Part shown: positions 1 to 64,000 of the stretch, piece by piece
Position numbering within the stretch: the first letter of the stretch is position 1
Layout: each line of letters opens with the position of its first letter
Source of the DNA: an uncultured delta proteobacterium
GTDB taxonomy: Bacteria; Desulfobacterota; Binatia; UBA9968
Reading direction: 5' to 3'
Assembly: GCA_963816145.1 (NCBI GenBank)
Contig: CAWFJP010000030.1
Span: 416,001-480,000, forward strand
Length of the DNA stretch: 64,000 nt
Position numbers and translations under genes: made by a program
Notes under the pieces: generated by a model
What the model was told of the DNA's origin: nothing
Seen by the model: only the letters and a program-made list of their open reading frames with translations
Databases searched by the model: none

Positions 1-157
1 GCTTGAGAATCTCCATGCCGGCCTGGCTCGCCAACTCGCTGTCCGCCACCACCAGCCCCGCACTCGCTTGCTGCGACCGAGCAGAGACATCCGCGGCAAC
101 GAAACTAACGATAAAGAGAAAACAGAAGAAAATCCTCGCCCGGAGTAAGAATCGCAT
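1..157 (-). CDS. ggt: Gamma-glutamyltransferase, N-terminal part (runs off window start)
   Basis: Manual translation from ATG at 157: MRFLLRARIFFCFLFIVSFVAADVSARSQQASAGLVVADSELASQAGMEILK. This is a signal peptide followed by the GxVxx..LASxAGxxIL motif that precedes GGNAxDAA in GGTs. Confidence 0.6.
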   Translation of the reverse strand, partial: MRFLLRARIFFCFLFIVSFVAADVSARSQQASAGLVVADSELASQAGMEILK

Positions 158-224
158 ATGAATCGGGTTTAATGCTTTGCCTGCGCGTTTGCAATCAATT
201 GCCGGGTTGATGATAAATTCCGTC

Positions 225-304
225 TCACCACGAAGGCACGAAGAGCACGAAGGTTTCGGAAAAGTAGGATTCCGAACTTCGTGTCCATCGTGCCTTCGTG
301 GTGA
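225..304. repeat. Intergenic inverted-repeat element with 9-nt periodic arms
   Basis: TCACCACGAAGGCACGA (225-241) pairs perfectly with TCGTGCCTTCGTGGTGA (288-304). CACGAAG recurs every 9 nt. Confidence 0.85.
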
Positions 305-387
305 AAACCATCTCTCCCTTGCCAATCGGCAACAGCTATTTCATATTGAATTGAACCCGCACACGTTTCGCCACTCGAAACAAAACC

Positions 388-3300
388 ATGCAAACCGTCC
401 TCGGACCATTTCATCCCGATTTGGAAAACGCCCTTGTCGACGCAATCTCGCAACATAAACAAGCCGACCTGCTCCGCCCGCTGTTGATCCTGGTGCCGTC
501 CGATCTCATCCGCCGGCGCTTGAAGATTCTCCTGGCCCAAGAGCGCGGCTTGGCGCTGCTCAATGTCCAGCTGCTAACCTTTCACCAATTGTCGTTGCGC
601 CTGAATGGCGAATGCGGCAGCGCGCCGACGGAGTTGCATAGCGACCTGTTTCTCGAAGAAGCGCTGCGTCAAATTATCCGAACCGGCAAGCCCGGTGCCC
701 AGCCCTTTGCCGGCGTCGAGGATCGCGCCGGCGGTTGCGCCGCATTGTGGCAGACCCTGCGCGACCTGCGCGACGGATTGGTCGATCCAGAGCTAGCGCT
801 TACCGCGCTCGGCGAGGGCCATTTCACCGAGCGTACCGGCGTGCGCACGGCGCAGTTGCTAGAGCTATTGCAAACGTTGCAAACCTTCTGCGACGAGCAA
901 GACATCAAAGATCTCGCCGATCTCGATCGCCGCGCCACCGAACAGGCGCCGTCGTCGCCCTTCCTCCAACAGTTCAAAGAAATTTTTTACTATGGCTTTT
1001 ACGATCTGACGCAGATTCAATTGGACTTTTTCCGCGCGGTAGCTAGCCACTATCCAACCAGGTTGTTCTTTCCGCTGCTCACCGCCATACCCGGCCATGA
1101 CGCTTGGAATTTCGCCGCGCGCTTCTACGAGCGCTATGTCCAGGGACGTGCGGCGGAATTGGCCGGCGAATCAGACTCGCCTCACGCGCTGCCCGCCAAC
1201 GCCCGGCTGTTCGACGGCGACAAAGGCCGAAGCTACGCGAAACCCGACAAGCAGTGGCAGTGCAAGATCGTCAACACCTTCGGCATCGAGGATGAAGTCG
1301 CCACCGCGGCCAAAGAGATCGTGCGGCTCATCGACGACGGCAAGTTGGCGTTTAACGAGATCGGCGTGGTCGCGCGCGGTTTGGAATCCTACGGCACGGT
1401 GATCCGGGACCGCTTTGCCCAACATCGCATCCCGCTCGCCGGGCGCCTTGAAGAACCGCTGGTGCTGTTTCCTTTGACCAAGTCGGTCATTCTGCTGCTC
1501 AATCTGCCGGCCAAAGATTTCCTGCGCAGCCAGGTTATCGACCTGCTGTCATCGCCCTATTTCCAATTACCAAAACTCGCCGCCGAACCCACTAATGCCC
1601 GCCCCGATCTCTGGGACTTGGCGACCCGCGAGCTGGTGATTTGCAAAGGCGTTAGCGAATGGCGCCGGCTGCGCCGCTTCACCCAGCGCGATTTGTTGCT
1701 GCGGCAAATCTCCGACGACGACGAAGCGCGGGTGATCCAAATCACCACGGCGCAGTTGCTTTCTCTCGCTGACGTCGTCGACGCGCTGGTTGCCGATCTC
1801 GCTGGTCTACCGAACCAAGCGACATGGCAAGAATACAGCACGAGATGGAAAGCCTTGCTGGAAAAATATCTTGGCATCGCGTCTATGGACGAGACCGGAA
1901 CGGCGGCAGCGTCACCGAGCCAAGCGATCCTCGGCGTCCTGGGCGAGCTCGCCGGCCTCGATAAGATTTCTGACAAGGTTAGCCTCGGCGATTTCAGCCA
2001 CACCTTCGAGCACTGGCTCGAACGCACCACGGTGAGCGACGACCGGCGCAACCGTGACGGCGTCATGGTGCTCGGCGCCACGGCGGCGCGGGGCTTGTCG
2101 TTCCGCGCGCTGTTCGTCCTCGGCATGAACGAAGGGGTGTTTCCGCGAACTATCCGCGAGGACGCTTTTCTGCGCGACCGCGACCGCGAAGTTTTGGAAA
2201 CTGATCTAGGCTACAAGGTCAACCAGAAACTCACAGGTTACGACGAAGAAAAGCTCTTGTTCACCCTGCTCGTCGGCGCCGCCGGCGAACGGCTTTATTG
2301 CTCCTATCAGCGCGCCGATGACAACGGCCGCGCGCTGGCGCCGTCGTGGTACGTCGAGGAATTGAGACAAGCCCTCGTCGGCCAAGGCCGGCAATGTGAA
2401 ATCGTCACCATACCGCGCAGCTTGATCGAAAAATCCACGATCCCGCCCTTCGACCGCCAAGACTTGCTGCTGCCCGATGAACTCGCTATCCGCCTGACCT
2501 TGGAGAATCAAGATCCGACCTCATTGATCGAAGCCACCGGCAATCTGCCGGCGCTGTACCAGCAAGGACGCAAAATCGTCGGCGAACTCGATCGCTCGGG
2601 CGACCGTTTGTTGGGCTATGACGGATTGGTCGGCGAACTCGCCGCTTACTGGAAACATTTCGCCGAGCGCGGCTTGTCGCCCACGGCCCTGGAAACCTAC
2701 GCGCGCTGTCCGTTTCAATTCTTCGCCCGCCACGTGCTGGGGTTACAGCCGCTCGAACGGCCCGAAGAGATTCTTGGCCCTAATCCAGCGGAGTTCGGCG
2801 AGTTGGGCCATGAAATTCTCAACGGCTTCTACGCCGCTCTGATGGATGGCGGTTATTTCGCTGGCAAGGCCGCAGCCATGAATACGGAAACCACACTGTT
2901 AGCGGTCGCCAGCCGCGCCTGCGCTGAGTATGAAGCGAACAATCCGGTAGGCTATCCGCTCGCTTGGGAAACGTTGAAAGAAGGACTGATTCAACTGCTG
3001 CGCCAGGTGACCACCAAAGATCTCGAAGAACTTTCGATCTCGGGCTTTGTCCCGGTGAGTCTCGAAACCGATATGGCGCGCAGCGTACCAGATGACTGGC
3101 CCGACGGCGTCAAACGCCTCACCATCCGCGGCCGTATGGACCGCATCGATCAGAACACGCGCGACGGCAACGCGCTGCGCGTGATCGACTATAAATTTAA
3201 ATTCGGCGGCGCGCAGGCGACCCAGGACAAGAACCTTGTGCGCGCCGCCCTGCGCGGCGAGCGTTTGCAGCCGCCGTTTTATTATTTGCTCGCCGAGGCG

Positions 3301-3636
3301 TGGTCAGAACCACAGGTTGGAAAACCTGCCCCGGCCATCGAAGCCGATTTTTACTACATCGCGCCGCGCTGGTCCGACGGCCCGCTGGTCACAGAATCCT
3401 ACGATCGCGAAGGATTGAGCGGCAACCTCGGCGCCGCCACTAAAGCGACCATCGAGTATCTCGCCAATGGCGTGCACCAGGGCCGTTACTTCATCCACCG
3501 CGGCGAGCATTGCGGCCGCTGCGAGGTCGCCACCATCTGCCGCAAGAATCATCCGCCAAGCCTGTGGCGCGCTGAAAACGATCCGCTAACCGAACCGCAT
3601 TACGCTTTGCGCGCCAAAGATCCGAAAAAGCTATGA
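388..3636 (+). CDS. addB: AddB/RexB-like helicase-nuclease subunit B (PD-(D/E)XK nuclease with Fe-S staple)
   Basis: Inactive UvrD-like N-terminal region. C-terminal LSPTALETYARCPFQFF, RGRMDRID, VIDYK and CGRCEVATIC give four Fe-S cysteines. Stop overlaps the ATG of the next gene. Confidence 0.85.
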   Translation: MQTVLGPFHPDLENALVDAISQHKQADLLRPLLILVPSDLIRRRLKILLAQERGLALLNVQLLTFHQLSLRLNGECGSAPTELHSDLFLEEALRQIIRTGKPGAQPFAGVEDRAGGCAALWQTLRDLRDGLVDPELALTALGEGHFTERTGVRTAQLLELLQTLQTFCDEQDIKDLADLDRRATEQAPSSPFLQQFKEIFYYGFYDLTQIQLDFFRAVASHYPTRLFFPLLTAIPGHDAWNFAARFYERYVQGRAAELAGESDSPHALPANARLFDGDKGRSYAKPDKQWQCKIVNTFGIEDEVATAAKEIVRLIDDGKLAFNEIGVVARGLESYGTVIRDRFAQHRIPLAGRLEEPLVLFPLTKSVILLLNLPAKDFLRSQVIDLLSSPYFQLPKLAAEPTNARPDLWDLATRELVICKGVSEWRRLRRFTQRDLLLRQISDDDEARVIQITTAQLLSLADVVDALVADLAGLPNQATWQEYSTRWKALLEKYLGIASMDETGTAAASPSQAILGVLGELAGLDKISDKVSLGDFSHTFEHWLERTTVSDDRRNRDGVMVLGATAARGLSFRALFVLGMNEGVFPRTIREDAFLRDRDREVLETDLGYKVNQKLTGYDEEKLLFTLLVGAAGERLYCSYQRADDNGRALAPSWYVEELRQALVGQGRQCEIVTIPRSLIEKSTIPPFDRQDLLLPDELAIRLTLENQDPTSLIEATGNLPALYQQGRKIVGELDRSGDRLLGYDGLVGELAAYWKHFAERGLSPTALETYARCPFQFFARHVLGLQPLERPEEILGPNPAEFGELGHEILNGFYAALMDGGYFAGKAAAMNTETTLLAVASRACAEYEANNPVGYPLAWETLKEGLIQLLRQVTTKDLEELSISGFVPVSLETDMARSVPDDWPDGVKRLTIRGRMDRIDQNTRDGNALRVIDYKFKFGGAQATQDKNLVRAALRGERLQPPFYYLLAEAWSEPQVGKPAPAIEADFYYIAPRWSDGPLVTESYDREGLSGNLGAATKATIEYLANGVHQGRYFIHRGEHCGRCEVATICRKNHPPSLWRAENDPLTEPHYALRAKDPKKL

Positions 3637-6600
3637 GCGGAAATCCAGAAAAAATAGCGCTGCCTGACACCCGCGACCGCCAAATCGCGGTCGGCACCTT
3701 CGACCACAATCTAGTCGTCACCGCCGGCGCGGGCACCGGCAAGACCACCTTGCTGGTGGACCGGCTGGCGCATTTGATTTTGCGCGACCCCGAACCGGTC
3801 AAAATTACCGAGATCGTCGCCCTGACCTTTACCAACAAAGCCGCCGATGAAATGAAGTTACGCCTGCGCGAGCGTTTGCAGACTTACCTCGCCGTCGAGC
3901 TCGACCGCCAACCGGAAAGCGACGCTGAACGGAAAACCTTTCACGCTGTCGAAGAGTTGATCGCCCGCTACCGGCTCTCCAAGGATGACATGGACGGGCG
4001 CATGCGCGAGGCTCTGCGTAATCTGGAACGCAGCGACATCGGCACGATCCATAGCTTCGCGGCGAATTTACTCCGTCTCTATCCCATCGAAGCCGGCGTC
4101 GACCCGCAGTTCCGCGAGGACGAAGGCAGCGAATTCGACCGTCTGTTCGACGAACAATGGGACGCCTGGCTCGATCAGGAACTGGCGCTCGCGAGCCCGC
4201 GCGCCGAAGATTGGCGCAAAGTGCTCGCCCGCTGCCAGCTCGATCAAATCAAAGCTCTCGCTCGCTCGCTCTCGGCGGAAACCGTCGAACTCAATCAAGA
4301 GCCGGCGCAAGGGATCGCCGCGCCGCTGCGCGATTGGCTCGGTAAATTAGCCGCCCTAGCCGCCGCTTTGGACGCGCGCCATCCCGAAGACCGGATGAAT
4401 GAAAAACTCGTGCGGGCCGCCCACGCAGTGATCTACGAGTTTGAAAAATCTGGCCGACGCTCGGAAGACTTGACCGATTGCTACAAGCTCCTGGCGGAAA
4501 AGTCCGTCAGCCGCACTTTGAAAGGCTGGTCTGCCGAGGACAGCGCCGCAGCCCAAGAACTGGTGCGCGCCGCCAAAGGCTTGACCGGCGTCGACGGCGA
4601 GTTTACCGCTTTACTTTGGCGTCTGCTCACGCCCTACGCCGAAGCGTTTCGCGAGCGCTTCCTGCGCGATGGCCATATCTCTTTCGACGGCCTGCTGGTG
4701 CGCGCGCGTAACCTGGTGCGCGATCACCAGCGTGTGCGCGCCGAACTCAAGCGCCGCTACCGGACGATCTTGATCGACGAGTTTCAGGACACCGACCCGA
4801 TCCAATATGAGATTCTGCTCTACCTGGCCGAACAGCCCGACCAGAGCGTGTCGGACTGGCGCAAAATTAAATTGGCACCGGGTAAATTGTTTGTCGTCGG
4901 CGATCCGAAACAATCGATCTACGCCTTCCGCCGCGCCGACATCGAAGCCTATTTGGAAGTGGTCGAGAAGATCGTCCTGGCGCAAGACGGCATCGAATGC
5001 CGGCTGACGACAAACTTCCGCAGTGACGGCGCCATCCTCGACGTCGTCAACGGTGCCTTTGAAACATCTCATCCAAGCGCAACCAGGCTTGCAGCCACCT
5101 TACATCGCCATCGAGCCCGCGCCGGGCCGCGCCAGCATCTCAGGCTCGCTGGCAAAACTATCAGTGAGAAAAATTATCGCTCCCGACGACCAGACCGACG
5201 CCGAAACCGCTCGACGCATCGAAGGCGAAAGTTTGGCGCGCTGGTTGAAAGAATTAGTGTTGGGCAAGGCGCAAATCTTGAACGCCCGCGGCGAGACCGT
5301 CCACGCCCAACCTAAAGATATCGCCATCCTGATGCGCAAGTTGACCGACATCCACGATTACTTGGAGCCGTTTCGCCGCCAGGGTATCCGCTACGTCGTC
5401 GAAGGCGAACGCCATTTCTACGCCGCCAAAGAAATTATCGACGCGGTTAACTTACTACGTGCGGTGGAGAACCCCTACGACCGCCTGGCTCTGGTAGGCG
5501 TACTGCGTTCGCCTCTGGGTGGCCTCACCGATCTACAGATTTACCAGCTACACCGGCAAAATCGGCTCGACTATCGCGACAGTGCTAAGCTCGGCAGTGA
5601 AGGACTTTCCGGCAACGCTGACGCAGCTCTATCAGGCGCTGACCCAACTCAATGTCGAAACCAGAACACTGCCCATCGGCGCCGCCGTCGATCGCATATT
5701 TTCAACTTTGCCCGTGGAGCTGCTCGCCGCCTGTCATTTCCACGGCGAGCAGGCGGTGGCCAATTTGGCCAAGCTGCGCCAGCAGGCCGAACAACTCGGC
5801 CGCGAGGGATTAACCACGCTCAAGGCTGCGATCCGCCAGCTCGAACAGCGCGTCCTCGACGTCAAAGACGAAGGCGAAAGTGTGCTCGCCGAAGAAAACT
5901 TGGACGCCGTGCGCATCATGAGCATCCACAAGGCAAAAGGGTTGGAATTTTCCATCGTCATCCTCGCCGGCTGCCAGACCGGCACCGAAGGACGCCACAG
6001 CGCCGAAGCTGAGTCCACTTTCGACTGGTCGACCGGACTCACCGGCACCCGCGTCGGCCAGGCCGCCGATCTCGCCGGCCTCTACATCGCCGAGAAGAAT
6101 CGCTTGCGCAACCTTGAAGAACAAAAACGGCTGCTCTACGTCGCCATGACCCGCGCGCGCGAGCATCTGGTTCTCTCTTGCGCGCCCGCCAACCGGCGCT
6201 CCGGCGGCAGCTTTCAAGCGATGCTCGACACGACGCTAGGCAACAGCATCGCCGGCGCGGAATCCTCCACCCGCGTCGCCCTTGGCAAAGGCATGGTCAA
6301 GATCGAAGTCGTCCATCAAAGTCTCAGCGCGCCCAGCCATGCGCCGGCCAAAGCCAAACGCCCGAAGAAAAAGCCCAACTGGAAACCCTATATAGAAAAG
6401 TGGGCGCGCCGGACGGAAATTTTTGACAAGGCGCAACAGACCACGCCGTTTCTCACGCCGACGCTGCTCAAACGCCAGGAAGACGCGAGCAGCGAAGCTG
6501 GTGATAAGCTCAACATCCAAGCCGCCGCGCAACACTCCGGCGCTAGTGGTCGGCGATCTGACGCACCGATTTTTGCAGTCATGGCAGTTTGACGGCGAGA

Positions 6601-7052
6601 CATCGAATCTCAATGAGCAATTGCGCAGTTTCATCGACGGTGCTTTGCCGGCGGAATTCGTTTCAGAGCGTAGCGAGATCGTAACCGAGCTGCACGAGAT
6701 ATTGGAAAATTTTTTCCACTCGAAGGCCTACGCCGAACTCGTTGGGGCCAAGATCCTCGGCCGCGAAGTGCCGCTGCTGATGCCGTGGCAGGATCAGATC
6801 ATGGAAGGCGTCATCGATTTGATCTACGAGAAAGACGGCTTGCTTTACCTGGCCGACTATAAGACAGATAGAATTAAACGCAGCGAATTGCGCGCCGGCG
6901 CCGAGCGCTATTGTCAGCAGGCGGAGATTTATATCGAGGCGGTGAGAAAAAGTTTGGGCCGCCAAGTAGCCGCGTTCAAGCTAATTTTTCTCCGCGTGGG
7001 CGAAGCGATTGAAGTCGGAACCAAGTCGAACGCAGAATTGACGCTGTTTTAG
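3633..7052 (+). CDS. addA: AddA/RexA-like UvrD helicase-nuclease subunit A, split by three frameshifts (near 5065, 5595, 6520)
   Basis: Walker A AGAGTGKT, DEFQDT, VGDPKQSIYAFR and LTTNFRS in 3633-5315. DIAILMRK in 5023-6012. MSIHKAKGLEF and LLYVAMTRAR in 5519-6592. GVIDLI and LADYKT nuclease motifs in 6423-7052. Confidence 0.85.
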
Positions 7053-7084
7053 CTATCGGCCGCCAACCACAGGATAGAGCAAAA

Positions 7085-7675
7085 ATGAAAATTTTTTTCT
7101 TCGACATCGAAACCGTTCCCACCGACAAGTCCTTAGAGGACAACGGCCTGCTCGAACCGCAGATCAAACTCGACGAGGCCGAGATCATCAAGAAATTAAG
7201 CCTGTCGGCCGCCACGGCGAAAATCATTTGCCTGTGTTACGCCATCGAGCCATCGGTCAGCGGCACCGTCGAAGTCTTGAAGGGCGAAGAGACCGACATC
7301 ATCAAAAATTTTTGGAAGATCGTCCCCGACTGCAATCTTTTCGTCGGCCATAACATTTTGGACTTTGACCTGCGCTTCATCTACCAGCGCTCGGTGATCC
7401 ATCAAATCAAACCCAGCCGCGACATCCCCTTCACCCGCTTCCGCAACGCGCCGATCTACGACACCATGCACGAGTGGAGCAAATGGGGCCGCGAACACGC
7501 CAGCCTCGACTCATTGTCGAAGGCCCTCGGCATCCCCTCGCCGAAGGAGAATCTCGACGGCTCGAAAGTCTACCCCTACTACCGCGCCGGCAAACTCCCC
7601 GAGATCATCGAATACTGCAAACGCGACGTCGAGTCGGTGCGCGCGGTTTATAAGCGGCTGACGTTTACGAAATAG
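7085..7675 (+). CDS. PolB-related 3'-5' exonuclease (RNase H-like, DEDDy)
   Basis: ExoI FFDIETVP, ExoII GHNILDFD and ExoIII YCKRDV motifs. Confidence 0.8.
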   Translation: MKIFFFDIETVPTDKSLEDNGLLEPQIKLDEAEIIKKLSLSAATAKIICLCYAIEPSVSGTVEVLKGEETDIIKNFWKIVPDCNLFVGHNILDFDLRFIYQRSVIHQIKPSRDIPFTRFRNAPIYDTMHEWSKWGREHASLDSLSKALGIPSPKENLDGSKVYPYYRAGKLPEIIEYCKRDVESVRAVYKRLTFTK

Positions 7676-7688
7676 TGCCCGGTCCGTT

Positions 7689-7711
7689 GTAGGGGCAAGC
7701 GGCGCTCGCCC
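7689..7711 (+). repeat. GTAG-type REP-like hairpin
   Basis: GTAG followed by the imperfect stem GGGCAAGC-GGC-GCTCGCCC, just downstream of a stop codon. Confidence 0.5.
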
Positions 7712-7732
7712 GTCCGATAGAAAGACTCTTGT

Positions 7733-7812
7733 AACCACGGAGGGCACCGACATCACAGAGGGGACGATTCGGATTCGGAATGTTAACCGAAAAGAACGCA
7801 TAGAGCGCAAAG
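7733..7812. repeat. Two half copies of periodic intergenic repeat elements
   Basis: AACCACGGAGGGCACCGACATCACAGAG and AACCGAAAAGAACGCATAGAGCGCAAAG share the 9-nt periodic style of 225-304. Confidence 0.45.
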
Positions 7813-7838
7813 TTAATCTCAAGACGGATTTCGATTCG

Positions 7839-7881
7839 GTACCTTGAAAATCCCGCAGTTAGTGCGGGATTTTCAAGGTAC
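7839..7881. repeat. Perfect 19-bp palindromic hairpin (5-nt loop), possible terminator or repeat element
   Basis: GTACCTTGAAAATCCCGCA-GTTAG-TGCGGGATTTTCAAGGTAC, with no flanking U-tract. Confidence 0.8.
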
Positions 7882-8126
7882 GGCCGGCAAACCTAAACAC
7901 TGCTAATTCGCCGAGCCAAAGAGGCAAACCCGATCGTCTAACACTAACTCAAGGCGAGCAGCACCACCGGAAGCGACCGCCCATGTCGTTTGACTCCCTA
8001 TCTCTCAGACTATAAATTGAGCGAATAAATCCACCGGTCTTCGGCAGTTTCGTCGTTAGCCGAGTCCGCAGATTCAGATCGCAAACGTAACCGATCAATT
8101 CAAAGTCAGATTTCTTAGGAGGCATT

Positions 8127-9323
8127 ATGGATCATCCCACCGAGTCGACATTCAATGAACCGACAGACAAAAAGACCAGGGCTGGCCTTGGCAAATTTCT
8201 CCGGCCCAATACACCCTACGACGACTTCATGGAAGCGCAGGGCATCCCGATCTTTCGCGATATCGGCGTGCGCCGGGTGCAGGACTTGCCGCGCAAGCCG
8301 TGGAAACGCATGGGCGGCAACGGCACGTTCATTCAGCTGCTCGGTACCGAGGGGCTGTGGGGCTGCTACGTCGTCGAGGTTCCCGGCGCCGGCGCGTTGA
8401 ATCCCGAGAAGCACCTCTACGAAGAGCAATATCTGGTCGTCGACGGCCGCGGCACCACCGAAGTCTGGGTCGATGGTAATCCCAAGAAGTTGACCTTCGA
8501 ATGGCAAAAGGGTTCGATCTTTGCGATTCCGATGAATGCGACCCATCGCATCGTCAATGCGACTTCGAGCCCGGCGCTGCTGCTCGCCGGCACCACGGCA
8601 CCTAACATCATGAACAACTTCGGCAACGAAGATTTCATATTCAACTGCCCCTATCAGTTCAAAGACCGTTTCGATCCTAGCGACGACTATTTCAAATACA
8701 AAGAGGATGTCACACCGGATCCGGTGCGCGGCCTGGCCATGCGCATGACCAACATTATCCCGGACGTGATGGGCTGCGAACTGCCGATGGACAACCGCCG
8801 CTCGCCGGGCTATCGGCGTATCGAACCGCATATGGCCGGGCAGCATTTTTACTATTGGATCGGCCAGCATGAAACCGGCCGCTATTCGAAGGCCCACGCT
8901 CACGGCTCGGCCGCCGTGCTGATCTGTCTTAGCGGCAAAGGCTACACTTATACCTGGCCGTCGAAGTTGGGCACCAAACCCTGGGAGGCCGGCACTACTG
9001 AAGAAATCCGCCGCCAGGACTACGAGCCGGTCGGTATGGTCAGCGCCGCGCCCATGAGCGGCAACTGGTTCCACGCCCATTTCGGCGCCAGCAAAGAACC
9101 TCTGCGTCTCACCGCGTGGTTTGGCCCCAACGCGCCGGGCCGCGAACGCGGCCGACCGGGCGAAAAAGCGATCGATTACGGCGCCATCGATATGAAAGAT
9201 GGCGGCACGGCGATCCCCTACAACGAAGAAGATCCGTACTTGCGTAAAGAGTTCGAGGAAACCCTCGAGAAGGTCGGCGCCAAGTCGCGCATGGAACCGG
9301 ACCTCTACAAGAACTCCTACTAA
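8127..9323 (+). CDS. Bicupin protein (gentisate-dioxygenase-like fold), EutA-associated
   Basis: Cupin motifs EKHLYEEQYLVVDGRG / FAIPMNATHRIVN and KAHAHGSAAVLICLSGKG / NWFHAHFG. RBS AGGAGG upstream. Confidence 0.75.
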   Translation: MDHPTESTFNEPTDKKTRAGLGKFLRPNTPYDDFMEAQGIPIFRDIGVRRVQDLPRKPWKRMGGNGTFIQLLGTEGLWGCYVVEVPGAGALNPEKHLYEEQYLVVDGRGTTEVWVDGNPKKLTFEWQKGSIFAIPMNATHRIVNATSSPALLLAGTTAPNIMNNFGNEDFIFNCPYQFKDRFDPSDDYFKYKEDVTPDPVRGLAMRMTNIIPDVMGCELPMDNRRSPGYRRIEPHMAGQHFYYWIGQHETGRYSKAHAHGSAAVLICLSGKGYTYTWPSKLGTKPWEAGTTEEIRRQDYEPVGMVSAAPMSGNWFHAHFGASKEPLRLTAWFGPNAPGRERGRPGEKAIDYGAIDMKDGGTAIPYNEEDPYLRKEFEETLEKVGAKSRMEPDLYKNSY

Positions 9324-9326
9324 TCA

Positions 9327-9390
9327 GGTTTCGGGTTTGCGGTTTCGAGTTTCGGGTTAACACGACACCCGGGACTCGAGACCCGTAACC
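9327..9390. repeat. 7-nt periodic inverted repeat element
   Basis: GGTTTCG/GTTTCGA/GTTTCGG units followed by complementary ACCCGGG/ACTCGAG/ACCCGTA units, between the cupin gene and eutA. Confidence 0.65.
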
Positions 9391-9443
9391 GTTCTCACTC
9401 CCAAACACTTTCCAAGATTGACTGAGATTTGTCAGGAAAAATT

Positions 9444-10928
9444 ATGGCCACCGCACCTAGAGGTTCGTTTTCCAATGCCAACCGCCACATGCAGGAGGAA
9501 GAAAACCTTCAGCTCACGAGTGTCGGCGTCGATATCGGCTCGTCGACTTCACACTTAGTTTTCTCCCGGCTGGAATTGACCCTCGAGGGATCGCGCTACA
9601 GGGTGACCAAGCGCGAAGTGATCAACGAATCGCAGATTTTGCTGACGCCCTACGTCGACGACACTAGGATCGATGTCGAGGCTCTAGGAAAATTCATCAA
9701 CGACCAATACAAGATCGCCAAAATTGACCGCGAACACGTCGACACCGGCGCGTTGATCCTCACCGGCGTCGCCGTGCGCCGGCGCAACGCCCGGGCAATT
9801 GGCGAACTATTCGCCCAGGAAGCCGGTAAATTTGTCGCGGTCAGCGCCGGGGACGGCCTCGAAGCGACCATGGCCGCCCATGGTTCGGGGGCCGTGGCGC
9901 ACTCGGCTAAAATGGGCGGCGTGGTTTTGAACATCGACATTGGCGGCGGCACCAGTAAGTTCGCCGTCTGCAACAATGGCAAGGTTCAGGAAGTCACGGC
10001 CATCGATGTCGGCGCGCGGTTGCTCGCGTTCGACCAGGACGGCGCGGTGGTGCGCATCGAGGAAGCCGCGCGCAAGCACGCCGGCTGGGCCGGCTTCTCT
10101 GTGGAAATGGGTCAGAAGATCTCGGACGAGAATCTGCGCAAAATGGTTTCCGGCATGATGGACAAGCTATTCGCCATGTTGAAACCGGAATCGGTGAATG
10201 ACGACATCAGATCGCTGCTGCGCCTGCCCCCGCTTACGTACACAGGTGAAATTGATTGCGTGATGTTTTCCGGCGGTGTGTCGGAGTTTATTTACAATCG
10301 CGCCAAGACCAGCTTCGGCGACCTAGGGCCGCTCATCGCCGACGAAGTGCACAAGCGTGCCGGCAGCCTGGGCCTTTTGATGATGGAGCCCAACGCGCGC
10401 ATCCGCGCCACGGTCATCGGCGCCTCGCAATATACCGTGCAGGTAAGCGGCAATACCATTTTCATCTCGCCGGACGACGCCGTTCCGGTGCGCAACATCG
10501 CGGTGGTCGCGCCGGAGTTTCCGCTCGGTCAAGATGAATTCACCAAGGATACGGTCCGTGATGCGCTGCTCAGCGCGCTGCGCCGTCTCGACCTGCTGCA
10601 CGGCCGCCAACCGGTCGCCGTGGCCTTTCACTGGGACGGCTCGGCGACCTTCGCGCGCCTGCAAGCGTTTTGCAGCGGCGTCGCCGAAGGGCTCAAAGAT
10701 ATTCTCGCCAAAGGTCATCCCTTGGTCTTGGTCAACGACGGCGACATCGGCGGCATCATCGGCCTGCACTGCCAGGAAGAACTGAAGTTGCAAAGTGCCA
10801 TCATCTCCATCGACGGCATCGCGCTCAGCGATTTCGATTTCATCGATGCCGGGGCCTTGATTCCGTCTTCCGGCGCCGTCCCGGTTGTTATCAAGTCGCT
10901 AATCTTCCCTGCTTCCCCGGAGAATTAA
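9444..10928 (+). CDS. eutA: EutA-family ASKHA ATPase (ethanolamine ammonia-lyase reactivase-like)
   Basis: SVGVDIGSSTSHLVFSRL, TGALILTG, GKFVAVSAGDGLE..MAAHGSGA, NIDIGGGTSK, IRATVIGASQYT, IDGI and C-terminal VPVVIKSLIF. Confidence 0.85.
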   Translation: MATAPRGSFSNANRHMQEEENLQLTSVGVDIGSSTSHLVFSRLELTLEGSRYRVTKREVINESQILLTPYVDDTRIDVEALGKFINDQYKIAKIDREHVDTGALILTGVAVRRRNARAIGELFAQEAGKFVAVSAGDGLEATMAAHGSGAVAHSAKMGGVVLNIDIGGGTSKFAVCNNGKVQEVTAIDVGARLLAFDQDGAVVRIEEAARKHAGWAGFSVEMGQKISDENLRKMVSGMMDKLFAMLKPESVNDDIRSLLRLPPLTYTGEIDCVMFSGGVSEFIYNRAKTSFGDLGPLIADEVHKRAGSLGLLMMEPNARIRATVIGASQYTVQVSGNTIFISPDDAVPVRNIAVVAPEFPLGQDEFTKDTVRDALLSALRRLDLLHGRQPVAVAFHWDGSATFARLQAFCSGVAEGLKDILAKGHPLVLVNDGDIGGIIGLHCQEELKLQSAIISIDGIALSDFDFIDAGALIPSSGAVPVVIKSLIFPASPEN

Positions 10929-11045
10929 ACGTGAGCTAAACGAGTTGATCTCGAAGCACGAACCCCAATAGCGCCCGGTAACAAGGGGACATGCGGCCCT
11001 CGCGCTAGCCATCAATCAGCACTGCTATCGAATGTTTTAAGTGAT

Positions 11046-11351
11046 CTAAGCCGGCGCGTGGGCTGTGTAGTCGCGAGCGACCTCCAAGCCAACGCCGTCG
11101 AATCCCGCGAAGATATCCTGAGCCCGGTCAAGCGCGGCTTGCACATGGGGCAGAATATTTTCGCGGCCGATGACTTCGACAAAATCGGATTCCTCGATAA
11201 ACCGAGCCGGCTGATCGCGCGCGCCACAAAGCAACAAGACTCTGCTGGATCGTTTGATGCGTTTGGCGAACATTTCAATGGCGTGAAGACCCGTGGCATC
11301 GATGGCCGTCATGTGACGTAGGCGAAGTATGACGATCCGCGTTAGAACCAA
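11046..11351 (-). pseudogene. C-terminal STAS-domain remnant of a SulP anion permease
   Basis: IVILRLRHMTAIDATGLHA...LLLCGARDQP...IGRENI..V.AALDRA is the SulP STAS tail. The transmembrane part is missing. Confidence 0.75.
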
Positions 11352-11357
11352 GTGAGG

Positions 11358-12941
11358 CTACAGGTCGTTGCCCGCGTAGGATAGATTGAAACTCTTATTC
11401 ACCAGCGGGAAATCGGGCACGATGTTTTTCAGAATGGCATAGTTGAGCGCCGGCCAATTGGCGAAGGAGGGATCCTTGATCTTAACTCGCCGGAGCGATT
11501 GGTTCTTGCCGCCGACCACCCAGTGCCATATCGGGCCGCGCCAACCTTCCACCAAGCCGAAGGCTCCTTCGCCTTCTGGAAGTGTGTCTAACGCCACGGC
11601 GAGCCTGCCGCTCGGCAACGCCTCAAGCGCCGACCCGATCAAACGCGACGCCTCACGCGCTTCTTCTACGCGCACCATCATTCGCGCCCATACATCTCCT
11701 TCAGCGTGCACGATCACCCGTGGTGGCAATGCTGAATAGGCGGCGAAGGGATGGTCGCGCCGCGCATCTGCGTCGATCCCGCTCGCCCGTGCCGGAACGC
11801 CGACCACCTGCATTTCGCGCGCGGTCTGTTGGTTCAATCGCCCGGTGCCGTGCAAACGATCAAGCACCAGGCCGTTGTTGGTCGCGATGTCAACAACCTG
11901 ATCGAAGTCGGCAATGATGCGGCTAATTGTGCTCAGCGCGTCGGCAATCTGCTCCGCATCGAAATCTCGCGTCACTCCGCCCGGAACCAGGGAATCACGC
12001 AAGAGCCGGTGGCCGAGCAAACGCATGTTCAGGCGAAATAGATCCTCGCGCAAGCGCAGCGCGTGCACATTGGCGAACGCAAATCCGGTATCCGTGCAAA
12101 TGGCGCCGACGTCGGCGATATGATTGTAGAGTCGTTCGAGTTCAAGCAGGACGACGCGCAGATACGCTGCGCGCGGTGGAATGATTACGCCGGCAAGCGT
12201 TTCAACGGCTTGACAAAAAGCCATGGCGTGCGCCACGCTCGAGTCGCCGGAGATGCGCTCGGCCAGTTTGACCCCTTGCGCGGGCGTGGCCGTCTCGAAA
12301 AGCTTCTCTATGCCCTTGTGAACAAAATACATGCGGGACTCAAGATTAATAATCGTTTCGCCTTCGACGCTGAAGCGAAAATGGCCGGGCTCGATGATGC
12401 CCGCGTGCACTGGGCCGACGGTGATTTCGTACAGCCCTTCACCTTCGACGCGGCGAAATGGATAGGGTTGGCCATCATCGGAAAAATCTTGGCGAGCGGT
12501 CGAGTCTTTCAACAAAGGATGATAATGGGCCGGCCAAAATTGGTGCAACGGCAAGCGGCGCAAATCGGGGTGTCGGGTCGGCACCAGTCCAAACAGGTCA
12601 TGAATCTCGCGCTCGAAACGGCTCGCGAGATACCAGCGCGTCGCGAGCGACGGGAATGTCGGATCCCCGGCGGGGACGCTGATTGAGGCGACGACGAACC
12701 CAGCGGCGCCGTCAACCTCAAAAACATAGCGCAAGGTGAAGGCTTTGGCTTCTAACCGGGTATCTTCGGCGACGATAAGTTCCGGACGAGCATGGACTTC
12801 CGCCCGCAGGTAATCGGCGAACCCGATCAGTGTCTCTCGCGGGACGCTGACACGCAGCTCACGCGGACTGCGCAGTTGGATATCGCTCGGATTCAGATTG
12901 GCGGCGACCAGCCGCTGCTTTAGCTCCTTCAAATCCGCCAT
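11358..12941 (-). CDS. Ehr/HyfG-like large subunit (NuoC+NuoD fusion) lacking NiFe-ligating cysteines
   Basis: FEREIHDLFG, GPVHAGIIEPGHFRF, HKGIEK and EGWRG motifs. The L1 motif reads ERISGDSSVAH and the L2 motif reads DFPLVNKSFNLSY, with no CxxC in either. Confidence 0.9.
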   Translation of the reverse strand: MADLKELKQRLVAANLNPSDIQLRSPRELRVSVPRETLIGFADYLRAEVHARPELIVAEDTRLEAKAFTLRYVFEVDGAAGFVVASISVPAGDPTFPSLATRWYLASRFEREIHDLFGLVPTRHPDLRRLPLHQFWPAHYHPLLKDSTARQDFSDDGQPYPFRRVEGEGLYEITVGPVHAGIIEPGHFRFSVEGETIINLESRMYFVHKGIEKLFETATPAQGVKLAERISGDSSVAHAMAFCQAVETLAGVIIPPRAAYLRVVLLELERLYNHIADVGAICTDTGFAFANVHALRLREDLFRLNMRLLGHRLLRDSLVPGGVTRDFDAEQIADALSTISRIIADFDQVVDIATNNGLVLDRLHGTGRLNQQTAREMQVVGVPARASGIDADARRDHPFAAYSALPPRVIVHAEGDVWARMMVRVEEAREASRLIGSALEALPSGRLAVALDTLPEGEGAFGLVEGWRGPIWHWVVGGKNQSLRRVKIKDPSFANWPALNYAILKNIVPDFPLVNKSFNLSYAGNDL

Positions 12942-14390
12942 CTATACTCCCAAAACTTTCAGCACTTGCTGGAGCGCGGTTACAAACGGGGAGGGTAGGG
13001 TGAGTCCCAGCACAACCAAGACTATGAAATTCGCGGCGAGGGGCGCGAGCCACAGCCGCAGCGCATCACCGCGCGGGAGATCAGTCGGAGGCTCGCCGTA
13101 TAACATTCCATTCACGCTCGCCAACATTCCCCCGAAAACGATGACGAGAAGGATCACGCCTGTTCCCGCCGCCCACGGTTGGCTCGCAAAGCCGGCGCGA
13201 AAAATCATGAACTCGCTAATGAACGGCGCAAACGGCGGCAAGCCGATCAGCGCAAGTGTGCCGGCGAGAAAAAGCGCGCCGGTCCACGGCGCCACCTGCA
13301 ACAGTCCACGCACCTCGCGAATTTCCGCACTGTGATATTTGAGTAGAATATTGCCCGAAAGAATGAAGAGCAGCGATTTCGACAGCGCATGATTGACCAC
13401 ATGGAAAAGCGCGCCGAAGATCCCCCAATACCCGCCGAAGCCCAAACCGAGGCAAATGATACCGATGTGTTCGACGCTCGAATAGGCCAGCATTCGTTTA
13501 TAGTTGCGCTGGCTGACCAAGAAAAACGCCGCAACCAGAAGTGAGAACAACCCTACGCCGATCAACAAACGCGCGGCAAATTCCGGCCCGACCGCCACAT
13601 CGACGACCGCCTTGAATCGTATCATTGCATACAAGCCGACGTTGAGCAGTACTCCCGACATCAGCGCGCTGATCGGTGCAGGCGCTTCGCTATGCGCGTC
13701 CGGTAGCCACGTATGCATCGGCGCGAGCCCCGCCTTCGTTCCATAGCCGATGACGATGAACACGAACGCCAGCCGTACCACCTCAGGATTGAGTGACCCC
13801 GCGGCGGCGCGCAGCGCGCTCCAATTGACGGCGATTTCACCGGCCTTTGCGGCCCCGGCGTAGTACACCAGCGCGGTGCCGATAAACGCGAGCGCGATGC
13901 CCACGGACGACAAAATCAAATACTTGTAAGCGGCTTCGAGTGAGGTACGAGTCTGGTGCAAATTGACCAGAAACACCGTCGCCAGGGTCGTTCCTTCAAT
14001 GGCGACCCACATCACGCCGAGATTATCCGTCGTCACCGCCAAGAGCATGGTGAAAATAAACAGCTGGAAGAGCGCGAAGAACAACCGCGCGCGCGACAAA
14101 TGCTCGCCGTCGAATTCGGCGCGGATGTAGCCGACCGCGTAAAGCGAAGCGATCGCGCCGAGAAAAGTAATGATGGCGATCATGAAAGCGGACAACGCGT
14201 CAACGCGAAATAGATCACGGACTGCGCTGAGGACTGCACCGTTCCACACCTGGGCGACGATGACCGCTCCCGTGGCCAACGTTGCCAGTCCCGCCAGGGT
14301 GTGCAACAGTTCGATCAGCGCACGCCGGCGGGCGACAGCGATCAGCCCCGCCGCCGCGAGCGGTATTAGCAGCAAACTAACCAGTATCAT
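12942..14390 (-). CDS. hyfF: HyfF-like antiporter-type membrane subunit
   Basis: MWVAIEGTTL, EAAYKY, GYGTKAGLAPMHTWLPDAHSEAP and KRMLAYSSVEH motifs. Confidence 0.9.
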   Translation of the reverse strand: MILVSLLLIPLAAAGLIAVARRRALIELLHTLAGLATLATGAVIVAQVWNGAVLSAVRDLFRVDALSAFMIAIITFLGAIASLYAVGYIRAEFDGEHLSRARLFFALFQLFIFTMLLAVTTDNLGVMWVAIEGTTLATVFLVNLHQTRTSLEAAYKYLILSSVGIALAFIGTALVYYAGAAKAGEIAVNWSALRAAAGSLNPEVVRLAFVFIVIGYGTKAGLAPMHTWLPDAHSEAPAPISALMSGVLLNVGLYAMIRFKAVVDVAVGPEFAARLLIGVGLFSLLVAAFFLVSQRNYKRMLAYSSVEHIGIICLGLGFGGYWGIFGALFHVVNHALSKSLLFILSGNILLKYHSAEIREVRGLLQVAPWTGALFLAGTLALIGLPPFAPFISEFMIFRAGFASQPWAAGTGVILLVIVFGGMLASVNGMLYGEPPTDLPRGDALRLWLAPLAANFIVLVVLGLTLPSPFVTALQQVLKVLGV

Positions 14391-15061
14391 TCTTTCAATT
14401 TTTCCAATTCGCCGACGTCGATCGAGTCGAAATTATCCTTGATGCGATAGACAAATACTTCCATGATCAGCACGGCGACCAGCACGTCGAGAAAGACCCC
14501 CATTTCGACGATGAAGGGCACGCCGTACGTCGCCAAGAGGGCGAGCAAGAAGATGCCGTTTTCCAACATGAGGAATCCAAGAATCTGCGTCACCGCCCGG
14601 CGGCGATTGACCATGATAAAGAAACCAATCAGGACGCCGGCGAACGCGAGCGGGATGGCATCTGCCGTGGGCAAAGAATTCGAAGCGGCGATAGGGGTCA
14701 TCACGTAAAACGATAGGATCGTGAGTATGCCGCAGATAATGAGCGCCGGCGCGGTCCCCAGATACGGCGCCGCAACTCGCGCCAGGCCGATCTTTGCCAC
14801 GGCGCGATTGAGTACGCGAGGAATCATGATGGCTTTGACGACCACAAGCGCAACGCCGACGCCGAACAATTCGAGACTACCGCTGTAGAGCGCGATCAGC
14901 ATGGAGAGCATGGCGAGCACGAACGATTGCAATCCGAACACGCGCACCTGTCCCTCCAGACTGCTTCGGACAATCAGCAAGATGGTCAATCCGAGGGCGA
15001 CAAACGCCAGCAGATTGACCGCCTTGGACAGCACTTCAGCAGACATAGCAATTCCCATCAT
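14387..15061 (-). CDS. hyfE: HyfE-like membrane subunit
   Basis: Hydrophobic protein with QILGFLMLENGIFL and PFIVEMGVFLDVL motifs. Confidence 0.85.
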   Translation of the reverse strand: MMGIAMSAEVLSKAVNLLAFVALGLTILLIVRSSLEGQVRVFGLQSFVLAMLSMLIALYSGSLELFGVGVALVVVKAIMIPRVLNRAVAKIGLARVAAPYLGTAPALIICGILTILSFYVMTPIAASNSLPTADAIPLAFAGVLIGFFIMVNRRRAVTQILGFLMLENGIFLLALLATYGVPFIVEMGVFLDVLVAVLIMEVFVYRIKDNFDSIDVGELEKLKE

Positions 15062-16002
15062 TTGATAAAAAACGCGGTCACTACGGCCAACAACGCGATC
15101 GTAAACGACCCGGCTAAAAGTGCCGGCACACGGAAAAGACGGAGCTTGGCGACCGCTGTTTCCACTAACGCAATGGCCAACGCGAAAAGCACAAGTTTAA
15201 CGGCAAGCGCGAGAAAAGCCCCAACGAGGGCGACCGGCGTGTTCGCCAGCGCGACGCCCCAGGGAAAAAACAAGTTCGACAACAACGTCAAGAACAAAAA
15301 CAATTTCATCGCAGCCGCCCATTCCACCAGCGCGAGTAGATGGCCGGAATATTCCAAGATCATCGCTTCGTGAATCATCGTCAGTTCGAGATGAGTGGCG
15401 GGATTGTCCACCGGCAATCGCCCGTTTTCCGCCAGCGCAACAATGAAGAACGCAAAGAACGCGAGCAAATGCCCTGCGTTTAACATCAAGAGCGGCTCGG
15501 CGGCAAAACGCGTGATGATGCCATCGAGACTGGTCGTGCCGGCACGCAGAGCGATACCGAAAATCGCGATCAACACGGTGGGCTCGGCCAGCGCGGCAAG
15601 GGCAACCTCGCGGCTCGATCCCATGCCTCCAAAAGCGCTCCCCGCGTCCAACCCCGCCAGCGCAAGAAAGAAGGTGCCGAGCAATAATAGATACATCAGA
15701 GCGATGATGTTGCCCATGAAGCCGAGCGGAGCGCGGGTCGTCAGCACCGGGACGATGAGCGCCGACAAGAGCATCGTCGTGGCCAGCAGGTAGGGCGTGA
15801 AGCGAAAGATCCAAGAGGTATTTTCGGAAACCACCACCTCTTTCAAAAGCAATTTCCGAATGTCGGCGTAAGGCTGCAAAATACCCGCGCCGCGACGCCC
15901 CTGCAGGCGCGCCTTCGCCTTGCGGATCACGCCGACAAGCAAGGGCGATCCGAACATGACGATAAGCAGCTGCAACAGCTGGATTACTATTTCTGTAAGC
16001 AT
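15058..16002 (-). CDS. hyfC: HyfC/HycD (NuoH-like) membrane subunit
   Basis: KARLQGRRG, QPYADIRKLL, FGGMGSSRE, AENGRLPVD and ELTMIHEAMILEYSG motifs. Confidence 0.9.
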   Translation of the reverse strand: MLTEIVIQLLQLLIVMFGSPLLVGVIRKAKARLQGRRGAGILQPYADIRKLLLKEVVVSENTSWIFRFTPYLLATTMLLSALIVPVLTTRAPLGFMGNIIALMYLLLLGTFFLALAGLDAGSAFGGMGSSREVALAALAEPTVLIAIFGIALRAGTTSLDGIITRFAAEPLLMLNAGHLLAFFAFFIVALAENGRLPVDNPATHLELTMIHEAMILEYSGHLLALVEWAAAMKLFLFLTLLSNLFFPWGVALANTPVALVGAFLALAVKLVLFALAIALVETAVAKLRLFRVPALLAGSFTIALLAVVTAFFIK

Positions 16003-16044
16003 AGGCCGTTCTCGTAAGTATTACGCATTTCTCGGGCGGCGGGA

Positions 16045-18045
16045 CTACACCGTCAGGATTAATAACGCGACGAGCGCCACTAAAATATAAACCAGATAAC
16101 TGTGTACGTTGCCCGATTGTAAGGCGCGCGCCGCGCGCGCCAATGCCTGAATCAGGCGTAGAAGCGGCCTATACAGTGTGTCTTCAAAGACCGAGCGTCC
16201 TTCGTTGTAATACGCGATGGTGCGCACGAAATAACGCGACTCGGGGTGAAACTCGATGTCGAGCTGCTTGACCGGGCGATACAACAAAGCGAAAACGCGC
16301 TTAAAGGGATTAGCGAAGGCGGTTGCGGTGTATTCAAAACGCGCCGTCTGTAGCGCGCGCCCGCAGCCCCAGGTCTCGTAGTAGCGGCGCCACTTGTTGA
16401 CACCCATCAGGCGCAGCGCAAGCGGAATCGCTACCAGAAAAACGACAAGTCCGAGTGCGATCCACAACGGCGCGACCCAGCCGAACCCGTCGTTGGCCAC
16501 AACCGCGTTCCAATCGAAGTGCATGTCGGCGTGCCCGCCCATGAGATCGAAGACCGTCGCTTCGAGTGGCGCCAGTATCAGCGATGGCGCAACGCCGAGG
16601 ACGACACACACGAGCGCCAGCAGCGCCATGGCCGCGCGCATCGTCCATGCGACTTCGCGCGCAAGCGCGGCGGGATCGCTCCGCGGCAGGGCCAGGAAGG
16701 TGATGCCGAAAGCCCTGACAAAACACGCCGCGGCGAGGCCGCTCGTCAGTGCGAGGGCGGCGACGCCGAGCGCGAAAATCAAATTGACCTGTGCGCGGCG
16801 ATCTGAAAACTCAACAGCAGCGACTGAACCGTTAGCCATTCACTGTAAAACCGATGAACCGGGGGGCGGGGAATGCCAATGAACCGATCAGGAAGAAGAC
16901 CGCTGTTTGCGGCATGCACTTAATGAGTCCGCCCAGTTCTTCCATATTTCGCGTATGAGTCGCGTGCAGAACCGCACCGGCGCCCATGAACAGCAGGCTC
17001 TTGAACGCGGCGGACTAAGCGGGTGATAAAGGGCTGCCACGAGCGCCAGCGCTGCCAGGCCCGGCAAACTAAACGCCTGGAACAACATTGCAGCACCCAG
17101 ACCGAGCATAATAATGCCGATGTTTTCGACACTGGAGTACGCCAGCAAGCGTTTCAAATCGGCGTCGATCAGCGCATACAGGACGCCAAGCACCCCCGAG
17201 ACCGCCCCGACGATGAGCAACGTCGCGCCCCACCACAGCGGCCCGGATCGCAACCAGCAAAAGCGACGGGCATCAGGCGTCACACCGAGCTTAATCATCA
17301 CACCGGAACAGCGCGGAAACGTGACTGCCGGCAGGATGGGCCACGGCACAGACATGCTCCGGTTGGCCCGCTTTGGACCCGACGCCCAGCGCTGAACATA
17401 CAAAAAATCAAGTTGCGTGAGGTTGTGTCGAGTTTGCCCGCCGCCGCGCCCCATTGGGCGAAAGACATTGTCCCGGTGGCCTGCGCTAACAACAGGAACC
17501 CCACCAACAACGCAGCAAATCCCGCGTGGGTCATGACAAAGTAAACCCAGCCTGCACGCAGCGTCTCCTCGCGCTCGCGTTCCGTAATCACCAAAAAATA
17601 TGATGCCAGCGACATCAGTTCCCAAAGCACAAGAAACGTCAGCACGTTGCGCGCCAGCGCGACGAGAATCATCGCTGCGACAAAAACGTTGAATGCGAAT
17701 GCCATCCGGCGAGCGAATGTTTACCGCCGTCTCTCGCGTAAAGACCGATCGAGTCACCCCGGACGGGATTGCCAACGGCAATGACCAGCGCGAAAAACGC
17801 ACCAGCCGGACTCGCCGAACGCGGCGACGCCGTCGGCAGCAGATCTGGCTGTTAAGTTCCATACTGCTGAAAGCGAGCCGGACACAGAACACAATTGCCG
17901 CGATGGGCCAGCCACGCACTTGTTTATCCGCGACGCGAGAGCGAGTTGGCGAGCGCGCTGTAACCAACGCGCCGACTGTGCCCGCGCTGAAACAAGCGAA
18001 GGTGACAAGGAACAAATCGACCATCAAGGTTGAATCAATGATCAT
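16045..18045 (-). pseudogene. hyfB: HyfB-like antiporter-type subunit, heavily frameshifted (sequencing error or decay)
   Basis: Fragments in different frames: FLVLWELMSLASYFLV, DLKRLLAYSSVENIGI, CFVRAFGITFLALPRS, ETWGCG and LQSGNVHSYL. Confidence 0.8.
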
Positions 18046-18081
18046 TGCGGTAGATGCGAAAGCTGGATTGGAACTGAGGCC

Positions 18082-18596
18082 TCAAGGCTGTTTTTCCAAG
18101 GCAGCGAGGATGCCCAGCAAGATTGACCGGGGCTCCGGCGGACAGCCGTGCACGACGGCGTCCACAGGCAAAATCGCGGACACCGGGCCGACGACACCGT
18201 AGCCGCCCGCGAATACGCCGCAATCATGCGCACAGTCGCCGATCGCCACAACGATTTTCGGCGCGGGAGTCGCGTCGTAGGTTCACTTTAGCAAGTTCTC
18301 CTTTTCGGCGTGACCGGGCCAGTCACAAGCAAACAATCGGCATGACGGGGTGAGGCAACGAAATGCATGCCAAATCGTTCGAGATCGTAGTACGGGTTGT
18401 TCAACGCACCGATCTCCAACTCGCAACCGTTGCAAGACCCCGCGTCCACCTCTCGAATATGCAAGGAACGGCCAAAGCGTTTGCGAGCGCGCTCGTCAAT
18501 TTGACTGGCTATAACTTCAATTTGCGTGTCATCCGCCGAATTTAGCGCTTCGGTGACGACAGGTGTTTTCAATAGATACTCAAACAATGACGTCAT
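18082..18596 (-). CDS. Ehr/HyfI-like small Fe-S subunit (NuoB-like), frameshift near 18290
   Basis: IREVDAGSCNGCELEI and ASPRHADCLLVTGPVT, then in another frame VAIGDCA and VHGCPPEP, ending at TGA 18084-18082. Confidence 0.85.
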
Positions 18597-18646
18597 CGGA
18601 TTGCGATCTTGGTCGTAGCAATATGGTCGAGGTAGATGTTTTCCAT

Positions 18647-18982
18647 TTAGAGCCCCTTGGCTCCCTTACCTTTCAGGTATGTGATGATCTCGGTATTCAG
18701 GCCCTTAGCCTCAGAAAAATCGGCGCCGGTGACAATTGCGCCGGTAAAGACGGTGCCGTTTAAATTTGCTTTTTTAAAACTTACGTTGATAAGCATTGAG
18801 TTGGATAAATCGGCGTTGGTTAAATCACTTCCGGCAAGATTGCCGTAATTTAATCGGCAACCCTTAAGATTGGCTCGGTTAAGATCTAGGGTAGAGAGAT
18901 CCATACCCGAGAGATAAAGATTCCTGAGGTCGACTCCGGCCAGGCTTTCGTGTTTTTCAATTTTTTGCAAAATACGTTTCAT
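18647..18982 (-). CDS. Pentapeptide repeat protein
   Basis: Tandem A(D/N)Lxx-type repeats (VDLRN, ANLKG, SDLTN, ADLSN, ANLNG, ADFSE). GGAG RBS. Confidence 0.85.
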   Translation of the reverse strand: MKRILQKIEKHESLAGVDLRNLYLSGMDLSTLDLNRANLKGCRLNYGNLAGSDLTNADLSNSMLINVSFKKANLNGTVFTGAIVTGADFSEAKGLNTEIITYLKGKGAKGL

Positions 18983-19192
18983 ATCTTTATCTCCCCGCCA
19001 GAGGTTATATTCGTATGTGCCACGCTCCTCACACCGTCCTTCAATCTGGACCGTGGCAAGAGATTTCGCCTTAAGCCATGCGCCGTAACCTTTCAGAATC
19101 TCCCTGGTTCCTGTGCTGAGATCATAACGATCGAAATCAAAATTAATGTCGGCAAGAGGCCCTTGCTCCCCGCTATTGCCCAGAGTTTCCTT
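18983..19192 (-). pseudogene. Pal/OmpA-C peptidoglycan-binding domain remnant, in frame with the pentapeptide gene
   Basis: Manual translation: GPLADINFDFDRYDLSTGTREILKGYGAWLKAKSLATVQIEGRCEERGTYEYNL, compared with Pal consensus FDFD...IEGHCDERGTxEYN. Preceded by TAG at 19195-19193 and lacking a standard start. Confidence 0.7.
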
Positions 19193-19255
19193 CTAGCCGG
19201 TTCAAGGTAATTTGATATCAGGAGTTGCCAGATACTTTTCCCCAGCCGAATGAAC

Positions 19256-19633
19256 TTACTCTTTATTTGCAGATAGCTCCACGTTCCGTAGGGTGTCTCT
19301 AATGGTTTGTGGTTTGACAGGAAAAACAAGGAAAGCCGCGGCCTTTTCCTTCACGGCTTTAACCAGAGTCTGCTTCGCGATGAGGGAAATAACCGCAACT
19401 ACAGGCACTCGCCCGGCGAATGCCAAACACTCGTCCAATATGTCCACATCTTTGGGATAGCGCAGTTGAACGATGATGAAATGCGGCTTATATAAAGGGC
19501 ACACGCCCCGGGCGCGGTGAGGGGTTTCAAGAGCAGCAACTTCGTAACCTTGTTCACCCAGTAAGGCGAAAAGCTCATTGTCCGCCTTCTCACCAATCAA
19601 CAAAACTTTTTTCTTCATTTCCGCCATTGTCAT
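19256..19633 (-). CDS. Atypical (pseudo-)receiver domain protein
   Basis: REC fold pattern (KKVLLI, GYEV, PHFIIV, VPVVAV, AAAFLVFPV) without the acidic pair, phospho-Asp or Lys. Confidence 0.6.
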   Translation of the reverse strand: MTMAEMKKKVLLIGEKADNELFALLGEQGYEVAALETPHRARGVCPLYKPHFIIVQLRYPKDVDILDECLAFAGRVPVVAVISLIAKQTLVKAVKEKAAAFLVFPVKPQTIRDTLRNVELSANKE

Positions 19634-19878
19634 CTTATCTGTCTCCCCTCTGGCTTATGCGATCCACCGCAATTTTCTCGTTACTCACGTGCGCAGGCCA
19701 ACACCGAGGTTCATAGGGCCTCCCTATATTCGCGCGAGCACCAGGAGCGTCGCGTTGATAACTAGTTGCCCGCGTTGCATATCAGCTGGTATGAACTCAT
19801 CAATTTTACTGCACCATCGTTTAAAGCTAATATTCTGATTGAAGCGGTGGCATTGGCATTCACTTCGCGGCGCATCCT

Positions 19879-20199
19879 TCAGATCATCTCCTTGAGCATA
19901 GATACCGCCTCCTCCACATGACTTTGGAAATAGCGCCGCATAATGTCCATGAGCTCGTTCAGCAGCGGATCGCGCAAAGAATAAAACACTTGGTTGCCTT
20001 CCTTGCGGCTGCTGACGATCTGTCGACCTCGGAGTATCGCTAGATGTTGCGACGCGTTGGCTTGCTCGATCGCCAAACGCTCGATGATGGTTCCCGCGGA
20101 CAATTCTCCGTCTCGCAACACTTCAAGGATGGCGATTCGGGTCGGATGGGCAAGGGCTTGAAAGATACTCGCTTTAAACTGTCTTAATGTTTCGGGCAT
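19879..20199 (-). CDS. ArsR/SmtB-family repressor (Rv0081-like)
   Basis: FKASIFQALAHPTRIAILEVL, QANASQHLAILR and RKEGNQVFYSL motifs. Probable ATG at 20199. Confidence 0.9.
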   Translation of the reverse strand: MPETLRQFKASIFQALAHPTRIAILEVLRDGELSAGTIIERLAIEQANASQHLAILRGRQIVSSRKEGNQVFYSLRDPLLNELMDIMRRYFQSHVEEAVSMLKEMI

Positions 20200-20243
20200 G
20201 ACGAAATCTCCGATAACTGCGATATTGGATATTGTAACGGCCA

Positions 20244-20275
20244 ATTAGTATATTCGCAATATCGAATATACTAAT
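20244..20275. promoter_or_regulatory. Probable ArsR operator, perfect 13-6-13 inverted repeat
   Basis: ATTAGTATATTCG-CAATAT-CGAATATACTAAT, about 45 nt upstream of the arsR start. Confidence 0.75.
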
Positions 20276-20393
20276 ATGATGGTTAAATACTCCTACCCTC
20301 TGGCACAATTAAATAACTCACGTATTTTCAATACCTTATGGATAAGGCTGTTAGACAGCGAGGGGTCGACGCTAAGCAATTTCATTAGTTCGA

Positions 20394-20431
20394 AAAGCAA
20401 AAGCCGAGAGAAGTCTCCCGGCTTTTGCTTT
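20394..20431. terminator. Rho-independent (possibly bidirectional) terminator after the amidohydrolase gene
   Basis: AAAGCAAAAGCCG...CGGCTTTTGCTTT stem with A/T-rich ends. Confidence 0.6.
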
Positions 20432-20440
20432 GCCGCTGGC

Positions 20441-20474
20441 TTGAACTATTTGAACGTTTTGAATGGCTTGAACG
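20441..20474. repeat. 9-nt periodic TTGAAC repeat
   Basis: TTGAACTAT TTGAACGTT TTGAATGGC TTGAACG. Confidence 0.6.
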
Positions 20475-20483
20475 CGTGTAAAT

Positions 20484-21566
20484 CTAAACCCGAAAAAACC
20501 GCTTGGCATTGAGTCCCAGCACCTTGGCCTTCTCATCGTGGGTCAAATCCGGCCGCTCGATGGTTTCGTGAATCATCTGCCTGGCGGCGATCAAGTCGAC
20601 CTCATGGGGATAGTCCGAGGCGTAAGCAAATCCATCGGCGCCGCACTGTTTGATGACGAAGGGCAATATCCATTCATTGCCCTCGACCCCGACCAGCACT
20701 TGGCCGCTTGAAAGATAGTCGTTGAGACTGCGCGCGTGACCGGTGCTAGTCGTGTAGACATTGTCGTCGCGGTCCATGCGGTCTTTCAACAACAGCACCC
20801 AAGCACAGCCGCCCTCGAAGAAACCGATATGCAGATCTTTGAAGCGGTCGAGCACGCCATGATAAACTAGCGAGACGAATTCCAGCGCCAACGGCACCGG
20901 ATGGCGCAGCACGCGTGAAGCCCAAGGGTCGGTAAAGGTATCCTGCCCAAGACCCACACCCGAACCGCCGTGGACACCGAGCACGCAGCCGAGACTAGCC
21001 GCCTCCTCGTAGATCGGCCAGTAGTAGTCGTGACCCAGATGCAGGGGCAGGCCGCGCGATGGCAACATGGCACCGGGCAGTTTTAGCTCCACCACCAAAC
21101 GGCGCAGCTCATTTCTCGCCGCATTGACATCTTGCATGGCAAGCAGTCCCATGGGGAACAGCCGCTTGTCGACTTTGCGGTAGCGCTCGGCGACATAGTC
21201 ATTGAAAGCGCGGCAGATCCGCGTCGCATAATCGGCCTGCTGGAAAAATCCCACCGACAAACCTTCCGAAGGAAACAACACGGCTTCGCTGACGCCGGCT
21301 TTTTCCAAGAATGCGACCCAGTCCTCGCCGGAGCCCTTGCGCTCGCTGCTGGCATCGACGCGGGGCCGGCGCGGCGGCTCAACCTCGCCGGATTTGCGCA
21401 CGTTGCGCGGGTAGTGAATATTGTCCAAGCTCGCGAACACACCCTGCCGATTGCGCACGGGTGTTAACGCAACCTCACGATCCACCGGATCGAGAAACTG
21501 CACCATCTCAGGAATCGATTCGATGATATGACCGTCGCAATCGAAGACCACAATGCTTTCCGCCAT
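20484..21566 (-). CDS. Amidohydrolase_2 family protein
   Basis: DCDGH metal motif, CRAFND, VHGG, FEGGCAW and ASDYPH. Confidence 0.85.
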   Translation of the reverse strand: MAESIVVFDCDGHIIESIPEMVQFLDPVDREVALTPVRNRQGVFASLDNIHYPRNVRKSGEVEPPRRPRVDASSERKGSGEDWVAFLEKAGVSEAVLFPSEGLSVGFFQQADYATRICRAFNDYVAERYRKVDKRLFPMGLLAMQDVNAARNELRRLVVELKLPGAMLPSRGLPLHLGHDYYWPIYEEAASLGCVLGVHGGSGVGLGQDTFTDPWASRVLRHPVPLALEFVSLVYHGVLDRFKDLHIGFFEGGCAWVLLLKDRMDRDDNVYTTSTGHARSLNDYLSSGQVLVGVEGNEWILPFVIKQCGADGFAYASDYPHEVDLIAARQMIHETIERPDLTHDEKAKVLGLNAKRFFRV

Positions 21567-21884
21567 TTGAATCCTCCGAAGAATTGATGATCTGGAATCA
21601 ATCTGTCTCTATCACAAAGTCGAATCAGCATGAAAGGCGTTGCCGATGACCATTGATAGCGACATCGGTACGCCGAGCCATCCGCTCATGCGCGACGTTT
21701 CGCATAGCCGAATAATTCTTGGTGGGAGGATTCGTCGTAAATCCTAGCTAAAACATGACAACGCGGGAACCCCAGGCAGTCACAGCGCGCCACAATCGAG
21801 TACCACAGCGATGATTACGTCAATCTCGCGCGGCTTTCTTGACATTCGCTGCCGATATGAATAAGTAACGTCGCCAAAAGCAAC

Positions 21885-22727
21885 ATGTACATGTCCAAAT
21901 ATCGCGCCCGATCTTGTCCCAAGTGCGGTTACTATCTTGGCTTCTCGATATCACAGCGGCTGCCTAAACCAGCCCAGGTCGCCGTGACTAATTTTTGCCT
22001 CAATTGCAACTACAAATTGCCTGTGGTTAGTATTGTCAGAGGGGTTCGGCGGACGCCGCGTCCGCCTAAGCGTGGGCTCTTGCGCTTGATTTCAGAGAGG
22101 GGTCGCGGTGCGGCGATGTCGTTCAACACCCACAAGCAGAGCAAATCCATGGGCAATGCTATCGGCAATACCGACTACGGCCGCCATCTGCGCGTCATCG
22201 GTCAGGACCTGGAGAACCTCCACTTCAGCAGATTTAATTTAGAATTTACCGGTGACGCCTACCTAGTCTGGGTAAGGTCAGAGTCGGCAACCGGAAACCA
22301 GAACCCCCTGTTGCGAATCAGCCGTAGCCGGCTACAAAAGCTGTGGAAAAATCGCACTGAGCTGCGCACTGTCGGTCACGAGGAAACCTATACCGACACC
22401 ACCGCGCAACCGGCCAGGCGCTTACGGTACTCACTCCAAGATCTCGACCGGATCGAGCGCGACCGGCGCCAGCTGCGACGCCGCCATAGCGGCAACGCCG
22501 ATGGTCATGGACTTTCGCAACTGCTGCGGACGATCGGTGAGTTGATCGAACAGCGCAACGAACGCCTGCTCGGCATTTCGTGGCAGGAACTTTCGATCAG
22601 TATGATTGTCGAAAATTCCCAGGGCCGCAAAGGAATCGATGTTTTCAGGCCCGACAATCTTTACGACCTTTGGGTGAAGATGTATCTGAAGCGGGACAAC
22701 CGGGCGATCTCCGACACGCCGCGCTAA
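21885..22727 (+). CDS. Hypothetical protein with N-terminal zinc ribbon and internal LRxIGxxLE-type repeat
   Basis: CPKC...CLNC pair. HLRVIGQDLE and LLRTIGELIE segments resemble each other. Confidence 0.55.
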   Translation: MYMSKYRARSCPKCGYYLGFSISQRLPKPAQVAVTNFCLNCNYKLPVVSIVRGVRRTPRPPKRGLLRLISERGRGAAMSFNTHKQSKSMGNAIGNTDYGRHLRVIGQDLENLHFSRFNLEFTGDAYLVWVRSESATGNQNPLLRISRSRLQKLWKNRTELRTVGHEETYTDTTAQPARRLRYSLQDLDRIERDRRQLRRRHSGNADGHGLSQLLRTIGELIEQRNERLLGISWQELSISMIVENSQGRKGIDVFRPDNLYDLWVKMYLKRDNRAISDTPR

Positions 22728-22762
22728 ATTCCCCGCGCGGCCGCACGGCACCGCCAACTATG

Positions 22763-24667
22763 CTATTTTTGCGCTAAACTAACGCTCGATGTTTCGATTC
22801 CGGTCGGCAGTAAAAGCTGCTCGTGCAATGCCACGCGTTTGTAGAGCGTTACCGGGATGCGCATGGTAAAAGTTGAGCCCTTTCCCGGTTCGCTGTCGAC
22901 GCAAATCTCGCCGCCAAGAATGTCCATGTATTTTTTGACGATGTAGAGCCCCAGCCCCACGCCGCCATGTTGCAGTACCAGATGAGCCTCGTGCAATTGG
23001 CGAAATTTCTCGAAAATCACCCCGCGCCGTTCGCTCGCCATGCCGATGCCTGTATCAGCGACCGTGAGTTCAAGAACCTTGGCCGGCGCTAAGTAATTCA
23101 GCGAGATCACCACGGACCCATGATCGGTGAACTTGACGGCATTGTTGATCAAGTTTTCGGCGATGCGCTTGAGCTTGGGCCGATCGCTTTGCACCGTCGG
23201 CAAGTCCGCCGGGTAGTCCCAGATGATTTTGACGTTCTTGGCCAGCGGGGAGTCGTACTCCGCGCGCAGCTCGGACATAAATTCCCAAAGATTGATCTCG
23301 TTCTTGGCGGCCCGCAGAGTTTCGGACTCGATGTCGCTCACTTGCAAAACTTTACTGATGAGACCGCCAAGCTCTGTCGACTGCCGCTCGATCGTCTCGA
23401 TCGCCTTCTCCTGAATTGGCGTCAGTTGTCCCAACATGCCTTGGTTGAACATGTCAGTGTAGCCCGAGATGACGTTCAACGGCGTCTTCAACTCGTTGGA
23501 AACCACCTTGAGAAACTCGTCTTTGATCTTGTGCGCATGACGCAGCTCTTCGGTCTGCTGCTGGCTTTGGCGGTACAACTGCGAGTGGTGAATCGCGATG
23601 GCGGCCTGCCCGGCCAGCGTCTTTAAAAACTCGATTTCTTCGGCACCGAAACTATGCTCTTCGCGGGCAGCATAAACGAGGCAACCGAGGTTCTGGCCGT
23701 TGGCCACTAAGGGCATTCCAAAAATCGACACCAACCCCTCTTTCTTAAAAAACTCCAGATTCTCGACACGCTCGTCGGTAAATACGTTGCGGACGATTAC
23801 GGGCTCAACGGCTTTCATGATCCCGTCTATAAAGCTGAGCGAATCCGCGTCCAACCGTTCCTTGGCATCGAAGCCCTTTGCGGCAACCATGTCGATCAAC
23901 TGGGATTGCGGGTCGCGGAGCCGAACTAACGCAGCGGCGTAGGGCAGATGGGTTAAGGTTTTCTCCAACAATGCATTCAGAATGCTTCTGGTTTCATTGG
24001 TCGAGGTCACAGCGGCGTTGACATCATGCATCGCCTCCAAGCGCTCGCGCTGGCGGCGCAGTTCTTCTGCGGCCCGCTGCTCGCGCCGCACCTCCTCCTC
24101 TTTCTCACGGGCCGCCCGGCGCATTCGGCCGACTTGCGCGAAGTAACCGTAAAATAGCGAGATGACGAATGGAAAGGGCAACTGGACGAAAAGCTCCGGC
24201 TCCAATACGGTCGACGAACTGAACAACGCGTAGGCGTAGAGCAGCGGCGCTAGAATCGTCACGACTAGGAGCCCTCGTGAGTCGTTGCAGATCAGACTCA
24301 AGACGACAGTGACGACACAGGCGATGTAAAAGTCCGGACTAGTCGCGCCGGTGGCGCTCAACATTACAATCAGCACCAAGGTGTCGAAGACCAGCAATGG
24401 CCCATAGAAATATGGCGAATCGAAAAAATCATCGGCCAAAAAATACAGCGTAGCGTGGCTCAACAAATAGAGACTCAGAATCACTTGGACCTGGGTCGCG
24501 GAAAGCCAGGCAACCTGCGCGTAGTAAAGTAGATAGGAGGACAGAATCACCAGCGGCCAGCGCAAACGGATAACCGTTTCTTTTCGCGCGACCCCGAAAA
24601 TGAAGTCGACATTCCACGGCCGTTGCTTGTTAGCGATTTCACCGCTGCGCATGGTCTGCATGATCAC
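22763..24667 (-). CDS. Membrane GAF-domain sensor histidine kinase-like protein (H-box His replaced by Asn)
   Basis: N-terminal TM bundle, GAF domain, H-box SNELKTPLN, N-box NLINNAVKFT, DTGIG and GVGLGL. Confidence 0.85.
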   Translation of the reverse strand: MIMQTMRSGEIANKQRPWNVDFIFGVARKETVIRLRWPLVILSSYLLYYAQVAWLSATQVQVILSLYLLSHATLYFLADDFFDSPYFYGPLLVFDTLVLIVMLSATGATSPDFYIACVVTVVLSLICNDSRGLLVVTILAPLLYAYALFSSSTVLEPELFVQLPFPFVISLFYGYFAQVGRMRRAAREKEEEVRREQRAAEELRRQRERLEAMHDVNAAVTSTNETRSILNALLEKTLTHLPYAAALVRLRDPQSQLIDMVAAKGFDAKERLDADSLSFIDGIMKAVEPVIVRNVFTDERVENLEFFKKEGLVSIFGMPLVANGQNLGCLVYAAREEHSFGAEEIEFLKTLAGQAAIAIHHSQLYRQSQQQTEELRHAHKIKDEFLKVVSNELKTPLNVISGYTDMFNQGMLGQLTPIQEKAIETIERQSTELGGLISKVLQVSDIESETLRAAKNEINLWEFMSELRAEYDSPLAKNVKIIWDYPADLPTVQSDRPKLKRIAENLINNAVKFTDHGSVVISLNYLAPAKVLELTVADTGIGMASERRGVIFEKFRQLHEAHLVLQHGGVGLGLYIVKKYMDILGGEICVDSEPGKGSTFTMRIPVTLYKRVALHEQLLLPTGIETSSVSLAQK

Positions 24668-24713
24668 TGTCGATGCTCTTTAAGATGAACTTGAACCCTC
24701 GGTAAGAATTGAC

Positions 24714-24729
24714 AGCACATCACGTGCCA
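24714..24729 (-). promoter_or_regulatory. Sigma54 -24/-12 promoter of the GAF kinase gene
   Basis: Minus strand TGGCACGTGATGTGCT (GG-N10-GC), about 47 nt upstream of the ATG. Confidence 0.6.
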
Positions 24730-24947
24730 TTGGCTCGAGTGGTCATTAAACGACCGGCAGCGGTGAAATTTGTCTCGAATTGTCAATGACTTGACCATCG
24801 GCTGATTCAGCCGTGGGCTATACGCGCCAGCGACGCCGGACAATTTATACTGCGACGGCACAAAAATGTCGTAAGTTGCCTTCAGACCCCCGCAAGGACA
24901 GAAATGTTCAAAGTATGCAGGATCCTTCAGCCAGCAGGGTGTTTTGA

Positions 24948-25433
24948 CTAACTGGCAGCAGCGGCCAGCTTGATCTTTTCTTGGGCGGCGCGCACCGCGC
25001 GGAGGATTTCGGCATAGCCGGCACAGCGGCACAGATTACCCGCAAGATATTCTCGAATCTGATCATCGCTCGGATCGGCGTTTTCTTCTAACAGTGCTTT
25101 GACCGACAGCACGAAGCCCGGCGTACAGTAGGCGCACTGCAATGCGCGCTCTTCGACCCAAGCTCGCTGGATCGGATGGAGCGCATCACCGTCGCTCAAA
25201 CCTTCGAGCGTGAGGATCTCATGGCCGGTGGCGCGCGCTGCCAAGTGTAAACAGGCACTCACCGGCTTGCCATCGAGCAGTACCGTGCAGCTGCCGCACG
25301 CGCTGACACCGCAAGCTTCGCGCACGCTCCAAAGCTGGAAACGGTCGCGCAAGACTTCCAACAGAGTATCGGCGTCATCGATGACAAGCGAAACATCCCG
25401 CTGGTTAAGCCGTAAGTGAATCTCGCGTTTCAT
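24948..25433 (-). CDS. CoxS/XdhC-like 2x[2Fe-2S] subunit
   Basis: CGVSACGSC...C, QCAYCTPG and GNLCRCAGY motifs. Confidence 0.92.
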   Translation of the reverse strand: MKREIHLRLNQRDVSLVIDDADTLLEVLRDRFQLWSVREACGVSACGSCTVLLDGKPVSACLHLAARATGHEILTLEGLSDGDALHPIQRAWVEERALQCAYCTPGFVLSVKALLEENADPSDDQIREYLAGNLCRCAGYAEILRAVRAAQEKIKLAAAAS

Positions 25434-25437
25434 GAAA

Positions 25438-27774
25438 TTAACCTCTGGATACTGTGACGCCGTTTTTCTCGGCTAAAGCGCGCAACACTCGCTCTGGCGT
25501 AATCGGCAGGTCGCGTATGCGCACGCCGACGGCGTCTTCGATCGCATTGGCGATCGCCGGTGCCACGGTTAAGGCACCGGTCTCTCCAGCCCCCTTGGCG
25601 CCGAAGGGCCCGTCCTCATGCGGCACCTGAACGATGATCGGGCGAACCAATTGCGGCATGTCTTTGATCGAGGCCACCTGATAGTCGAGCAACGAACCGT
25701 TGATCAGCTGGCCTTCGTCAAAGATCATTTCTTCGAACATCGTCAAGCCTAGATGCATCAGCGCGGCGCCCTGGAGTTGCTGCTCGCAATGGCGCGGGTT
25801 GATCGCCGTCCCGGTATCGCCGACGCTGTACAATTGCAGCACTTTCACGTGGCCGGTTTCAGTGTCGACTTCAACTTCGGCTGCCGTCGCCGATGGAAAC
25901 CAATATTCCGTACACTTTTCCGACTGGCCGGTTTCCGGATCCATATGCGCCGCCGTCGGCTGACACACCGCCTCGGCGGCCAGCGTCGTGCCGAGGCTGC
26001 CGAATTTGGCCAAGAATATCTCCCCGACAGTCATGCCGCGCTCTTCTAAACCGCGCACATAGATGCGGCCTTTCCCCGCGGTGAGATCATCCGGATCCAC
26101 TTCCAGTTTTGCTGCGACAACCTCGCATAACTGCGCTTTGACCTTGGCCGCGGCCAGGCGCACGGCATTGCCCATGTGATAGGTCGAACGGCTGCCGGCG
26201 GTGATGGTATCGTAGGGTGTAACGTCGGTGTCGGGTTGCACGATATGCACGCGATCGGCGGTGATACCAAGTTCCTCGGCGACGATCTGACTCATGGTCG
26301 TCTCAGATCCCTGCCCCATCTCCACCGTGCTGCTCAAGACATTGGCCGTGCCGTCGGCATTGAGAATGACGATGGCACCGGAAATCGACGGCGTCAGCAC
26401 CGCTTTGACTCCGGCGGCGATGCCTCGGCCGCGTCGCTTCGTGCCGCTTTGGCTTGGTTGGGGTTTCGACCATTCGATGGCTTGCGCAGCTTGACGGATC
26501 GCTTCTTTGATCCCGAACGAGCGCACCACAGTGCCGGTGGCGAACTTTTCACCCTCGTCCAGAGCCGGTCGCAAGCGAAACTCTACCGGGTCGACGCCGA
26601 GTGCGCGCGCGATCATGTCAGTCTGCGAATCATAGGCCCAGATGACTTGCGGCACGCCGAAGCCGCGAAACGCGCCGGCCGGCACCTTGTTGGTGTAGAC
26701 GCAATAAGAATCGATCCACACGTTGGGTATCTTGTAGGGCCCCGCCGAGGTGTAACCGGATTTGTGACCGATGCGCGGGCCGATTTCAGCATAGGCCCCG
26801 GTATCCCAATACACTTCGCATTTGCGCGCGGTGATTGTCCCGTTCTTGATCGCAGTTTTTATTTTGGTCACCACTTTGTGCTTGGTGATCGTCAGGAACT
26901 CTTCTTCCCGGGTCAGCGCGTAGCGCACCGGCTTCTTGGTGAGCAAAGCCAGCGCCGTTACCAGCGGTTCCAATTTGGCGTATAACTTCGCGCCATAGCC
27001 GCCGCCCAAATACGGCACCCGCACGCGAATCCGGTGCATCGGAATTCCGAAGGTGGCGGCAAGCTCGGTGCGCACGTAGGACGGGGATTGGCTCGCAGTC
27101 CAAACATTGAGCCGATTATGTTCATCCAAATAAACCAGCGTCACATGCGGCTCCATCGGCACATGCTGGGCCGGCGGTGAGCTAAACGTATCGTCAAAAA
27201 CTCGATCCGCTTCGGCAAACGCCTTGTCGACATCGCCGACGCGGAGTTTGAACTGATAACAAATATTGGACTGTTGTCCGGCTTTGACATGGGCCAAATC
27301 CGCGAAAGCCTTAGCCGGTCGATGCTGTTCATGAACCAGGGGCGCGTCCTTCTTGACTGCATCCAACACGTCAAAGATCGCCGGCAGCGGCTGGTAATCG
27401 ATCTCGACCAGCTGCAGCGCATCCTCGGCGGTCCGATGATCCGCGGCCGCCACCGCGACGACGGGATCGCCAACGTGGCAAACTCTGTCCACCGCGAGGA
27501 TCGGCTGATCGCGAAACGCCGGACCGAAGTGCGGATCGACCCCCGGCATCTTCGCGATATCGGCACCGGTGAGCACCGCGGCGACACCGGCCAACGCCGC
27601 GGCCTTGGATTTGTCGATGCGCAAAATCCGCGCGTGCGGGTAAGGACTTCGCAGCACAGCAACATGGAGCATTCCCGGCATCTCGATGTTGCCGACATGC
27701 AGCGCCCGCCCGGTGACTTTGGGGTTGGCGTCCTTGCGATAAACCGATTGCCCGACGACTGAAAAATTTGTCAT
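25438..27774 (-). CDS. Xanthine dehydrogenase-family molybdopterin subunit (CoxL-like, not form I CODH)
   Basis: LRSPYPHA, GGGYGAK, AFRGFGVPQ, EMGQG, AGSRS and GAKGAGE. Lacks the AYxCSFR motif of CO dehydrogenase. Confidence 0.92.
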   Translation of the reverse strand: MTNFSVVGQSVYRKDANPKVTGRALHVGNIEMPGMLHVAVLRSPYPHARILRIDKSKAAALAGVAAVLTGADIAKMPGVDPHFGPAFRDQPILAVDRVCHVGDPVVAVAAADHRTAEDALQLVEIDYQPLPAIFDVLDAVKKDAPLVHEQHRPAKAFADLAHVKAGQQSNICYQFKLRVGDVDKAFAEADRVFDDTFSSPPAQHVPMEPHVTLVYLDEHNRLNVWTASQSPSYVRTELAATFGIPMHRIRVRVPYLGGGYGAKLYAKLEPLVTALALLTKKPVRYALTREEEFLTITKHKVVTKIKTAIKNGTITARKCEVYWDTGAYAEIGPRIGHKSGYTSAGPYKIPNVWIDSYCVYTNKVPAGAFRGFGVPQVIWAYDSQTDMIARALGVDPVEFRLRPALDEGEKFATGTVVRSFGIKEAIRQAAQAIEWSKPQPSQSGTKRRGRGIAAGVKAVLTPSISGAIVILNADGTANVLSSTVEMGQGSETTMSQIVAEELGITADRVHIVQPDTDVTPYDTITAGSRSTYHMGNAVRLAAAKVKAQLCEVVAAKLEVDPDDLTAGKGRIYVRGLEERGMTVGEIFLAKFGSLGTTLAAEAVCQPTAAHMDPETGQSEKCTEYWFPSATAAEVEVDTETGHVKVLQLYSVGDTGTAINPRHCEQQLQGAALMHLGLTMFEEMIFDEGQLINGSLLDYQVASIKDMPQLVRPIIVQVPHEDGPFGAKGAGETGALTVAPAIANAIEDAVGVRIRDLPITPERVLRALAEKNGVTVSRG

Positions 27775-27778
27775 GAGT

Positions 27779-28633
27779 TTATCCGTTGACCTGCTCGAGC
27801 GCCTTTTGCGTAAACAGCCGCGCCATCTTGCGCTTGTACCAATCCGAGCCGCGCAAATCGGACGACGGCGAGATCTGTGCGTCGACCGCGGCGAGTATTT
27901 TGTCGATCACTGCGGCATCGACGACCTGGTCATGAGCGAACTCCAACCCGGAGATCAGCAGCGGCGTCGCCGCCACGCCGCCGAGCGCCAGACGCAATTG
28001 CTGACAGCGGCCGCCCTGCTTTTGCATGAACGCCGATACGCCGACACAGGGCCAGTCGTTGGCAGATAGGGTGCTGTAGCGCAGATAAACTGCGCGACTG
28101 TTAGCCGGCATTTGCGGGATTCTTACCTCGGTGAGAATCTCGCCCGGCTCCAGCGCCGTCTCGTACATGCCGCGAAAGAAATCTTTGAGCTCGATCGTGC
28201 GCGCGCCTTTCGGACCGATGGCTGAAACCGCGGCGCCGAGAACCAACAACGGCGGCGGCGGGTCCAAACGATAATCGGCGTGGGCGAGATTGCCGCCCAC
28301 CGACGCCGTCTGGCGCACCCGCACATTGCCGATATGGCTAAACGCCTCGGCGACGACCGGAAAAGCTTGACGGATCAGCGGCGACAGCTCGATCATTCGA
28401 TGCGTCGCCAGAGCGCCGAGTCGAACACCGTCGCGATCCTGCGTGATATGACTCAGTCCCGGAATCGTCTGCAGATCGACCAAATACGGATAGTGCAGCG
28501 CCCGCTGCTTCATCAAGATGACCAGCGTCGTGCCGCCGCCGATGGCGCGGGCGTCTTCGCCATGCATTTGTAGGAACTCCACGGCTTCGGGCAAGGATCG
28601 CGGCTGGAGTAGATCGAACGAGCGGATAGTCAT
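27779..28633 (-). CDS. CoxM/XdhB-like FAD-binding subunit
   Basis: IGGGTTL, VRQTASVGGNLAHAD and SDLRGSDWYKR motifs. Confidence 0.92.
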   Translation of the reverse strand: MTIRSFDLLQPRSLPEAVEFLQMHGEDARAIGGGTTLVILMKQRALHYPYLVDLQTIPGLSHITQDRDGVRLGALATHRMIELSPLIRQAFPVVAEAFSHIGNVRVRQTASVGGNLAHADYRLDPPPPLLVLGAAVSAIGPKGARTIELKDFFRGMYETALEPGEILTEVRIPQMPANSRAVYLRYSTLSANDWPCVGVSAFMQKQGGRCQQLRLALGGVAATPLLISGLEFAHDQVVDAAVIDKILAAVDAQISPSSDLRGSDWYKRKMARLFTQKALEQVNG

Positions 28634-28762
28634 TGGTATTCCTGAGTCGGTTTCGTTTCTATCCTTACGCTATTTCAGAATCAAGTTGACGGAGCACCAA
28701 AACGCATTTGACAGAACCACCCAACTCTGAGATGAATCGATTTTAATAGGAGGGCAAAGACG

Positions 28763-29575
28763 ATGTTTACGAGCATTAGACATATCGCGGTGATGACCGA
28801 GAACTGGAACCGCGAAGCAAGGTTTTATCAGACGATCTTCGGCATGAAAAAGATCACCAATGGCATGACCGACGAAAAAGGCGATTACAATCCCGAACGC
28901 GGCCATCTGAGCGACGGCGTCATCGGCCTGGCGCTACTGCAACGCCAGCCGGGCTTCAGGTCGGGCATGGACCATTTCGGCTTCGCGGTCGAAAGCGTCG
29001 ACCTAGTGCGCGAGCGGCTCAAACAGTCTTATCCCGACGTCAATATTCACCAAAGCCAAAGCCATGTGCCATTTGCCGGCCTGCGCGGCCACGATCCGGA
29101 CGGCAACCAGTACGATCTCTCGCAGATGGGTATGGCCAACGTGCGTGAAGGTTACGTCGAGTTTGGCTGGGAGCAGCCGCGCTGGATCAATCATATCTGC
29201 ATCCGCAGCGGCAGAACGGCGCATATCGCCGAGTTTTATCAAAAAGTTTTCGACCTGAAACCGGTGGAAGGCCTCTCCGGCGACAACAGTTATTACTTGA
29301 CCGACGGCAAGGTCAGTCTCGCGATCCGGCCGTGGAGCATGGTTACGCATCGCGGTTTTTACTCGGGCCTCGACCACTTCGGCTTTAAAGTCGACAACCT
29401 CGAACAAACCAAGAAAGATCTCGACGCCCTCGGCGCCGCCCATCCCGAATCGGCGGCGCGCCGCGTCGACATCGGCCGCGACGGCCCCAACCACATGAAA
29501 AACCTCGAGGCCTGCAAGCTATGCAAGCACGCCCTGTCCGATCCGGACGGCGTGCTGCTAGATTTGACGGACTGA
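28763..29575 (+). CDS. Two-module VOC/glyoxalase family protein
   Basis: IRHIA..FY..FG, GMDHFGF and DPDGN, repeated as INHIC, GLDHFGF and DPDG. RBS AGGAGG. Confidence 0.85.
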   Translation: MFTSIRHIAVMTENWNREARFYQTIFGMKKITNGMTDEKGDYNPERGHLSDGVIGLALLQRQPGFRSGMDHFGFAVESVDLVRERLKQSYPDVNIHQSQSHVPFAGLRGHDPDGNQYDLSQMGMANVREGYVEFGWEQPRWINHICIRSGRTAHIAEFYQKVFDLKPVEGLSGDNSYYLTDGKVSLAIRPWSMVTHRGFYSGLDHFGFKVDNLEQTKKDLDALGAAHPESAARRVDIGRDGPNHMKNLEACKLCKHALSDPDGVLLDLTD

Positions 29576-29646
29576 GGGATCGAGGGGTCGCCAACCGTAG
29601 TGGAAGCTCTCGACTGGGGCTGAAGACAGATCGTTTGGGAGGAGCT

Positions 29647-29994
29647 ATGGAGTTTGCCAACATCAACGACACCATGCGGACGGCCAAGGATCAGGACAAA
29701 CGCTTCATGCCGCTTTTCGGCTCGGAGACTTTTCGCTCGTGGATCCTATATTTCCGCCCCGGCGAACACACCGACATGCATTTCCATATGTCACCGGAAA
29801 CTTTCCTTGTGCTGCAAGGCAAAGCGTCGGTCAAAGGCCTTAAGGGCGATGAGCGCGTGATCGGGCAGAACGAGATCGTTTTTTTCGGCGCCAAAGATTA
29901 TTATCAAATCACCAACGTCGGCGATGAACCGCTGGTGCTGGTCGGCAACCGTTCCGAAGCGTTCGGCGGCGCCCATGTGACCGCGAAAGAATAG
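29647..29994 (+). CDS. Cupin domain protein
   Basis: PGEHTDMHFHMSPETFLVLQGK motif. GGAGGAG RBS before ATG at 29647. Confidence 0.8.
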   Translation: MEFANINDTMRTAKDQDKRFMPLFGSETFRSWILYFRPGEHTDMHFHMSPETFLVLQGKASVKGLKGDERVIGQNEIVFFGAKDYYQITNVGDEPLVLVGNRSEAFGGAHVTAKE

Positions 29995-30005
29995 ACTCGG
30001 ATTAT

Positions 30006-30032
30006 CTCCCGCAAAGACGCGAAGGCGCAAAG
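30006..30032. repeat. Half copy of periodic intergenic repeat
   Basis: CTCCCGCAAAGACGCGAAGGCGCAAAG, with CGCAAAG-like units. Confidence 0.45.
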
Positions 30033-30045
30033 GTGACGGGATAAA

Positions 30046-31017
30046 ATGCAGCTGTCATCGCGTGTCTGCCTGCTGCTATGTATTCTTTCCGTCACGGCGC
30101 GGCATTCCCTCGCCGCAGAGGAAATCAAAATCGCCTCCACCGGTGCCGGACTTAGCACATTGCCGCTGGAGGTCGCCGCGCGCAAAGGCTTTTTTCGCGA
30201 CGAAGGCTTTGACGTATTGACGATAACGATGCGCACTAACATCGCGGTCAATGCGCTCCTCACTCGAAGTGTCGAATTTGCCACTCCCAGCACGTCCGCG
30301 ATAAAAGCCGCCAGCGCCGGCTTACCGGTGAAACTGGTTGCCGTCTTGCTTGGCCGTCCCGACTACTTTCTCACCGTCAAGAAAGATGTAAAAACCGTAC
30401 GCGATCTCAAGGGCAAACGCATCGCCATCGGCAGCTACGGCGCCGCCGCCGACTTGGCCCTGCGCGCAGTCGCCAAGCAAGACGGCTTGGACCCCGACCG
30501 CGAGCTCATTCGATTGCAAATGGGCGGCGCCGCAGCGCGCTACGCTGCGCTCGTTTCCGGCAGCGTCGACGCAACTATCTTGACTCTGCCTTACAACCTG
30601 CAAGCGGAAAAAGCCGGCTACAAAGACCTCCTCTGGTTCGGCGAACGCTTAGAGCTCCCGCTCTCTGGCCTCGCCGTCCGGGACGAGACAATTCAGAAAA
30701 ATCCCAAACAAGTCTACGGCATGATTAGAGCCGTCTTCCGCGCCATGGCGTTCGCCGGCGCCAACCGCGAGGAAACCATCCAGATACTAATCAACTGGTT
30801 GAAGCTCGATCGTGAGGTTGCTGCAAGGAGCTATGAATTAGGGAAGCGAAGTTGGTCCGACGGTGGTATCGTCTCCGACGCCGCGGTCCAGACGCTGATC
30901 GATCAGTCGATGCTCGAACTAAAAAGCAAAGATCCCGTCACCCTGGACAACGTGCGCAACTGGAGCTTTGCCGAGCGGGCGCGGCGGGAGTTGGATAAAG
31001 CCATCCCCGCACGATAG
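30046..31017 (+). CDS. NMT1/SsuA-type ABC transporter substrate-binding protein
   Basis: Signal peptide, KGFFRDEG, DLKGKRIAIGSYG and ALVSGSVDA. Confidence 0.85.
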   Translation: MQLSSRVCLLLCILSVTARHSLAAEEIKIASTGAGLSTLPLEVAARKGFFRDEGFDVLTITMRTNIAVNALLTRSVEFATPSTSAIKAASAGLPVKLVAVLLGRPDYFLTVKKDVKTVRDLKGKRIAIGSYGAAADLALRAVAKQDGLDPDRELIRLQMGGAAARYAALVSGSVDATILTLPYNLQAEKAGYKDLLWFGERLELPLSGLAVRDETIQKNPKQVYGMIRAVFRAMAFAGANREETIQILINWLKLDREVAARSYELGKRSWSDGGIVSDAAVQTLIDQSMLELKSKDPVTLDNVRNWSFAERARRELDKAIPAR

Positions 31018-31050
31018 TTTAATGGCCCAAGCTCATCTCGGGAATTACCA

Positions 31051-31767
31051 ATGGCCGCTCTCAGCAAAACCAAAATCGACCGTCTCGGGGATCGCCTGAA
31101 ACGGGGGTCCCCGAGCGATGATGACCTCAGGTTACTCGATGAGCACCGAAGGTCGTTTAGCCCCGCCTATGACTCTGTCATTGGAACAATCCGAGAAAAA
31201 TTGCATCTAGATCCCACCGGTAGACCAGCTAAATCGACCAGCTCAATTGCCGAGAAGCTTCGCCGCGAAAGCATACGGCTAAGCCAAGTCCAAGATATCG
31301 CAGGTTGTCGTGTTATAGTCACGGACATAATTGCTCAGGACAATACAATCGCCACGCTGCGTGAAACATTCTCTGACATCAGAGTGATGGATCGCCGATT
31401 GAACCCCAGCCACGGCTACAGGGCCGTGCATGTAATTGTGACGACCGAAGGTGGAAGCGTAGAGATCCAAATCAGAACATCCTTACAGCATTTCTGGGCA
31501 GAGCTTTCAGAGCGCCTTGCCGACGTGGTAGACTCAAGCATCAAGTACGGTGGTGGCGACACGGATATTCGAGAACCTTTGTCAGCAGCGTCTGAATCAA
31601 TTGTCATACTAGAAGACTTGGAAAGGAAGTATGGTGTGGGCTCTGCAAGGTCTGGTGCACAAAGCGCTACGTGGCTAGCGCTTCACCAGCTTGTAATGAG
31701 CTTGAAAACTCTGCTGACCGCAAACTTTCGTGATGTGCTTTCCAAATTCGAAAAATCTCAAGGGTAG
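31051..31767 (+). CDS. Small alarmone synthetase (RelA/SpoT domain), PhRel/CapRel-like toxSAS
   Basis: KSTSSIAEKLRR, QDIAGCRVIV, GYRAVHVIV and EIQIRTSLQHFWAE motifs. N-terminal SKTKIDRLGDRL..R segment. No hydrolase, TGS or ACT domains. Confidence 0.85.
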   Translation: MAALSKTKIDRLGDRLKRGSPSDDDLRLLDEHRRSFSPAYDSVIGTIREKLHLDPTGRPAKSTSSIAEKLRRESIRLSQVQDIAGCRVIVTDIIAQDNTIATLRETFSDIRVMDRRLNPSHGYRAVHVIVTTEGGSVEIQIRTSLQHFWAELSERLADVVDSSIKYGGGDTDIREPLSAASESIVILEDLERKYGVGSARSGAQSATWLALHQLVMSLKTLLTANFRDVLSKFEKSQG

Positions 31768-31772
31768 TCGAA

Positions 31773-32018
31773 ATGCTATTCCTAATCGAGTATAAACGCT
31801 CCGAAGGTCGAATCGTAACTTTCAAGACATTTGACGATTCCGAGCGATCCAAAGCGGAACGATCGCGTCTGCAAATCGAATTAGAGTTAAACCAACGGCA
31901 AATCGATCATGAAGTTGTTTTGTTAGACGCGGCGGACGAACAGGCGCTACGTCGCACCCATCGTCGTTACTTTGAAGACGCTGCACAAATCGCGAACTCC
32001 CTGAACGGTGGCAGCTAA
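31773..32018 (+). CDS. Putative cognate antitoxin (ATphRel / CapRel C-terminal domain-like)
   Basis: 81 aa, starting 5 nt after the SAS stop. Pattern FLIEY.R...F.....A......E......EVVLL.A..E..LR.TH..YF, recognised from memory of the family. Confidence 0.65.
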   Translation: MLFLIEYKRSEGRIVTFKTFDDSERSKAERSRLQIELELNQRQIDHEVVLLDAADEQALRRTHRRYFEDAAQIANSLNGGS

Positions 32019-32066
32019 CTATTGGCCGATACTTTTTCGACGTTCAGACCTAAGATGTCGGTTTAA

Positions 32067-33188
32067 ATGAATACCGCGATTCGAAAGCTCGTTAACACTT
32101 ACAATCCACAAACCGTCCTATGGAAAGCCTCCACACCTCCCTCATCTTGGTATACCGACCCAAGATTTTTTGAGGTAGAACACCGAACGATTTTTCACCG
32201 CTCGTGGCAGCTCGCCGGCCGCTCCGAACAAGTGCGCGATCCTGGACAATACATCACTTGGGAAATCGCCGGCGAGCCGATCCTGGTCGTCCGAGGAAGC
32301 GACCGCGTTCTACGAGGCTTCTTCAACGTTTGCCGCCACCATGCAGCTGCTGTCATGACAAAACGCGATGGCAAAGCCGAAAATCTTCGCTGCCCCTATC
32401 ACGGTTGGACATACGATCTCGAAGGCAAACTCATCCTAAGTCCGGACTTTGCCGGCGTCCAAGAATTCGACCGGAGCACCAACGGCCTCGTGCCAATTCA
32501 GGTTACTGAATTTCAGGGCTGGGTATTCGTTAAACTCGACAGCGACGGCACGGCACTAGATGAATATGTCGGCGCCGATCTCATCGAACGTTTAGAACCC
32601 TTAAACCTTGAACGATTGAACTGGTTCGAGCGCCGATCCTATTGCCTGAACTGCAACTGGAAAGTCTTCGTCGATAATTATCTCGACGGCGGCTACCACG
32701 TGCCGCATATACACAGCGACCTAAGTAGTGTTCTGGATAACAGTAAATACCGGATCGAAATCGGCGAACGTTATTGCCTACAATCGAGTCCCATCGCGTC
32801 CGAAAAAGGCGAAGCGCAGACAGCCGCCGTGCGCAAAGGTGAGCGCGCTCACTATTTTTGGATCTATCCCAATTTCATGATCAATATTTACGACGAAGTG
32901 ATGGACACCAATCTGGTCATCCCGCACGGCGTCGACAAAACTGAAGTGATCTTCGACTACTATTTCGCTGATGTCTCCGCATCGGCACGAGAACAAAATC
33001 TTGCCAGCATCGCTGTCAGCGAACAGATTCAGTCCGAAGACGTCGCGACCTGTGAATCGGTGCAGCGAGGTTTGAATTCCCGCGCGTACGATACCGGCCG
33101 CCTATCGGTTCGGCGCGAAGCCGGCGAGTATTTGTTCCATCGTCTGCTGCATGCCGATTTGAAGTCCGGGATCTCCAAGCAGCCGTGA
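32067..33188 (+). CDS. Rieske non-heme iron oxygenase alpha subunit (choline monooxygenase-like)
   Basis: NVCRHH and CPYHGW Rieske ligands; NWKVFVDNYLDGGYHVPHIH and ED mononuclear-iron ligands. Confidence 0.9.
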   Translation: MNTAIRKLVNTYNPQTVLWKASTPPSSWYTDPRFFEVEHRTIFHRSWQLAGRSEQVRDPGQYITWEIAGEPILVVRGSDRVLRGFFNVCRHHAAAVMTKRDGKAENLRCPYHGWTYDLEGKLILSPDFAGVQEFDRSTNGLVPIQVTEFQGWVFVKLDSDGTALDEYVGADLIERLEPLNLERLNWFERRSYCLNCNWKVFVDNYLDGGYHVPHIHSDLSSVLDNSKYRIEIGERYCLQSSPIASEKGEAQTAAVRKGERAHYFWIYPNFMINIYDEVMDTNLVIPHGVDKTEVIFDYYFADVSASAREQNLASIAVSEQIQSEDVATCESVQRGLNSRAYDTGRLSVRREAGEYLFHRLLHADLKSGISKQP

Positions 33189-33234
33189 GTTTTGCTAAGC
33201 CGCAAATTTCGTCGTAATATTCCGATCAAATCCA

Positions 33235-34191
33235 ATGCCACCGAAAATTTATATTGACGGCCAAGCCGGCACCACCGCGCTGCGCATTCGCGAGTGGCTC
33301 GCGGGGCGAAATGACCTCGAAGTCGTGACGCTTCCGGAAGAGCTGCGCAAAGAGCCGGCGGCACGGAAAAAGGCGCTGCAAGATGCCAGCATCGTGCTGC
33401 TCTGCCTTCCCGACGACGCGGCCAAGGAAGCGGCAGCGTGGCTTGCCGACTCGCCGGTGCGGATTCTCGACGCCAGCACGGCGCATCGGGTGGCCGATGA
33501 CTGGGTTTACGGCTTGCCCGAACTCGTCGCTGGCCAGCGCGAGCTGATCACCAAAGCGAAGCGGGTGGCCAATCCCGGCTGCTACTCATCCGCGGTCATC
33601 CTACTGACCCGGCCGCTCGTCAACGCCGGTTTGATTGCACCCGACATGCCGCTGGCGATTCACGCGCTGTCGGGCTATTCCGGCGGCGGCCGGGCATTGA
33701 TCGAACGCTGGGAAGATCCAAAAAAGAAGTTAATCCATTTGCCTCATGAAGCGCCCTACAGCATCGGCAAGCTGCACAAGCATATCCCGGAGATTATGCG
33801 CCACGGTGCCATCAGCGCCGAGCCGCAGTTTCTCCCCAACGTCGGCCCGTTTCGCTGCGGCATGCGGGTCGAGATCATGATTCCTGCAAAGGCTCTGCCG
33901 AAAGCCGGCGTCGGCGAAGCGATGTGGGAAGCGTTATCGGCACGTTACGACAAGGAATTATTTATCGATGTCGAACCGCTCACCGATGCCAGCGAGGCAG
34001 ACGAGATGAGCTTCGATCCGCAGGAGTTCAACTATACCAATCGAATTTCCTTGCGCGTCCTGCCGCACCAGTCGGGCCATGTCATTTTAATGGCGCGCCT
34101 CGACAATCTCGGCAAAGGCGCCGCCGGAGTGGCGATTCAGAATTTGAATCTCATGCTCGGCGTCAACGAAGAGACCTGCTTGCCGTCCTAG
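33235..34191 (+). CDS. argC: N-acetyl-gamma-glutamyl-phosphate reductase (type 2)
   Basis: IDGQAGTT, DASTAHR, ANPGCY, SGYSGGG and ARLDNLGKGA motifs. Confidence 0.92.
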   Translation: MPPKIYIDGQAGTTALRIREWLAGRNDLEVVTLPEELRKEPAARKKALQDASIVLLCLPDDAAKEAAAWLADSPVRILDASTAHRVADDWVYGLPELVAGQRELITKAKRVANPGCYSSAVILLTRPLVNAGLIAPDMPLAIHALSGYSGGGRALIERWEDPKKKLIHLPHEAPYSIGKLHKHIPEIMRHGAISAEPQFLPNVGPFRCGMRVEIMIPAKALPKAGVGEAMWEALSARYDKELFIDVEPLTDASEADEMSFDPQEFNYTNRISLRVLPHQSGHVILMARLDNLGKGAAGVAIQNLNLMLGVNEETCLPS

Positions 34192-35423
34192 GTCAGCGTC
34201 TCACTTGCCAGCGCGACTTCCGTCGGCGCTTCGCGCCGACGTTCGACGAACGGCAACATCCAGTGGCTCAACACTCCTAACGTCAGCGAACCGATGCCGC
34301 ACAGTAGATAGAGCATGTCGGTGCCGCTGCGATCGACCAGCCAGCCGGCGGTTAAGTTGGACAAGATGCCGGCAAGGCCGCTGCCGACCATCGACAGAAT
34401 GCCCTGCGCCGTCGAGCGCAACTTCTCCGGCGCGACGACGTCGAGATAAAGCGGGCTGCCCAAATTCAAACCGACCACCATCACTCCATGCAACGCTTGC
34501 ACGGCAAATAGCATGATCGGATCGGTAATCAGCGCCGATAGGATCCAACGCAAACCGCCGACGGTGACCCCGACGGTGAGCATGCCGCGGGCGCCCAGCC
34601 GCTTCAAACCACTCCCTGTCGACAGCACCAGCGGGATCTCGACGATCAACATGAGAATCCACATATTGCGAATCGTGCCCAAATCACCGCCGCGGGCGCG
34701 AATAAAAATCGGAAACAGCCACATCGGCCCATGCATGAGAAAGTGAGCAAGCAGCGAAAAACAGAGAAACCGCACAAACGCGCGATTATGCAGCAGCTCG
34801 CGCCAATCGCCGCGCGCCGCGCGCAGACCGACGGCGCCTTTCTGGGGCAACGAAAAGGCGATGAATGCCGCGATAAAAACCAAAGACGCCGTCAGCGGAA
34901 ACATCAAGCCCAACGCCGGTTGAGAAACATTGGCGCCGGCGGCAGTCCCGTCTGCGTGCGGCAGCGAAGCCAGCGCCCAGGGCAACACAAGCACAAGGAT
35001 AAAATAACCGCCCGAGCCCCAAGCTCGCACCCGGCCGAAGGCGTGGCGCCCGGCGTCGCGCAAAATCGCCAGACTCACCGACATCATCAATGGAAACACC
35101 GCCGTGCCGACGACGGCGAGCGCGGATGTCGCGATCACGATCGACCAGAAACCGTGCGCGTAACCAAGCCCGAGGTAGCCCAGCGCCGTGCCCAAGGTGA
35201 GAAACGCCAGCACGCGCGTGCGCGCGCCGGTGCGGTCCGCGACTTGCCCCCAGAACGGTTGAGAGATCATGCCGATCAAAGGCGAGATCGCCAAGACAAA
35301 TCCGACTTGGGTCCCCGTCAACCCGGCGTTCTCACGCAGATAGAGTGTAAAGTAGGGATAAAAGATCCCGAGCGAGCCAAAATAGGTGAACCAAAACAGC
35401 GTCAACGGGATCGAATGCCACAT
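34188..35423 (-). CDS. MFS transporter (MFS_1-like / nucleoside:H+ symporter-like)
   Basis: 12-TM pattern with QPFWGQVADRTG, FGRVRAWGS and VQALHG. Probable start MWHSIP at 35423. Confidence 0.85.
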   Translation of the reverse strand: MWHSIPLTLFWFTYFGSLGIFYPYFTLYLRENAGLTGTQVGFVLAISPLIGMISQPFWGQVADRTGARTRVLAFLTLGTALGYLGLGYAHGFWSIVIATSALAVVGTAVFPLMMSVSLAILRDAGRHAFGRVRAWGSGGYFILVLVLPWALASLPHADGTAAGANVSQPALGLMFPLTASLVFIAAFIAFSLPQKGAVGLRAARGDWRELLHNRAFVRFLCFSLLAHFLMHGPMWLFPIFIRARGGDLGTIRNMWILMLIVEIPLVLSTGSGLKRLGARGMLTVGVTVGGLRWILSALITDPIMLFAVQALHGVMVVGLNLGSPLYLDVVAPEKLRSTAQGILSMVGSGLAGILSNLTAGWLVDRSGTDMLYLLCGIGSLTLGVLSHWMLPFVERRREAPTEVALASETLT

Positions 35424-35463
35424 CGGCCGATGATAGCATTCATCGTCGCCGTCTACGACGGCG

Positions 35464-35544
35464 GTTCCAAGTGTTCCAGATGTTCCAATCGTCGGATTCC
35501 GAATTACACTTGGAACCTTTGGAACCCATGGAACTATTGGAACG
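35464..35544. repeat. 9-nt periodic inverted repeat element
   Basis: GTTCCA x3 followed by TGGAAC x4 at 9-nt spacing, between divergent genes. Confidence 0.75.
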
Positions 35545-35690
35545 AGAGGAAAGTTAGCCCACATGACGGGCACCGCTGGCCAATCGCGAGCCGCCCTCCT
35601 CATCTCAACCGCAAGCTTTTTTCTTTGGAAACATTCAATAACTTGCAACGGAAACTAAGGGATAGCATAGTGCCTCGAATAGGCATCAAC

Positions 35691-37061
35691 ATGGGCTCGA
35701 CGATCTCAACCACCGACGTAAAAATGCGCGTGCTCGTCATCGATGACGAGAAGAACATTCGCACCACTCTTGCCTTTTGCCTCGAACAAGCTGGCTGTCT
35801 GGTAACTGCGGTAGCCTCTCCCGAGGGCGCCTGGGACGCGCTTAGCCAACATGCTTACGAATTGGCGTTCCTCGATGTCCGGCTCGGTCAATCGAGCGGC
35901 CTTGATCTCATTCCGAAACTCATCGCTGACTGTCCAAACCTGATGGTGGTTATGGTGACGGCCTACGCAACCATCGACAGCGCGGTGGAAGCCATCAAGC
36001 GGGGGGCCGCCGATTATCTCGCCAAGCCATTTACCCCGGCGCAGATTCGCCTCATCGTCGATCAGTGCGTCAAACAACGGGATTTTAAAAGGCAACTGAC
36101 CGACCTGGAGGGCCGCCTGCGCGAGGCCGCGCCGGAGACCGATCTGGAATCCGACTCGCCCAAAGTCCGCGCGGTTTTTGAAATCGCCGCGAAAGTAGCC
36201 GCGTCCGATGCGCCGGTATTGCTTCGCGGTGAAAGCGGCACAGGCAAAAGCGTGCTCGCCCGCTGGATTCACTCGCTGAGCCATCGCAGTCGCCAACCCT
36301 TTGTCGTTGTCAATTGCCCGACACTCTCCGAAGAGTTGCTAACCAGCGAACTGTTCGGCCACACCAAAGGAGCCTTCACCGGCGCCGTGCGTGATCAGCC
36401 GGGTCGTGTCGAGGCCGCCGAGGGTGGCACTCTGTTTCTCGATGAGATTGGCGATATCTCGCCGGCCCTGCAAGCAAAACTATTGCGTTTCATCGAGGAA
36501 AAGGAATTCGAACGGCTCGGCGAAAACAAAACCAGGCACGCCGACGTTCGAACAGTTGCCGCCACCAACCGCGATCTTGAAGAACAGATGCGCAAGGGAT
36601 TGTTTCGCGAGGATCTGCTGTACCGTCTAAACGTCGTCGAATTGGAATTGCCGCCGCTTCGGCAACGGCCCGAGGATATCCTGCGCCTGGCGCGGCGCTT
36701 TCTCGTGTTCTTCGCAAGATCGGTCCGGCGACAGACGCCCGAGCTCTCAAAAGCCGCGGAAGCGGCGCTTACCGCCTATGACTGGCCCGGCAATATCCGC
36801 GAGCTCAGAAACACCGTCGAGCGGGCAGTGATCCTTTGGCCTGCCCAGGTGATCGAACCGGAAGCCTTTCCCGCGCATATTTCCGCGCGGGTTAAGCCCA
36901 CCGATGCGCCGCAAGTAGGTGGAAACTTCTCCTTGGAGGACATCGAGCGGGAACATATCACTCGCGTAATCGCCCGCTCGCCGACCTTGGAGGACGCCGC
37001 GGCCATCCTCGGCATCGATGGTTCGACGCTTTGGCGCAAACGCAAGAAATACGAGAGTTGA
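35691..37061 (+). CDS. Sigma54-dependent response regulator (AlgB/NtrC-like: REC, AAA+, HTH)
   Basis: VLVIDDE, GESGTGKS, GAFTGA, LFLDEIG, WPGNIREL and Fis HTH AAAILGIDGSTLWRKRK. True start 35691 or 35724. Confidence 0.92.
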   Translation: MGSTISTTDVKMRVLVIDDEKNIRTTLAFCLEQAGCLVTAVASPEGAWDALSQHAYELAFLDVRLGQSSGLDLIPKLIADCPNLMVVMVTAYATIDSAVEAIKRGAADYLAKPFTPAQIRLIVDQCVKQRDFKRQLTDLEGRLREAAPETDLESDSPKVRAVFEIAAKVAASDAPVLLRGESGTGKSVLARWIHSLSHRSRQPFVVVNCPTLSEELLTSELFGHTKGAFTGAVRDQPGRVEAAEGGTLFLDEIGDISPALQAKLLRFIEEKEFERLGENKTRHADVRTVAATNRDLEEQMRKGLFREDLLYRLNVVELELPPLRQRPEDILRLARRFLVFFARSVRRQTPELSKAAEAALTAYDWPGNIRELRNTVERAVILWPAQVIEPEAFPAHISARVKPTDAPQVGGNFSLEDIEREHITRVIARSPTLEDAAAILGIDGSTLWRKRKKYES

Positions 37062-37068
37062 AACCGAA

Positions 37069-37710
37069 TCAATGCAGCTTGCCGAGCCGCTTCAAGGCGG
37101 CGGTCGCAGCTTCATAAGAATGATCTGCGGTGACCGCCATATAATAGTACTGAACGGCGCGCCGTTCGTCCCCTTCACTCTCGCACAGAAAGCCCAACCA
37201 GTAGTAAGGCTCCGGCCGATCCAGTGCCCGTGACATCGCCGCCTTGAGATAAGCACGCGCTTCGATGTTGGCCTTGCGCTCGCGCGCGAGCTCCGCCAAG
37301 TGCATCAGATCGTCGAATGAACCCCCCGATCCCAGCCGCTGGCGAAAAAGAATTTCCTCCGCTAACAGCACAATCACCTTGGGATCGAAGGGCTTTTCCA
37401 AAAATTCCACCGCGCCGAGCTTCATAGCTTGCACGGCGTTGGCTGCCGAACCATAGGCCGTAACAATAACGACCGCCGTCTTGGGACTGAGAGCGCGGAT
37501 ATTTGCGAGCACGTCGAGCCCGGCCATTTTCGGCATATGGAGATCGACGAATGCGATGTCTGGGTGTTTATTTTTGCAAATATCCAAAGCTTCGTCGCCG
37601 TCCTTGGCCACATCGACCAGATAACCTGCCGCCTCCAGGACCATCGCTAAGTTTTTGCGGATATTCCGCTCGTCGTCGGCCACCAGAATTCGCGATTTCG
37701 ATTCCATCAT
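37069..37710 (-). CDS. Response regulator with C-terminal TPR output (paralog 1)
   Basis: REC motifs ILVADDE, VDLHMP and EKPFD, plus TPR-like PEPYYWLG..E..G....A..YY. Confidence 0.85.
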   Translation of the reverse strand: MMESKSRILVADDERNIRKNLAMVLEAAGYLVDVAKDGDEALDICKNKHPDIAFVDLHMPKMAGLDVLANIRALSPKTAVVIVTAYGSAANAVQAMKLGAVEFLEKPFDPKVIVLLAEEILFRQRLGSGGSFDDLMHLAELARERKANIEARAYLKAAMSRALDRPEPYYWLGFLCESEGDERRAVQYYYMAVTADHSYEAATAALKRLGKLH

Positions 37711-39564
37711 GGCAGGACTCCCTCCGAGGCGGTTTTAACTACTGCGGGCAAGGTAAACCAAAACCGGCTCCCCTTGCCGGGCACGCTTTCCACGCCTATT
37801 TCACCGCCGTGGGCACGGACAATTTCCTTGGCGATATACAGCCCAAGTCCAGTGCCCTTGTCTCCCGATTGGGGGACTCGGTAAAATTTTTCAAAGATTC
37901 TTTCTTGATATTCTTTTGGCACTCCCGTACCGGTATCAGCCACAGTGAAACGCACGGAACCGTCGATGGCTTCCGCGCCTAGCGTGATACTCCCGCCCTT
38001 CGGCGTATGCCGCATCGCATTGCCGATCAGATTGGAAAATACATGGCCGATACGATCGTGATCCGCTAGCACGCTCAACTCCTGTAGCGAAACTTCGGCG
38101 CTTAGGATCACGCCTTTGGCGTCGGCATCGGCTTTGAACTCATCGACGGCGTCCATCATCAGGTCGGATACGCTGGTCGGCAACGGATACAGCTCGACGC
38201 GTCCAGATTCGATCCGAGAGAGATCCAGGAAATCGTCGACCATGCCCTGCAGTCGGTCACAATCCTCACGCGCGGCGTAAAGCAGCTCGGCCTGCTTATC
38301 GGTGAGCGGCCCGGCGACCTGCTCGGTGCAAAGATGAACCGCCATGCGCAGCGACGTCAGCGGTGTGCGAAATTCGTGCGCGACGGTGGCGACTAGATCA
38401 TTTTTGAGCTCCTCGAAGCGGCGCAAGCGCGTGACGTCCTGCAGGATCACCGTGGCGCCGACAACCACACCTCGGGTCTCGTACACGGGCGCCCCTCGCG
38501 GCAGGAAATAACGATCGCCTAAAAGTGTGGAAAGTTGCACCGCATCCTCAAACCCCCTGGGGGAATAAGCTCCTTTGCCGCTGAGCACATGGCTGCGAAT
38601 CCGTTCGATCACCGCGATCGTCGACGCATGGACGCTCTTGAGCGGGTCTTTTGACGAAGAATCGGTTCTAAGTCCGAGCAACGTTTCCGCCGCTTGGTTA
38701 ACATTCTGCAAGCTGCCTTCCACACTGAAAATCGCCACCGGGTCCGGAATGCTATCGATGGCCGCCTGCATGCTCAAGTGGGCTTGCAGCAAATCTCCCA
38801 GCGAGCTTTTGCGATAGTCGGCCAAGCGCCCCGCCATGGCGTTGAAGTCCTGCGCCAGGCGCGCCAGCTCGTCGTGCCCGTGCACGCGGGCGCGCGCGTC
38901 GAAATTGCCTTCGCCGAGTTTGCGCGTTGCTTCGCTTAAGGCCGAGAGCGGCTGCAGCAGGCGACGAGTCAAGAACGTCGAGACCAGGAGTCCCAGCGCC
39001 AATGCCGCCAGCGCCACAGTAATGGTGATCTCATTCATGCGCTCGCCAGTGCGCCGGACGTCGTCGCTCTTGCGCACCATGGTGTCTTGATTGATCGCCA
39101 GGATCTCGTCGGCGGAGGCTTTGACCTTATAGAATGCCGCTTCGAGCTCGGAGAAGTAAAGTTTGCGTAGCTCGTCGGCGCCTGTCGTTGCCTGAAGATG
39201 ATCGAACTTCGCTTGATAATCGGTCCACGCCGCGCGTAGCCCCGCGGTAAACTCCTTTTCCCCAGCTTCGGTGATATTGCCTTCTTGTACTTTGAGCTCG
39301 GCTTCGAAGATGGGTCGGAATTTCGCAGCCTGCTGGACACCTTTTTCGTGCTGCCCTGCAACCAAGAACAGCGCCGCGCTGTCCATCCGCTCAATGGATT
39401 CCTTCATGCGTTGCGCCGCAAGCACGCTGCGGTAATTGTCCTTCAAGATCGTCTGCGAGTGCGATCCTAGATACGAGATTGCCACCACCGAGAAATATAC
39501 CCAGGCTGACCAGCGCCAGCGCGATCGGACTTTGCGCAAGCAAGAGTTTCCTGTAGAGGTTCAT
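37707..39564 (-). CDS. KinB-like sensor histidine kinase (4HB sensor, HAMP, PAS, HisKA, HATPase), frameshift near 39495
   Basis: DNYRSVLAAQRM sensor motif, HAMP, AHEFRTPLT, NLIGNA, DTGTG and GTGLGL. Start MNLYRKLLL at 39564 overlaps the KdpD stop (ATGA). Confidence 0.88.
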
Positions 39565-40721
39565 TCCTTGCTCTCCTGATCTTCCAAGGACACGATGTGA
39601 AGATCGAAGCCGACAGCCGTGGTGACCAGCTTAAACACCGGCGATTGTCCCAACAGACGACGCCACCATGATTTATGCGAACGCCCGACGACGATGTGGC
39701 GAACACCATGATCGCGGGCAAATTCGAGCAGGGCTTCGACCGGCTTTTCCGACCTCAGCCGGACGACTTCTGCGCCCAGGTCTCTGGCTCGTTGTTCGTC
39801 TTCCAACAGATAGCGCTGCAGCGTCGCGTCGATGCGGTGGCCCGATTCGCCTTTAGTTTCCACGTGGACAACGAACCAATCCGTATTTAGTCGCCCCGCC
39901 AAACGCGATCCTTGACGGAGCAGTAGAACACCATGAGGCGGCGGGCGAGTCGGCAAGCAAACCATCACGCGTTCGCTGGCGGCGGCTCTGCGCCCGGCGT
40001 CATCGTCGTCGGCTTTCGCTGAGACCGCGCGGTCGACGCTTTCCGCCACTTCGCGCAGTGCGATTTCCCGCAATACCGTGAGTTTTTCCGGCTGAAAGAA
40101 GTTTTCCAGCGCCCAGCCAACCTTATCCGGCGCATAGATTTTGCCCGCCTTAAGGCGATCGATGAGATCTTCGACCGCTAGGTCGATATCGACCACCTGG
40201 TCGGCTCGCTTCAGCATCGAGTCCGGAACCGTCTCGCGAACGATCACGCCCGTTGCCTGCTTGACCATTTCGTTGAGACTCTCAAGGTGCTGCACGTTGA
40301 AAGCGCAGATCACGTTGATGCCGGCGTCGAGCAGTTCCAACACGTCTTGATAGCGCTTCTTGTTGCGGCAGAAGGGTGCGTTGGTATGAGCTAGCTCATC
40401 GACGATCGCCAGCTGTGGATGGCGTTTGAGAATGGCGTCCAAGTCCATCTCTTCGACAGTCACGCCGCGATACTCGACACGCTGGCGCGGCACCACTTCG
40501 AGTCCCTCGATCAGCGCCGCGGTGTCGAGCCGGTCATGCGGCTCGATAAAGCCCAAGACGACGTCGACCCCGCGCTTTTGCAGGGCATGCGCTTCCTCAA
40601 GCATCTGGTAGGTCTTGCCGACGCCGGCGGCCGAGCCGATATAAACTTTCAGTCGGCCGCGCTTGGCACGCTCGACCAATTCTAAAAAATCTTCCGGTCT
40701 TTTACGCTCGGTCTGAATCAA
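39561..40721 (-). CDS. kdpD: Split KdpD: N-terminal KdpD sensor domain plus USP domain only
   Basis: GRLKVYIGSAAGVGKTYQML, VDELAHTN, NVQHLESLN and LREIALREVA, followed by a USP domain. No TM or kinase part. Confidence 0.9.
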   Translation of the reverse strand: MIQTERKRPEDFLELVERAKRGRLKVYIGSAAGVGKTYQMLEEAHALQKRGVDVVLGFIEPHDRLDTAALIEGLEVVPRQRVEYRGVTVEEMDLDAILKRHPQLAIVDELAHTNAPFCRNKKRYQDVLELLDAGINVICAFNVQHLESLNEMVKQATGVIVRETVPDSMLKRADQVVDIDLAVEDLIDRLKAGKIYAPDKVGWALENFFQPEKLTVLREIALREVAESVDRAVSAKADDDDAGRRAAASERVMVCLPTRPPPHGVLLLRQGSRLAGRLNTDWFVVHVETKGESGHRIDATLQRYLLEDEQRARDLGAEVVRLRSEKPVEALLEFARDHGVRHIVVGRSHKSWWRRLLGQSPVFKLVTTAVGFDLHIVSLEDQESKE

Positions 40722-40972
40722 CGATTTTTCCCCGCGATGAACAAGGCTAAAAATGGCTCAAGCCAGCAAGCCCACTCGACCGCATGACCCGACCGAGCGC
40801 TTACCGGCAGCATAAAGATATACCGATTCTATTTGCAAACAGTTAAAAGTACCCCGGTAATCTCACCTCCTCGATATCATTGCCCGACCTGATCGAAAGT
40901 CGAACGGGACGGCAAACCTTCATCGATTATAATCTTTTGGCTTCACTTTATGCGTCTTACCTTCAGCGCCCG

Positions 40973-41312
<340 letters not shown>

Positions 41313-41326
41313 ACAAATCCCCCCTT

Positions 41327-41576
41327 TTAGAACTTTTGATTCCTTTCGGACGGACACGACGATCGGATGTTTTTCCGCCAGCGGGCCAAGGCAACGAGAC
41401 ACCAGATCGCCTCTACCACCCCAAAAGGCCAGGCGCCCTGGAGAAATCCATAGGCCGAACCCAGTGCACAAGCCAAGGCGAAGCCAAGGACAAACCAGCG
41501 GCTGTAGACCTTCGAGCGCATAGCAGACCAGCATCGCTGTAACCGCGAACAAACCAAAAAGCGTAAGCCTGTTCAT
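41327..41576 (-). CDS. Small 3-TM membrane protein (copy 1), frameshift near 41510
   Basis: MNRLTLFGLFAVTAMLVCYALE / SRWFVLGFALACALGSAYGFLQGAWPFGVVEAIW, highly similar to 59847-60071. Confidence 0.75.
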
Positions 41577-41683
41577 GATCGAGCAGATAATGTTGAGGTA
41601 GCTGGCCGCCGTCCGTCGCCGCCTCAATGATCGACTTCCCACGGAGAGCTTCGCCAGTCAAACACGTCCTTCAGATGGAGTGT

Positions 41684-42022
41684 CTAGTTTCCTGCGACGA
41701 TACCCCTCCTATCCGCGTCGAATGACCTGAAGAACTGGCGCCACAAAATGTACTCCTCAATCGCTACCCAGATGGTCACAAAAAGGAAACTGCCCCAAAG
41801 AATAAAAGTGAAAAGACGCATCTCTCTCGGGAGCAAGTCTGGCTCGATCGCTTCTATCCAGATGACCACGCCGACGAAGGCCAATAGATGCACCAGCATG
41901 AACCGAGCGGCGTGCATGCGTTCGTAAGCCAACTGGATCTCCAAAACGCGGCGCGATTGTGATTCACCGGAATCCAATCCCTCGTTGATCTTGACTCCTA
42001 TGGTTTCCTTTGGCGACTTCAT
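41684..42022 (-). CDS. Hypothetical 2-TM protein
   Basis: ORF with two hydrophobic segments, co-oriented within the operon. Confidence 0.5.
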   Translation of the reverse strand: MKSPKETIGVKINEGLDSGESQSRRVLEIQLAYERMHAARFMLVHLLAFVGVVIWIEAIEPDLLPREMRLFTFILWGSFLFVTIWVAIEEYILWRQFFRSFDADRRGIVAGN

Positions 42023-42049
42023 CTAGTGCTCAACCCAAGAACGGCCGGC

Positions 42050-43289
42050 TCAGAACGCGTAAATCAGCTGCATGCCAAGCGTCGTCTGCTGACTATCGGC
42101 GCGGGATTGGCCTTTTTGATAAACTGGGTGGTTGGCCCAGTCCTGACGCAGTTCGACGCGGCCGATCAGCATCTTGGTGAACTTATAGCTGCCGGTCAGA
42201 GTCATTTCGCCGAGTGTGGCATTATTTTGCGGGGTGGTCGCCGCAAGACCAAAGGTCCGCGCTGCTTGATTATCGAAGAAAACCTCGCCGCGCAGCGCCG
42301 TGGTGAAACGATCGGTCCAGCCCCAGGATGCGATGGCCGATAGCGCGTGCCAGTAAGCATTCTGGTTACCAGTGGGAGTCGAGGCATTCGCTTCGCCACC
42401 GAAGGTATACTCGAGCAAGATCGTCAATGGATCCATCGGTTTGATCGTCGCAACGCTGCTCCAGGTCACTCTTTGGCTTCCGGTGTTATGGAATTGCTCA
42501 GGCCCAAATATGATATTGCTCGCCAAGGCGAAGGCGTCGCTGGGCGTATAGTTCATCACCGACGAGACCGGACGGTGCGCTGTTATTGTCGTGCGGATCA
42601 TCCCAACCGGTCACCACGCCGACACTTGCGGTAAACGTTTTGGCGAATGGATAGCTAAACAACGTGCCGAGATGACGCAGCGGCACGCCATAATTAAAAG
42701 CGAAGGAACGAGAAATATTGTCGTTATATGCGCCCGGGGAGTTTAGAATCTCCGTGCCCAATGGCGTAACGAACAAACCACCTTTGAAAGAGATCCCCTC
42801 ACCCACGGGTATCGTGGTTGAAAGATAGGCCTCACGGAGCTCCGCCGAAGGTCCGCAGCAGAACCTTGGACCGGTCGGGTTCCACTGGGTCGCCTCGTGC
42901 AGCAACTCGCCATATCGACCAAAATCACCGGAAACCCTGAAACCAACGCCCCAATCCTTTTCCGGCTTTTCTATCGCGACATGAAAATTATTAACGTAAA
43001 ACTGATTATTGTCTTTATAAAAGTAGCGGCCGGAGATATTCGATCCAAAACCCGGATGATTGGAGCTCCAAATATAAGTCGATTCAACAAATCCGCTAAT
43101 GCCGATGCCTAGCGTCTTTTCCAACGATCCCTTGCCGTCTGCAATCCCCTTGTCGAGCAAACCGACACTGCCGTCCAGACTCAGCCAGCCCGGACCTAGC
43201 GGCTTTTCTTCCTGAGCGCTAGAAATCCCCAGTGTCAAAAGTAACAAACTTAGTAACGTCCCCGCTAACATAAATAATAGTCTTTTCAT
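42050..43289 (-). CDS. Outer-membrane beta-barrel porin (BBP2/DUF1597-like), frameshift near 42565
   Basis: Signal peptide, ELREAYL, GLFVTPLGTE, NDNISRSFAF, GWD, ALRGEVF, RVELRQD and terminal aromatic LIYAF. Confidence 0.8.
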
Positions 43290-43425
43290 CTCCCAAGCCT
43301 CCGCGTATCTATGACAAACTTTTGTTTATTGAACTGCACCCTAGGTGAGATGCGTATATTCCTAAGCTCCATGAGCTGGAATCGGCTAGCCACGAAAATT
43401 GCAATCAGGTGCCGGCGCGCGTTCC

Positions 43426-43749
43426 CTACGCGCAATTGCCGACACGGACGCGGATCAGGTTTTCGAGCGGCATAATAGCCACTTCACCGTCCGACATTTT
43501 GCCGGAGCGAAGCGTCATGACAAGCATCTGCGCGACTCGAACCGCCTCATCGTCGTCAACAATCACGCCAATGCTGACTTCACTGGAATCGTCGCTATAC
43601 GTGACGCCGCGGTATTGTTTTAAGCTTAGCTGATCGCAACCGTCCCCCTCAGTCTCGGAAACCGAGAAGCGTCGGATTCTTTCGTGTCGCAGCGCTTCTT
43701 TGATTTCGTCCAGTTTGAATCGTTGGAAGCTCGCTTCAATCTTCTTCAT
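43426..43749 (-). CDS. Divergent P-II-like protein directly after kdpC
   Basis: MKKIEASFQRFKLDEIKEAL...ETEGDG...QYRGVTY...VIVDDD...RSGKMSDGEVAIMPLENLIRVRVG. ATG at 43749. Confidence 0.75.
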   Translation of the reverse strand: MKKIEASFQRFKLDEIKEALRHERIRRFSVSETEGDGCDQLSLKQYRGVTYSDDSSEVSIGVIVDDDEAVRVAQMLVMTLRSGKMSDGEVAIMPLENLIRVRVGNCA

Positions 43750-43769
43750 AAACGGCTCCCAAGGGGCCT

Positions 43770-44456
43770 TTACTTCGCCTGAGGCGGAACGGTTTGAACT
43801 GACGGTTGAGCGGGCGCAGCGTTCTCCTTGGGAGCATCCTTGGTCTCTTTCTTTTCCGGAGCGGGTGGCAGTGGCGTCGCTTTGCCAAACTGCCGATCGA
43901 GCGCCAGATTGACCATCAGCACATTGACTCGCGGTTCGCCCAAGATGCCGAAGGTTCGCCCTTCCACATTCGAATCCACAACGGCCTTTACACGCTCCGC
44001 ACTGACGCCGCGTGCTTTCGCGACTCGCGGCGTCTGCCACATCATCGCTTCAGGTGAAAGGTCCGGATCGAGACCACTACCGGAGGTCGTGACAAGTTCG
44101 CCAGGAACGAGCGTCTTGGCATCCGGATTTTCTGCCTTCAGCCGTTTGACATCGTCCTTGATGCGGTCCTGCAGCTTCTTCGACGTCGGGCCGAGGTTGG
44201 AACCTGATGAGGCAGTCGCATCATAGCCCTTCTCCCCCGCTGCCGACGGCCGAGGCTGAAAGTATGCGGGATTAGCAAAGCCCTGGGCAATCAACTCGGA
44301 CCCCACAACTTGTCCTTTCTCATCCGTTACGAGACTGCCGTTTGCTCGCCAAGGGAAGAGCACTTGGGCGAGTCCGGTCATGACGAAGGGATAGACAAGT
44401 CCCGTGAGTACGAGAGTTACGATGGTCGCGCGCACTGCGATGATCATAGTTTTCAT
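43770..44456 (-). CDS. kdpC: K+-transporting ATPase subunit C
   Basis: ANGSLV, GSELIAQ, YFQPRPSAAG, SSGSNLGP, TTSGSGLDP and GEPRVNVL. Confidence 0.95.
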   Translation of the reverse strand: MKTMIIAVRATIVTLVLTGLVYPFVMTGLAQVLFPWRANGSLVTDEKGQVVGSELIAQGFANPAYFQPRPSAAGEKGYDATASSGSNLGPTSKKLQDRIKDDVKRLKAENPDAKTLVPGELVTTSGSGLDPDLSPEAMMWQTPRVAKARGVSAERVKAVVDSNVEGRTFGILGEPRVNVLMVNLALDRQFGKATPLPPAPEKKETKDAPKENAAPAQPSVQTVPPQAK

Positions 44457-44465
44457 ATACAGCTC

Positions 44466-46522
44466 CTAGACAAGTCCGATAGCTTGCAATACTACATCGA
44501 CGAGCTTGATCCCAAGGAAAGGGGCGATGACTCCGCCGACGCCATAAATCAATAGGGAGCGAGCCAGCAATGGGCCGGCGCCGATCGGCCGATACTGCAC
44601 ACCCCGCAAAGCCAATGGAATGAGCAAAATAATAATGATCGCGTTGAAAATGACCGCTGAGAGAATCGCGCTCTGCGGCGACGCCAAATGCATGATGTTC
44701 AATGGCGCGATTTCGGGATACACAGTCATGAACATGGCGGGAATGATGGCGAAATACTTCGCCACATCATTGGCGATGGAAAAAGTCGTCAGCACGCCGC
44801 GAGTCATCAGCATCTGTTTGCCTATTTCGACGACCTCCAGCAGCTTGGTCGGATTGGAATCCAAGTCGACCATATTGCCGGCCTCTTTCGCCGCCTGCGT
44901 GCCCGTGTTCATCGCCACGCCGACATCGGCCTGCGCCAGCGCGGGTGCATCGTTGGTGCCGTCGCCGGTCATGGCAACCAGTTTTCCCTTGGCTTGTTCT
45001 TCTTTTATGAGCCGCATTTTTGCTTCCGGCGTTGCCTGCGCGAGAAAATCGTCGACGCCGGCTTCGCGCGCAATCGCGGCCGCGGTGCGCGGGTTGTCGC
45101 CGGTGATCATCACGGTGCGAATACCCATGGCGCGGAAGCGCTCGAAGCGCTCCTTGATGCCGCCCTTCACCACGTCCTTCAAATGAATCACGCCGAGAAT
45201 CTTGTTGCCTTCGGCGACAACCAGCGGCGTGCCTCCGCTATCTGAGATTCCGTGTGTGATGCCCTCGACTTGCGAGCCCACCGTCCCTCCCAATTCCTCA
45301 ACGTAGGCGGCGATCGCTTCCACCGCCCCCTTGCGGATTTTACGTCCGTCGAGATCGCAGCCGCTCATGCGGGTTTCAGCACTGAAGGGAATAAAGTGGG
45401 CGCCGATCTCGGTCACGTCGCGACCGCGCAGCCCGTATTTCTCCTTGGCGAGCACGACAATCGATCTCCCTTCCGGGGTTTCATCGGCCAGGCTCGAAAG
45501 CTGCGCCGCGTCGGCCAAGGTCTCCGCACGGGCGCCGTCGACGGGGATGAACTCAGTGGCCATGCGATTACCCAAGGTGATCGTCCCGGTTTTATCCAAG
45601 AGTAACGTGTCGACATCGCCTGCGGCCTCGACGGCGCGCCCGCTCATCGCCAATACGTTCTTGCGCAGCAGACGATCGATGCCGGCGATGCCGATAGCCG
45701 AAAGCAAGCCGCCGATCGTCGTCGGAATCAAACACACGAGCAAGGCGACGATCACGGTTAATGAAACGTTAGGCATGCCGGAGTAAAGCGCCAGCGGCAC
45801 AAGGGTCACGCAGGCGAAAAGAAAAACCAGCGTCAGGCCGGCGAGCAAGATATTGAGCGCAATTTCATTGGGCGTTTTTTGCCGCTCCGCGCCTTCCACC
45901 AAAGAAATCATCCGATCCAGGAAGGATTCTCCGGGGCTCGCCGTGATGCGCACGACGATGCGGTCGGACAACACTTTTGTACCGCCAGTCACCGCCGAAC
46001 GATCGCCGCCGCTCTCGCGAATGACCGGCGCGGACTCGCCGGTGATCGCCGACTCGTCGACCGATGCGATGCCTTGAATCACGTCGCCGTCGCCGGGAAT
46101 GATTTCGCCCGCTTCAACGACAACGGTATCTCCTTTGCGGAGCGCCGACGCGGGCACTTTTTCTTCACGGTTGCCGTTGACCAAGCGCCTCGCAGTAGTT
46201 TCCTGGCGCATTTTGCGCAGCGTCGCGGCCTGGGCCTTACCGCGACCTTCGGCGACTGCCTCGGAAAAATTCGCAAAAACGACGGTGAACCAGAGCCAGA
46301 AACTAACATTGAACGTCCACCACAGCGGCTGCGATCCTGGCACGGGCGCAATCATGTCGCGAGCCAAATCAGCGTCGTAATCACGCTACCGATCTCGACC
46401 ACGAACATGACGGGATTTTTGATCACGTGCTGCGGCACGAGCTTGCGAAAGCTCTCCCCGATTGCTGGGCGGAGAATTTCCGGGTCGAAAAGTGAACGGT
46501 CTTTTAAGCGAGTGTCTGCCAT
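44466..46522 (-). CDS. kdpB: K+-transporting ATPase subunit B, frameshift near 46360
   Basis: [34 protein letters not shown] and [10 protein letters not shown]. Confidence 0.95.
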
Positions 46523-46523
46523 G

Positions 46524-48248
46524 TTAGTAAACCTTTCCTGCCAGGGCGACAAAGTGTTCGACAATAGGCCCGAGCGCTAGTGCGGGGAAGAAAGTTAACG
46601 CCCCAACGATAAGAACCACGCCGACCAACAGCACCACAAAGAGCGTCCCGTTTGTCGGGAAAGTGCCCAAGCTTTCGGGCACAGCCTTTTTGCCAACCAT
46701 ACAGCCGGCAATGGCGAGAACTGGAATGATCATTAAATAGCGGCCCATAAGCATTGTGAGACCCTGTGTCACATTGAACCAGGGAGTGTTGGCATTCAGT
46801 CCGGCAAAGGCCGAGCCGTTGTTGCCGGCGGCGCTACTGTAGGCGTACAAGATCTCGCTCAGCCCGTGCGGGCCATTGTTGTTGAGTGACGAGAGGCCAT
46901 ATGGCGCCACTGCCGACCAGCCGGAGAAGTAGAGAATTATCAGCGGAAAGATCAGCACGTAGAGCATGGCGAGCTTGACCTCCCGCGCTTCAATTTTCTT
47001 GCCCAGATATTCGGGAGTGCGCCCGACCATCAAGCCGGCGATAAACACGGAAACAAGAACGAAGACCAGCATAGCGTAAAGCCCCGCGCCGACACCGCCG
47101 AAAATCAATTCGCCGAGTTGAATGTTCAACAAGGGCACCAGGCCGGCGATAGGATTGAAACTATCGTGCATGGAGTTGACCGAGCCGTTTGACGCGTCGG
47201 TCGTTGCCGTCGCCCAAGTCACCGAGTTAGCGACGCCATAACGAACTTCTTTCCCCTCCATGTTGCCGGCGGTTTGATCCACGGCCAAACCTTGCATCAC
47301 CGGGTTGGGCTTCGCTTCGAAGTAATAAGCCGTCGTCACGCCCATAAAAAACAAAATCGCCATCGCCCCGAAAAGCGTCCAGCCTTGCTTGGTGTCGCGC
47401 GCCATGAGGCCATACATGTAGGTCTGCGCCGCCGGGATCGCGAGGATTGCTACCATCTCGATAAAATTTGCCAGCGGACTACCGCCCTCGAACGGATGGG
47501 CGCTGTTGACGTTGAAAAAACCGCCGCCATTGGTGCCGAGTTGTTTGATCGCAATCTGCGATGCCGCCGGCCCCATCGCCAGAGTCTGCTTCACTCCTTC
47601 CAAGGTTGTCAGCTCGACGTAGGATGAAAGGTTCTGCAGAACTCCCTGCCAGACCAGCACCAACGCCATGACGATGGAAAATGGAATCAGGAGATAGATA
47701 ACAGACCGATTTAGATCCACCCAAAAATTGCCGATGGTTTTGGGCGCGCCGGGCTCAAGGCGATAGGTCAAGCCGCGCGCGATCACCAACATGACGCCAA
47801 TGCCGACGCCGACCGAGATAAAATTGTGCCAGGCGAGCCCCGCCATCTGAGTCAAATAGCTCATCGTCGACTCGCCACCGTAGGCCTGCCAGTTCGTATT
47901 GGTGGTGAAGCTCGACGCTGTGCCGAAGGCGAGATCAGCCGGCAACGGGCCCGAGGTTCGCGGGATTTAACGGCAGCACATGCTGCAGCCGTTCGATGGC
48001 GTAAGTCACCAGCATCGTGACGGCGCTGAAGAGCAGCATTGCCAATACTATACTGTTTCCAGTCTTGTTGCTCTTTCGGGTCAACACCGCACAGGCGATA
48101 AATCAACCTCTCGATCGGGACCGAAGAACCGTGGCAAAGGCTGGCCGTCACCCTCGAAGATACGAAACATGTAGATGCCGATGGGCTTGGTTACAGCCAA
48201 AATTACTAGTGCGTAAAGTAATATCTGAATCCATCCAGTTAGTGTCAT
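46524..48248 (-). CDS. kdpA: K+-transporting ATPase subunit A, frameshifts in the 5' part (near 47945 and 48045)
   Basis: Filter loops TNTNWQ, GTNGGG, SNGSV and GNNGSAF; GLMVGRTPEYLGKK. Start MTLTGWIQ at 48248. Confidence 0.93.
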
Positions 48249-48331
48249 GACCTCTCCCGATTTCGCACGCGTGCAAATCTATCGCCGCGATTTCGCAGCA
48301 ACGCGATGCAATTCTTCACTAAGATTTTTCT

Positions 48332-48421
48332 CTAAAACTTCTCTGGCCACAGCAGGGCATAAATCAAATAGCCCATGATCAAAAACGACACGATTATTCC
48401 GATCACATATTCCAGTGTCAT
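48332..48421 (-). CDS. kdpF: KdpF (29 aa)
   Basis: Manual translation MTLEYVIGIIVSFLIMGYLIYALLWPEKF, carrying the YLxYALxxPEKF signature. GGAGG RBS. Confidence 0.9.
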   Translation of the reverse strand: MTLEYVIGIIVSFLIMGYLIYALLWPEKF

Positions 48422-48431
48422 ATGCCCTCCC

Positions 48432-48515
48432 TTACAGACGATCGCAGCCACGGACGTACACCCATGCGATTATAAAAAACACCACCGTGACAATAATAAG
48501 TATAACGTCAGCCAT
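48432..48515 (-). CDS. 27-aa single-TM micro-peptide upstream of kdpF
   Basis: MADVILIIVTVVFFIIAWVYVRGCDRL, with an AGGAG RBS. Confidence 0.75.
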   Translation of the reverse strand: MADVILIIVTVVFFIIAWVYVRGCDRL

Positions 48516-48557
48516 TTGACCGCTCCTAAGAATCGACTAAGCTGCCAAATCGCTAAC

Positions 48558-48572
48558 GCAAGCGGAATGCCA
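48558..48572 (-). promoter_or_regulatory. Sigma54 -24/-12 promoter of the kdp operon
   Basis: Minus strand TGGCATTCCGCTTGC (GG-N10-GC), about 43 nt upstream of the first micro-peptide. Confidence 0.8.
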
Positions 48573-48623
48573 CCTTCTTCCGCAGCAAAGTGCTGGCTTT
48601 TCAGACCAAATAGCCAGTGACGG

Positions 48624-48669
48624 GTTGTACTTTGCAGGATGTACGATCGCCGTGATTGCAAAATGCAAC
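48624..48669. promoter_or_regulatory. Putative tandem enhancer (UAS) sites
   Basis: GTTGTACTTTGCAG (48624-48637) and TTGCAAAATGCAAC (48656-48669). The same pair recurs at 50105-50140. Confidence 0.6.
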
Positions 48670-48854
48670 GGCGCAGTGAGAGGTGACTTGCCAGGAGGAG
48701 AAACAAGATCTTGCTCCGTCATCTCGGTCGGCTCTCTCGACATCAGGCGCCTACAAGCTATTCCACCTTTTGCCTTAACGGTAGCGAGATGTTCAGACCG
48801 GCTGAATATTTGCGAGGCTAAACTCAGCTCACAAAGCGGCTAAGGGCGCTATCC

Positions 48855-50027
48855 ATGGCATCAATCATTGAACAAGCGGAGATCGTGCTTCTGGTTACAG
48901 CAATCGTGGGCATGCTGGCTCGCCGACTCCGCATCCCCACCACGGCGGGACTAGTGGTCGCCGGGCTCGGCCTCGCGCTCGTGCCTGGGACCATCGACAT
49001 AGCTTTAACCAAGGAGCTGATCTTTGATGCATTCCTGCCACCGCTGGTTTTTGAAGCTGCATTGCATATTAATTGGCGCGAGCTGCGGAAGGATTCGGCT
49101 GTAATCCGGACGTTGACCACATTAGGGGTTTTGCTAACTGCCAGTGCGACTACGGCCGGGATGCATTATCTCCTTCACTGGGGTTGGCAAGCCGCCGCCG
49201 TGTTTGGAATATTGGTCGCCGCGACCGATCCTGTATCGGTCATTGCGACATTCAAGGAGGCGGGGGTGACTAGCCGGTTGCGCCGGTTGCTTGAAGCAGA
49301 GAGCCTGTTCAACGATGGTATCGCGGCCGTGGCTCTCAGCGCCGCGATCCTCTTTATAATGGGCGAGAAAGTCACCGCTTTTGATATTGGCCGGACGCTG
49401 ATTGCGAGCATTTTCGGAGGAATATTCTGCGGCGGAGTCATTACATCGGGAATCCTGATGCTCGCGGGCCGGACCACAGACCATTTGACTGAAATCACCC
49501 TGACCACAGTGGCGGCTTATGGGTCATTTCTGCTGGCGGAGCGATTGCACCTCTCGGGAGTGCTGGCTTCGCTCACCGCCGGGTTAATTGTCGGCAATGC
49601 CGGTTACTTGCGTTCAATCGTTAGCCGCCAAGCCATTGAGTCTTTCTGGGAGTACGCCGCGTTTCTGGCAAACTCATTCATCTTTGTTTTGATCGGCATC
49701 CGAATCTGGCAGCAGGATTTCGCCAGCGTTGCCAGTATTGTCCCAATTGCCGTGGCTATAACCATTGTTGGCCGTGCAGTTGCGATCTATCCCTGCTGCG
49801 CTCTATTTGCCCGCTCGACGCTCCGAGTGGAACCTCGGCACCAGCACATTTTGTTTTGGGGCGGTCTGCGCGGGGCTCTCGCGCTGGCACTGGCACTCGG
49901 TCTAACTGCTGGGTTGGCGCAACGGGACGAAATTATCACGACAGTTTTTGTGATCGTTGCCTTTTCTATTTTCGCCCAGGGCTTAACGATGCCCACCCTG
50001 CTACGCAGGCTGGGAGAGGTCCAGTAG
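48855..50027 (+). CDS. CPA1/NhaP-type cation:H+ antiporter
   Basis: FLPPLVFEAA, ATDPVSV, EAESLFNDG, SGVLA and WGGLRGAL motifs. Confidence 0.92.
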   Translation: MASIIEQAEIVLLVTAIVGMLARRLRIPTTAGLVVAGLGLALVPGTIDIALTKELIFDAFLPPLVFEAALHINWRELRKDSAVIRTLTTLGVLLTASATTAGMHYLLHWGWQAAAVFGILVAATDPVSVIATFKEAGVTSRLRRLLEAESLFNDGIAAVALSAAILFIMGEKVTAFDIGRTLIASIFGGIFCGGVITSGILMLAGRTTDHLTEITLTTVAAYGSFLLAERLHLSGVLASLTAGLIVGNAGYLRSIVSRQAIESFWEYAAFLANSFIFVLIGIRIWQQDFASVASIVPIAVAITIVGRAVAIYPCCALFARSTLRVEPRHQHILFWGGLRGALALALALGLTAGLAQRDEIITTVFVIVAFSIFAQGLTMPTLLRRLGEVQ

Positions 50028-50104
50028 GATATTCAGATCTCCCTGATTATCAGCAGATCGATTGCGCAATTATTGCTTTTTGAAAGAACGCTATGGCCGA
50101 CAGC

Positions 50105-50140
50105 TTGCAAATTGCAACCATCGAGAGTTGTACCTTGCAG
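50105..50140. promoter_or_regulatory. Putative tandem enhancer (UAS) sites
   Basis: TTGCAAATTGCAAC (50105-50118) and GTTGTACCTTGCAG (50127-50140). Confidence 0.6.
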
Positions 50141-50260
50141 TCGCAGGGATAGTTTTGAGCCAGCCGGTACATTCGCCTGCTATCTAAATGCCCGCCAGCA
50201 GTGCTTATTCGATTCATGCGTTAAAGAAAGTACGATTAGAATACTTTGACGCTCGGACCG

Positions 50261-50276
50261 TGGCACGCGTCATGCT
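50261..50276 (+). promoter_or_regulatory. Sigma54 -24/-12 promoter of the usp...kdpC2A2 operon
   Basis: TGGCACGCGTCATGCT (GG-N10-GC), about 37 nt before the usp ATG. Confidence 0.75.
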
Positions 50277-50312
50277 TTAAGCATCTATCAAATGTACTGG
50301 CGTGAGGTCGCT

Positions 50313-50807
50313 ATGAAGAAAGTCGAAAAAATCTTGGTTCCCACAGATCTTTCAAAATCCTCGCTGGCAGGTGTCGGATACGCCCTTAACCTCGCCAAAA
50401 CGCTCGGCGCGGAAGTAACCGTTCTTCACGTCGTGAGTTATGAGGATTTCTTACGTTATGGGGAAAAACTCGCCGAACAAATAGCCAAAGACCCAGCGTT
50501 CCGCACGCCTGATCCTTTCATGAAGGAATACGAAACGGCGCTGCAACGATTTCTCGCTGACAATTTTTCCGACCTGATTCCCTCTGTTCAGGTCCATGAA
50601 CAGGTAGACGTAGGCGACTTCGACGAAAAAATTGTCTCGCAAGCAAGGAACCTGAATATTGACCTGATCGTTTTCTCGGCCCACGAAAGAAAGGGTATTG
50701 CTCGCTTCCTGAGGGGTAACATGACCGAAAAGGTAACCCAAAAGGCACCATGCCCGGTGCTATCGATCCGGTTGGAGCGGACCGAGAGAAAGCTTCAGGC
50801 CGCGTGA
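50313..50807 (+). CDS. Universal stress protein
   Basis: KILVPTDLS, VTVLHVV, IDLIV and APCPVL motifs. ATG at 50313 after GAGG. Confidence 0.9.
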   Translation: MKKVEKILVPTDLSKSSLAGVGYALNLAKTLGAEVTVLHVVSYEDFLRYGEKLAEQIAKDPAFRTPDPFMKEYETALQRFLADNFSDLIPSVQVHEQVDVGDFDEKIVSQARNLNIDLIVFSAHERKGIARFLRGNMTEKVTQKAPCPVLSIRLERTERKLQAA

Positions 50808-50884
50808 TGGTTTCCTTAGTCAATACGAACGCGATGGCCAAGGTTCTTTTTATCGTCCAGAGATGAGTCGGACGCGGTGCAATC

Positions 50885-51541
50885 ATGAGTAAATCACAGG
50901 TTCGCATTCTCGTCGTCGACGATGAACGCAACATTCGCAATAATCTCTCCGCGCTGCTCGATTCTGTAGGGTACAAGGTAGACACAGCCAGCAACGGCGA
51001 CGACGCCCTGCTGCGCGTCAAAGCAGGGCTCTACGATATCGTCTTGGTCGATATTCAGATGCCGAAAATGGGCGGCCTCGAACTGCTCGGCCTCCTGCGC
51101 GGGCTCAGGCCGAGAATGCCAGTCGTGATGTTAACTGCCCACGGCACGGTAGCGCGGGCGGTCGAGGCGATGAAGCTCGGAGCGGTGGACTTTATAGAGA
51201 AGCCGTTCGATCCGAAGAATCTGCTCTTGCTCTGCGAAGAGATCCTCGAGCGGCAAAAACTCGGTATGAGCGGAACTGTCGATGAAATGCTTCACCTGGC
51301 GGAACTGGCTCGGCAGCGCAAGGCCTACATTGAGGCGCGCGTCCACCTAAAGATTGCCATGATGCGGGATCTCACCCGTCCTGAACCTTATTATCAACTG
51401 GGGCAGCTTTCTGAGCTTAACGGCAACCCGCGCGAAGCCGTGCACTATTACTATATGGCCCTAGAGGCGAGTTCCACGTTCGCGCCGGCGCGTGAAGCTC
51501 TCAAACGGCTGGGGCATCTCGATGCCAGGCCAACGGCATAA
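50885..51541 (+). CDS. Response regulator with C-terminal TPR output (paralog 2)
   Basis: ILVVDDE, VDIQMP, EKPFD and PEPYYQLG motifs. Confidence 0.85.
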   Translation: MSKSQVRILVVDDERNIRNNLSALLDSVGYKVDTASNGDDALLRVKAGLYDIVLVDIQMPKMGGLELLGLLRGLRPRMPVVMLTAHGTVARAVEAMKLGAVDFIEKPFDPKNLLLLCEEILERQKLGMSGTVDEMLHLAELARQRKAYIEARVHLKIAMMRDLTRPEPYYQLGQLSELNGNPREAVHYYYMALEASSTFAPAREALKRLGHLDARPTA

Positions 51542-51553
51542 AGGCACAAACCC

Positions 51554-52384
51554 ATGTCCATTATCACAATATCTCATGAAGCTTTCGGCGATGGTCGAGC
51601 AATCGCGGAGCGGGCGGCGGAACTCCTCGGATATCGCTGCATTAGCCGAGAAGTGCTGATCAAAGCTAGCGAGCGTTACGGCATCGCGGAGGCAAAATTA
51701 GTCGAAGTCCTGGAACAAAGACCGCATCACTGGTGGGCCGAATGGCTGCAGAGCCGCGGGATTTATCGCATCGTGCTCCAAGCAGCGCTATGCGAGCTCG
51801 CCCAAGACGGAAACATTGTTTACCACGGCCGCGCCGGTCAGGAATTTTTCCCCGGCATCCGTCATGTGCTGAATGTTTTCGTGGACACCCCGACGGAGTC
51901 GAGGATAAGACAAGTCATGGCGCGCAAGGGTCTCACCGAGGAAGCCGCGCGAAGATACCTGGAAGAGTTGGACAATATCCGCGCCCGCCGCACTCGAGAA
52001 TTATTCAAAATCGACTGGCGCGATCCGACACGATACGATCTCGTGCTAAACACCGCCAAGACGACTGTGGAGACAGCGGCTCGCATGATTGCCGAGGTTT
52101 CTCAGCGCGAGGAATACCGGCCAACTGCCGAGTCTTTGCAAGCCGTTAAGGATCTAACCATCACCGCTAGGGTGGAGGCCACGCTTGTAGTCTCCCGTCT
52201 GGAAATTTCAAACCTCGAAGTCGAAACCCGCTGCGGCGAGGTTCACGTCGGCGGCGTCATCCTCGCGGAAAGCATCAAAGATCTCGTGGCCGATAGGATT
52301 AGAAAGATTCCTGGCGTGACGGGAGTAAAAACTCATTTTGTGATCACGGCACCGGAGCATTGCTTGTATGGCGACTCACGGTAG
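51554..52384 (+). CDS. Cytidylate-kinase-like family protein with C-terminal BON domain
   Basis: IITISHEAFGDGRAIA, VYHGRAG, DPTRYDLVLNT, then a BON-like D..ITARVEA..GEVHVGG..IPGVTGV. Confidence 0.8.
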   Translation: MSIITISHEAFGDGRAIAERAAELLGYRCISREVLIKASERYGIAEAKLVEVLEQRPHHWWAEWLQSRGIYRIVLQAALCELAQDGNIVYHGRAGQEFFPGIRHVLNVFVDTPTESRIRQVMARKGLTEEAARRYLEELDNIRARRTRELFKIDWRDPTRYDLVLNTAKTTVETAARMIAEVSQREEYRPTAESLQAVKDLTITARVEATLVVSRLEISNLEVETRCGEVHVGGVILAESIKDLVADRIRKIPGVTGVKTHFVITAPEHCLYGDSR

Positions 52385-52510
52385 AAAATTGTCTCGACTA
52401 TGGATCATCCATGAGAGCCGCCTGACCCATTTGAACCGTACCACCCGTTTCCGCGCCGCAAACCCCGCGCTCGAAAGGGTTGGTGTCATTTTGCGACAAC
52501 GAGCTCACTC

Positions 52511-54047
52511 GTGACGACTTTACGCTATCGAACCTTGCTGTTTGTGATTCTCGCCCTCACTGCGAGCGTTTTTCTGTTGCCGACCTTTGCGCAGACGCCG
52601 TCTTGGTGGCCGTGGCAGCAGGCGATTCGCCTCGGACTGGATTTGCGCGGCGGGACCCATTTGCTCTATGCAGTCGACATCGACCAAGCGATCGCCAACG
52701 GTGTCGAGCGTCAACGGCAGGATCTTGAAAGAGAGCTGCGCGACGCCCAGGTCGGGACGGTGACCGTCGACCGTGATCAGCTCTCGATCCGCGTGCGCTT
52801 CGGCAATCGCGACAAACGCACGCAGGTCACGGAGCTAATCCGGCGCCGCTTTCCAAATCTCCGCATCGCCGAGAACGCTAACTCGGAGGCTTCGGACTTG
52901 AGTTTAAGTCTAGAGCCGCGCGAGGTCACGCGCATGCGCGACAGCGTCGTTGAACAGGCGCTCAAAATCATTCGTAACCGCATCGATCAATTCGGCGTGG
53001 CTGAACCGACGATCCAGAAGCAGGGATCGAGCCAGATCGTTGTGCAGTTGCCGGGCATCCAGGATCCCCAACGCGCCAAGGAGCTGATCGGCCGCACGGC
53101 TCAACTCGAGTTCAAGCTAGTAGCCGTACAGCCGGGGCCTGGCGTGGAGTCACTGCCAGGTAAGGGCGACGCGGGAGGACGTGGCAACTTATCTTGTGGA
53201 AAGGCGCGCCCTGCTCACGGGAGACTCCATTGTCAACGCCTCGGTGCGACCGGGCGGTGGAATGGAGGGCATGGCGGTGGATTTTCAATTCGACGCTCGT
53301 GGCGCCCAAGTATTCGGCGACCTCACGAAAGCCAACATCGGCCGCCAGCTGGCGATTGTTCTGGACAACCAGGTCGAATCGGCGCCGGTGATCCGCGATG
53401 CCATCACCGGCGGGCGCGGCCAGATCACCGGCAACTTCGACGTCGCCGGAGCCCAAGATCTGGCCAACGCGCTGCGCCACGGCGCGCTTCCCGCGCCGCT
53501 CAAACTGATCGAGGAGCGCACGGTCGGCCCGTCTCTCGGCCGAGACTCTATCCAAAGCGGCATCGTTTCGTTTGTCGTCGGCAGCGCGCTCGTGTGGATC
53601 TTCATGGCGGTTTACTACCGTGGCGGCGGACTGATCACCGATCTAGGATTGCTCCTGAACGTACTGCTGCTGCTCGGCGCCTACGCGGCGTTTGGTTTTA
53701 CTTTGACGCTGCCCGGGATCGCCGGGGTTGTGCTGACCGTCGGTATGGCCGTGGACGCGAACATCCTCATCCTCGAGCGCATGCGCGAAGAACTGCGCCT
53801 GGGCAGATCCGCTCGCGCCGTCATCGAGGCGGGCTATGACCGCGCTTGGAGCGCTATCCTTGACAGTAACATCACACTGTTTCTCTCTGGCGTCATCATG
53901 TTCCAGTTCGGCACCGGCCCGGTGCGCGGCTTTGCCGTGACACTGTGTCTCGGCATCGTGACGACGCTGATAACTTCGGTGTTCGCAACCCGCGTCGTGT
54001 ACGACTGGCTCGTCAGTCGGAAGCGCCTCGCAACGTTAAGCGTATGA
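52511..54047 (+). CDS. secD: Protein translocase subunit SecD, frameshift near 53180
   Basis: LGLDLRGG, RNRIDQFGVAEP, GRTAQLEF, LAIVLD, VGPSLG, GMAVDANILILER and GPVRGFA. Confidence 0.92.
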
Positions 54048-55018
54048 AACCAAGTGGCAGCAAGACATCCGAGCGATCGAGCCAGGCCGCTCCAGCCGTC
54101 GAAGCAAAATTTTTTGCGTTGATTCCAGCCAACCCCGGAATCGATTTTGTGAAGCTATCGCCCCGAATGGCGATGCTTTCCTGTGCGCTGATTCTGCTTG
54201 GCTTTGTTTCGATGTTTCTACGCGGCGGACTTAACTATGGCATCGACTTCATGGGCGGGACGCTGCTCGATGTGCGCTTTTCCAAATCGACTTCCGTGGC
54301 CGACGTCCGCGCAGCTCTCGACCGCTCCGAACTGCGCTCGGTGAGCGTGCAAGAGGTCGGCGCCGGCGGCAATCAGTTTCAGATCAACGGCCGGTCAGCC
54401 GGCGATGAAACCGGCGCTGCGGTCGCCGCGCTCAAGACCGGCTTGAGCGCTCGCTTCGGCGCGGGCGCCTACGAAATCGTGCGGACGGAATCGGTCGGTC
54501 CGAAAGTTGGACAAGACCTATGGCGCGACGCGACATTGGCTGTGCTAGCTGCCACCGCCATCATGGGAATTTATATTGCCGCCCGCTTTGACTTCTCAGT
54601 CGGCGTCGGTGCGGCCGTCAAGCTCATCCACGACGTGCTGATCACACTCGGCGCGCTCTCGCTCGCCAATATGGAGTTCGATCTGACGGCGGTCGCTGCG
54701 CTGCTCACCGTCGTGGGTTTTTCGGTCAACGATAACGTCATCATCTCCGACCGCATTCGCGAGAGCCGGCGGAAAAATCGCCGAGAGCCTCTGCCCACGC
54801 TCATTAACCAATCGATCAACGAGACACTGTCCCGAACCGTGATCAACAGCGGCACCGTGGTGCTCTCAACGGGTGCCCTATTTTTGCTCGGCGGCCCGGT
54901 GATCCATAGCTTCGCATTCGCTCTCCTGGTGGGGTTCGTGGTCGGCACTTACTCGTCCATCTTTGTCTCGACGCCCATCGTGCTCTATCTCGAAGCGCGC
55001 AGGCGCCGGGTTAGATAA
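54044..55018 (+). CDS. secF: Protein translocase subunit SecF
   Basis: GIDFMGG, VGPKVG, HDV, GFSVNDNVIISDRIRE, TLSRT and GTYSSIF. ATGA overlap with secD. Confidence 0.92.
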   Translation: MKPSGSKTSERSSQAAPAVEAKFFALIPANPGIDFVKLSPRMAMLSCALILLGFVSMFLRGGLNYGIDFMGGTLLDVRFSKSTSVADVRAALDRSELRSVSVQEVGAGGNQFQINGRSAGDETGAAVAALKTGLSARFGAGAYEIVRTESVGPKVGQDLWRDATLAVLAATAIMGIYIAARFDFSVGVGAAVKLIHDVLITLGALSLANMEFDLTAVAALLTVVGFSVNDNVIISDRIRESRRKNRREPLPTLINQSINETLSRTVINSGTVVLSTGALFLLGGPVIHSFAFALLVGFVVGTYSSIFVSTPIVLYLEARRRRVR

Positions 55019-55091
55019 ATGATGATCCACCGCGGAGCGACTTCGCAGCAATTTTCAATCGCAGCAGATGAGCACCGAGAGGAGGATGCCA

Positions 55092-55748
55092 ATGACAGTA
55101 TCGGAAACTCGCATCCTGGTCGCCGATGACCAACGCAATGTCCGCGGTAATTTGAAAATGATCCTTGAAGCCGCCGGGTATCGCGTGGATGCAACCGGCG
55201 ATAGCGAGGAAGTTCTCGCCAGATGTCATGGGCGCCATTACGACATTGCATTCGTCGACATCAATATGAGCAAAATCGACGGCCTTGAGTTGATTCGATA
55301 CATTCGGACTTTGAGCGAAAACACCACGGTGGTCACACTGAGCCAGTATGGACTCGTAACCAAAGTGGTCGAAGCCATGAAGCTCGGCGCCGTAGACTTC
55401 GTCGAAAAACCGATCGATCCGAGAAAAACCCAGCTACTTTGCGATGAGATACTCCGGAGGCGGCAGTTGGCGAAGAATAACACCGTGAACGAACTTCTCC
55501 ACCGTGCTGACCTAGCGCTGGAACAGAACGCTCTCGTGGATGCACGCGTCTACCTCAAAATGGCGATGCTCCGCGATCAATACCGCGCCGAGCCCTACTA
55601 CTGGATGAGCGAACTGTGCGAATCCCAGGGCGATATTCGCGAAGCGTTGTACTATTACTGCAGAGCGATCGATGCCGGCCCGACCTTCCAACCCACACAC
55701 AAAGCCTTCGGTCGCTTAAAGCAACTGGCGACCGGGACTAGTGGTTAA
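55092..55748 (+). CDS. Response regulator with C-terminal TPR output (paralog 3)
   Basis: ILVADDQ, VDINM, EKPID and AEPYYWM motifs. GGAGG RBS. Confidence 0.85.
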   Translation: MTVSETRILVADDQRNVRGNLKMILEAAGYRVDATGDSEEVLARCHGRHYDIAFVDINMSKIDGLELIRYIRTLSENTTVVTLSQYGLVTKVVEAMKLGAVDFVEKPIDPRKTQLLCDEILRRRQLAKNNTVNELLHRADLALEQNALVDARVYLKMAMLRDQYRAEPYYWMSELCESQGDIREALYYYCRAIDAGPTFQPTHKAFGRLKQLATGTSG

Positions 55749-55894
55749 GAGTCTCGGCCGGCGGGCGTTCGCTCGTTGCGAAAACGGCCAGAAACAGCAG
55801 GCCGCACAGGCTCACAGATGCACGCGATCGATGCAGAGAAGTTGACGGCGTTACATGTCCGACTCGCCAAATCCCTCAGATCCTCACCAAGCTC

Positions 55895-56614
55895 TTGATC
55901 GCTGCGCATGGCGCGGCAGTGCCAACCCTGTTGATCGCGACGCTGCGCGACCAACTTCGACCCGCGCTGCTCAGCCTACTATCGCTTACACTCTTGACCG
56001 GTGTGCTGTTCCCCTTGACCCTCTTCGTTATTGCGCGGCTGATGTTCCCGACGCAAGCCAAAGGTAGTCTGGTAACGCGAAATGGTGTCATCATCGGCTC
56101 CGAGCTGATCGGACAGAATTTTAGCTCACCAGCGTACTTCCACCCGCGACCGTCGGCCGCCGGCGCCGGATACGACGCGGCTGCTTCAGGCGGCACGAAT
56201 CTCGGCCCGTCCAACCCCAAACTCATAGACGGCGCAGCCGATGACCCAAAAACGGCTGAGGCTGACGAGTCCTTTGCCGGGATTCGGCAGCTGACGGAAG
56301 AATACCGAAAGCATAATGGATTGGGGCCGGAAGTCGCAGTTCCCATCGATGCCGTGACGCGTTCCGGCAGCGGGCTCGACCCGCATATCAGTCCCGCCAA
56401 CGCGGCGCTGCAGATCGCACGCATTGCCCGAACCCGCGGACTGAGCAATGACCTCCTGCGCAGCCTGGTCGCCAGACACACGCGGGGCCGGCAATTCGGA
56501 ATTTTGGGCGAGCCGAGGGTGGCGGTTTTGCCACTGAATCTAGAGCTCGATCGAACCGCGCCTGCGCTGAACCCGGCTTCACCGCAGGGCTCTTCGCGAT
56601 CGGAGTCGCAATAA
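55895..56614 (+). CDS. kdpC: Second KdpC (start uncertain)
   Basis: QAKGSLV, GSELIGQ, YFHPRPSAAG, SGGTNLGP, TRSGSGLDPHIS and GEPRV. Confidence 0.9.
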   Translation: MIAAHGAAVPTLLIATLRDQLRPALLSLLSLTLLTGVLFPLTLFVIARLMFPTQAKGSLVTRNGVIIGSELIGQNFSSPAYFHPRPSAAGAGYDAAASGGTNLGPSNPKLIDGAADDPKTAEADESFAGIRQLTEEYRKHNGLGPEVAVPIDAVTRSGSGLDPHISPANAALQIARIARTRGLSNDLLRSLVARHTRGRQFGILGEPRVAVLPLNLELDRTAPALNPASPQGSSRSESQ

Positions 56615-58305
56615 TGCGCTGGCTCGAATACACAATTTTTCTCGCTCTCGTCGTCGGGTTGGTTAAACCGGTCGGCCTGTATCTCGCCCGGGTCTTCGAG
56701 CGCAAGCCCACTTTCCTCGATCAGGTTTTGTGCCCCATGGAGAGGATGTTTTATCGCGTTTTTCGAATCGACCCCGAACACGAAATGTCGGCGCCGGTTT
56801 ATCTAGTTTGCTTTATTTTATTTACGGTCCTGGGAACGGTGCTGTTGTTCGCCGTGCTGCTGCTTCAAGCGTGGCTGCCGGGCGGACCGCACGAGCGTTA
56901 CCTCACCACGCCGATGACCGTGGACCTGGCGGTGAACACCGCCGTGAGCTTCGCGACCACGACCACCTGGCAGGCCTATGGCGGCGAGACGACGCTGCGC
57001 TACTTGGCGCAGTTATGTGGTTTGGCAGCGCAGAATTTTCTCGCCGGCGCCGCTGGACTGGCGGTCGGCATCGCTTTTATTCGTGGTTTCGCCCGCGATC
57101 GATCGGCCACCATCGGCAATTTCTGGTTTGACCTCGTGCGCGCGACGTTGTGGGTGCTCCTGCCGCTTTCGCTGATCGGCAGTTTTGCGCTTGGTCTGGC
57201 AGGGAGTGCCGTTGAATCTTGCGCCCTACACCGAGGCGCATACTTTGGAAGGCCAGCTCCAATCGATCGCCCAGGGACCGGTCGCCGCGCTGGAGTTTAT
57301 CAAAAACCTGGGGACCAACGGCGGCGGCTTTTTCAACGCCAACGGCGCGCACCCGTACGCGAACCCGACACCGTTGACGAACCTTTTAGCGCTCCTGGCG
57401 ATCGCCGTATTGCCGGCCTCGTTGACGTTCACGTTCGGAGTCTGGACCCGTCGGCGCCGCTCCGGATGGCTGCTGTTAAGTGTCATGGTCGTGATCTTCA
57501 CCCTGGGTTTGGCGCTGTGCGACTTCGCCGAGAAGTCAGTTCCGTCACAGCTTAACGGAGCTGAACGTTTCGGGCGGAAACATGGAAGGGAAAGGAGTTG
57601 CGATTCGGCGTCGGCGGGTCGGTGCTGGCAACGCTGGTGACATCGAACGGCGCGACCGGCGCTTACAACTCGATGATCGACTCGTACAAACCCGTCGGCG
57701 TTGTCGTGCCATTGATGAACATGCTCTTGGGCGAGGTCGTTTTCGGCGGTTTGGGAACCGGTTTGCAGAGCATGGTGATGCTCGCTTTGGTCGGCGTCCT
57801 GCTCGGCGGGCTCATGGTTGGTCGAACACCGGAATATTTGGGCAAAGCGATTACCCCTCCGGAAGCGAAACTGCTCGCGTTGTACGCGCTGGCAACTCCG
57901 TTCACGGTCTTAACTCTCTCCAGTTGGGCTCTCAGCACCGAAATGGGCCGTGCGGGCCTTGTCACCAATACCGGGCCGCACGCTCTGAGCGAAATTGTCT
58001 TCGCCTATGCCTCCAACATGGCCAACAACGGCATGACCATGGCGAGCCTCAATGCGAACAGCGTTTTTTACAATGTGACCACCATCTTGGCGATGTTGGC
58101 CGGACGCTTCTGGCTCGTCGCTTTGGCCCTAGCACTAGCCGGCCGTTTCGCGGCGCAAGGTCGTCGGCCGATATCGCTCGGCAGCCTGCCCAGCGACACG
58201 ATGACTTTTGGCGTGTTGGTTCTCGGCACGGTGCTGCTCGTCGGCGCGCTGTCTTTTCTGCCCGCTTTAGCGCTGGGGCCGATCATGGAGTTTTTGCAGT
58301 CGTGA
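56614..58305 (+). CDS. kdpA: Second, divergent KdpA, frameshifts near 57190 and 57570-57600
   Basis: SFATTTTWQAYGGE, GTNGGGFF, GLMVGRTPEYLGK, ANNG and FLPALALGP. Confidence 0.88.
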
Positions 58306-58442
58306 GCGGAGCTTCATCCGACAATGCAGCCGGCGAGGAATCTTAAAATGAAAACAACCGAGCTGATAATGAAATCACCAGAGAATAAGGCCAAAGACTA
58401 TAGCTTCGGACCAGCGGCGAATATCGAGAAAGCTGGAACAAG

Positions 58443-59795
58443 GTGACCATCAGTAACCAAGAATCCACGGGAGGAACACAAAGGCAGACCGACCCTTCCG
58501 CACACACTCACGGGGCGAATATACGTGGGTTATTGAGGCGAATTCATACCTTTGATTCCCTCAGCATCCGCGACTATCGACTCCTTTGGCTCGGGCAAAT
58601 GGACACCAGCATGGGCCAATGGATGGACAGCATCACCCGCGGCTATCTCATTTACCATATCACCAGCTCACCGCTGCAATTGGGCCTTGCCGCCGCGATG
58701 CGCGGCATTCCGCTCTTTCTTTTCGGTATCCTTGCGGGCGCGGTGGCGGACCGCTCCAGTCGTAAAGCGCAACTCATCGTTGCCCAAGTCACCAACGCGG
58801 CTCTCAACATCATCTTGGCAACGCTCGTGCTTACGAATCGTGTCCAGCCCTGGCATGTTTACGTGACGGGCTTCTTAGTCGGCACGGTGCAGGCCTTTCA
58901 AAATCCCGCGCGCCAAACTCTCGTGAGTGATGTCGCCGGTCCTAAACATCTGCTGAACGCCCTGGCGCTCAACTCCATGGCGCTCAACAGCTCGCGTGCT
59001 ATCGGGCCAGCCTTGGCAGGTTTGCTCATTGCCACCGTCGGAGTGCATGGCTCCTACTACGTTCAGGCGTTCATGTTCGCGCTCGCAACTCTCTGGACCA
59101 TTCAAATGCGTATTCCCGAGCGCAGCGCCGAGTCAGGACGCGTTGCGACGGAATCGCTTTATCAAAGCATCAAAGCGGGTTTTGTCTATGTGAGGGCAAA
59201 CGGCAACATTCGCACGCAGTTGATCCTGGCGCTCGGTCCGCTTACTCTCGGCATGCCCTTTACCAACATGATGCCGATCTTCGCGAAAGATGTTCTCCAT
59301 GGCGGCCCCCAACTTCAAGGATTCTTACTGAGCGCCTTTGGCATTGGCTCATTGATGGGCGCTGTAGTGGTGGCTTCCATCCCGCGCCGCAATGCCTACG
59401 CTCTGCCGGCGGTCATCGGCGCTGTGGTTTTCAGTATCTCGGTTTTCTTCTTTGGCTTGTCGCATTGGGTTTGGTTGTCCTTAACGTGCGCTTTCATGAG
59501 CGGCGTTTTTATGACGACTTACCAGACCCAGGACCAGGCGTTGCTACAGCTAAGTGCGCCGCGACATATCCGCGGCCGCGTGATGAGCTTTTATTTACTT
59601 AGCCGCGCAACCGTGCCGATCGGCACGATGTTCGCCGGCGCCCTTGCTCATTACTTCGGCGGCCCCGCCGCCGTTCAAATGATGAGCCTGAGTGCGCTCG
59701 GCTTGGTAGTGCTGGTCATCAGCACCCACTCTGGGTTCCTCCGTCTAAAAGTCGATCTTGAAGAACACGCCGACGCGCCGGTCGTTGGCGATTGA
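58443..59795 (+). CDS. MFS transporter (MFS_3/EntS-like)
   Basis: DYRLLWLGQ, AGAVADR, PARQ, SRAIGPALAG and RGRVMS motifs. Confidence 0.88.
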   Translation: MTISNQESTGGTQRQTDPSAHTHGANIRGLLRRIHTFDSLSIRDYRLLWLGQMDTSMGQWMDSITRGYLIYHITSSPLQLGLAAAMRGIPLFLFGILAGAVADRSSRKAQLIVAQVTNAALNIILATLVLTNRVQPWHVYVTGFLVGTVQAFQNPARQTLVSDVAGPKHLLNALALNSMALNSSRAIGPALAGLLIATVGVHGSYYVQAFMFALATLWTIQMRIPERSAESGRVATESLYQSIKAGFVYVRANGNIRTQLILALGPLTLGMPFTNMMPIFAKDVLHGGPQLQGFLLSAFGIGSLMGAVVVASIPRRNAYALPAVIGAVVFSISVFFFGLSHWVWLSLTCAFMSGVFMTTYQTQDQALLQLSAPRHIRGRVMSFYLLSRATVPIGTMFAGALAHYFGGPAAVQMMSLSALGLVVLVISTHSGFLRLKVDLEEHADAPVVGD

Positions 59796-59846
59796 AAAGT
59801 CGACAACGGCGCGAGAATAAAAACTTTCCACGAGGTCTAGAGCATC

Positions 59847-60071
59847 ATGGATCGACTTACGCTTTTTGGTCTATTTGCGGTTACCGCGATGGTGATTTGC
59901 TATGCACTTGAAGATCGTAGCCGATGGTTTGCCTTGGGCTTCGCGGTCTCCTGCGCCCTAGGATCAATATATGGATTTCTTCAAGGCGCATGGCCGTTTG
60001 GGTTGGTAGAAGGTATTTGGTGCCTCGTCGCGCTCCGACGATGGTGGACCAGAGCAGCAATTTCAAAATGA
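59847..60071 (+). CDS. Small 3-TM membrane protein (copy 2)
   Basis: MDRLTLFGLFAVTAMVICYALEDRSRWF...YGFLQGAWPFGLVEGIW, paralog of 41327-41576. Confidence 0.8.
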   Translation: MDRLTLFGLFAVTAMVICYALEDRSRWFALGFAVSCALGSIYGFLQGAWPFGLVEGIWCLVALRRWWTRAAISK

Positions 60072-60129
60072 ATCACTACCGGTTCTCCCGTCAAACTGGC
60101 CGTGGTAAAACAGACTCACCACACCCACG

Positions 60130-60342
60130 TTGGAGGAACCAAAGAAAGCGTCCGAGCTGTTCTTTAAGTGTCTTGAGAACGAAGGGGTCGAATACATTTT
60201 CGGCGTACCGGGTGAGGAAAATGTCGATATCATGGACGCGCTGTTGGAAAGTCCTATCAAATTCATCACCACGCGGCATGAGCAAGGCGCCGCTTTTATG
60301 GCTGACGTCTACGGCCGTCTCATCGGGAAAGCGGGGGTTTAG
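60130..60342 (+). pseudogene. N-terminal fragment of a ThDP-dependent acetolactate synthase large subunit
   Basis: CLENEGVEYIFGVPGEEN and TRHEQGAAFMADVYGRL. Truncated after about 70 aa where it meets the stop of the opposing gene. Confidence 0.8.
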
Positions 60343-62351
60343 ACCGCTGGTTGCGCGGAAGCGTTACGTTGGGTAGTTACCCGGATCGGTAATATCATCA
60401 TGTCCCGGCCGGCGAACTGAAGTTTCTGCTGCAAGGTATAGGGGGTGTGGTTATGCAGTAGCCGGGTAAACACAGTCTCCTCCTCGAAAACCAGCTTGCC
60501 GCTGAAGAAAACCGTGCGCGGGAATTCTTTGGCAACCGAGTTACAGGTCTGCTCGAGCTCGTCGATCAGATCGACGCCGAGCTCGTAGCGATACTCCGCG
60601 TACCACCCCAAACAGGTCGCGAAGTCGACGAAACTTTTGAGGTCCTCTTCCTTTTTTCGCTTTAGACTTTCAATTTCCGCGTGGCCTTTGAACTGGCCGG
60701 CGTCGATCACACCCACCGAAATAAATACGATATTCTTATAGTGATTCGGGAACAACCGTTGGATGTTCAGCAACGTGTGCACCGCAACGCCGTCGAACTC
60801 GCGCACGATAATCGCCGCGGTCGGCGCTTGCACATTCTTCACGGGTGTCGGGGCTTTCAAATCAGGCTGGAAGGGAATCCCCAAAAGCGTGTCATCGAGG
60901 GTCTTAAGAGCGCGCTGAACCTTCTCGTAATGCCAATGCACCGCCTGGCAAACCAACACAAAAGCCAGGGTCACGACGATGGTCAGCCAACCGCCTTCGA
61001 GAAACTTCGTCGCCACCGTGACGCAAAGAATCGTGCCGGTGGAAAGCAACCCTAGCCCGTTGATCGCAAGTTTCATGCGCCACGGCTCCGGGCTCCGTCT
61101 CACTTGCCACCAATGCCGGCACATGCCCAACTGCGACAGAGTAAAGGTCAAGAACACGTTGATGCTGTACATGACGACCAATAGTTTCACCTCGCCGTGG
61201 GTGTACGCCAAAAAACCCAGGGCCGCGATGCCCATAAACCAGACGCCGTTGCGCGTCACCAGCTGATCGCTCAAGTGGGACAAGCGATGCGGCGCCCAGG
61301 AATCCAGTGACATGTTCGATAGCACCCGCGGCCCATCGAGAAAGCCCGCCTGGGCAGCGACGATCAATAGCGCCGCTTCGGTGATCAGCGTGACGATCAC
61401 CAAGCTCGCCGTGGTCGTTGAATCGCCGCCAAAAAAACCTCCGTAGATATTGCCGAACAGACTCGCGTTGAGGGTTTTCCCCGGCTCGTGCATCACGCGG
61501 TTGAGCAAGTAACAGAGCAGGATGCCGCCGGCGGTAAACGCCAGTGACGTCGCCATGTAAAGCATGGTCTTCTTGCCGGTAAGTACGCGAGGTTCGCGCA
61601 AGATCTGCAGGCCGTTGCTGACCGCCTCGATGCCCGTATAGGTACCGCCGCCCAGGCTGTAGGCGTGCAGCAGTATTCCCAGCGTGGCGAGCAGGCCGAT
61701 CCCTTGAACATCGCGGTTAACTTCTTGATACGTGTTCGCCACCAGTGCCGGCATATCGGCGGTATGCGGCACGATACCCAGCGTGATCACGATAATATGC
61801 ATGACGATGAAGAGTAAGAAGATCGGCAACATGACGAGCACCGATTCCCTTACCCCGCGCAGATTGAGAAAAATCAACGCGAAGATCAGCAATATTTCAA
61901 CGGCAAACTTGTAACTCGCCAGCGGCGCCGGCAGAAAACTGAACATTGCGTCGGCGCTGCTGGCGATCGAAATGGTGATCGTCAGCATATAGTCGACCAC
62001 CAGCGCCGACCCCGACACCAGGCCCGCCCGCGAGCCGAGCAGCTTGGTGGCCACCAGATAGCCGCCGCCCCCGGTCGGGAACAGCTCAATGATCTGCGAA
62101 TAGCTGGCGGAAATGATGAACACCGTCACCGCCGTGAGAATCGCCAGCAACAGAGCCAGATGTAAATGCTGCCCCAGCGCCAGATAAGCTTCCTCCGGAC
62201 CATAGGCCGAAGAGCTCAAGCCGTCGGCGCCCAGTCCAACCCAAGCTAGGAAAGCGACTAAGGAGATTTGATGAAAGACTTTTGGATCGAGCGGATCCTT
62301 GGCTTTTCCAAGCAGCAATTCTGTTAACGATTTTTTGTTCGGGAGTTCCAT
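60339..62351 (-). CDS. KimA/YdaO-like APC-superfamily K+/H+ symporter
   Basis: GADGLSSSAYGPEE, GGGGY, LVVDYMLT, TGIEAVSNG, MYSINVF and KFLEGGW, plus a cytosolic C-terminal domain. Confidence 0.82.
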   Translation of the reverse strand: MELPNKKSLTELLLGKAKDPLDPKVFHQISLVAFLAWVGLGADGLSSSAYGPEEAYLALGQHLHLALLLAILTAVTVFIISASYSQIIELFPTGGGGYLVATKLLGSRAGLVSGSALVVDYMLTITISIASSADAMFSFLPAPLASYKFAVEILLIFALIFLNLRGVRESVLVMLPIFLLFIVMHIIVITLGIVPHTADMPALVANTYQEVNRDVQGIGLLATLGILLHAYSLGGGTYTGIEAVSNGLQILREPRVLTGKKTMLYMATSLAFTAGGILLCYLLNRVMHEPGKTLNASLFGNIYGGFFGGDSTTTASLVIVTLITEAALLIVAAQAGFLDGPRVLSNMSLDSWAPHRLSHLSDQLVTRNGVWFMGIAALGFLAYTHGEVKLLVVMYSINVFLTFTLSQLGMCRHWWQVRRSPEPWRMKLAINGLGLLSTGTILCVTVATKFLEGGWLTIVVTLAFVLVCQAVHWHYEKVQRALKTLDDTLLGIPFQPDLKAPTPVKNVQAPTAAIIVREFDGVAVHTLLNIQRLFPNHYKNIVFISVGVIDAGQFKGHAEIESLKRKKEEDLKSFVDFATCLGWYAEYRYELGVDLIDELEQTCNSVAKEFPRTVFFSGKLVFEEETVFTRLLHNHTPYTLQQKLQFAGRDMMILPIRVTTQRNASAQPAV

Positions 62352-62582
62352 CGTTTTTACTAAAGATCCTTTTTGCCAATCATCTCGTCATCGTCCTGTC
62401 GCCTGGCCACTATGGCAAACGGGGCAGGATCTCAGAAGTTGCCGCAATAATTTCCTTTAGGCCGAACAGAAGAATGACTTTCAAATATCGGCGCCACAGA
62501 TGCAAACGAAGGCGTATACCCGACCGGGTTTGTTGCACTCGGTGACGCTCACGACAGTGGAGAATTCATGAGTCATCCGGTG

Positions 62583-64000
62583 CTATTGAGCGAGGCGATC
62601 GAATACTCGACCGCCGCCCTGCTTGCTCTCATCGCGCAGAATGTTCTTTTGCACCTTCGAGCTTGGCGTCTTGGGCAGTTCGTCGCGGTATTCGATAAAG
62701 CGCGGGACTTTGAAGGCCGCCAAATGCGGCTTACAGAAGTTCCAAATATCATGCGGCTTCACGATCTCAGGCGTCGCGCCTGATTTTAATACGATATAGG
62801 CCTTCACTTCTTCGCCGCGAATCTGATCCGGCACAGCGATCACCGCCGACTCGGCAACCCGCGGGTGTGAATTGAGCACCCGTTCCACTTCTTCCGACGA
62901 AATGTTCTCATCGCCGCGCCGCACCATGTCTTTCACCCGGTCAACGAAATAAAGGTAGCCGTCGGCGTCGAGATAACCGAGATCGCCGGTGTAGAGCCAG
63001 CCGCCCTTCAATGCCTTTGCCGTGGCCTCGGCGTTCTTATAGTAACCCTGCATCACCGTCGGACTCTGCTTGACGATCTCCCCTGCTTTGCCCGTTGGCA
63101 GTGGATTGCCTTGCTCATCGTGAATCGCCACGCGGTGGACTTCCGGCGCCAGCACGACGCCGCAACTGCCAAGTTTTTCCTTTGGCATGTTCCGCGGACC
63201 GATCACGCTCAGAATATCCTCGGTCAAACTGTAAGATGGCACACCAATGACTTTGAATCGTTCTTCGAAGCGCAAGTGCATCTCCGGTGACAACAAAGTC
63301 ACGATCAGACGCAACGGATTGTCGCCGTCTTCCGGTTTCTCCGGCAGGCTCAGCAAGATTTGCGGAATCGTCCGCATCAAGCTCGACGTGGTAATTCCCT
63401 GCTCACGCACTTCGTCCCAGAAACGCGACGCGCTGAATTTTTCGGTTAACACAATGCTGCCTCCCACCGACAGCATGGCGATACAGGTGTGACACAGCGC
63501 ATTGACGTGGAACAGCGGCAGCACACAGAGCACGCGATCGTTTTCATTCCAACCCAAGCCTTGCGCCCGCATGCGCGGCGCGAACGCGTAAGCGTACTGC
63601 GACAGCATCACCCCCTTGGGCCGGTCGGTGGTACCGGAGGTGTAGGTGATTGACGCCAGCTCTTCGGGATTGATGTCAATCTTCGGCGCTTTGTCCGAAA
63701 CGCCGCCTAAGAACAAGCTCCACGACTGCGCGCCGGCGAACTCGCCCGCGCCGGTGACGATTACGTGCTGGAGGTTGGCGAGTTTAGCGCGCACTGAATC
63801 GATCAGCGGCAACAGCTCGGGCGACGTAAGCACGATGGACGCCTCGGAGTGGTGCAACACATACTCGGCTTCTTCGGCGATGTACTGGGGATTGAGCGGC
63901 ACGAACACCGCGCCGATCCGGGTGACCGCGAAGACAGAGAACAGAAACTCACCGCAGTTGGGCAGAAAGAACGCGACGCGGTCGTTTTTTTGAACGCCAA
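62583..64000 (-). CDS. Acyl-CoA synthetase / AMP-binding enzyme (CaiC-like), 5' end outside window
   Basis: YTSGTTDRPKG, LPLFH, TGDLG, DRVKD and LPKTPSSKV motifs. Confidence 0.9.
   Translation of the reverse strand, partial: GVQKNDRVAFFLPNCGEFLFSVFAVTRIGAVFVPLNPQYIAEEAEYVLHHSEASIVLTSPELLPLIDSVRAKLANLQHVIVTGAGEFAGAQSWSLFLGGVSDKAPKIDINPEELASITYTSGTTDRPKGVMLSQYAYAFAPRMRAQGLGWNENDRVLCVLPLFHVNALCHTCIAMLSVGGSIVLTEKFSASRFWDEVREQGITTSSLMRTIPQILLSLPEKPEDGDNPLRLIVTLLSPEMHLRFEERFKVIGVPSYSLTEDILSVIGPRNMPKEKLGSCGVVLAPEVHRVAIHDEQGNPLPTGKAGEIVKQSPTVMQGYYKNAEATAKALKGGWLYTGDLGYLDADGYLYFVDRVKDMVRRGDENISSEEVERVLNSHPRVAESAVIAVPDQIRGEEVKAYIVLKSGATPEIVKPHDIWNFCKPHLAAFKVPRFIEYRDELPKTPSSKVQKNILRDESKQGGGRVFDRLAQ

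Follow-up and report, generated by a model that had tools for sequence, protein, structure and literature searches.

Gene content of the potassium cluster

The window analysed here, a stretch of 64 kb, contains a 27-kb cluster of potassium uptake, ion transport and signalling genes (Table 1). The original prediction described an ion-homeostasis island, and profile searches and ORF reading found every gene that it listed in place. The minus arm reads from 48572 down to 37069, and the plus-strand run from the universal stress protein (USP) gene through the small membrane gene has no gap longer than 146 nt. The sigma-54 activator gene is transcribed from the other strand towards the kinase arm, with which it converges, and is part of neither arm.

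Table 1 Positions of genes and regulatory elements of the cluster in the window
Feature	Position	Strand	Evidence and remarks
Sigma-54 enhancer-binding response regulator (activator)	35691..37061	+	REC, AAA+, HTH_8; convergent with REC-TPR1
REC-TPR1	37069..37710	-	Response_reg 106 bits; C-terminal helical-repeat domain
Membrane histidine kinase	37707..39539	-	~150-aa extracytoplasmic sensor, HAMP, PAS, HisKA, HATPase (Pfam)
KdpD-N, soluble KdpD sensor + USP domain	39561..40721	-	PF02702 309.7 bits, Usp; 386 aa
Canonical GlnB/GlnK-type P-II	40976..41312	-	One frameshift; three-frame reading
Small membrane protein copy 1	about 41330..41576	-	One frameshift; tblastn against copy 2, DNA alignment
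112-aa membrane protein	41684..42022	-	Two predicted TM (hydrophobic) segments
OmpL-like BBP2 beta-barrel porin, signal peptide	42050..43289	-	One frameshift
Divergent P-II-like protein	43426..43749	-	PF00543 45 bits; T-loop and B-loop altered
kdpC	43770..44456	-	PF02669 240.7 bits
kdpB	44466..46522	-	One frameshift near 46360
kdpA	46524..48248	-	Three frameshifts in first 300 nt
kdpF	48332..48421	-	TIGR02115 38.2 bits (cut-off 26.85)
27-aa hydrophobic ORF preceding kdpF	48432..48515	-	No family found
Sigma-54 -24/-12 element, kdp arm	48557..48572	-	TGGCATTCCGCTTGCG, TGGCAT-N5-TTGCG, 9/11
Candidate activator-binding pair A	48624..48669	.	14-mer GTTGTACTTTGCAG 48624-48637; palindrome TTGCAAAATGCAA 48656-48668
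NhaP-type (CPA1) cation/proton antiporter	48855..50027	+	PF00999 227 bits; membrane domain only
Candidate activator-binding pair B	50104..50140	.	Palindrome TTGCAAATTGCAA 50105-50117; 14-mer GTTGTACCTTGCAG 50127-50140
Sigma-54 -24/-12 element before USP	50261..50276	+	TGGCACGCGTCATGCT, TGGCAC-N5-ATGCT, 10/11
USP	50313..50807	+	PF00582 91.5 bits
REC-TPR2	50885..51541	+	Pfam
Cytidylate_kin2 (PF13189) + BON protein (CMK-BON)	51554..52384	+	Pfam
secD	52511..54047	+	One frameshift near 53190; TIGR01129 348 bits (cut-off 244)
secF	54050..55018	+	TIGR00966 285 bits (cut-off 160)
REC-TPR3	55068..55748	+	Pfam; paralog and receiver alignments
kdpC2, longer KdpC paralog	55895..56614	+	TIGR00681 199 bits (cut-off 152.6)
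kdpA2	56614..58305	+	Two frameshifts; kdpB absent downstream
MFS_3 transporter	58443..59795	+	PF05977 183 bits
Small membrane protein copy 2	59847..60071	+	74 aa, intact
KimA-like APC-family K+ transporter	60339..62351	-	E = 4e-55 to KimA PDB 6s3k, residues 14-487

Specifically, kdpA is read in the frame order 1, 2, 0, 1; its 473-aa piece matched Pfam KdpA (PF03814, 678 bits, model positions 92-548), and comparison with E. coli KdpA (6hra) gave E = 2.7e-145, with the filter motifs TNTNWQ and GTNGGGFFN retained. kdpB scored 1012 bits with TIGR01497 (cut-off 527.9, model positions 64-674), its N-terminal piece being read separately. On the plus strand, kdpC2 is a conserved lineage distinct from kdpC1: the two are 48% identical, and all 120 relatives among the matches listed resembled kdpC2 more closely than kdpC1 (median identity 72% vs 46%). 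The adjacent kdpA2 covers PF03814 positions 2-189, 184-316 and 317-548 in three ORFs and was also aligned to E. coli KdpA.

Among the remaining minus-arm genes, the divergent P-II-like protein scored under the NCBIfam GlnB/GlnK cut-offs and, compared with PDB 2eg1, has GDGCDQ in place of the canonical GFGQQK and SDGEVA in place of GDGKIF. In the canonical P-II, the C-terminal 69 residues gave 86.5 bits to NF008111, and positions 1-46 of the Pfam P-II model were matched in another frame. The porin is split over two overlapping ORFs (PF07642 positions 2-175 and 176-339). The 112-aa membrane protein had no Pfam or NCBIfam match; a 2TM domain (score 0.86) was its only Atlas lead.

On the plus strand, NhaP reached 214.7 bits with TIGR00831, below the cut-off of 279.6. 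secD is divided between an ORF carrying SecD_1st and a following one carrying the P1 head and SecD_SecF_C, and no plasmid relatives were found for CMK-BON. The two copies of the small membrane protein are 83-88% identical; in the Atlas, copy 2 fell among clusters without a name, whose members have 72-74 aa (score 0.97).

Signalling proteins

As proposed earlier, KdpD is reduced to its sensor and USP domains and lacks TM segments as well as a kinase domain. Against NF038185 ('KdpD-like non-kinase potassium sensor'), KdpD-N reached 382.6 bits where the cut-off is 550; relatives with a length of about 385 aa match it at 86-95% identity. A scan of 67 ORFs of this one window revealed no OmpR-type regulator. 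The kinase has one strong TM segment (residues 168-186), and the activator gave 224 bits with Pfam Sigma54_activat, matched Response_reg and HTH_8, and carries GAFTGA at residue 227. The labels 'KinB-like' and 'AlgB-like' given to these two proteins were returned by no tool: in NCBIfam, the kinase matched WalK/PnpS best and the activator AtoC/NtrC, in each case below cut-off; every equivalog match of the activator fell short as well (best AtoC, 393 vs 714).

The kinase and REC-TPR1 genes share 4 nt, where the stop of the former meets the start of the latter. The identity of REC-TPR1 is 58% with REC-TPR2 and 50% with REC-TPR3, and among the matches listed, REC-TPR2 was the closest paralog for 120 of 120 relatives. 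The REC-TPR2 model (pLDDT 89.6) comprises a receiver fold and five helices at 132-208. In an alignment, each of the four receivers of the cluster has the acceptor Asp and Lys; the cluster has a single kinase. Compared with the REC-TPR receivers, that of the activator shows no more than 35-40% identity, and their MPxMxG loop is missing from it.

Predicted sigma-54 promoters and candidate activator sites

Scanning both strands of the window for sigma-54 sites yielded 17 with a score of at least 9. The 5' end of the kdp-arm element precedes the first ATG by 57 nt; for the element before USP, one of only two window sites at 10/11, the distance to the likely start of that gene (50313) is 52 nt. A sigma-54 promoter had been predicted at the head of each divergent arm. 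The kdp arm has a good site of this kind; on the plus arm, however, the good site precedes the second gene, USP. NhaP, the first gene, has only a 7/11 site at 48799 and no convincing promoter, and because 277 sites in the window score at least 7 (both strands), this site is no evidence.

Additionally, two motifs have just two exact copies each in the window: the palindrome TTGCA-N3-TGCAA, at 48656 and 50105, and the 14-mer GTTGTACYTTGCAG, at 48624 and 50127. In simulated sequence, two or more copies of the palindrome appeared in 1 of 300 runs and of the 14-mer in 0 of 300. When up to two mismatches are allowed, the window has 27 copies of the palindrome against 33 expected and so shows no enrichment. 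In the window scan, no convincing sigma-54 site or palindrome was found upstream of NhaP, kdpC2, MFS_3, KimA, KdpD-N or the activator; for the KimA-like gene, the region covered was 62351-62600. Because both promoters carry a -24/-12 element and the same window-unique upstream palindrome pair, the sequence supports a sigma-54 activator-dependent regulon of kdpFABC and at least the USP-headed operon, acting through putative sites. The single regulon originally proposed is thus supported for these two units; promoter and palindrome evidence does not extend it to NhaP, kdpC2-kdpA2 as a separate unit, MFS_3 or KimA.

Comparison with Desulfovibrio vulgaris and other loci

A precedent for a split KdpD-N, a separate kinase and a sigma-54 regulator replacing KdpE has been published for D. 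vulgaris (PMC3333781), where the kdp operon comprises kdpF-A-B-C, KdpD-N/USP (DVU3336) and the adjacent kinase (DVU3335) and sigma-54 regulator (DVU3334). There, DAP-chip targets lie at the operon's own promoter, with the site GTTACATTTTGTAAC at -148/-149 and a predicted sigma-54 promoter at -44. In our window, the palindrome of pair A is centred 147 nt and the promoter lies 57 nt before the ATG. A second activator, DVU3305, has the motif GTTGCGATATGCAAC, uses the same site as DVU3334 and controls USP-domain genes as well (PMC3333781). Moreover, ATTGCAAAATGCAACG, listed near DVU3305 orthologs (PMC3333781), has the same 16 bases as window positions 48655-48670. Since the palindrome and spacing match the published DVU3334/DVU3305 sites, the regulatory core appears to be of a known kind; with two D. 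vulgaris activators on one site, the window palindromes could also serve a regulator encoded elsewhere.

A Chthoniobacteraceae locus (L060) has the activator (53% identical), kinase (39%) and REC-TPR contiguous and co-directional ahead of the 27-aa ORF, kdpF and kdpA; the region before its kdp genes lacks the palindrome and any plausible sigma-54 site. In a Phycisphaerae locus (L001; kinase 37% identical over the full length including the sensor domain, as for the 39% above) and in Acaryochloris pMB03, the order is kinase, REC-TPR, trkA, trkA and trkH/G, with no sigma-54 activator and no KdpD-N. In all 3 full-length REC-TPR relatives, which come from other phyla, the gene is therefore flanked by a kinase of this family and by kdp or trk genes for K+ uptake. 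This supports a conserved pairing of kinase and REC-TPR that is linked to genes for K+ uptake.

Linkage of the two arms was followed through contigs matched by size. REC-TPR2 and kdpC2 relatives share contigs of 40172, 9644 and 8908 nt from the same sources (matched by eye); coincidences of short contigs (1182, 1194 and 1514) show that chance matches occur. Between KdpD-N and REC-TPR2 or kdpC2 relatives, no contig was shared among the matches listed, apart from contigs too short for both, so linkage of the two arms elsewhere is not supported among these matches.

Proposed mechanism and alternatives

On balance, we lean towards a potassium-limitation and stress regulon of the Desulfovibrio DVU3334/DVU3305 type, in a likely Binatia-like soil bacterium. 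In this model, the membrane kinase, through its extracytoplasmic sensor, HAMP and PAS domains, would phosphorylate the activator, which would bind the paired TTGCA-N3-TGCAA-type palindromes and open both sigma-54 promoters. Promoter 1 would drive the 27-aa ORF, kdpFABC, the P-II-like protein, the porin, the membrane proteins and P-II; promoter 2 would drive USP, REC-TPR2, CMK-BON, secDF, REC-TPR3 and probably kdpC2-kdpA2. KdpD-N may be a soluble accessory sensor standing in for the input half of classical KdpD, and its adjacency to the kinase, together with the D. vulgaris analogy, suggests signalling from one to the other. The three REC-TPR proteins may be further receivers of the same kinase, whose helical-repeat domain would target proteins rather than DNA, with K+ transporters as the likeliest partners. 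KdpA2 and KdpC2 may be alternative subunits sharing the single KdpB. P-II, SecDF and CMK-BON may also have roles in the system; membership of MFS_3 is unsupported.

The absence of an activator and KdpD-N from the trk loci means that the kinase and REC-TPR pair may be self-contained, tuning K+ transporters post-translationally, while the activator takes its input from another kinase or from KdpD-N itself. In that case, the cluster would hold two control layers with a common theme and not one pathway. The overlap of the kinase and REC-TPR1 genes, with the activator on the other strand, and the divergent activator receiver fit such an arrangement. We nevertheless consider it unlikely, given four receivers for one kinase, the contiguous activator, kinase and REC-TPR genes ahead of kdp in Chthoniobacteraceae, and the kinase adjoining the sigma-54 regulator in the D. 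vulgaris kdp operon (PMC3333781). A narrower reading confines the functional unit to the kdp arm and takes NhaP, secDF, kdpC2A2, MFS_3 and KimA as chance or loose ion-transport neighbours that are not co-regulated. It would account for the missing motifs before NhaP, kdpC2, MFS_3 and KimA, for SecD and SecF exceeding housekeeping equivalog cut-offs, and for the lack of contigs shared by KdpD-N with REC-TPR2 or kdpC2 relatives among the matches listed. We judge it rather improbable, because the same two window-unique motifs precede both kdpF and USP, REC-TPR paralogs occur on both arms, only short gaps separate the plus-strand genes that run from USP to the small membrane gene, and REC-TPR2 and kdpC2 relatives share the three longer contigs elsewhere.

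The cluster also contains at least ten single-base frameshifts: three in kdpA, two in kdpA2 and one each in kdpB, the porin, the canonical P-II, small membrane copy 1 and secD. The original prediction overlooked them. If real, ten frameshifts would inactivate the pump, and a decaying cluster would have the Kdp pump, the second A subunit, SecD, the porin and one P-II as pseudogenes, as their density might suggest (ten in about 27 kb, three of them inside 300 nt of kdpA). Decay is nonetheless highly improbable, and assembly errors are the most likely cause. An AddA-like gene beyond the cluster is likewise frameshifted (four pieces, 3633-7052), and the frames flanking the shifts stay open and well conserved, as the E value of kdpA illustrates. 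Moreover, the five shifts that were read through (three in kdpA, two in kdpA2) can each be explained by one extra G or C beside the same base, and the contig of 620,955 nt is consistent with a long-read assembly. In addition, KdpD-N, REC-TPR2 and kdpC2 have abundant, highly conserved close relatives.

The regulatory core, an apparently sigma-54-switched kdp system, is thus an already known, little-studied Desulfovibrio design and less novel than originally assumed. To this design the cluster adds further signalling proteins, which are poorly understood, and a second set of pump subunits. What looks new is the pairing of the kinase with REC-TPR beside K+ uptake genes, and the separate kdpC2 lineage.

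Gene content and organization of the potassium cluster

ORFs called over 33–64 kb of the window were searched against Pfam and NCBIfam, and every gene named in the original prediction was located (see table). The cluster is real but had been drawn too cleanly with respect to frameshifts, the placement of the activator and the promoter assigned to NhaP. The sigma-54 activator does adjoin the kinase arm, but it lies on the opposite strand, convergent with REC-TPR1 (one of three receivers with C-terminal helical repeats, REC-TPR1, REC-TPR2 and REC-TPR3), and is a member of neither arm.

Features of the potassium cluster, with the genes of each arm in the order of transcription
Feature	Position	Strand	Remarks
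Kdp arm
14-mer GTTGTACYTTGCAG, copy 1	48624
Palindrome TTGCA-N3-TGCAA, copy 1	48656
-24/-12 element TGGCATTCCGCTTGCG	48572..48557	-	57 nt upstream of first ORF
27-aa hydrophobic ORF	48432..48515	-	Arm read downward from 48.6 kb
kdpF, kdpA, kdpB, kdpC		-	In this order
Divergent P-II-like gene	43426..43749	-	Beside kdpC
OmpL-like BBP2 porin		-
112-aa membrane protein		-	No family
Small membrane protein, copy 1	41330..41576	-	Copy 2 on plus strand
Canonical GlnB/GlnK-type P-II gene	40976..41312	-	254-nt gap to KdpD-N
KdpD-N	39561..40721	-	Soluble KdpD sensor domain and USP
HAMP-PAS-HisKA kinase	37707..39539	-	Membrane kinase
REC-TPR1		-	Start overlaps kinase stop
Plus arm and neighbors
NhaP/CPA1	from 48.9 kb	+
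Palindrome TTGCA-N3-TGCAA, copy 2	50105
14-mer GTTGTACYTTGCAG, copy 2	50127
-24/-12 element TGGCACGCGTCATGCT	50261..50276	+	52 nt upstream of likely USP start
USP	likely start 50313	+
REC-TPR2		+
Cytidylate-kinase-like/BON protein		+
secD, secF		+
REC-TPR3		+
kdpC2	55895..56614	+	Second kdpC
kdpA2	56614..58305	+	Second kdpA
MFS_3 transporter		+
Small membrane protein, copy 2	59847..60071	+
KimA-like transporter		-	Converges on plus arm; E = 4e-55 to PDB 6s3k
Sigma-54 activator	35691..37061	+	REC, AAA+ with GAFTGA at residue 227, HTH_8

All four KdpFABC subunits were found encoded together by family profile searches: KdpF (TIGR02115, 38.2 bits against a cut-off of 26.85), KdpA (PF03814, 678 bits), KdpB (TIGR01497, 1012 bits against a cut-off of 527.9) and KdpC (PF02669, 240.7 bits). 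SecD and SecF scored as genuine NCBIfam equivalogs. With an AAA+ domain carrying GAFTGA, a receiver and a Fis-type HTH, the activator is an NtrC-family enhancer-binding protein. Residues 14–487 of the KimA-like protein aligned to residues 10–466 of 6s3k, and its tail (488–670) was unmatched. The two copies of the small membrane protein are 83–88% identical. This 74-aa protein falls into unnamed Atlas clusters of 72–74 aa proteins (score 0.97, 50–512 members each), and one copy lies beside the canonical P-II gene and the other beside the MFS_3 and KimA genes.

The P-II-like protein encoded beside kdpC scored 54.3 bits against a GlnB/GlnK cut-off of 202, and by profile score its membership extends no further than the Pfam P-II superfamily. 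Alignment to PDB 2eg1 revealed altered T-loop and B-loop residues. The positions changed are those that bind nucleotide, so this protein probably responds to a signal different from the ATP/2-oxoglutarate pair. The second P-II gene is canonical-looking in sequence; it is split by a frameshift, and only a fragment was scored (86.5 bits). Literature searches returned no account of P-II genes in kdp operons, and the PII-like/kdp/potassium matches listed concerned c-di-AMP. The cytidylate-kinase-like/BON protein had no match when searched against plasmids.

The 27-aa hydrophobic ORF immediately precedes kdpF in the window and likewise in a locus from a Verrucomicrobial MAG (L060, 10700–10780), with the C-terminus R-G/A-C-D/E-R/K-L/V in both. 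It has no Pfam or NCBIfam family and could encode either a leader peptide or a small subunit of Kdp that has escaped annotation.

Horizontal acquisition of the cluster as an island was considered and set aside: the G+C content is 0.53–0.60 inside and outside the cluster alike, and no mobility genes are present. The tRNA search of the window returned none and thus no integration hallmark, and terminator and sigma-70 scans of the window gave no enrichment over shuffled sequence. Elsewhere in the window, a cluster on the minus strand (11358–18596) resembles a membrane-bound NiFe hydrogenase or formate-hydrogenlyase complex, with a fused 30-kDa/49-kDa subunit, antiporter-like subunits and a NuoB-like small subunit; at least one of its genes (16888–18045) appears frameshifted.

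Frameshifts

Ten frameshifts lie inside the cluster. Three fall within the first 300 nt of kdpA and two in kdpA2, while kdpB, the porin gene, the canonical P-II gene, copy 1 of the small membrane protein gene and secD have one each. They are not confined to the potassium cluster, since a gene outside it, encoding an AddA-like UvrD helicase/PD-(D/E)XK nuclease (3633–7052, plus strand), is cut into four overlapping ORFs. Translation is open and strongly conserved on either side of each break, and all five breaks that were read through (three in kdpA and two in kdpA2) can, by eye, be explained by one extra G or C beside the same base. Considering these patterns and the length of the contig (620,955 nt), the frameshifts are probably assembly errors. 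KdpA matched E. coli KdpA with E = 2.7e-145 and retained the filter motifs.

Sigma-54 promoters and candidate activator sites

Both strands of the 64 kb were scanned with the sigma-54 consensus TGGCAC-N5-TTGCW, scored out of 11. Seventeen sites in the window scored at least 9/11, two of which are suitably placed before operons. The proposal that each of the two arms is headed by a sigma-54 promoter stood for the kdp arm and the USP operon but was not supported for NhaP, which is preceded by a 7/11 site only; because 277 sites in the window score at least 7, such a site is no evidence. On sequence grounds, the sigma-54 interpretation holds for two promoters.

The exact palindrome TTGCA-N3-TGCAA and the 14-mer GTTGTACYTTGCAG each occur only twice in the window, with one copy ahead of each good promoter. 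Among 300 first-order Markov simulations, one contained at least two copies of the palindrome and none contained two of the 14-mer. When two mismatches were allowed, the palindrome was not enriched in the window (27 found against 33 expected), so the signal is confined to the exact pairs. The window scans found no such palindrome and no convincing sigma-54 site before kdpC2, MFS_3, KimA, KdpD-N or the activator.

Besides the site before USP, a second 10/11 site, TGGCACGTGATGTGCT (24714–24729, minus strand), lies approximately 47 nt upstream of a GAF-HisKA histidine kinase gene (22763–24667), which suggests that other genes of this genome are also under sigma-54 control. The region separating the MFS gene from the activator gene contains a 25-nt inverted repeat (35464–35534; 84% complementary, 21 nt between the arms), which is composed of three GTTCCA-type units and their complements and might form a hairpin or an array of binding sites for a regulator.

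KdpD-N and known systems of Kdp control

As predicted, KdpD is represented by its sensor and USP part only: KdpD-N has 386 aa with KdpD and Usp domains (Pfam), no TM segment and no kinase domain. The predicted absence of kdpE was also borne out within the window, where none of the 67 ORFs scanned encodes a Trans_reg_C/OmpR-type regulator. KdpD-N shares the sensor and USP domains with E. coli KdpD (NF007793, 345.9 bits, model positions 5–380), whereas the TM, GAF and kinase parts are missing and, unlike in the KdpD/KdpE system, the promoter is of the sigma-54 type. It aligned end to end to NF038185, the KdpD-like non-kinase potassium sensor (positions 2–371 of 373), with 382.6 bits against a cut-off of 550; judged by these scores, it has the NF038185 architecture but belongs to a clade outside the curated one.

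Relatives of KdpD-N of approximately 385 aa were 86–95% identical among the 120 listed, and the best named one (95%) came from Candidatus Binatia. Those with 86–90% identity carry the labels of Binatia, Acidobacteriota and Chloroflexota MAGs, a phylum spread that points to binning errors or recent transfer between phyla. On plasmids, KdpD-N matched 442 records, all below 60% identity, and the best 30 were annotated as full-length KdpD or not at all. When KdpD-N was modelled in complex with the cytoplasmic portion of the kinase, the score was 0.01 against a mark of 0.32, a value that speaks neither for nor against binding.

KinB and AlgB of Pseudomonas are a HAMP-PAS kinase and an NtrC-family GAFTGA activator. 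The likeness of the window pair to them, claimed in the original prediction, lies in this general architecture; neither KinB nor AlgB was among the NCBIfam rows shown, where the kinase scored best with WalK/PnpS and the activator with AtoC/NtrC, in no case reaching the cut-off.

In Deinococcus radiodurans and Anabaena, the kdp operon is reported to end with a gene for a naturally truncated KdpD-N, and a kinase and a regulator are encoded separately close by; this kinase corresponds to the C-terminal half of KdpD, and the regulator is 23.9% identical to KdpE (PMC5716572). The window differs from the systems described there in that its kinase carries an extracytoplasmic sensor, a HAMP and a PAS domain of its own and its regulator belongs to the sigma-54 activators. 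A truncated KdpD without KdpE is also reported in Bacillus thuringiensis, together with a c-di-AMP riboswitch (PMC6488665). Judged against that description, the riboswitch is the difference, as Rfam gave no matches across the whole window at gathering thresholds. In the survey reported in the same source, 42.6% of Kdp-bearing species had KdpD without KdpE (PMC6488665), indicating that kdp control outside the E. coli model is a real gap.

A published counterpart in Desulfovibrio vulgaris

The targets of D. vulgaris response regulators were mapped by DAP-chip by Rajeev et al. 2011 (PMC3333781). According to that report, the operon DVU3339.1–DVU3334 of D. vulgaris Hildenborough encodes KdpF, A, B and C, a KdpD sensor/USP protein (DVU3336), a sensory-box kinase (DVU3335) and a sigma-54 response regulator (DVU3334), which targets its own operon at the site CGTTACATTTTGTAACG at −149 (−148/−149), with a predicted sigma-54 promoter, GTGGCACGTCAAATGCT, at −44. 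A second sigma-54 regulator, DVU3305, forms a three-component general stress system (DVU3305/DVU3304/DVU3303) with a REC-Lon partner, controls USP-domain genes and also targets the same kdp site as DVU3334. Its motif is GTTGCGATATGCAAC, and sites near DVU3305 orthologs include ATTGCAAAATGCAACG and GTTGCAAATTGCAACA (PMC3333781).

The window has in common with the DVU3334 operon, as published, kdpFABC, a KdpD-N/USP protein, a separate kinase and a sigma-54 regulator instead of KdpE, as well as a GTTnCA-N3-TGnAAC site approximately 148 nt upstream and a -24/-12 promoter approximately 44–57 nt upstream. Specifically, window positions 48655–48670 read ATTGCAAAATGCAACG, with the palindrome centre at −147 and the 5' end of the promoter at −57 from the first ATG. 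The matching operon content, site and distances make the regulatory core a further example of the published design, which lowers the novelty of the sigma-54 interpretation. Relative to the DVU3334 operon as described, the activator is on the opposite strand, and the kdp operon of the window additionally encodes two P-II proteins, a porin and several membrane proteins. A second sigma-54 operon and three REC-TPR receivers are further additions.

The half-sites TTGCA (window) and TTACA (DVU3334) differ in one symmetric position, and the window agrees with the DVU3305-class motif. A sigma-54 regulator, the GTTGCA-N3-TGCAAC motif, a USP-domain gene and the kdp promoter as targets (predicted ones in the window), and an auxiliary non-DNA-binding response regulator are common to the window and the reported DVU3305 system; this regulator is a REC-Lon protease in the latter, whereas it is a REC-TPR here, with no Lon domain. 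In gene content and motifs, the window core is thus a mixture of DVU3334 features (kdp, KdpD-N and kinase) and DVU3305 features (USP operon and auxiliary receiver).

The kinase/REC-TPR pair and its relatives

The three REC-TPR proteins are 49–58% identical to one another. When they were aligned with both activator receivers, the acidic pocket, the acceptor Asp and the conserved Lys were found retained. The AlphaFold model of REC-TPR2 (pLDDT 89.6) comprises a receiver fold followed by five helices at 132–208; a fold search with this model gave receiver-domain matches only and nothing informative on the helical domain. Among 2958 candidates, 1452 relatives of REC-TPR2 were found at E <= 1e-5, from sources including Methylomirabilota and Candidatus Binatia, and all 120 listed were closest to REC-TPR2 rather than to REC-TPR1 or REC-TPR3. 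A phmmer search with the 94-residue C-terminal part yielded 240 clusters at E <= 1e-3 and 24 at E <= 1e-10, but only four were proteins of 218–231 aa matched at their C-terminal end, three of which keep the receiver motifs; the others were fragments or generic TPR proteins.

In a genome-collection scan with REC-TPR2, at least 600 stretches matched generic receiver patterns, of which 583 were confirmed and 80 loci were kept. These were ordinary response regulators (34–47% identity), and the TPR part was matched in two only. One of them, from a Chthoniobacteraceae MAG (L060), was the only locus with kdp context when 27 cluster protein pieces were compared with the 80 loci by tblastn; two others (L075 and L080) gave weak P-type ATPase matches (26–33% identity). 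The Chthoniobacteraceae locus encodes, in one direction, an activator (53% identical), a kinase (39% over its full length), a REC-TPR, a 27-aa ORF resembling that of the window, kdpF and, at the contig end, kdpA. The other locus, from a Phycisphaerae MAG (L001), encodes a kinase (37% identical over its full length), a REC-TPR, two TrkA proteins and TrkH.

On plasmids, REC-TPR2 had a single tblastn match, on Acaryochloris pMB03, where a HAMP kinase, a response regulator, two trkA genes and trkG follow in succession. The sensor domain of the window kinase also matched pMB03 only, at an N-terminal kinase fragment. In this locus (L081, 3462–10965), the kinase is split into a sensor/HAMP part (7181–8284) and a catalytic part (11247–12005), separated by transposase and hypothetical genes. 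A plasmid search with the activator returned 550 records of ordinary sigma-54 regulators at approximately 43% identity.

All three full-length REC-TPR relatives, a small sample from three further phyla, sit between this kinase family and K+ uptake genes. The REC-TPR proteins have no DNA-binding domain, and no other regulator adjoins the kinase/REC-TPR pair in the trk loci, from which we infer that the family acts on proteins. Literature searches found no account of a REC-TPR regulator of K+ uptake.

A second kdpC-kdpA lineage

All 120 listed relatives of kdpC2 were closer to kdpC2 than to the kdpC of the kdp arm (kdpC1; median 72% against 46%), and most had 244–252 aa. Thus, kdpC2 belongs to a conserved paralog lineage and is not a recent duplicate. 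The GTNGGGFFN filter is kept in both KdpA copies, whereas KdpA2 has TTTTWQ where KdpA1 and E. coli KdpA have TNTNWQ. Literature searches found nothing on the kdpC2-kdpA2 lineage.

Comparison by eye of the listed REC-TPR2 and kdpC2 relatives revealed contigs of 40172, 9644 and 8908 nt in common, from the same sources. The matching sizes and sources indicate the same contigs, placing REC-TPR2 and kdpC2 less than 10 kb apart on the two short ones. Three further coincidences (1182, 1194 and 1514 nt) involve contigs too short for both genes and reveal that chance matches occur among short contigs. The listed KdpD-N relatives had, by eye, no informative contig in common with either list; this carries little weight because the KdpD-N of the window is itself not among the relatives listed.

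Implications for potassium uptake

The cluster shows that sigma-54 control of kdp, of which Desulfovibrio had provided the one description, also occurs in an abundant group of uncultured soil bacteria, and it supplies a concrete promoter and a predicted binding-site model that are testable in a heterologous host. Two parts merit further study, namely the link between the kinase/REC-TPR pair and K+ uptake and the kdpC2-kdpA2 lineage. Both the pair beside kdp or trk in four phyla and a conserved second kdpC-kdpA lineage without its own kdpB go beyond what was found in print. We regard as possible, though rather unlikely, a model in which the pair would be an unrecognised K+-dedicated two-component module of several phyla, with a helical-repeat domain under phosphorylation control as its output; this domain would target Trk or Kdp directly rather than DNA. 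In this lineage the module would have been triplicated and coupled with a sigma-54 activator, which would let one kinase set the transcription and activity of several transporters, including a Kdp pump that exchanges KdpA and KdpC (kdpC2-kdpA2) on a single KdpB. If borne out experimentally, the kinase/REC-TPR pair or the kdpC2-kdpA2 lineage could change views of the regulation of K+ uptake and of the composition of Kdp.
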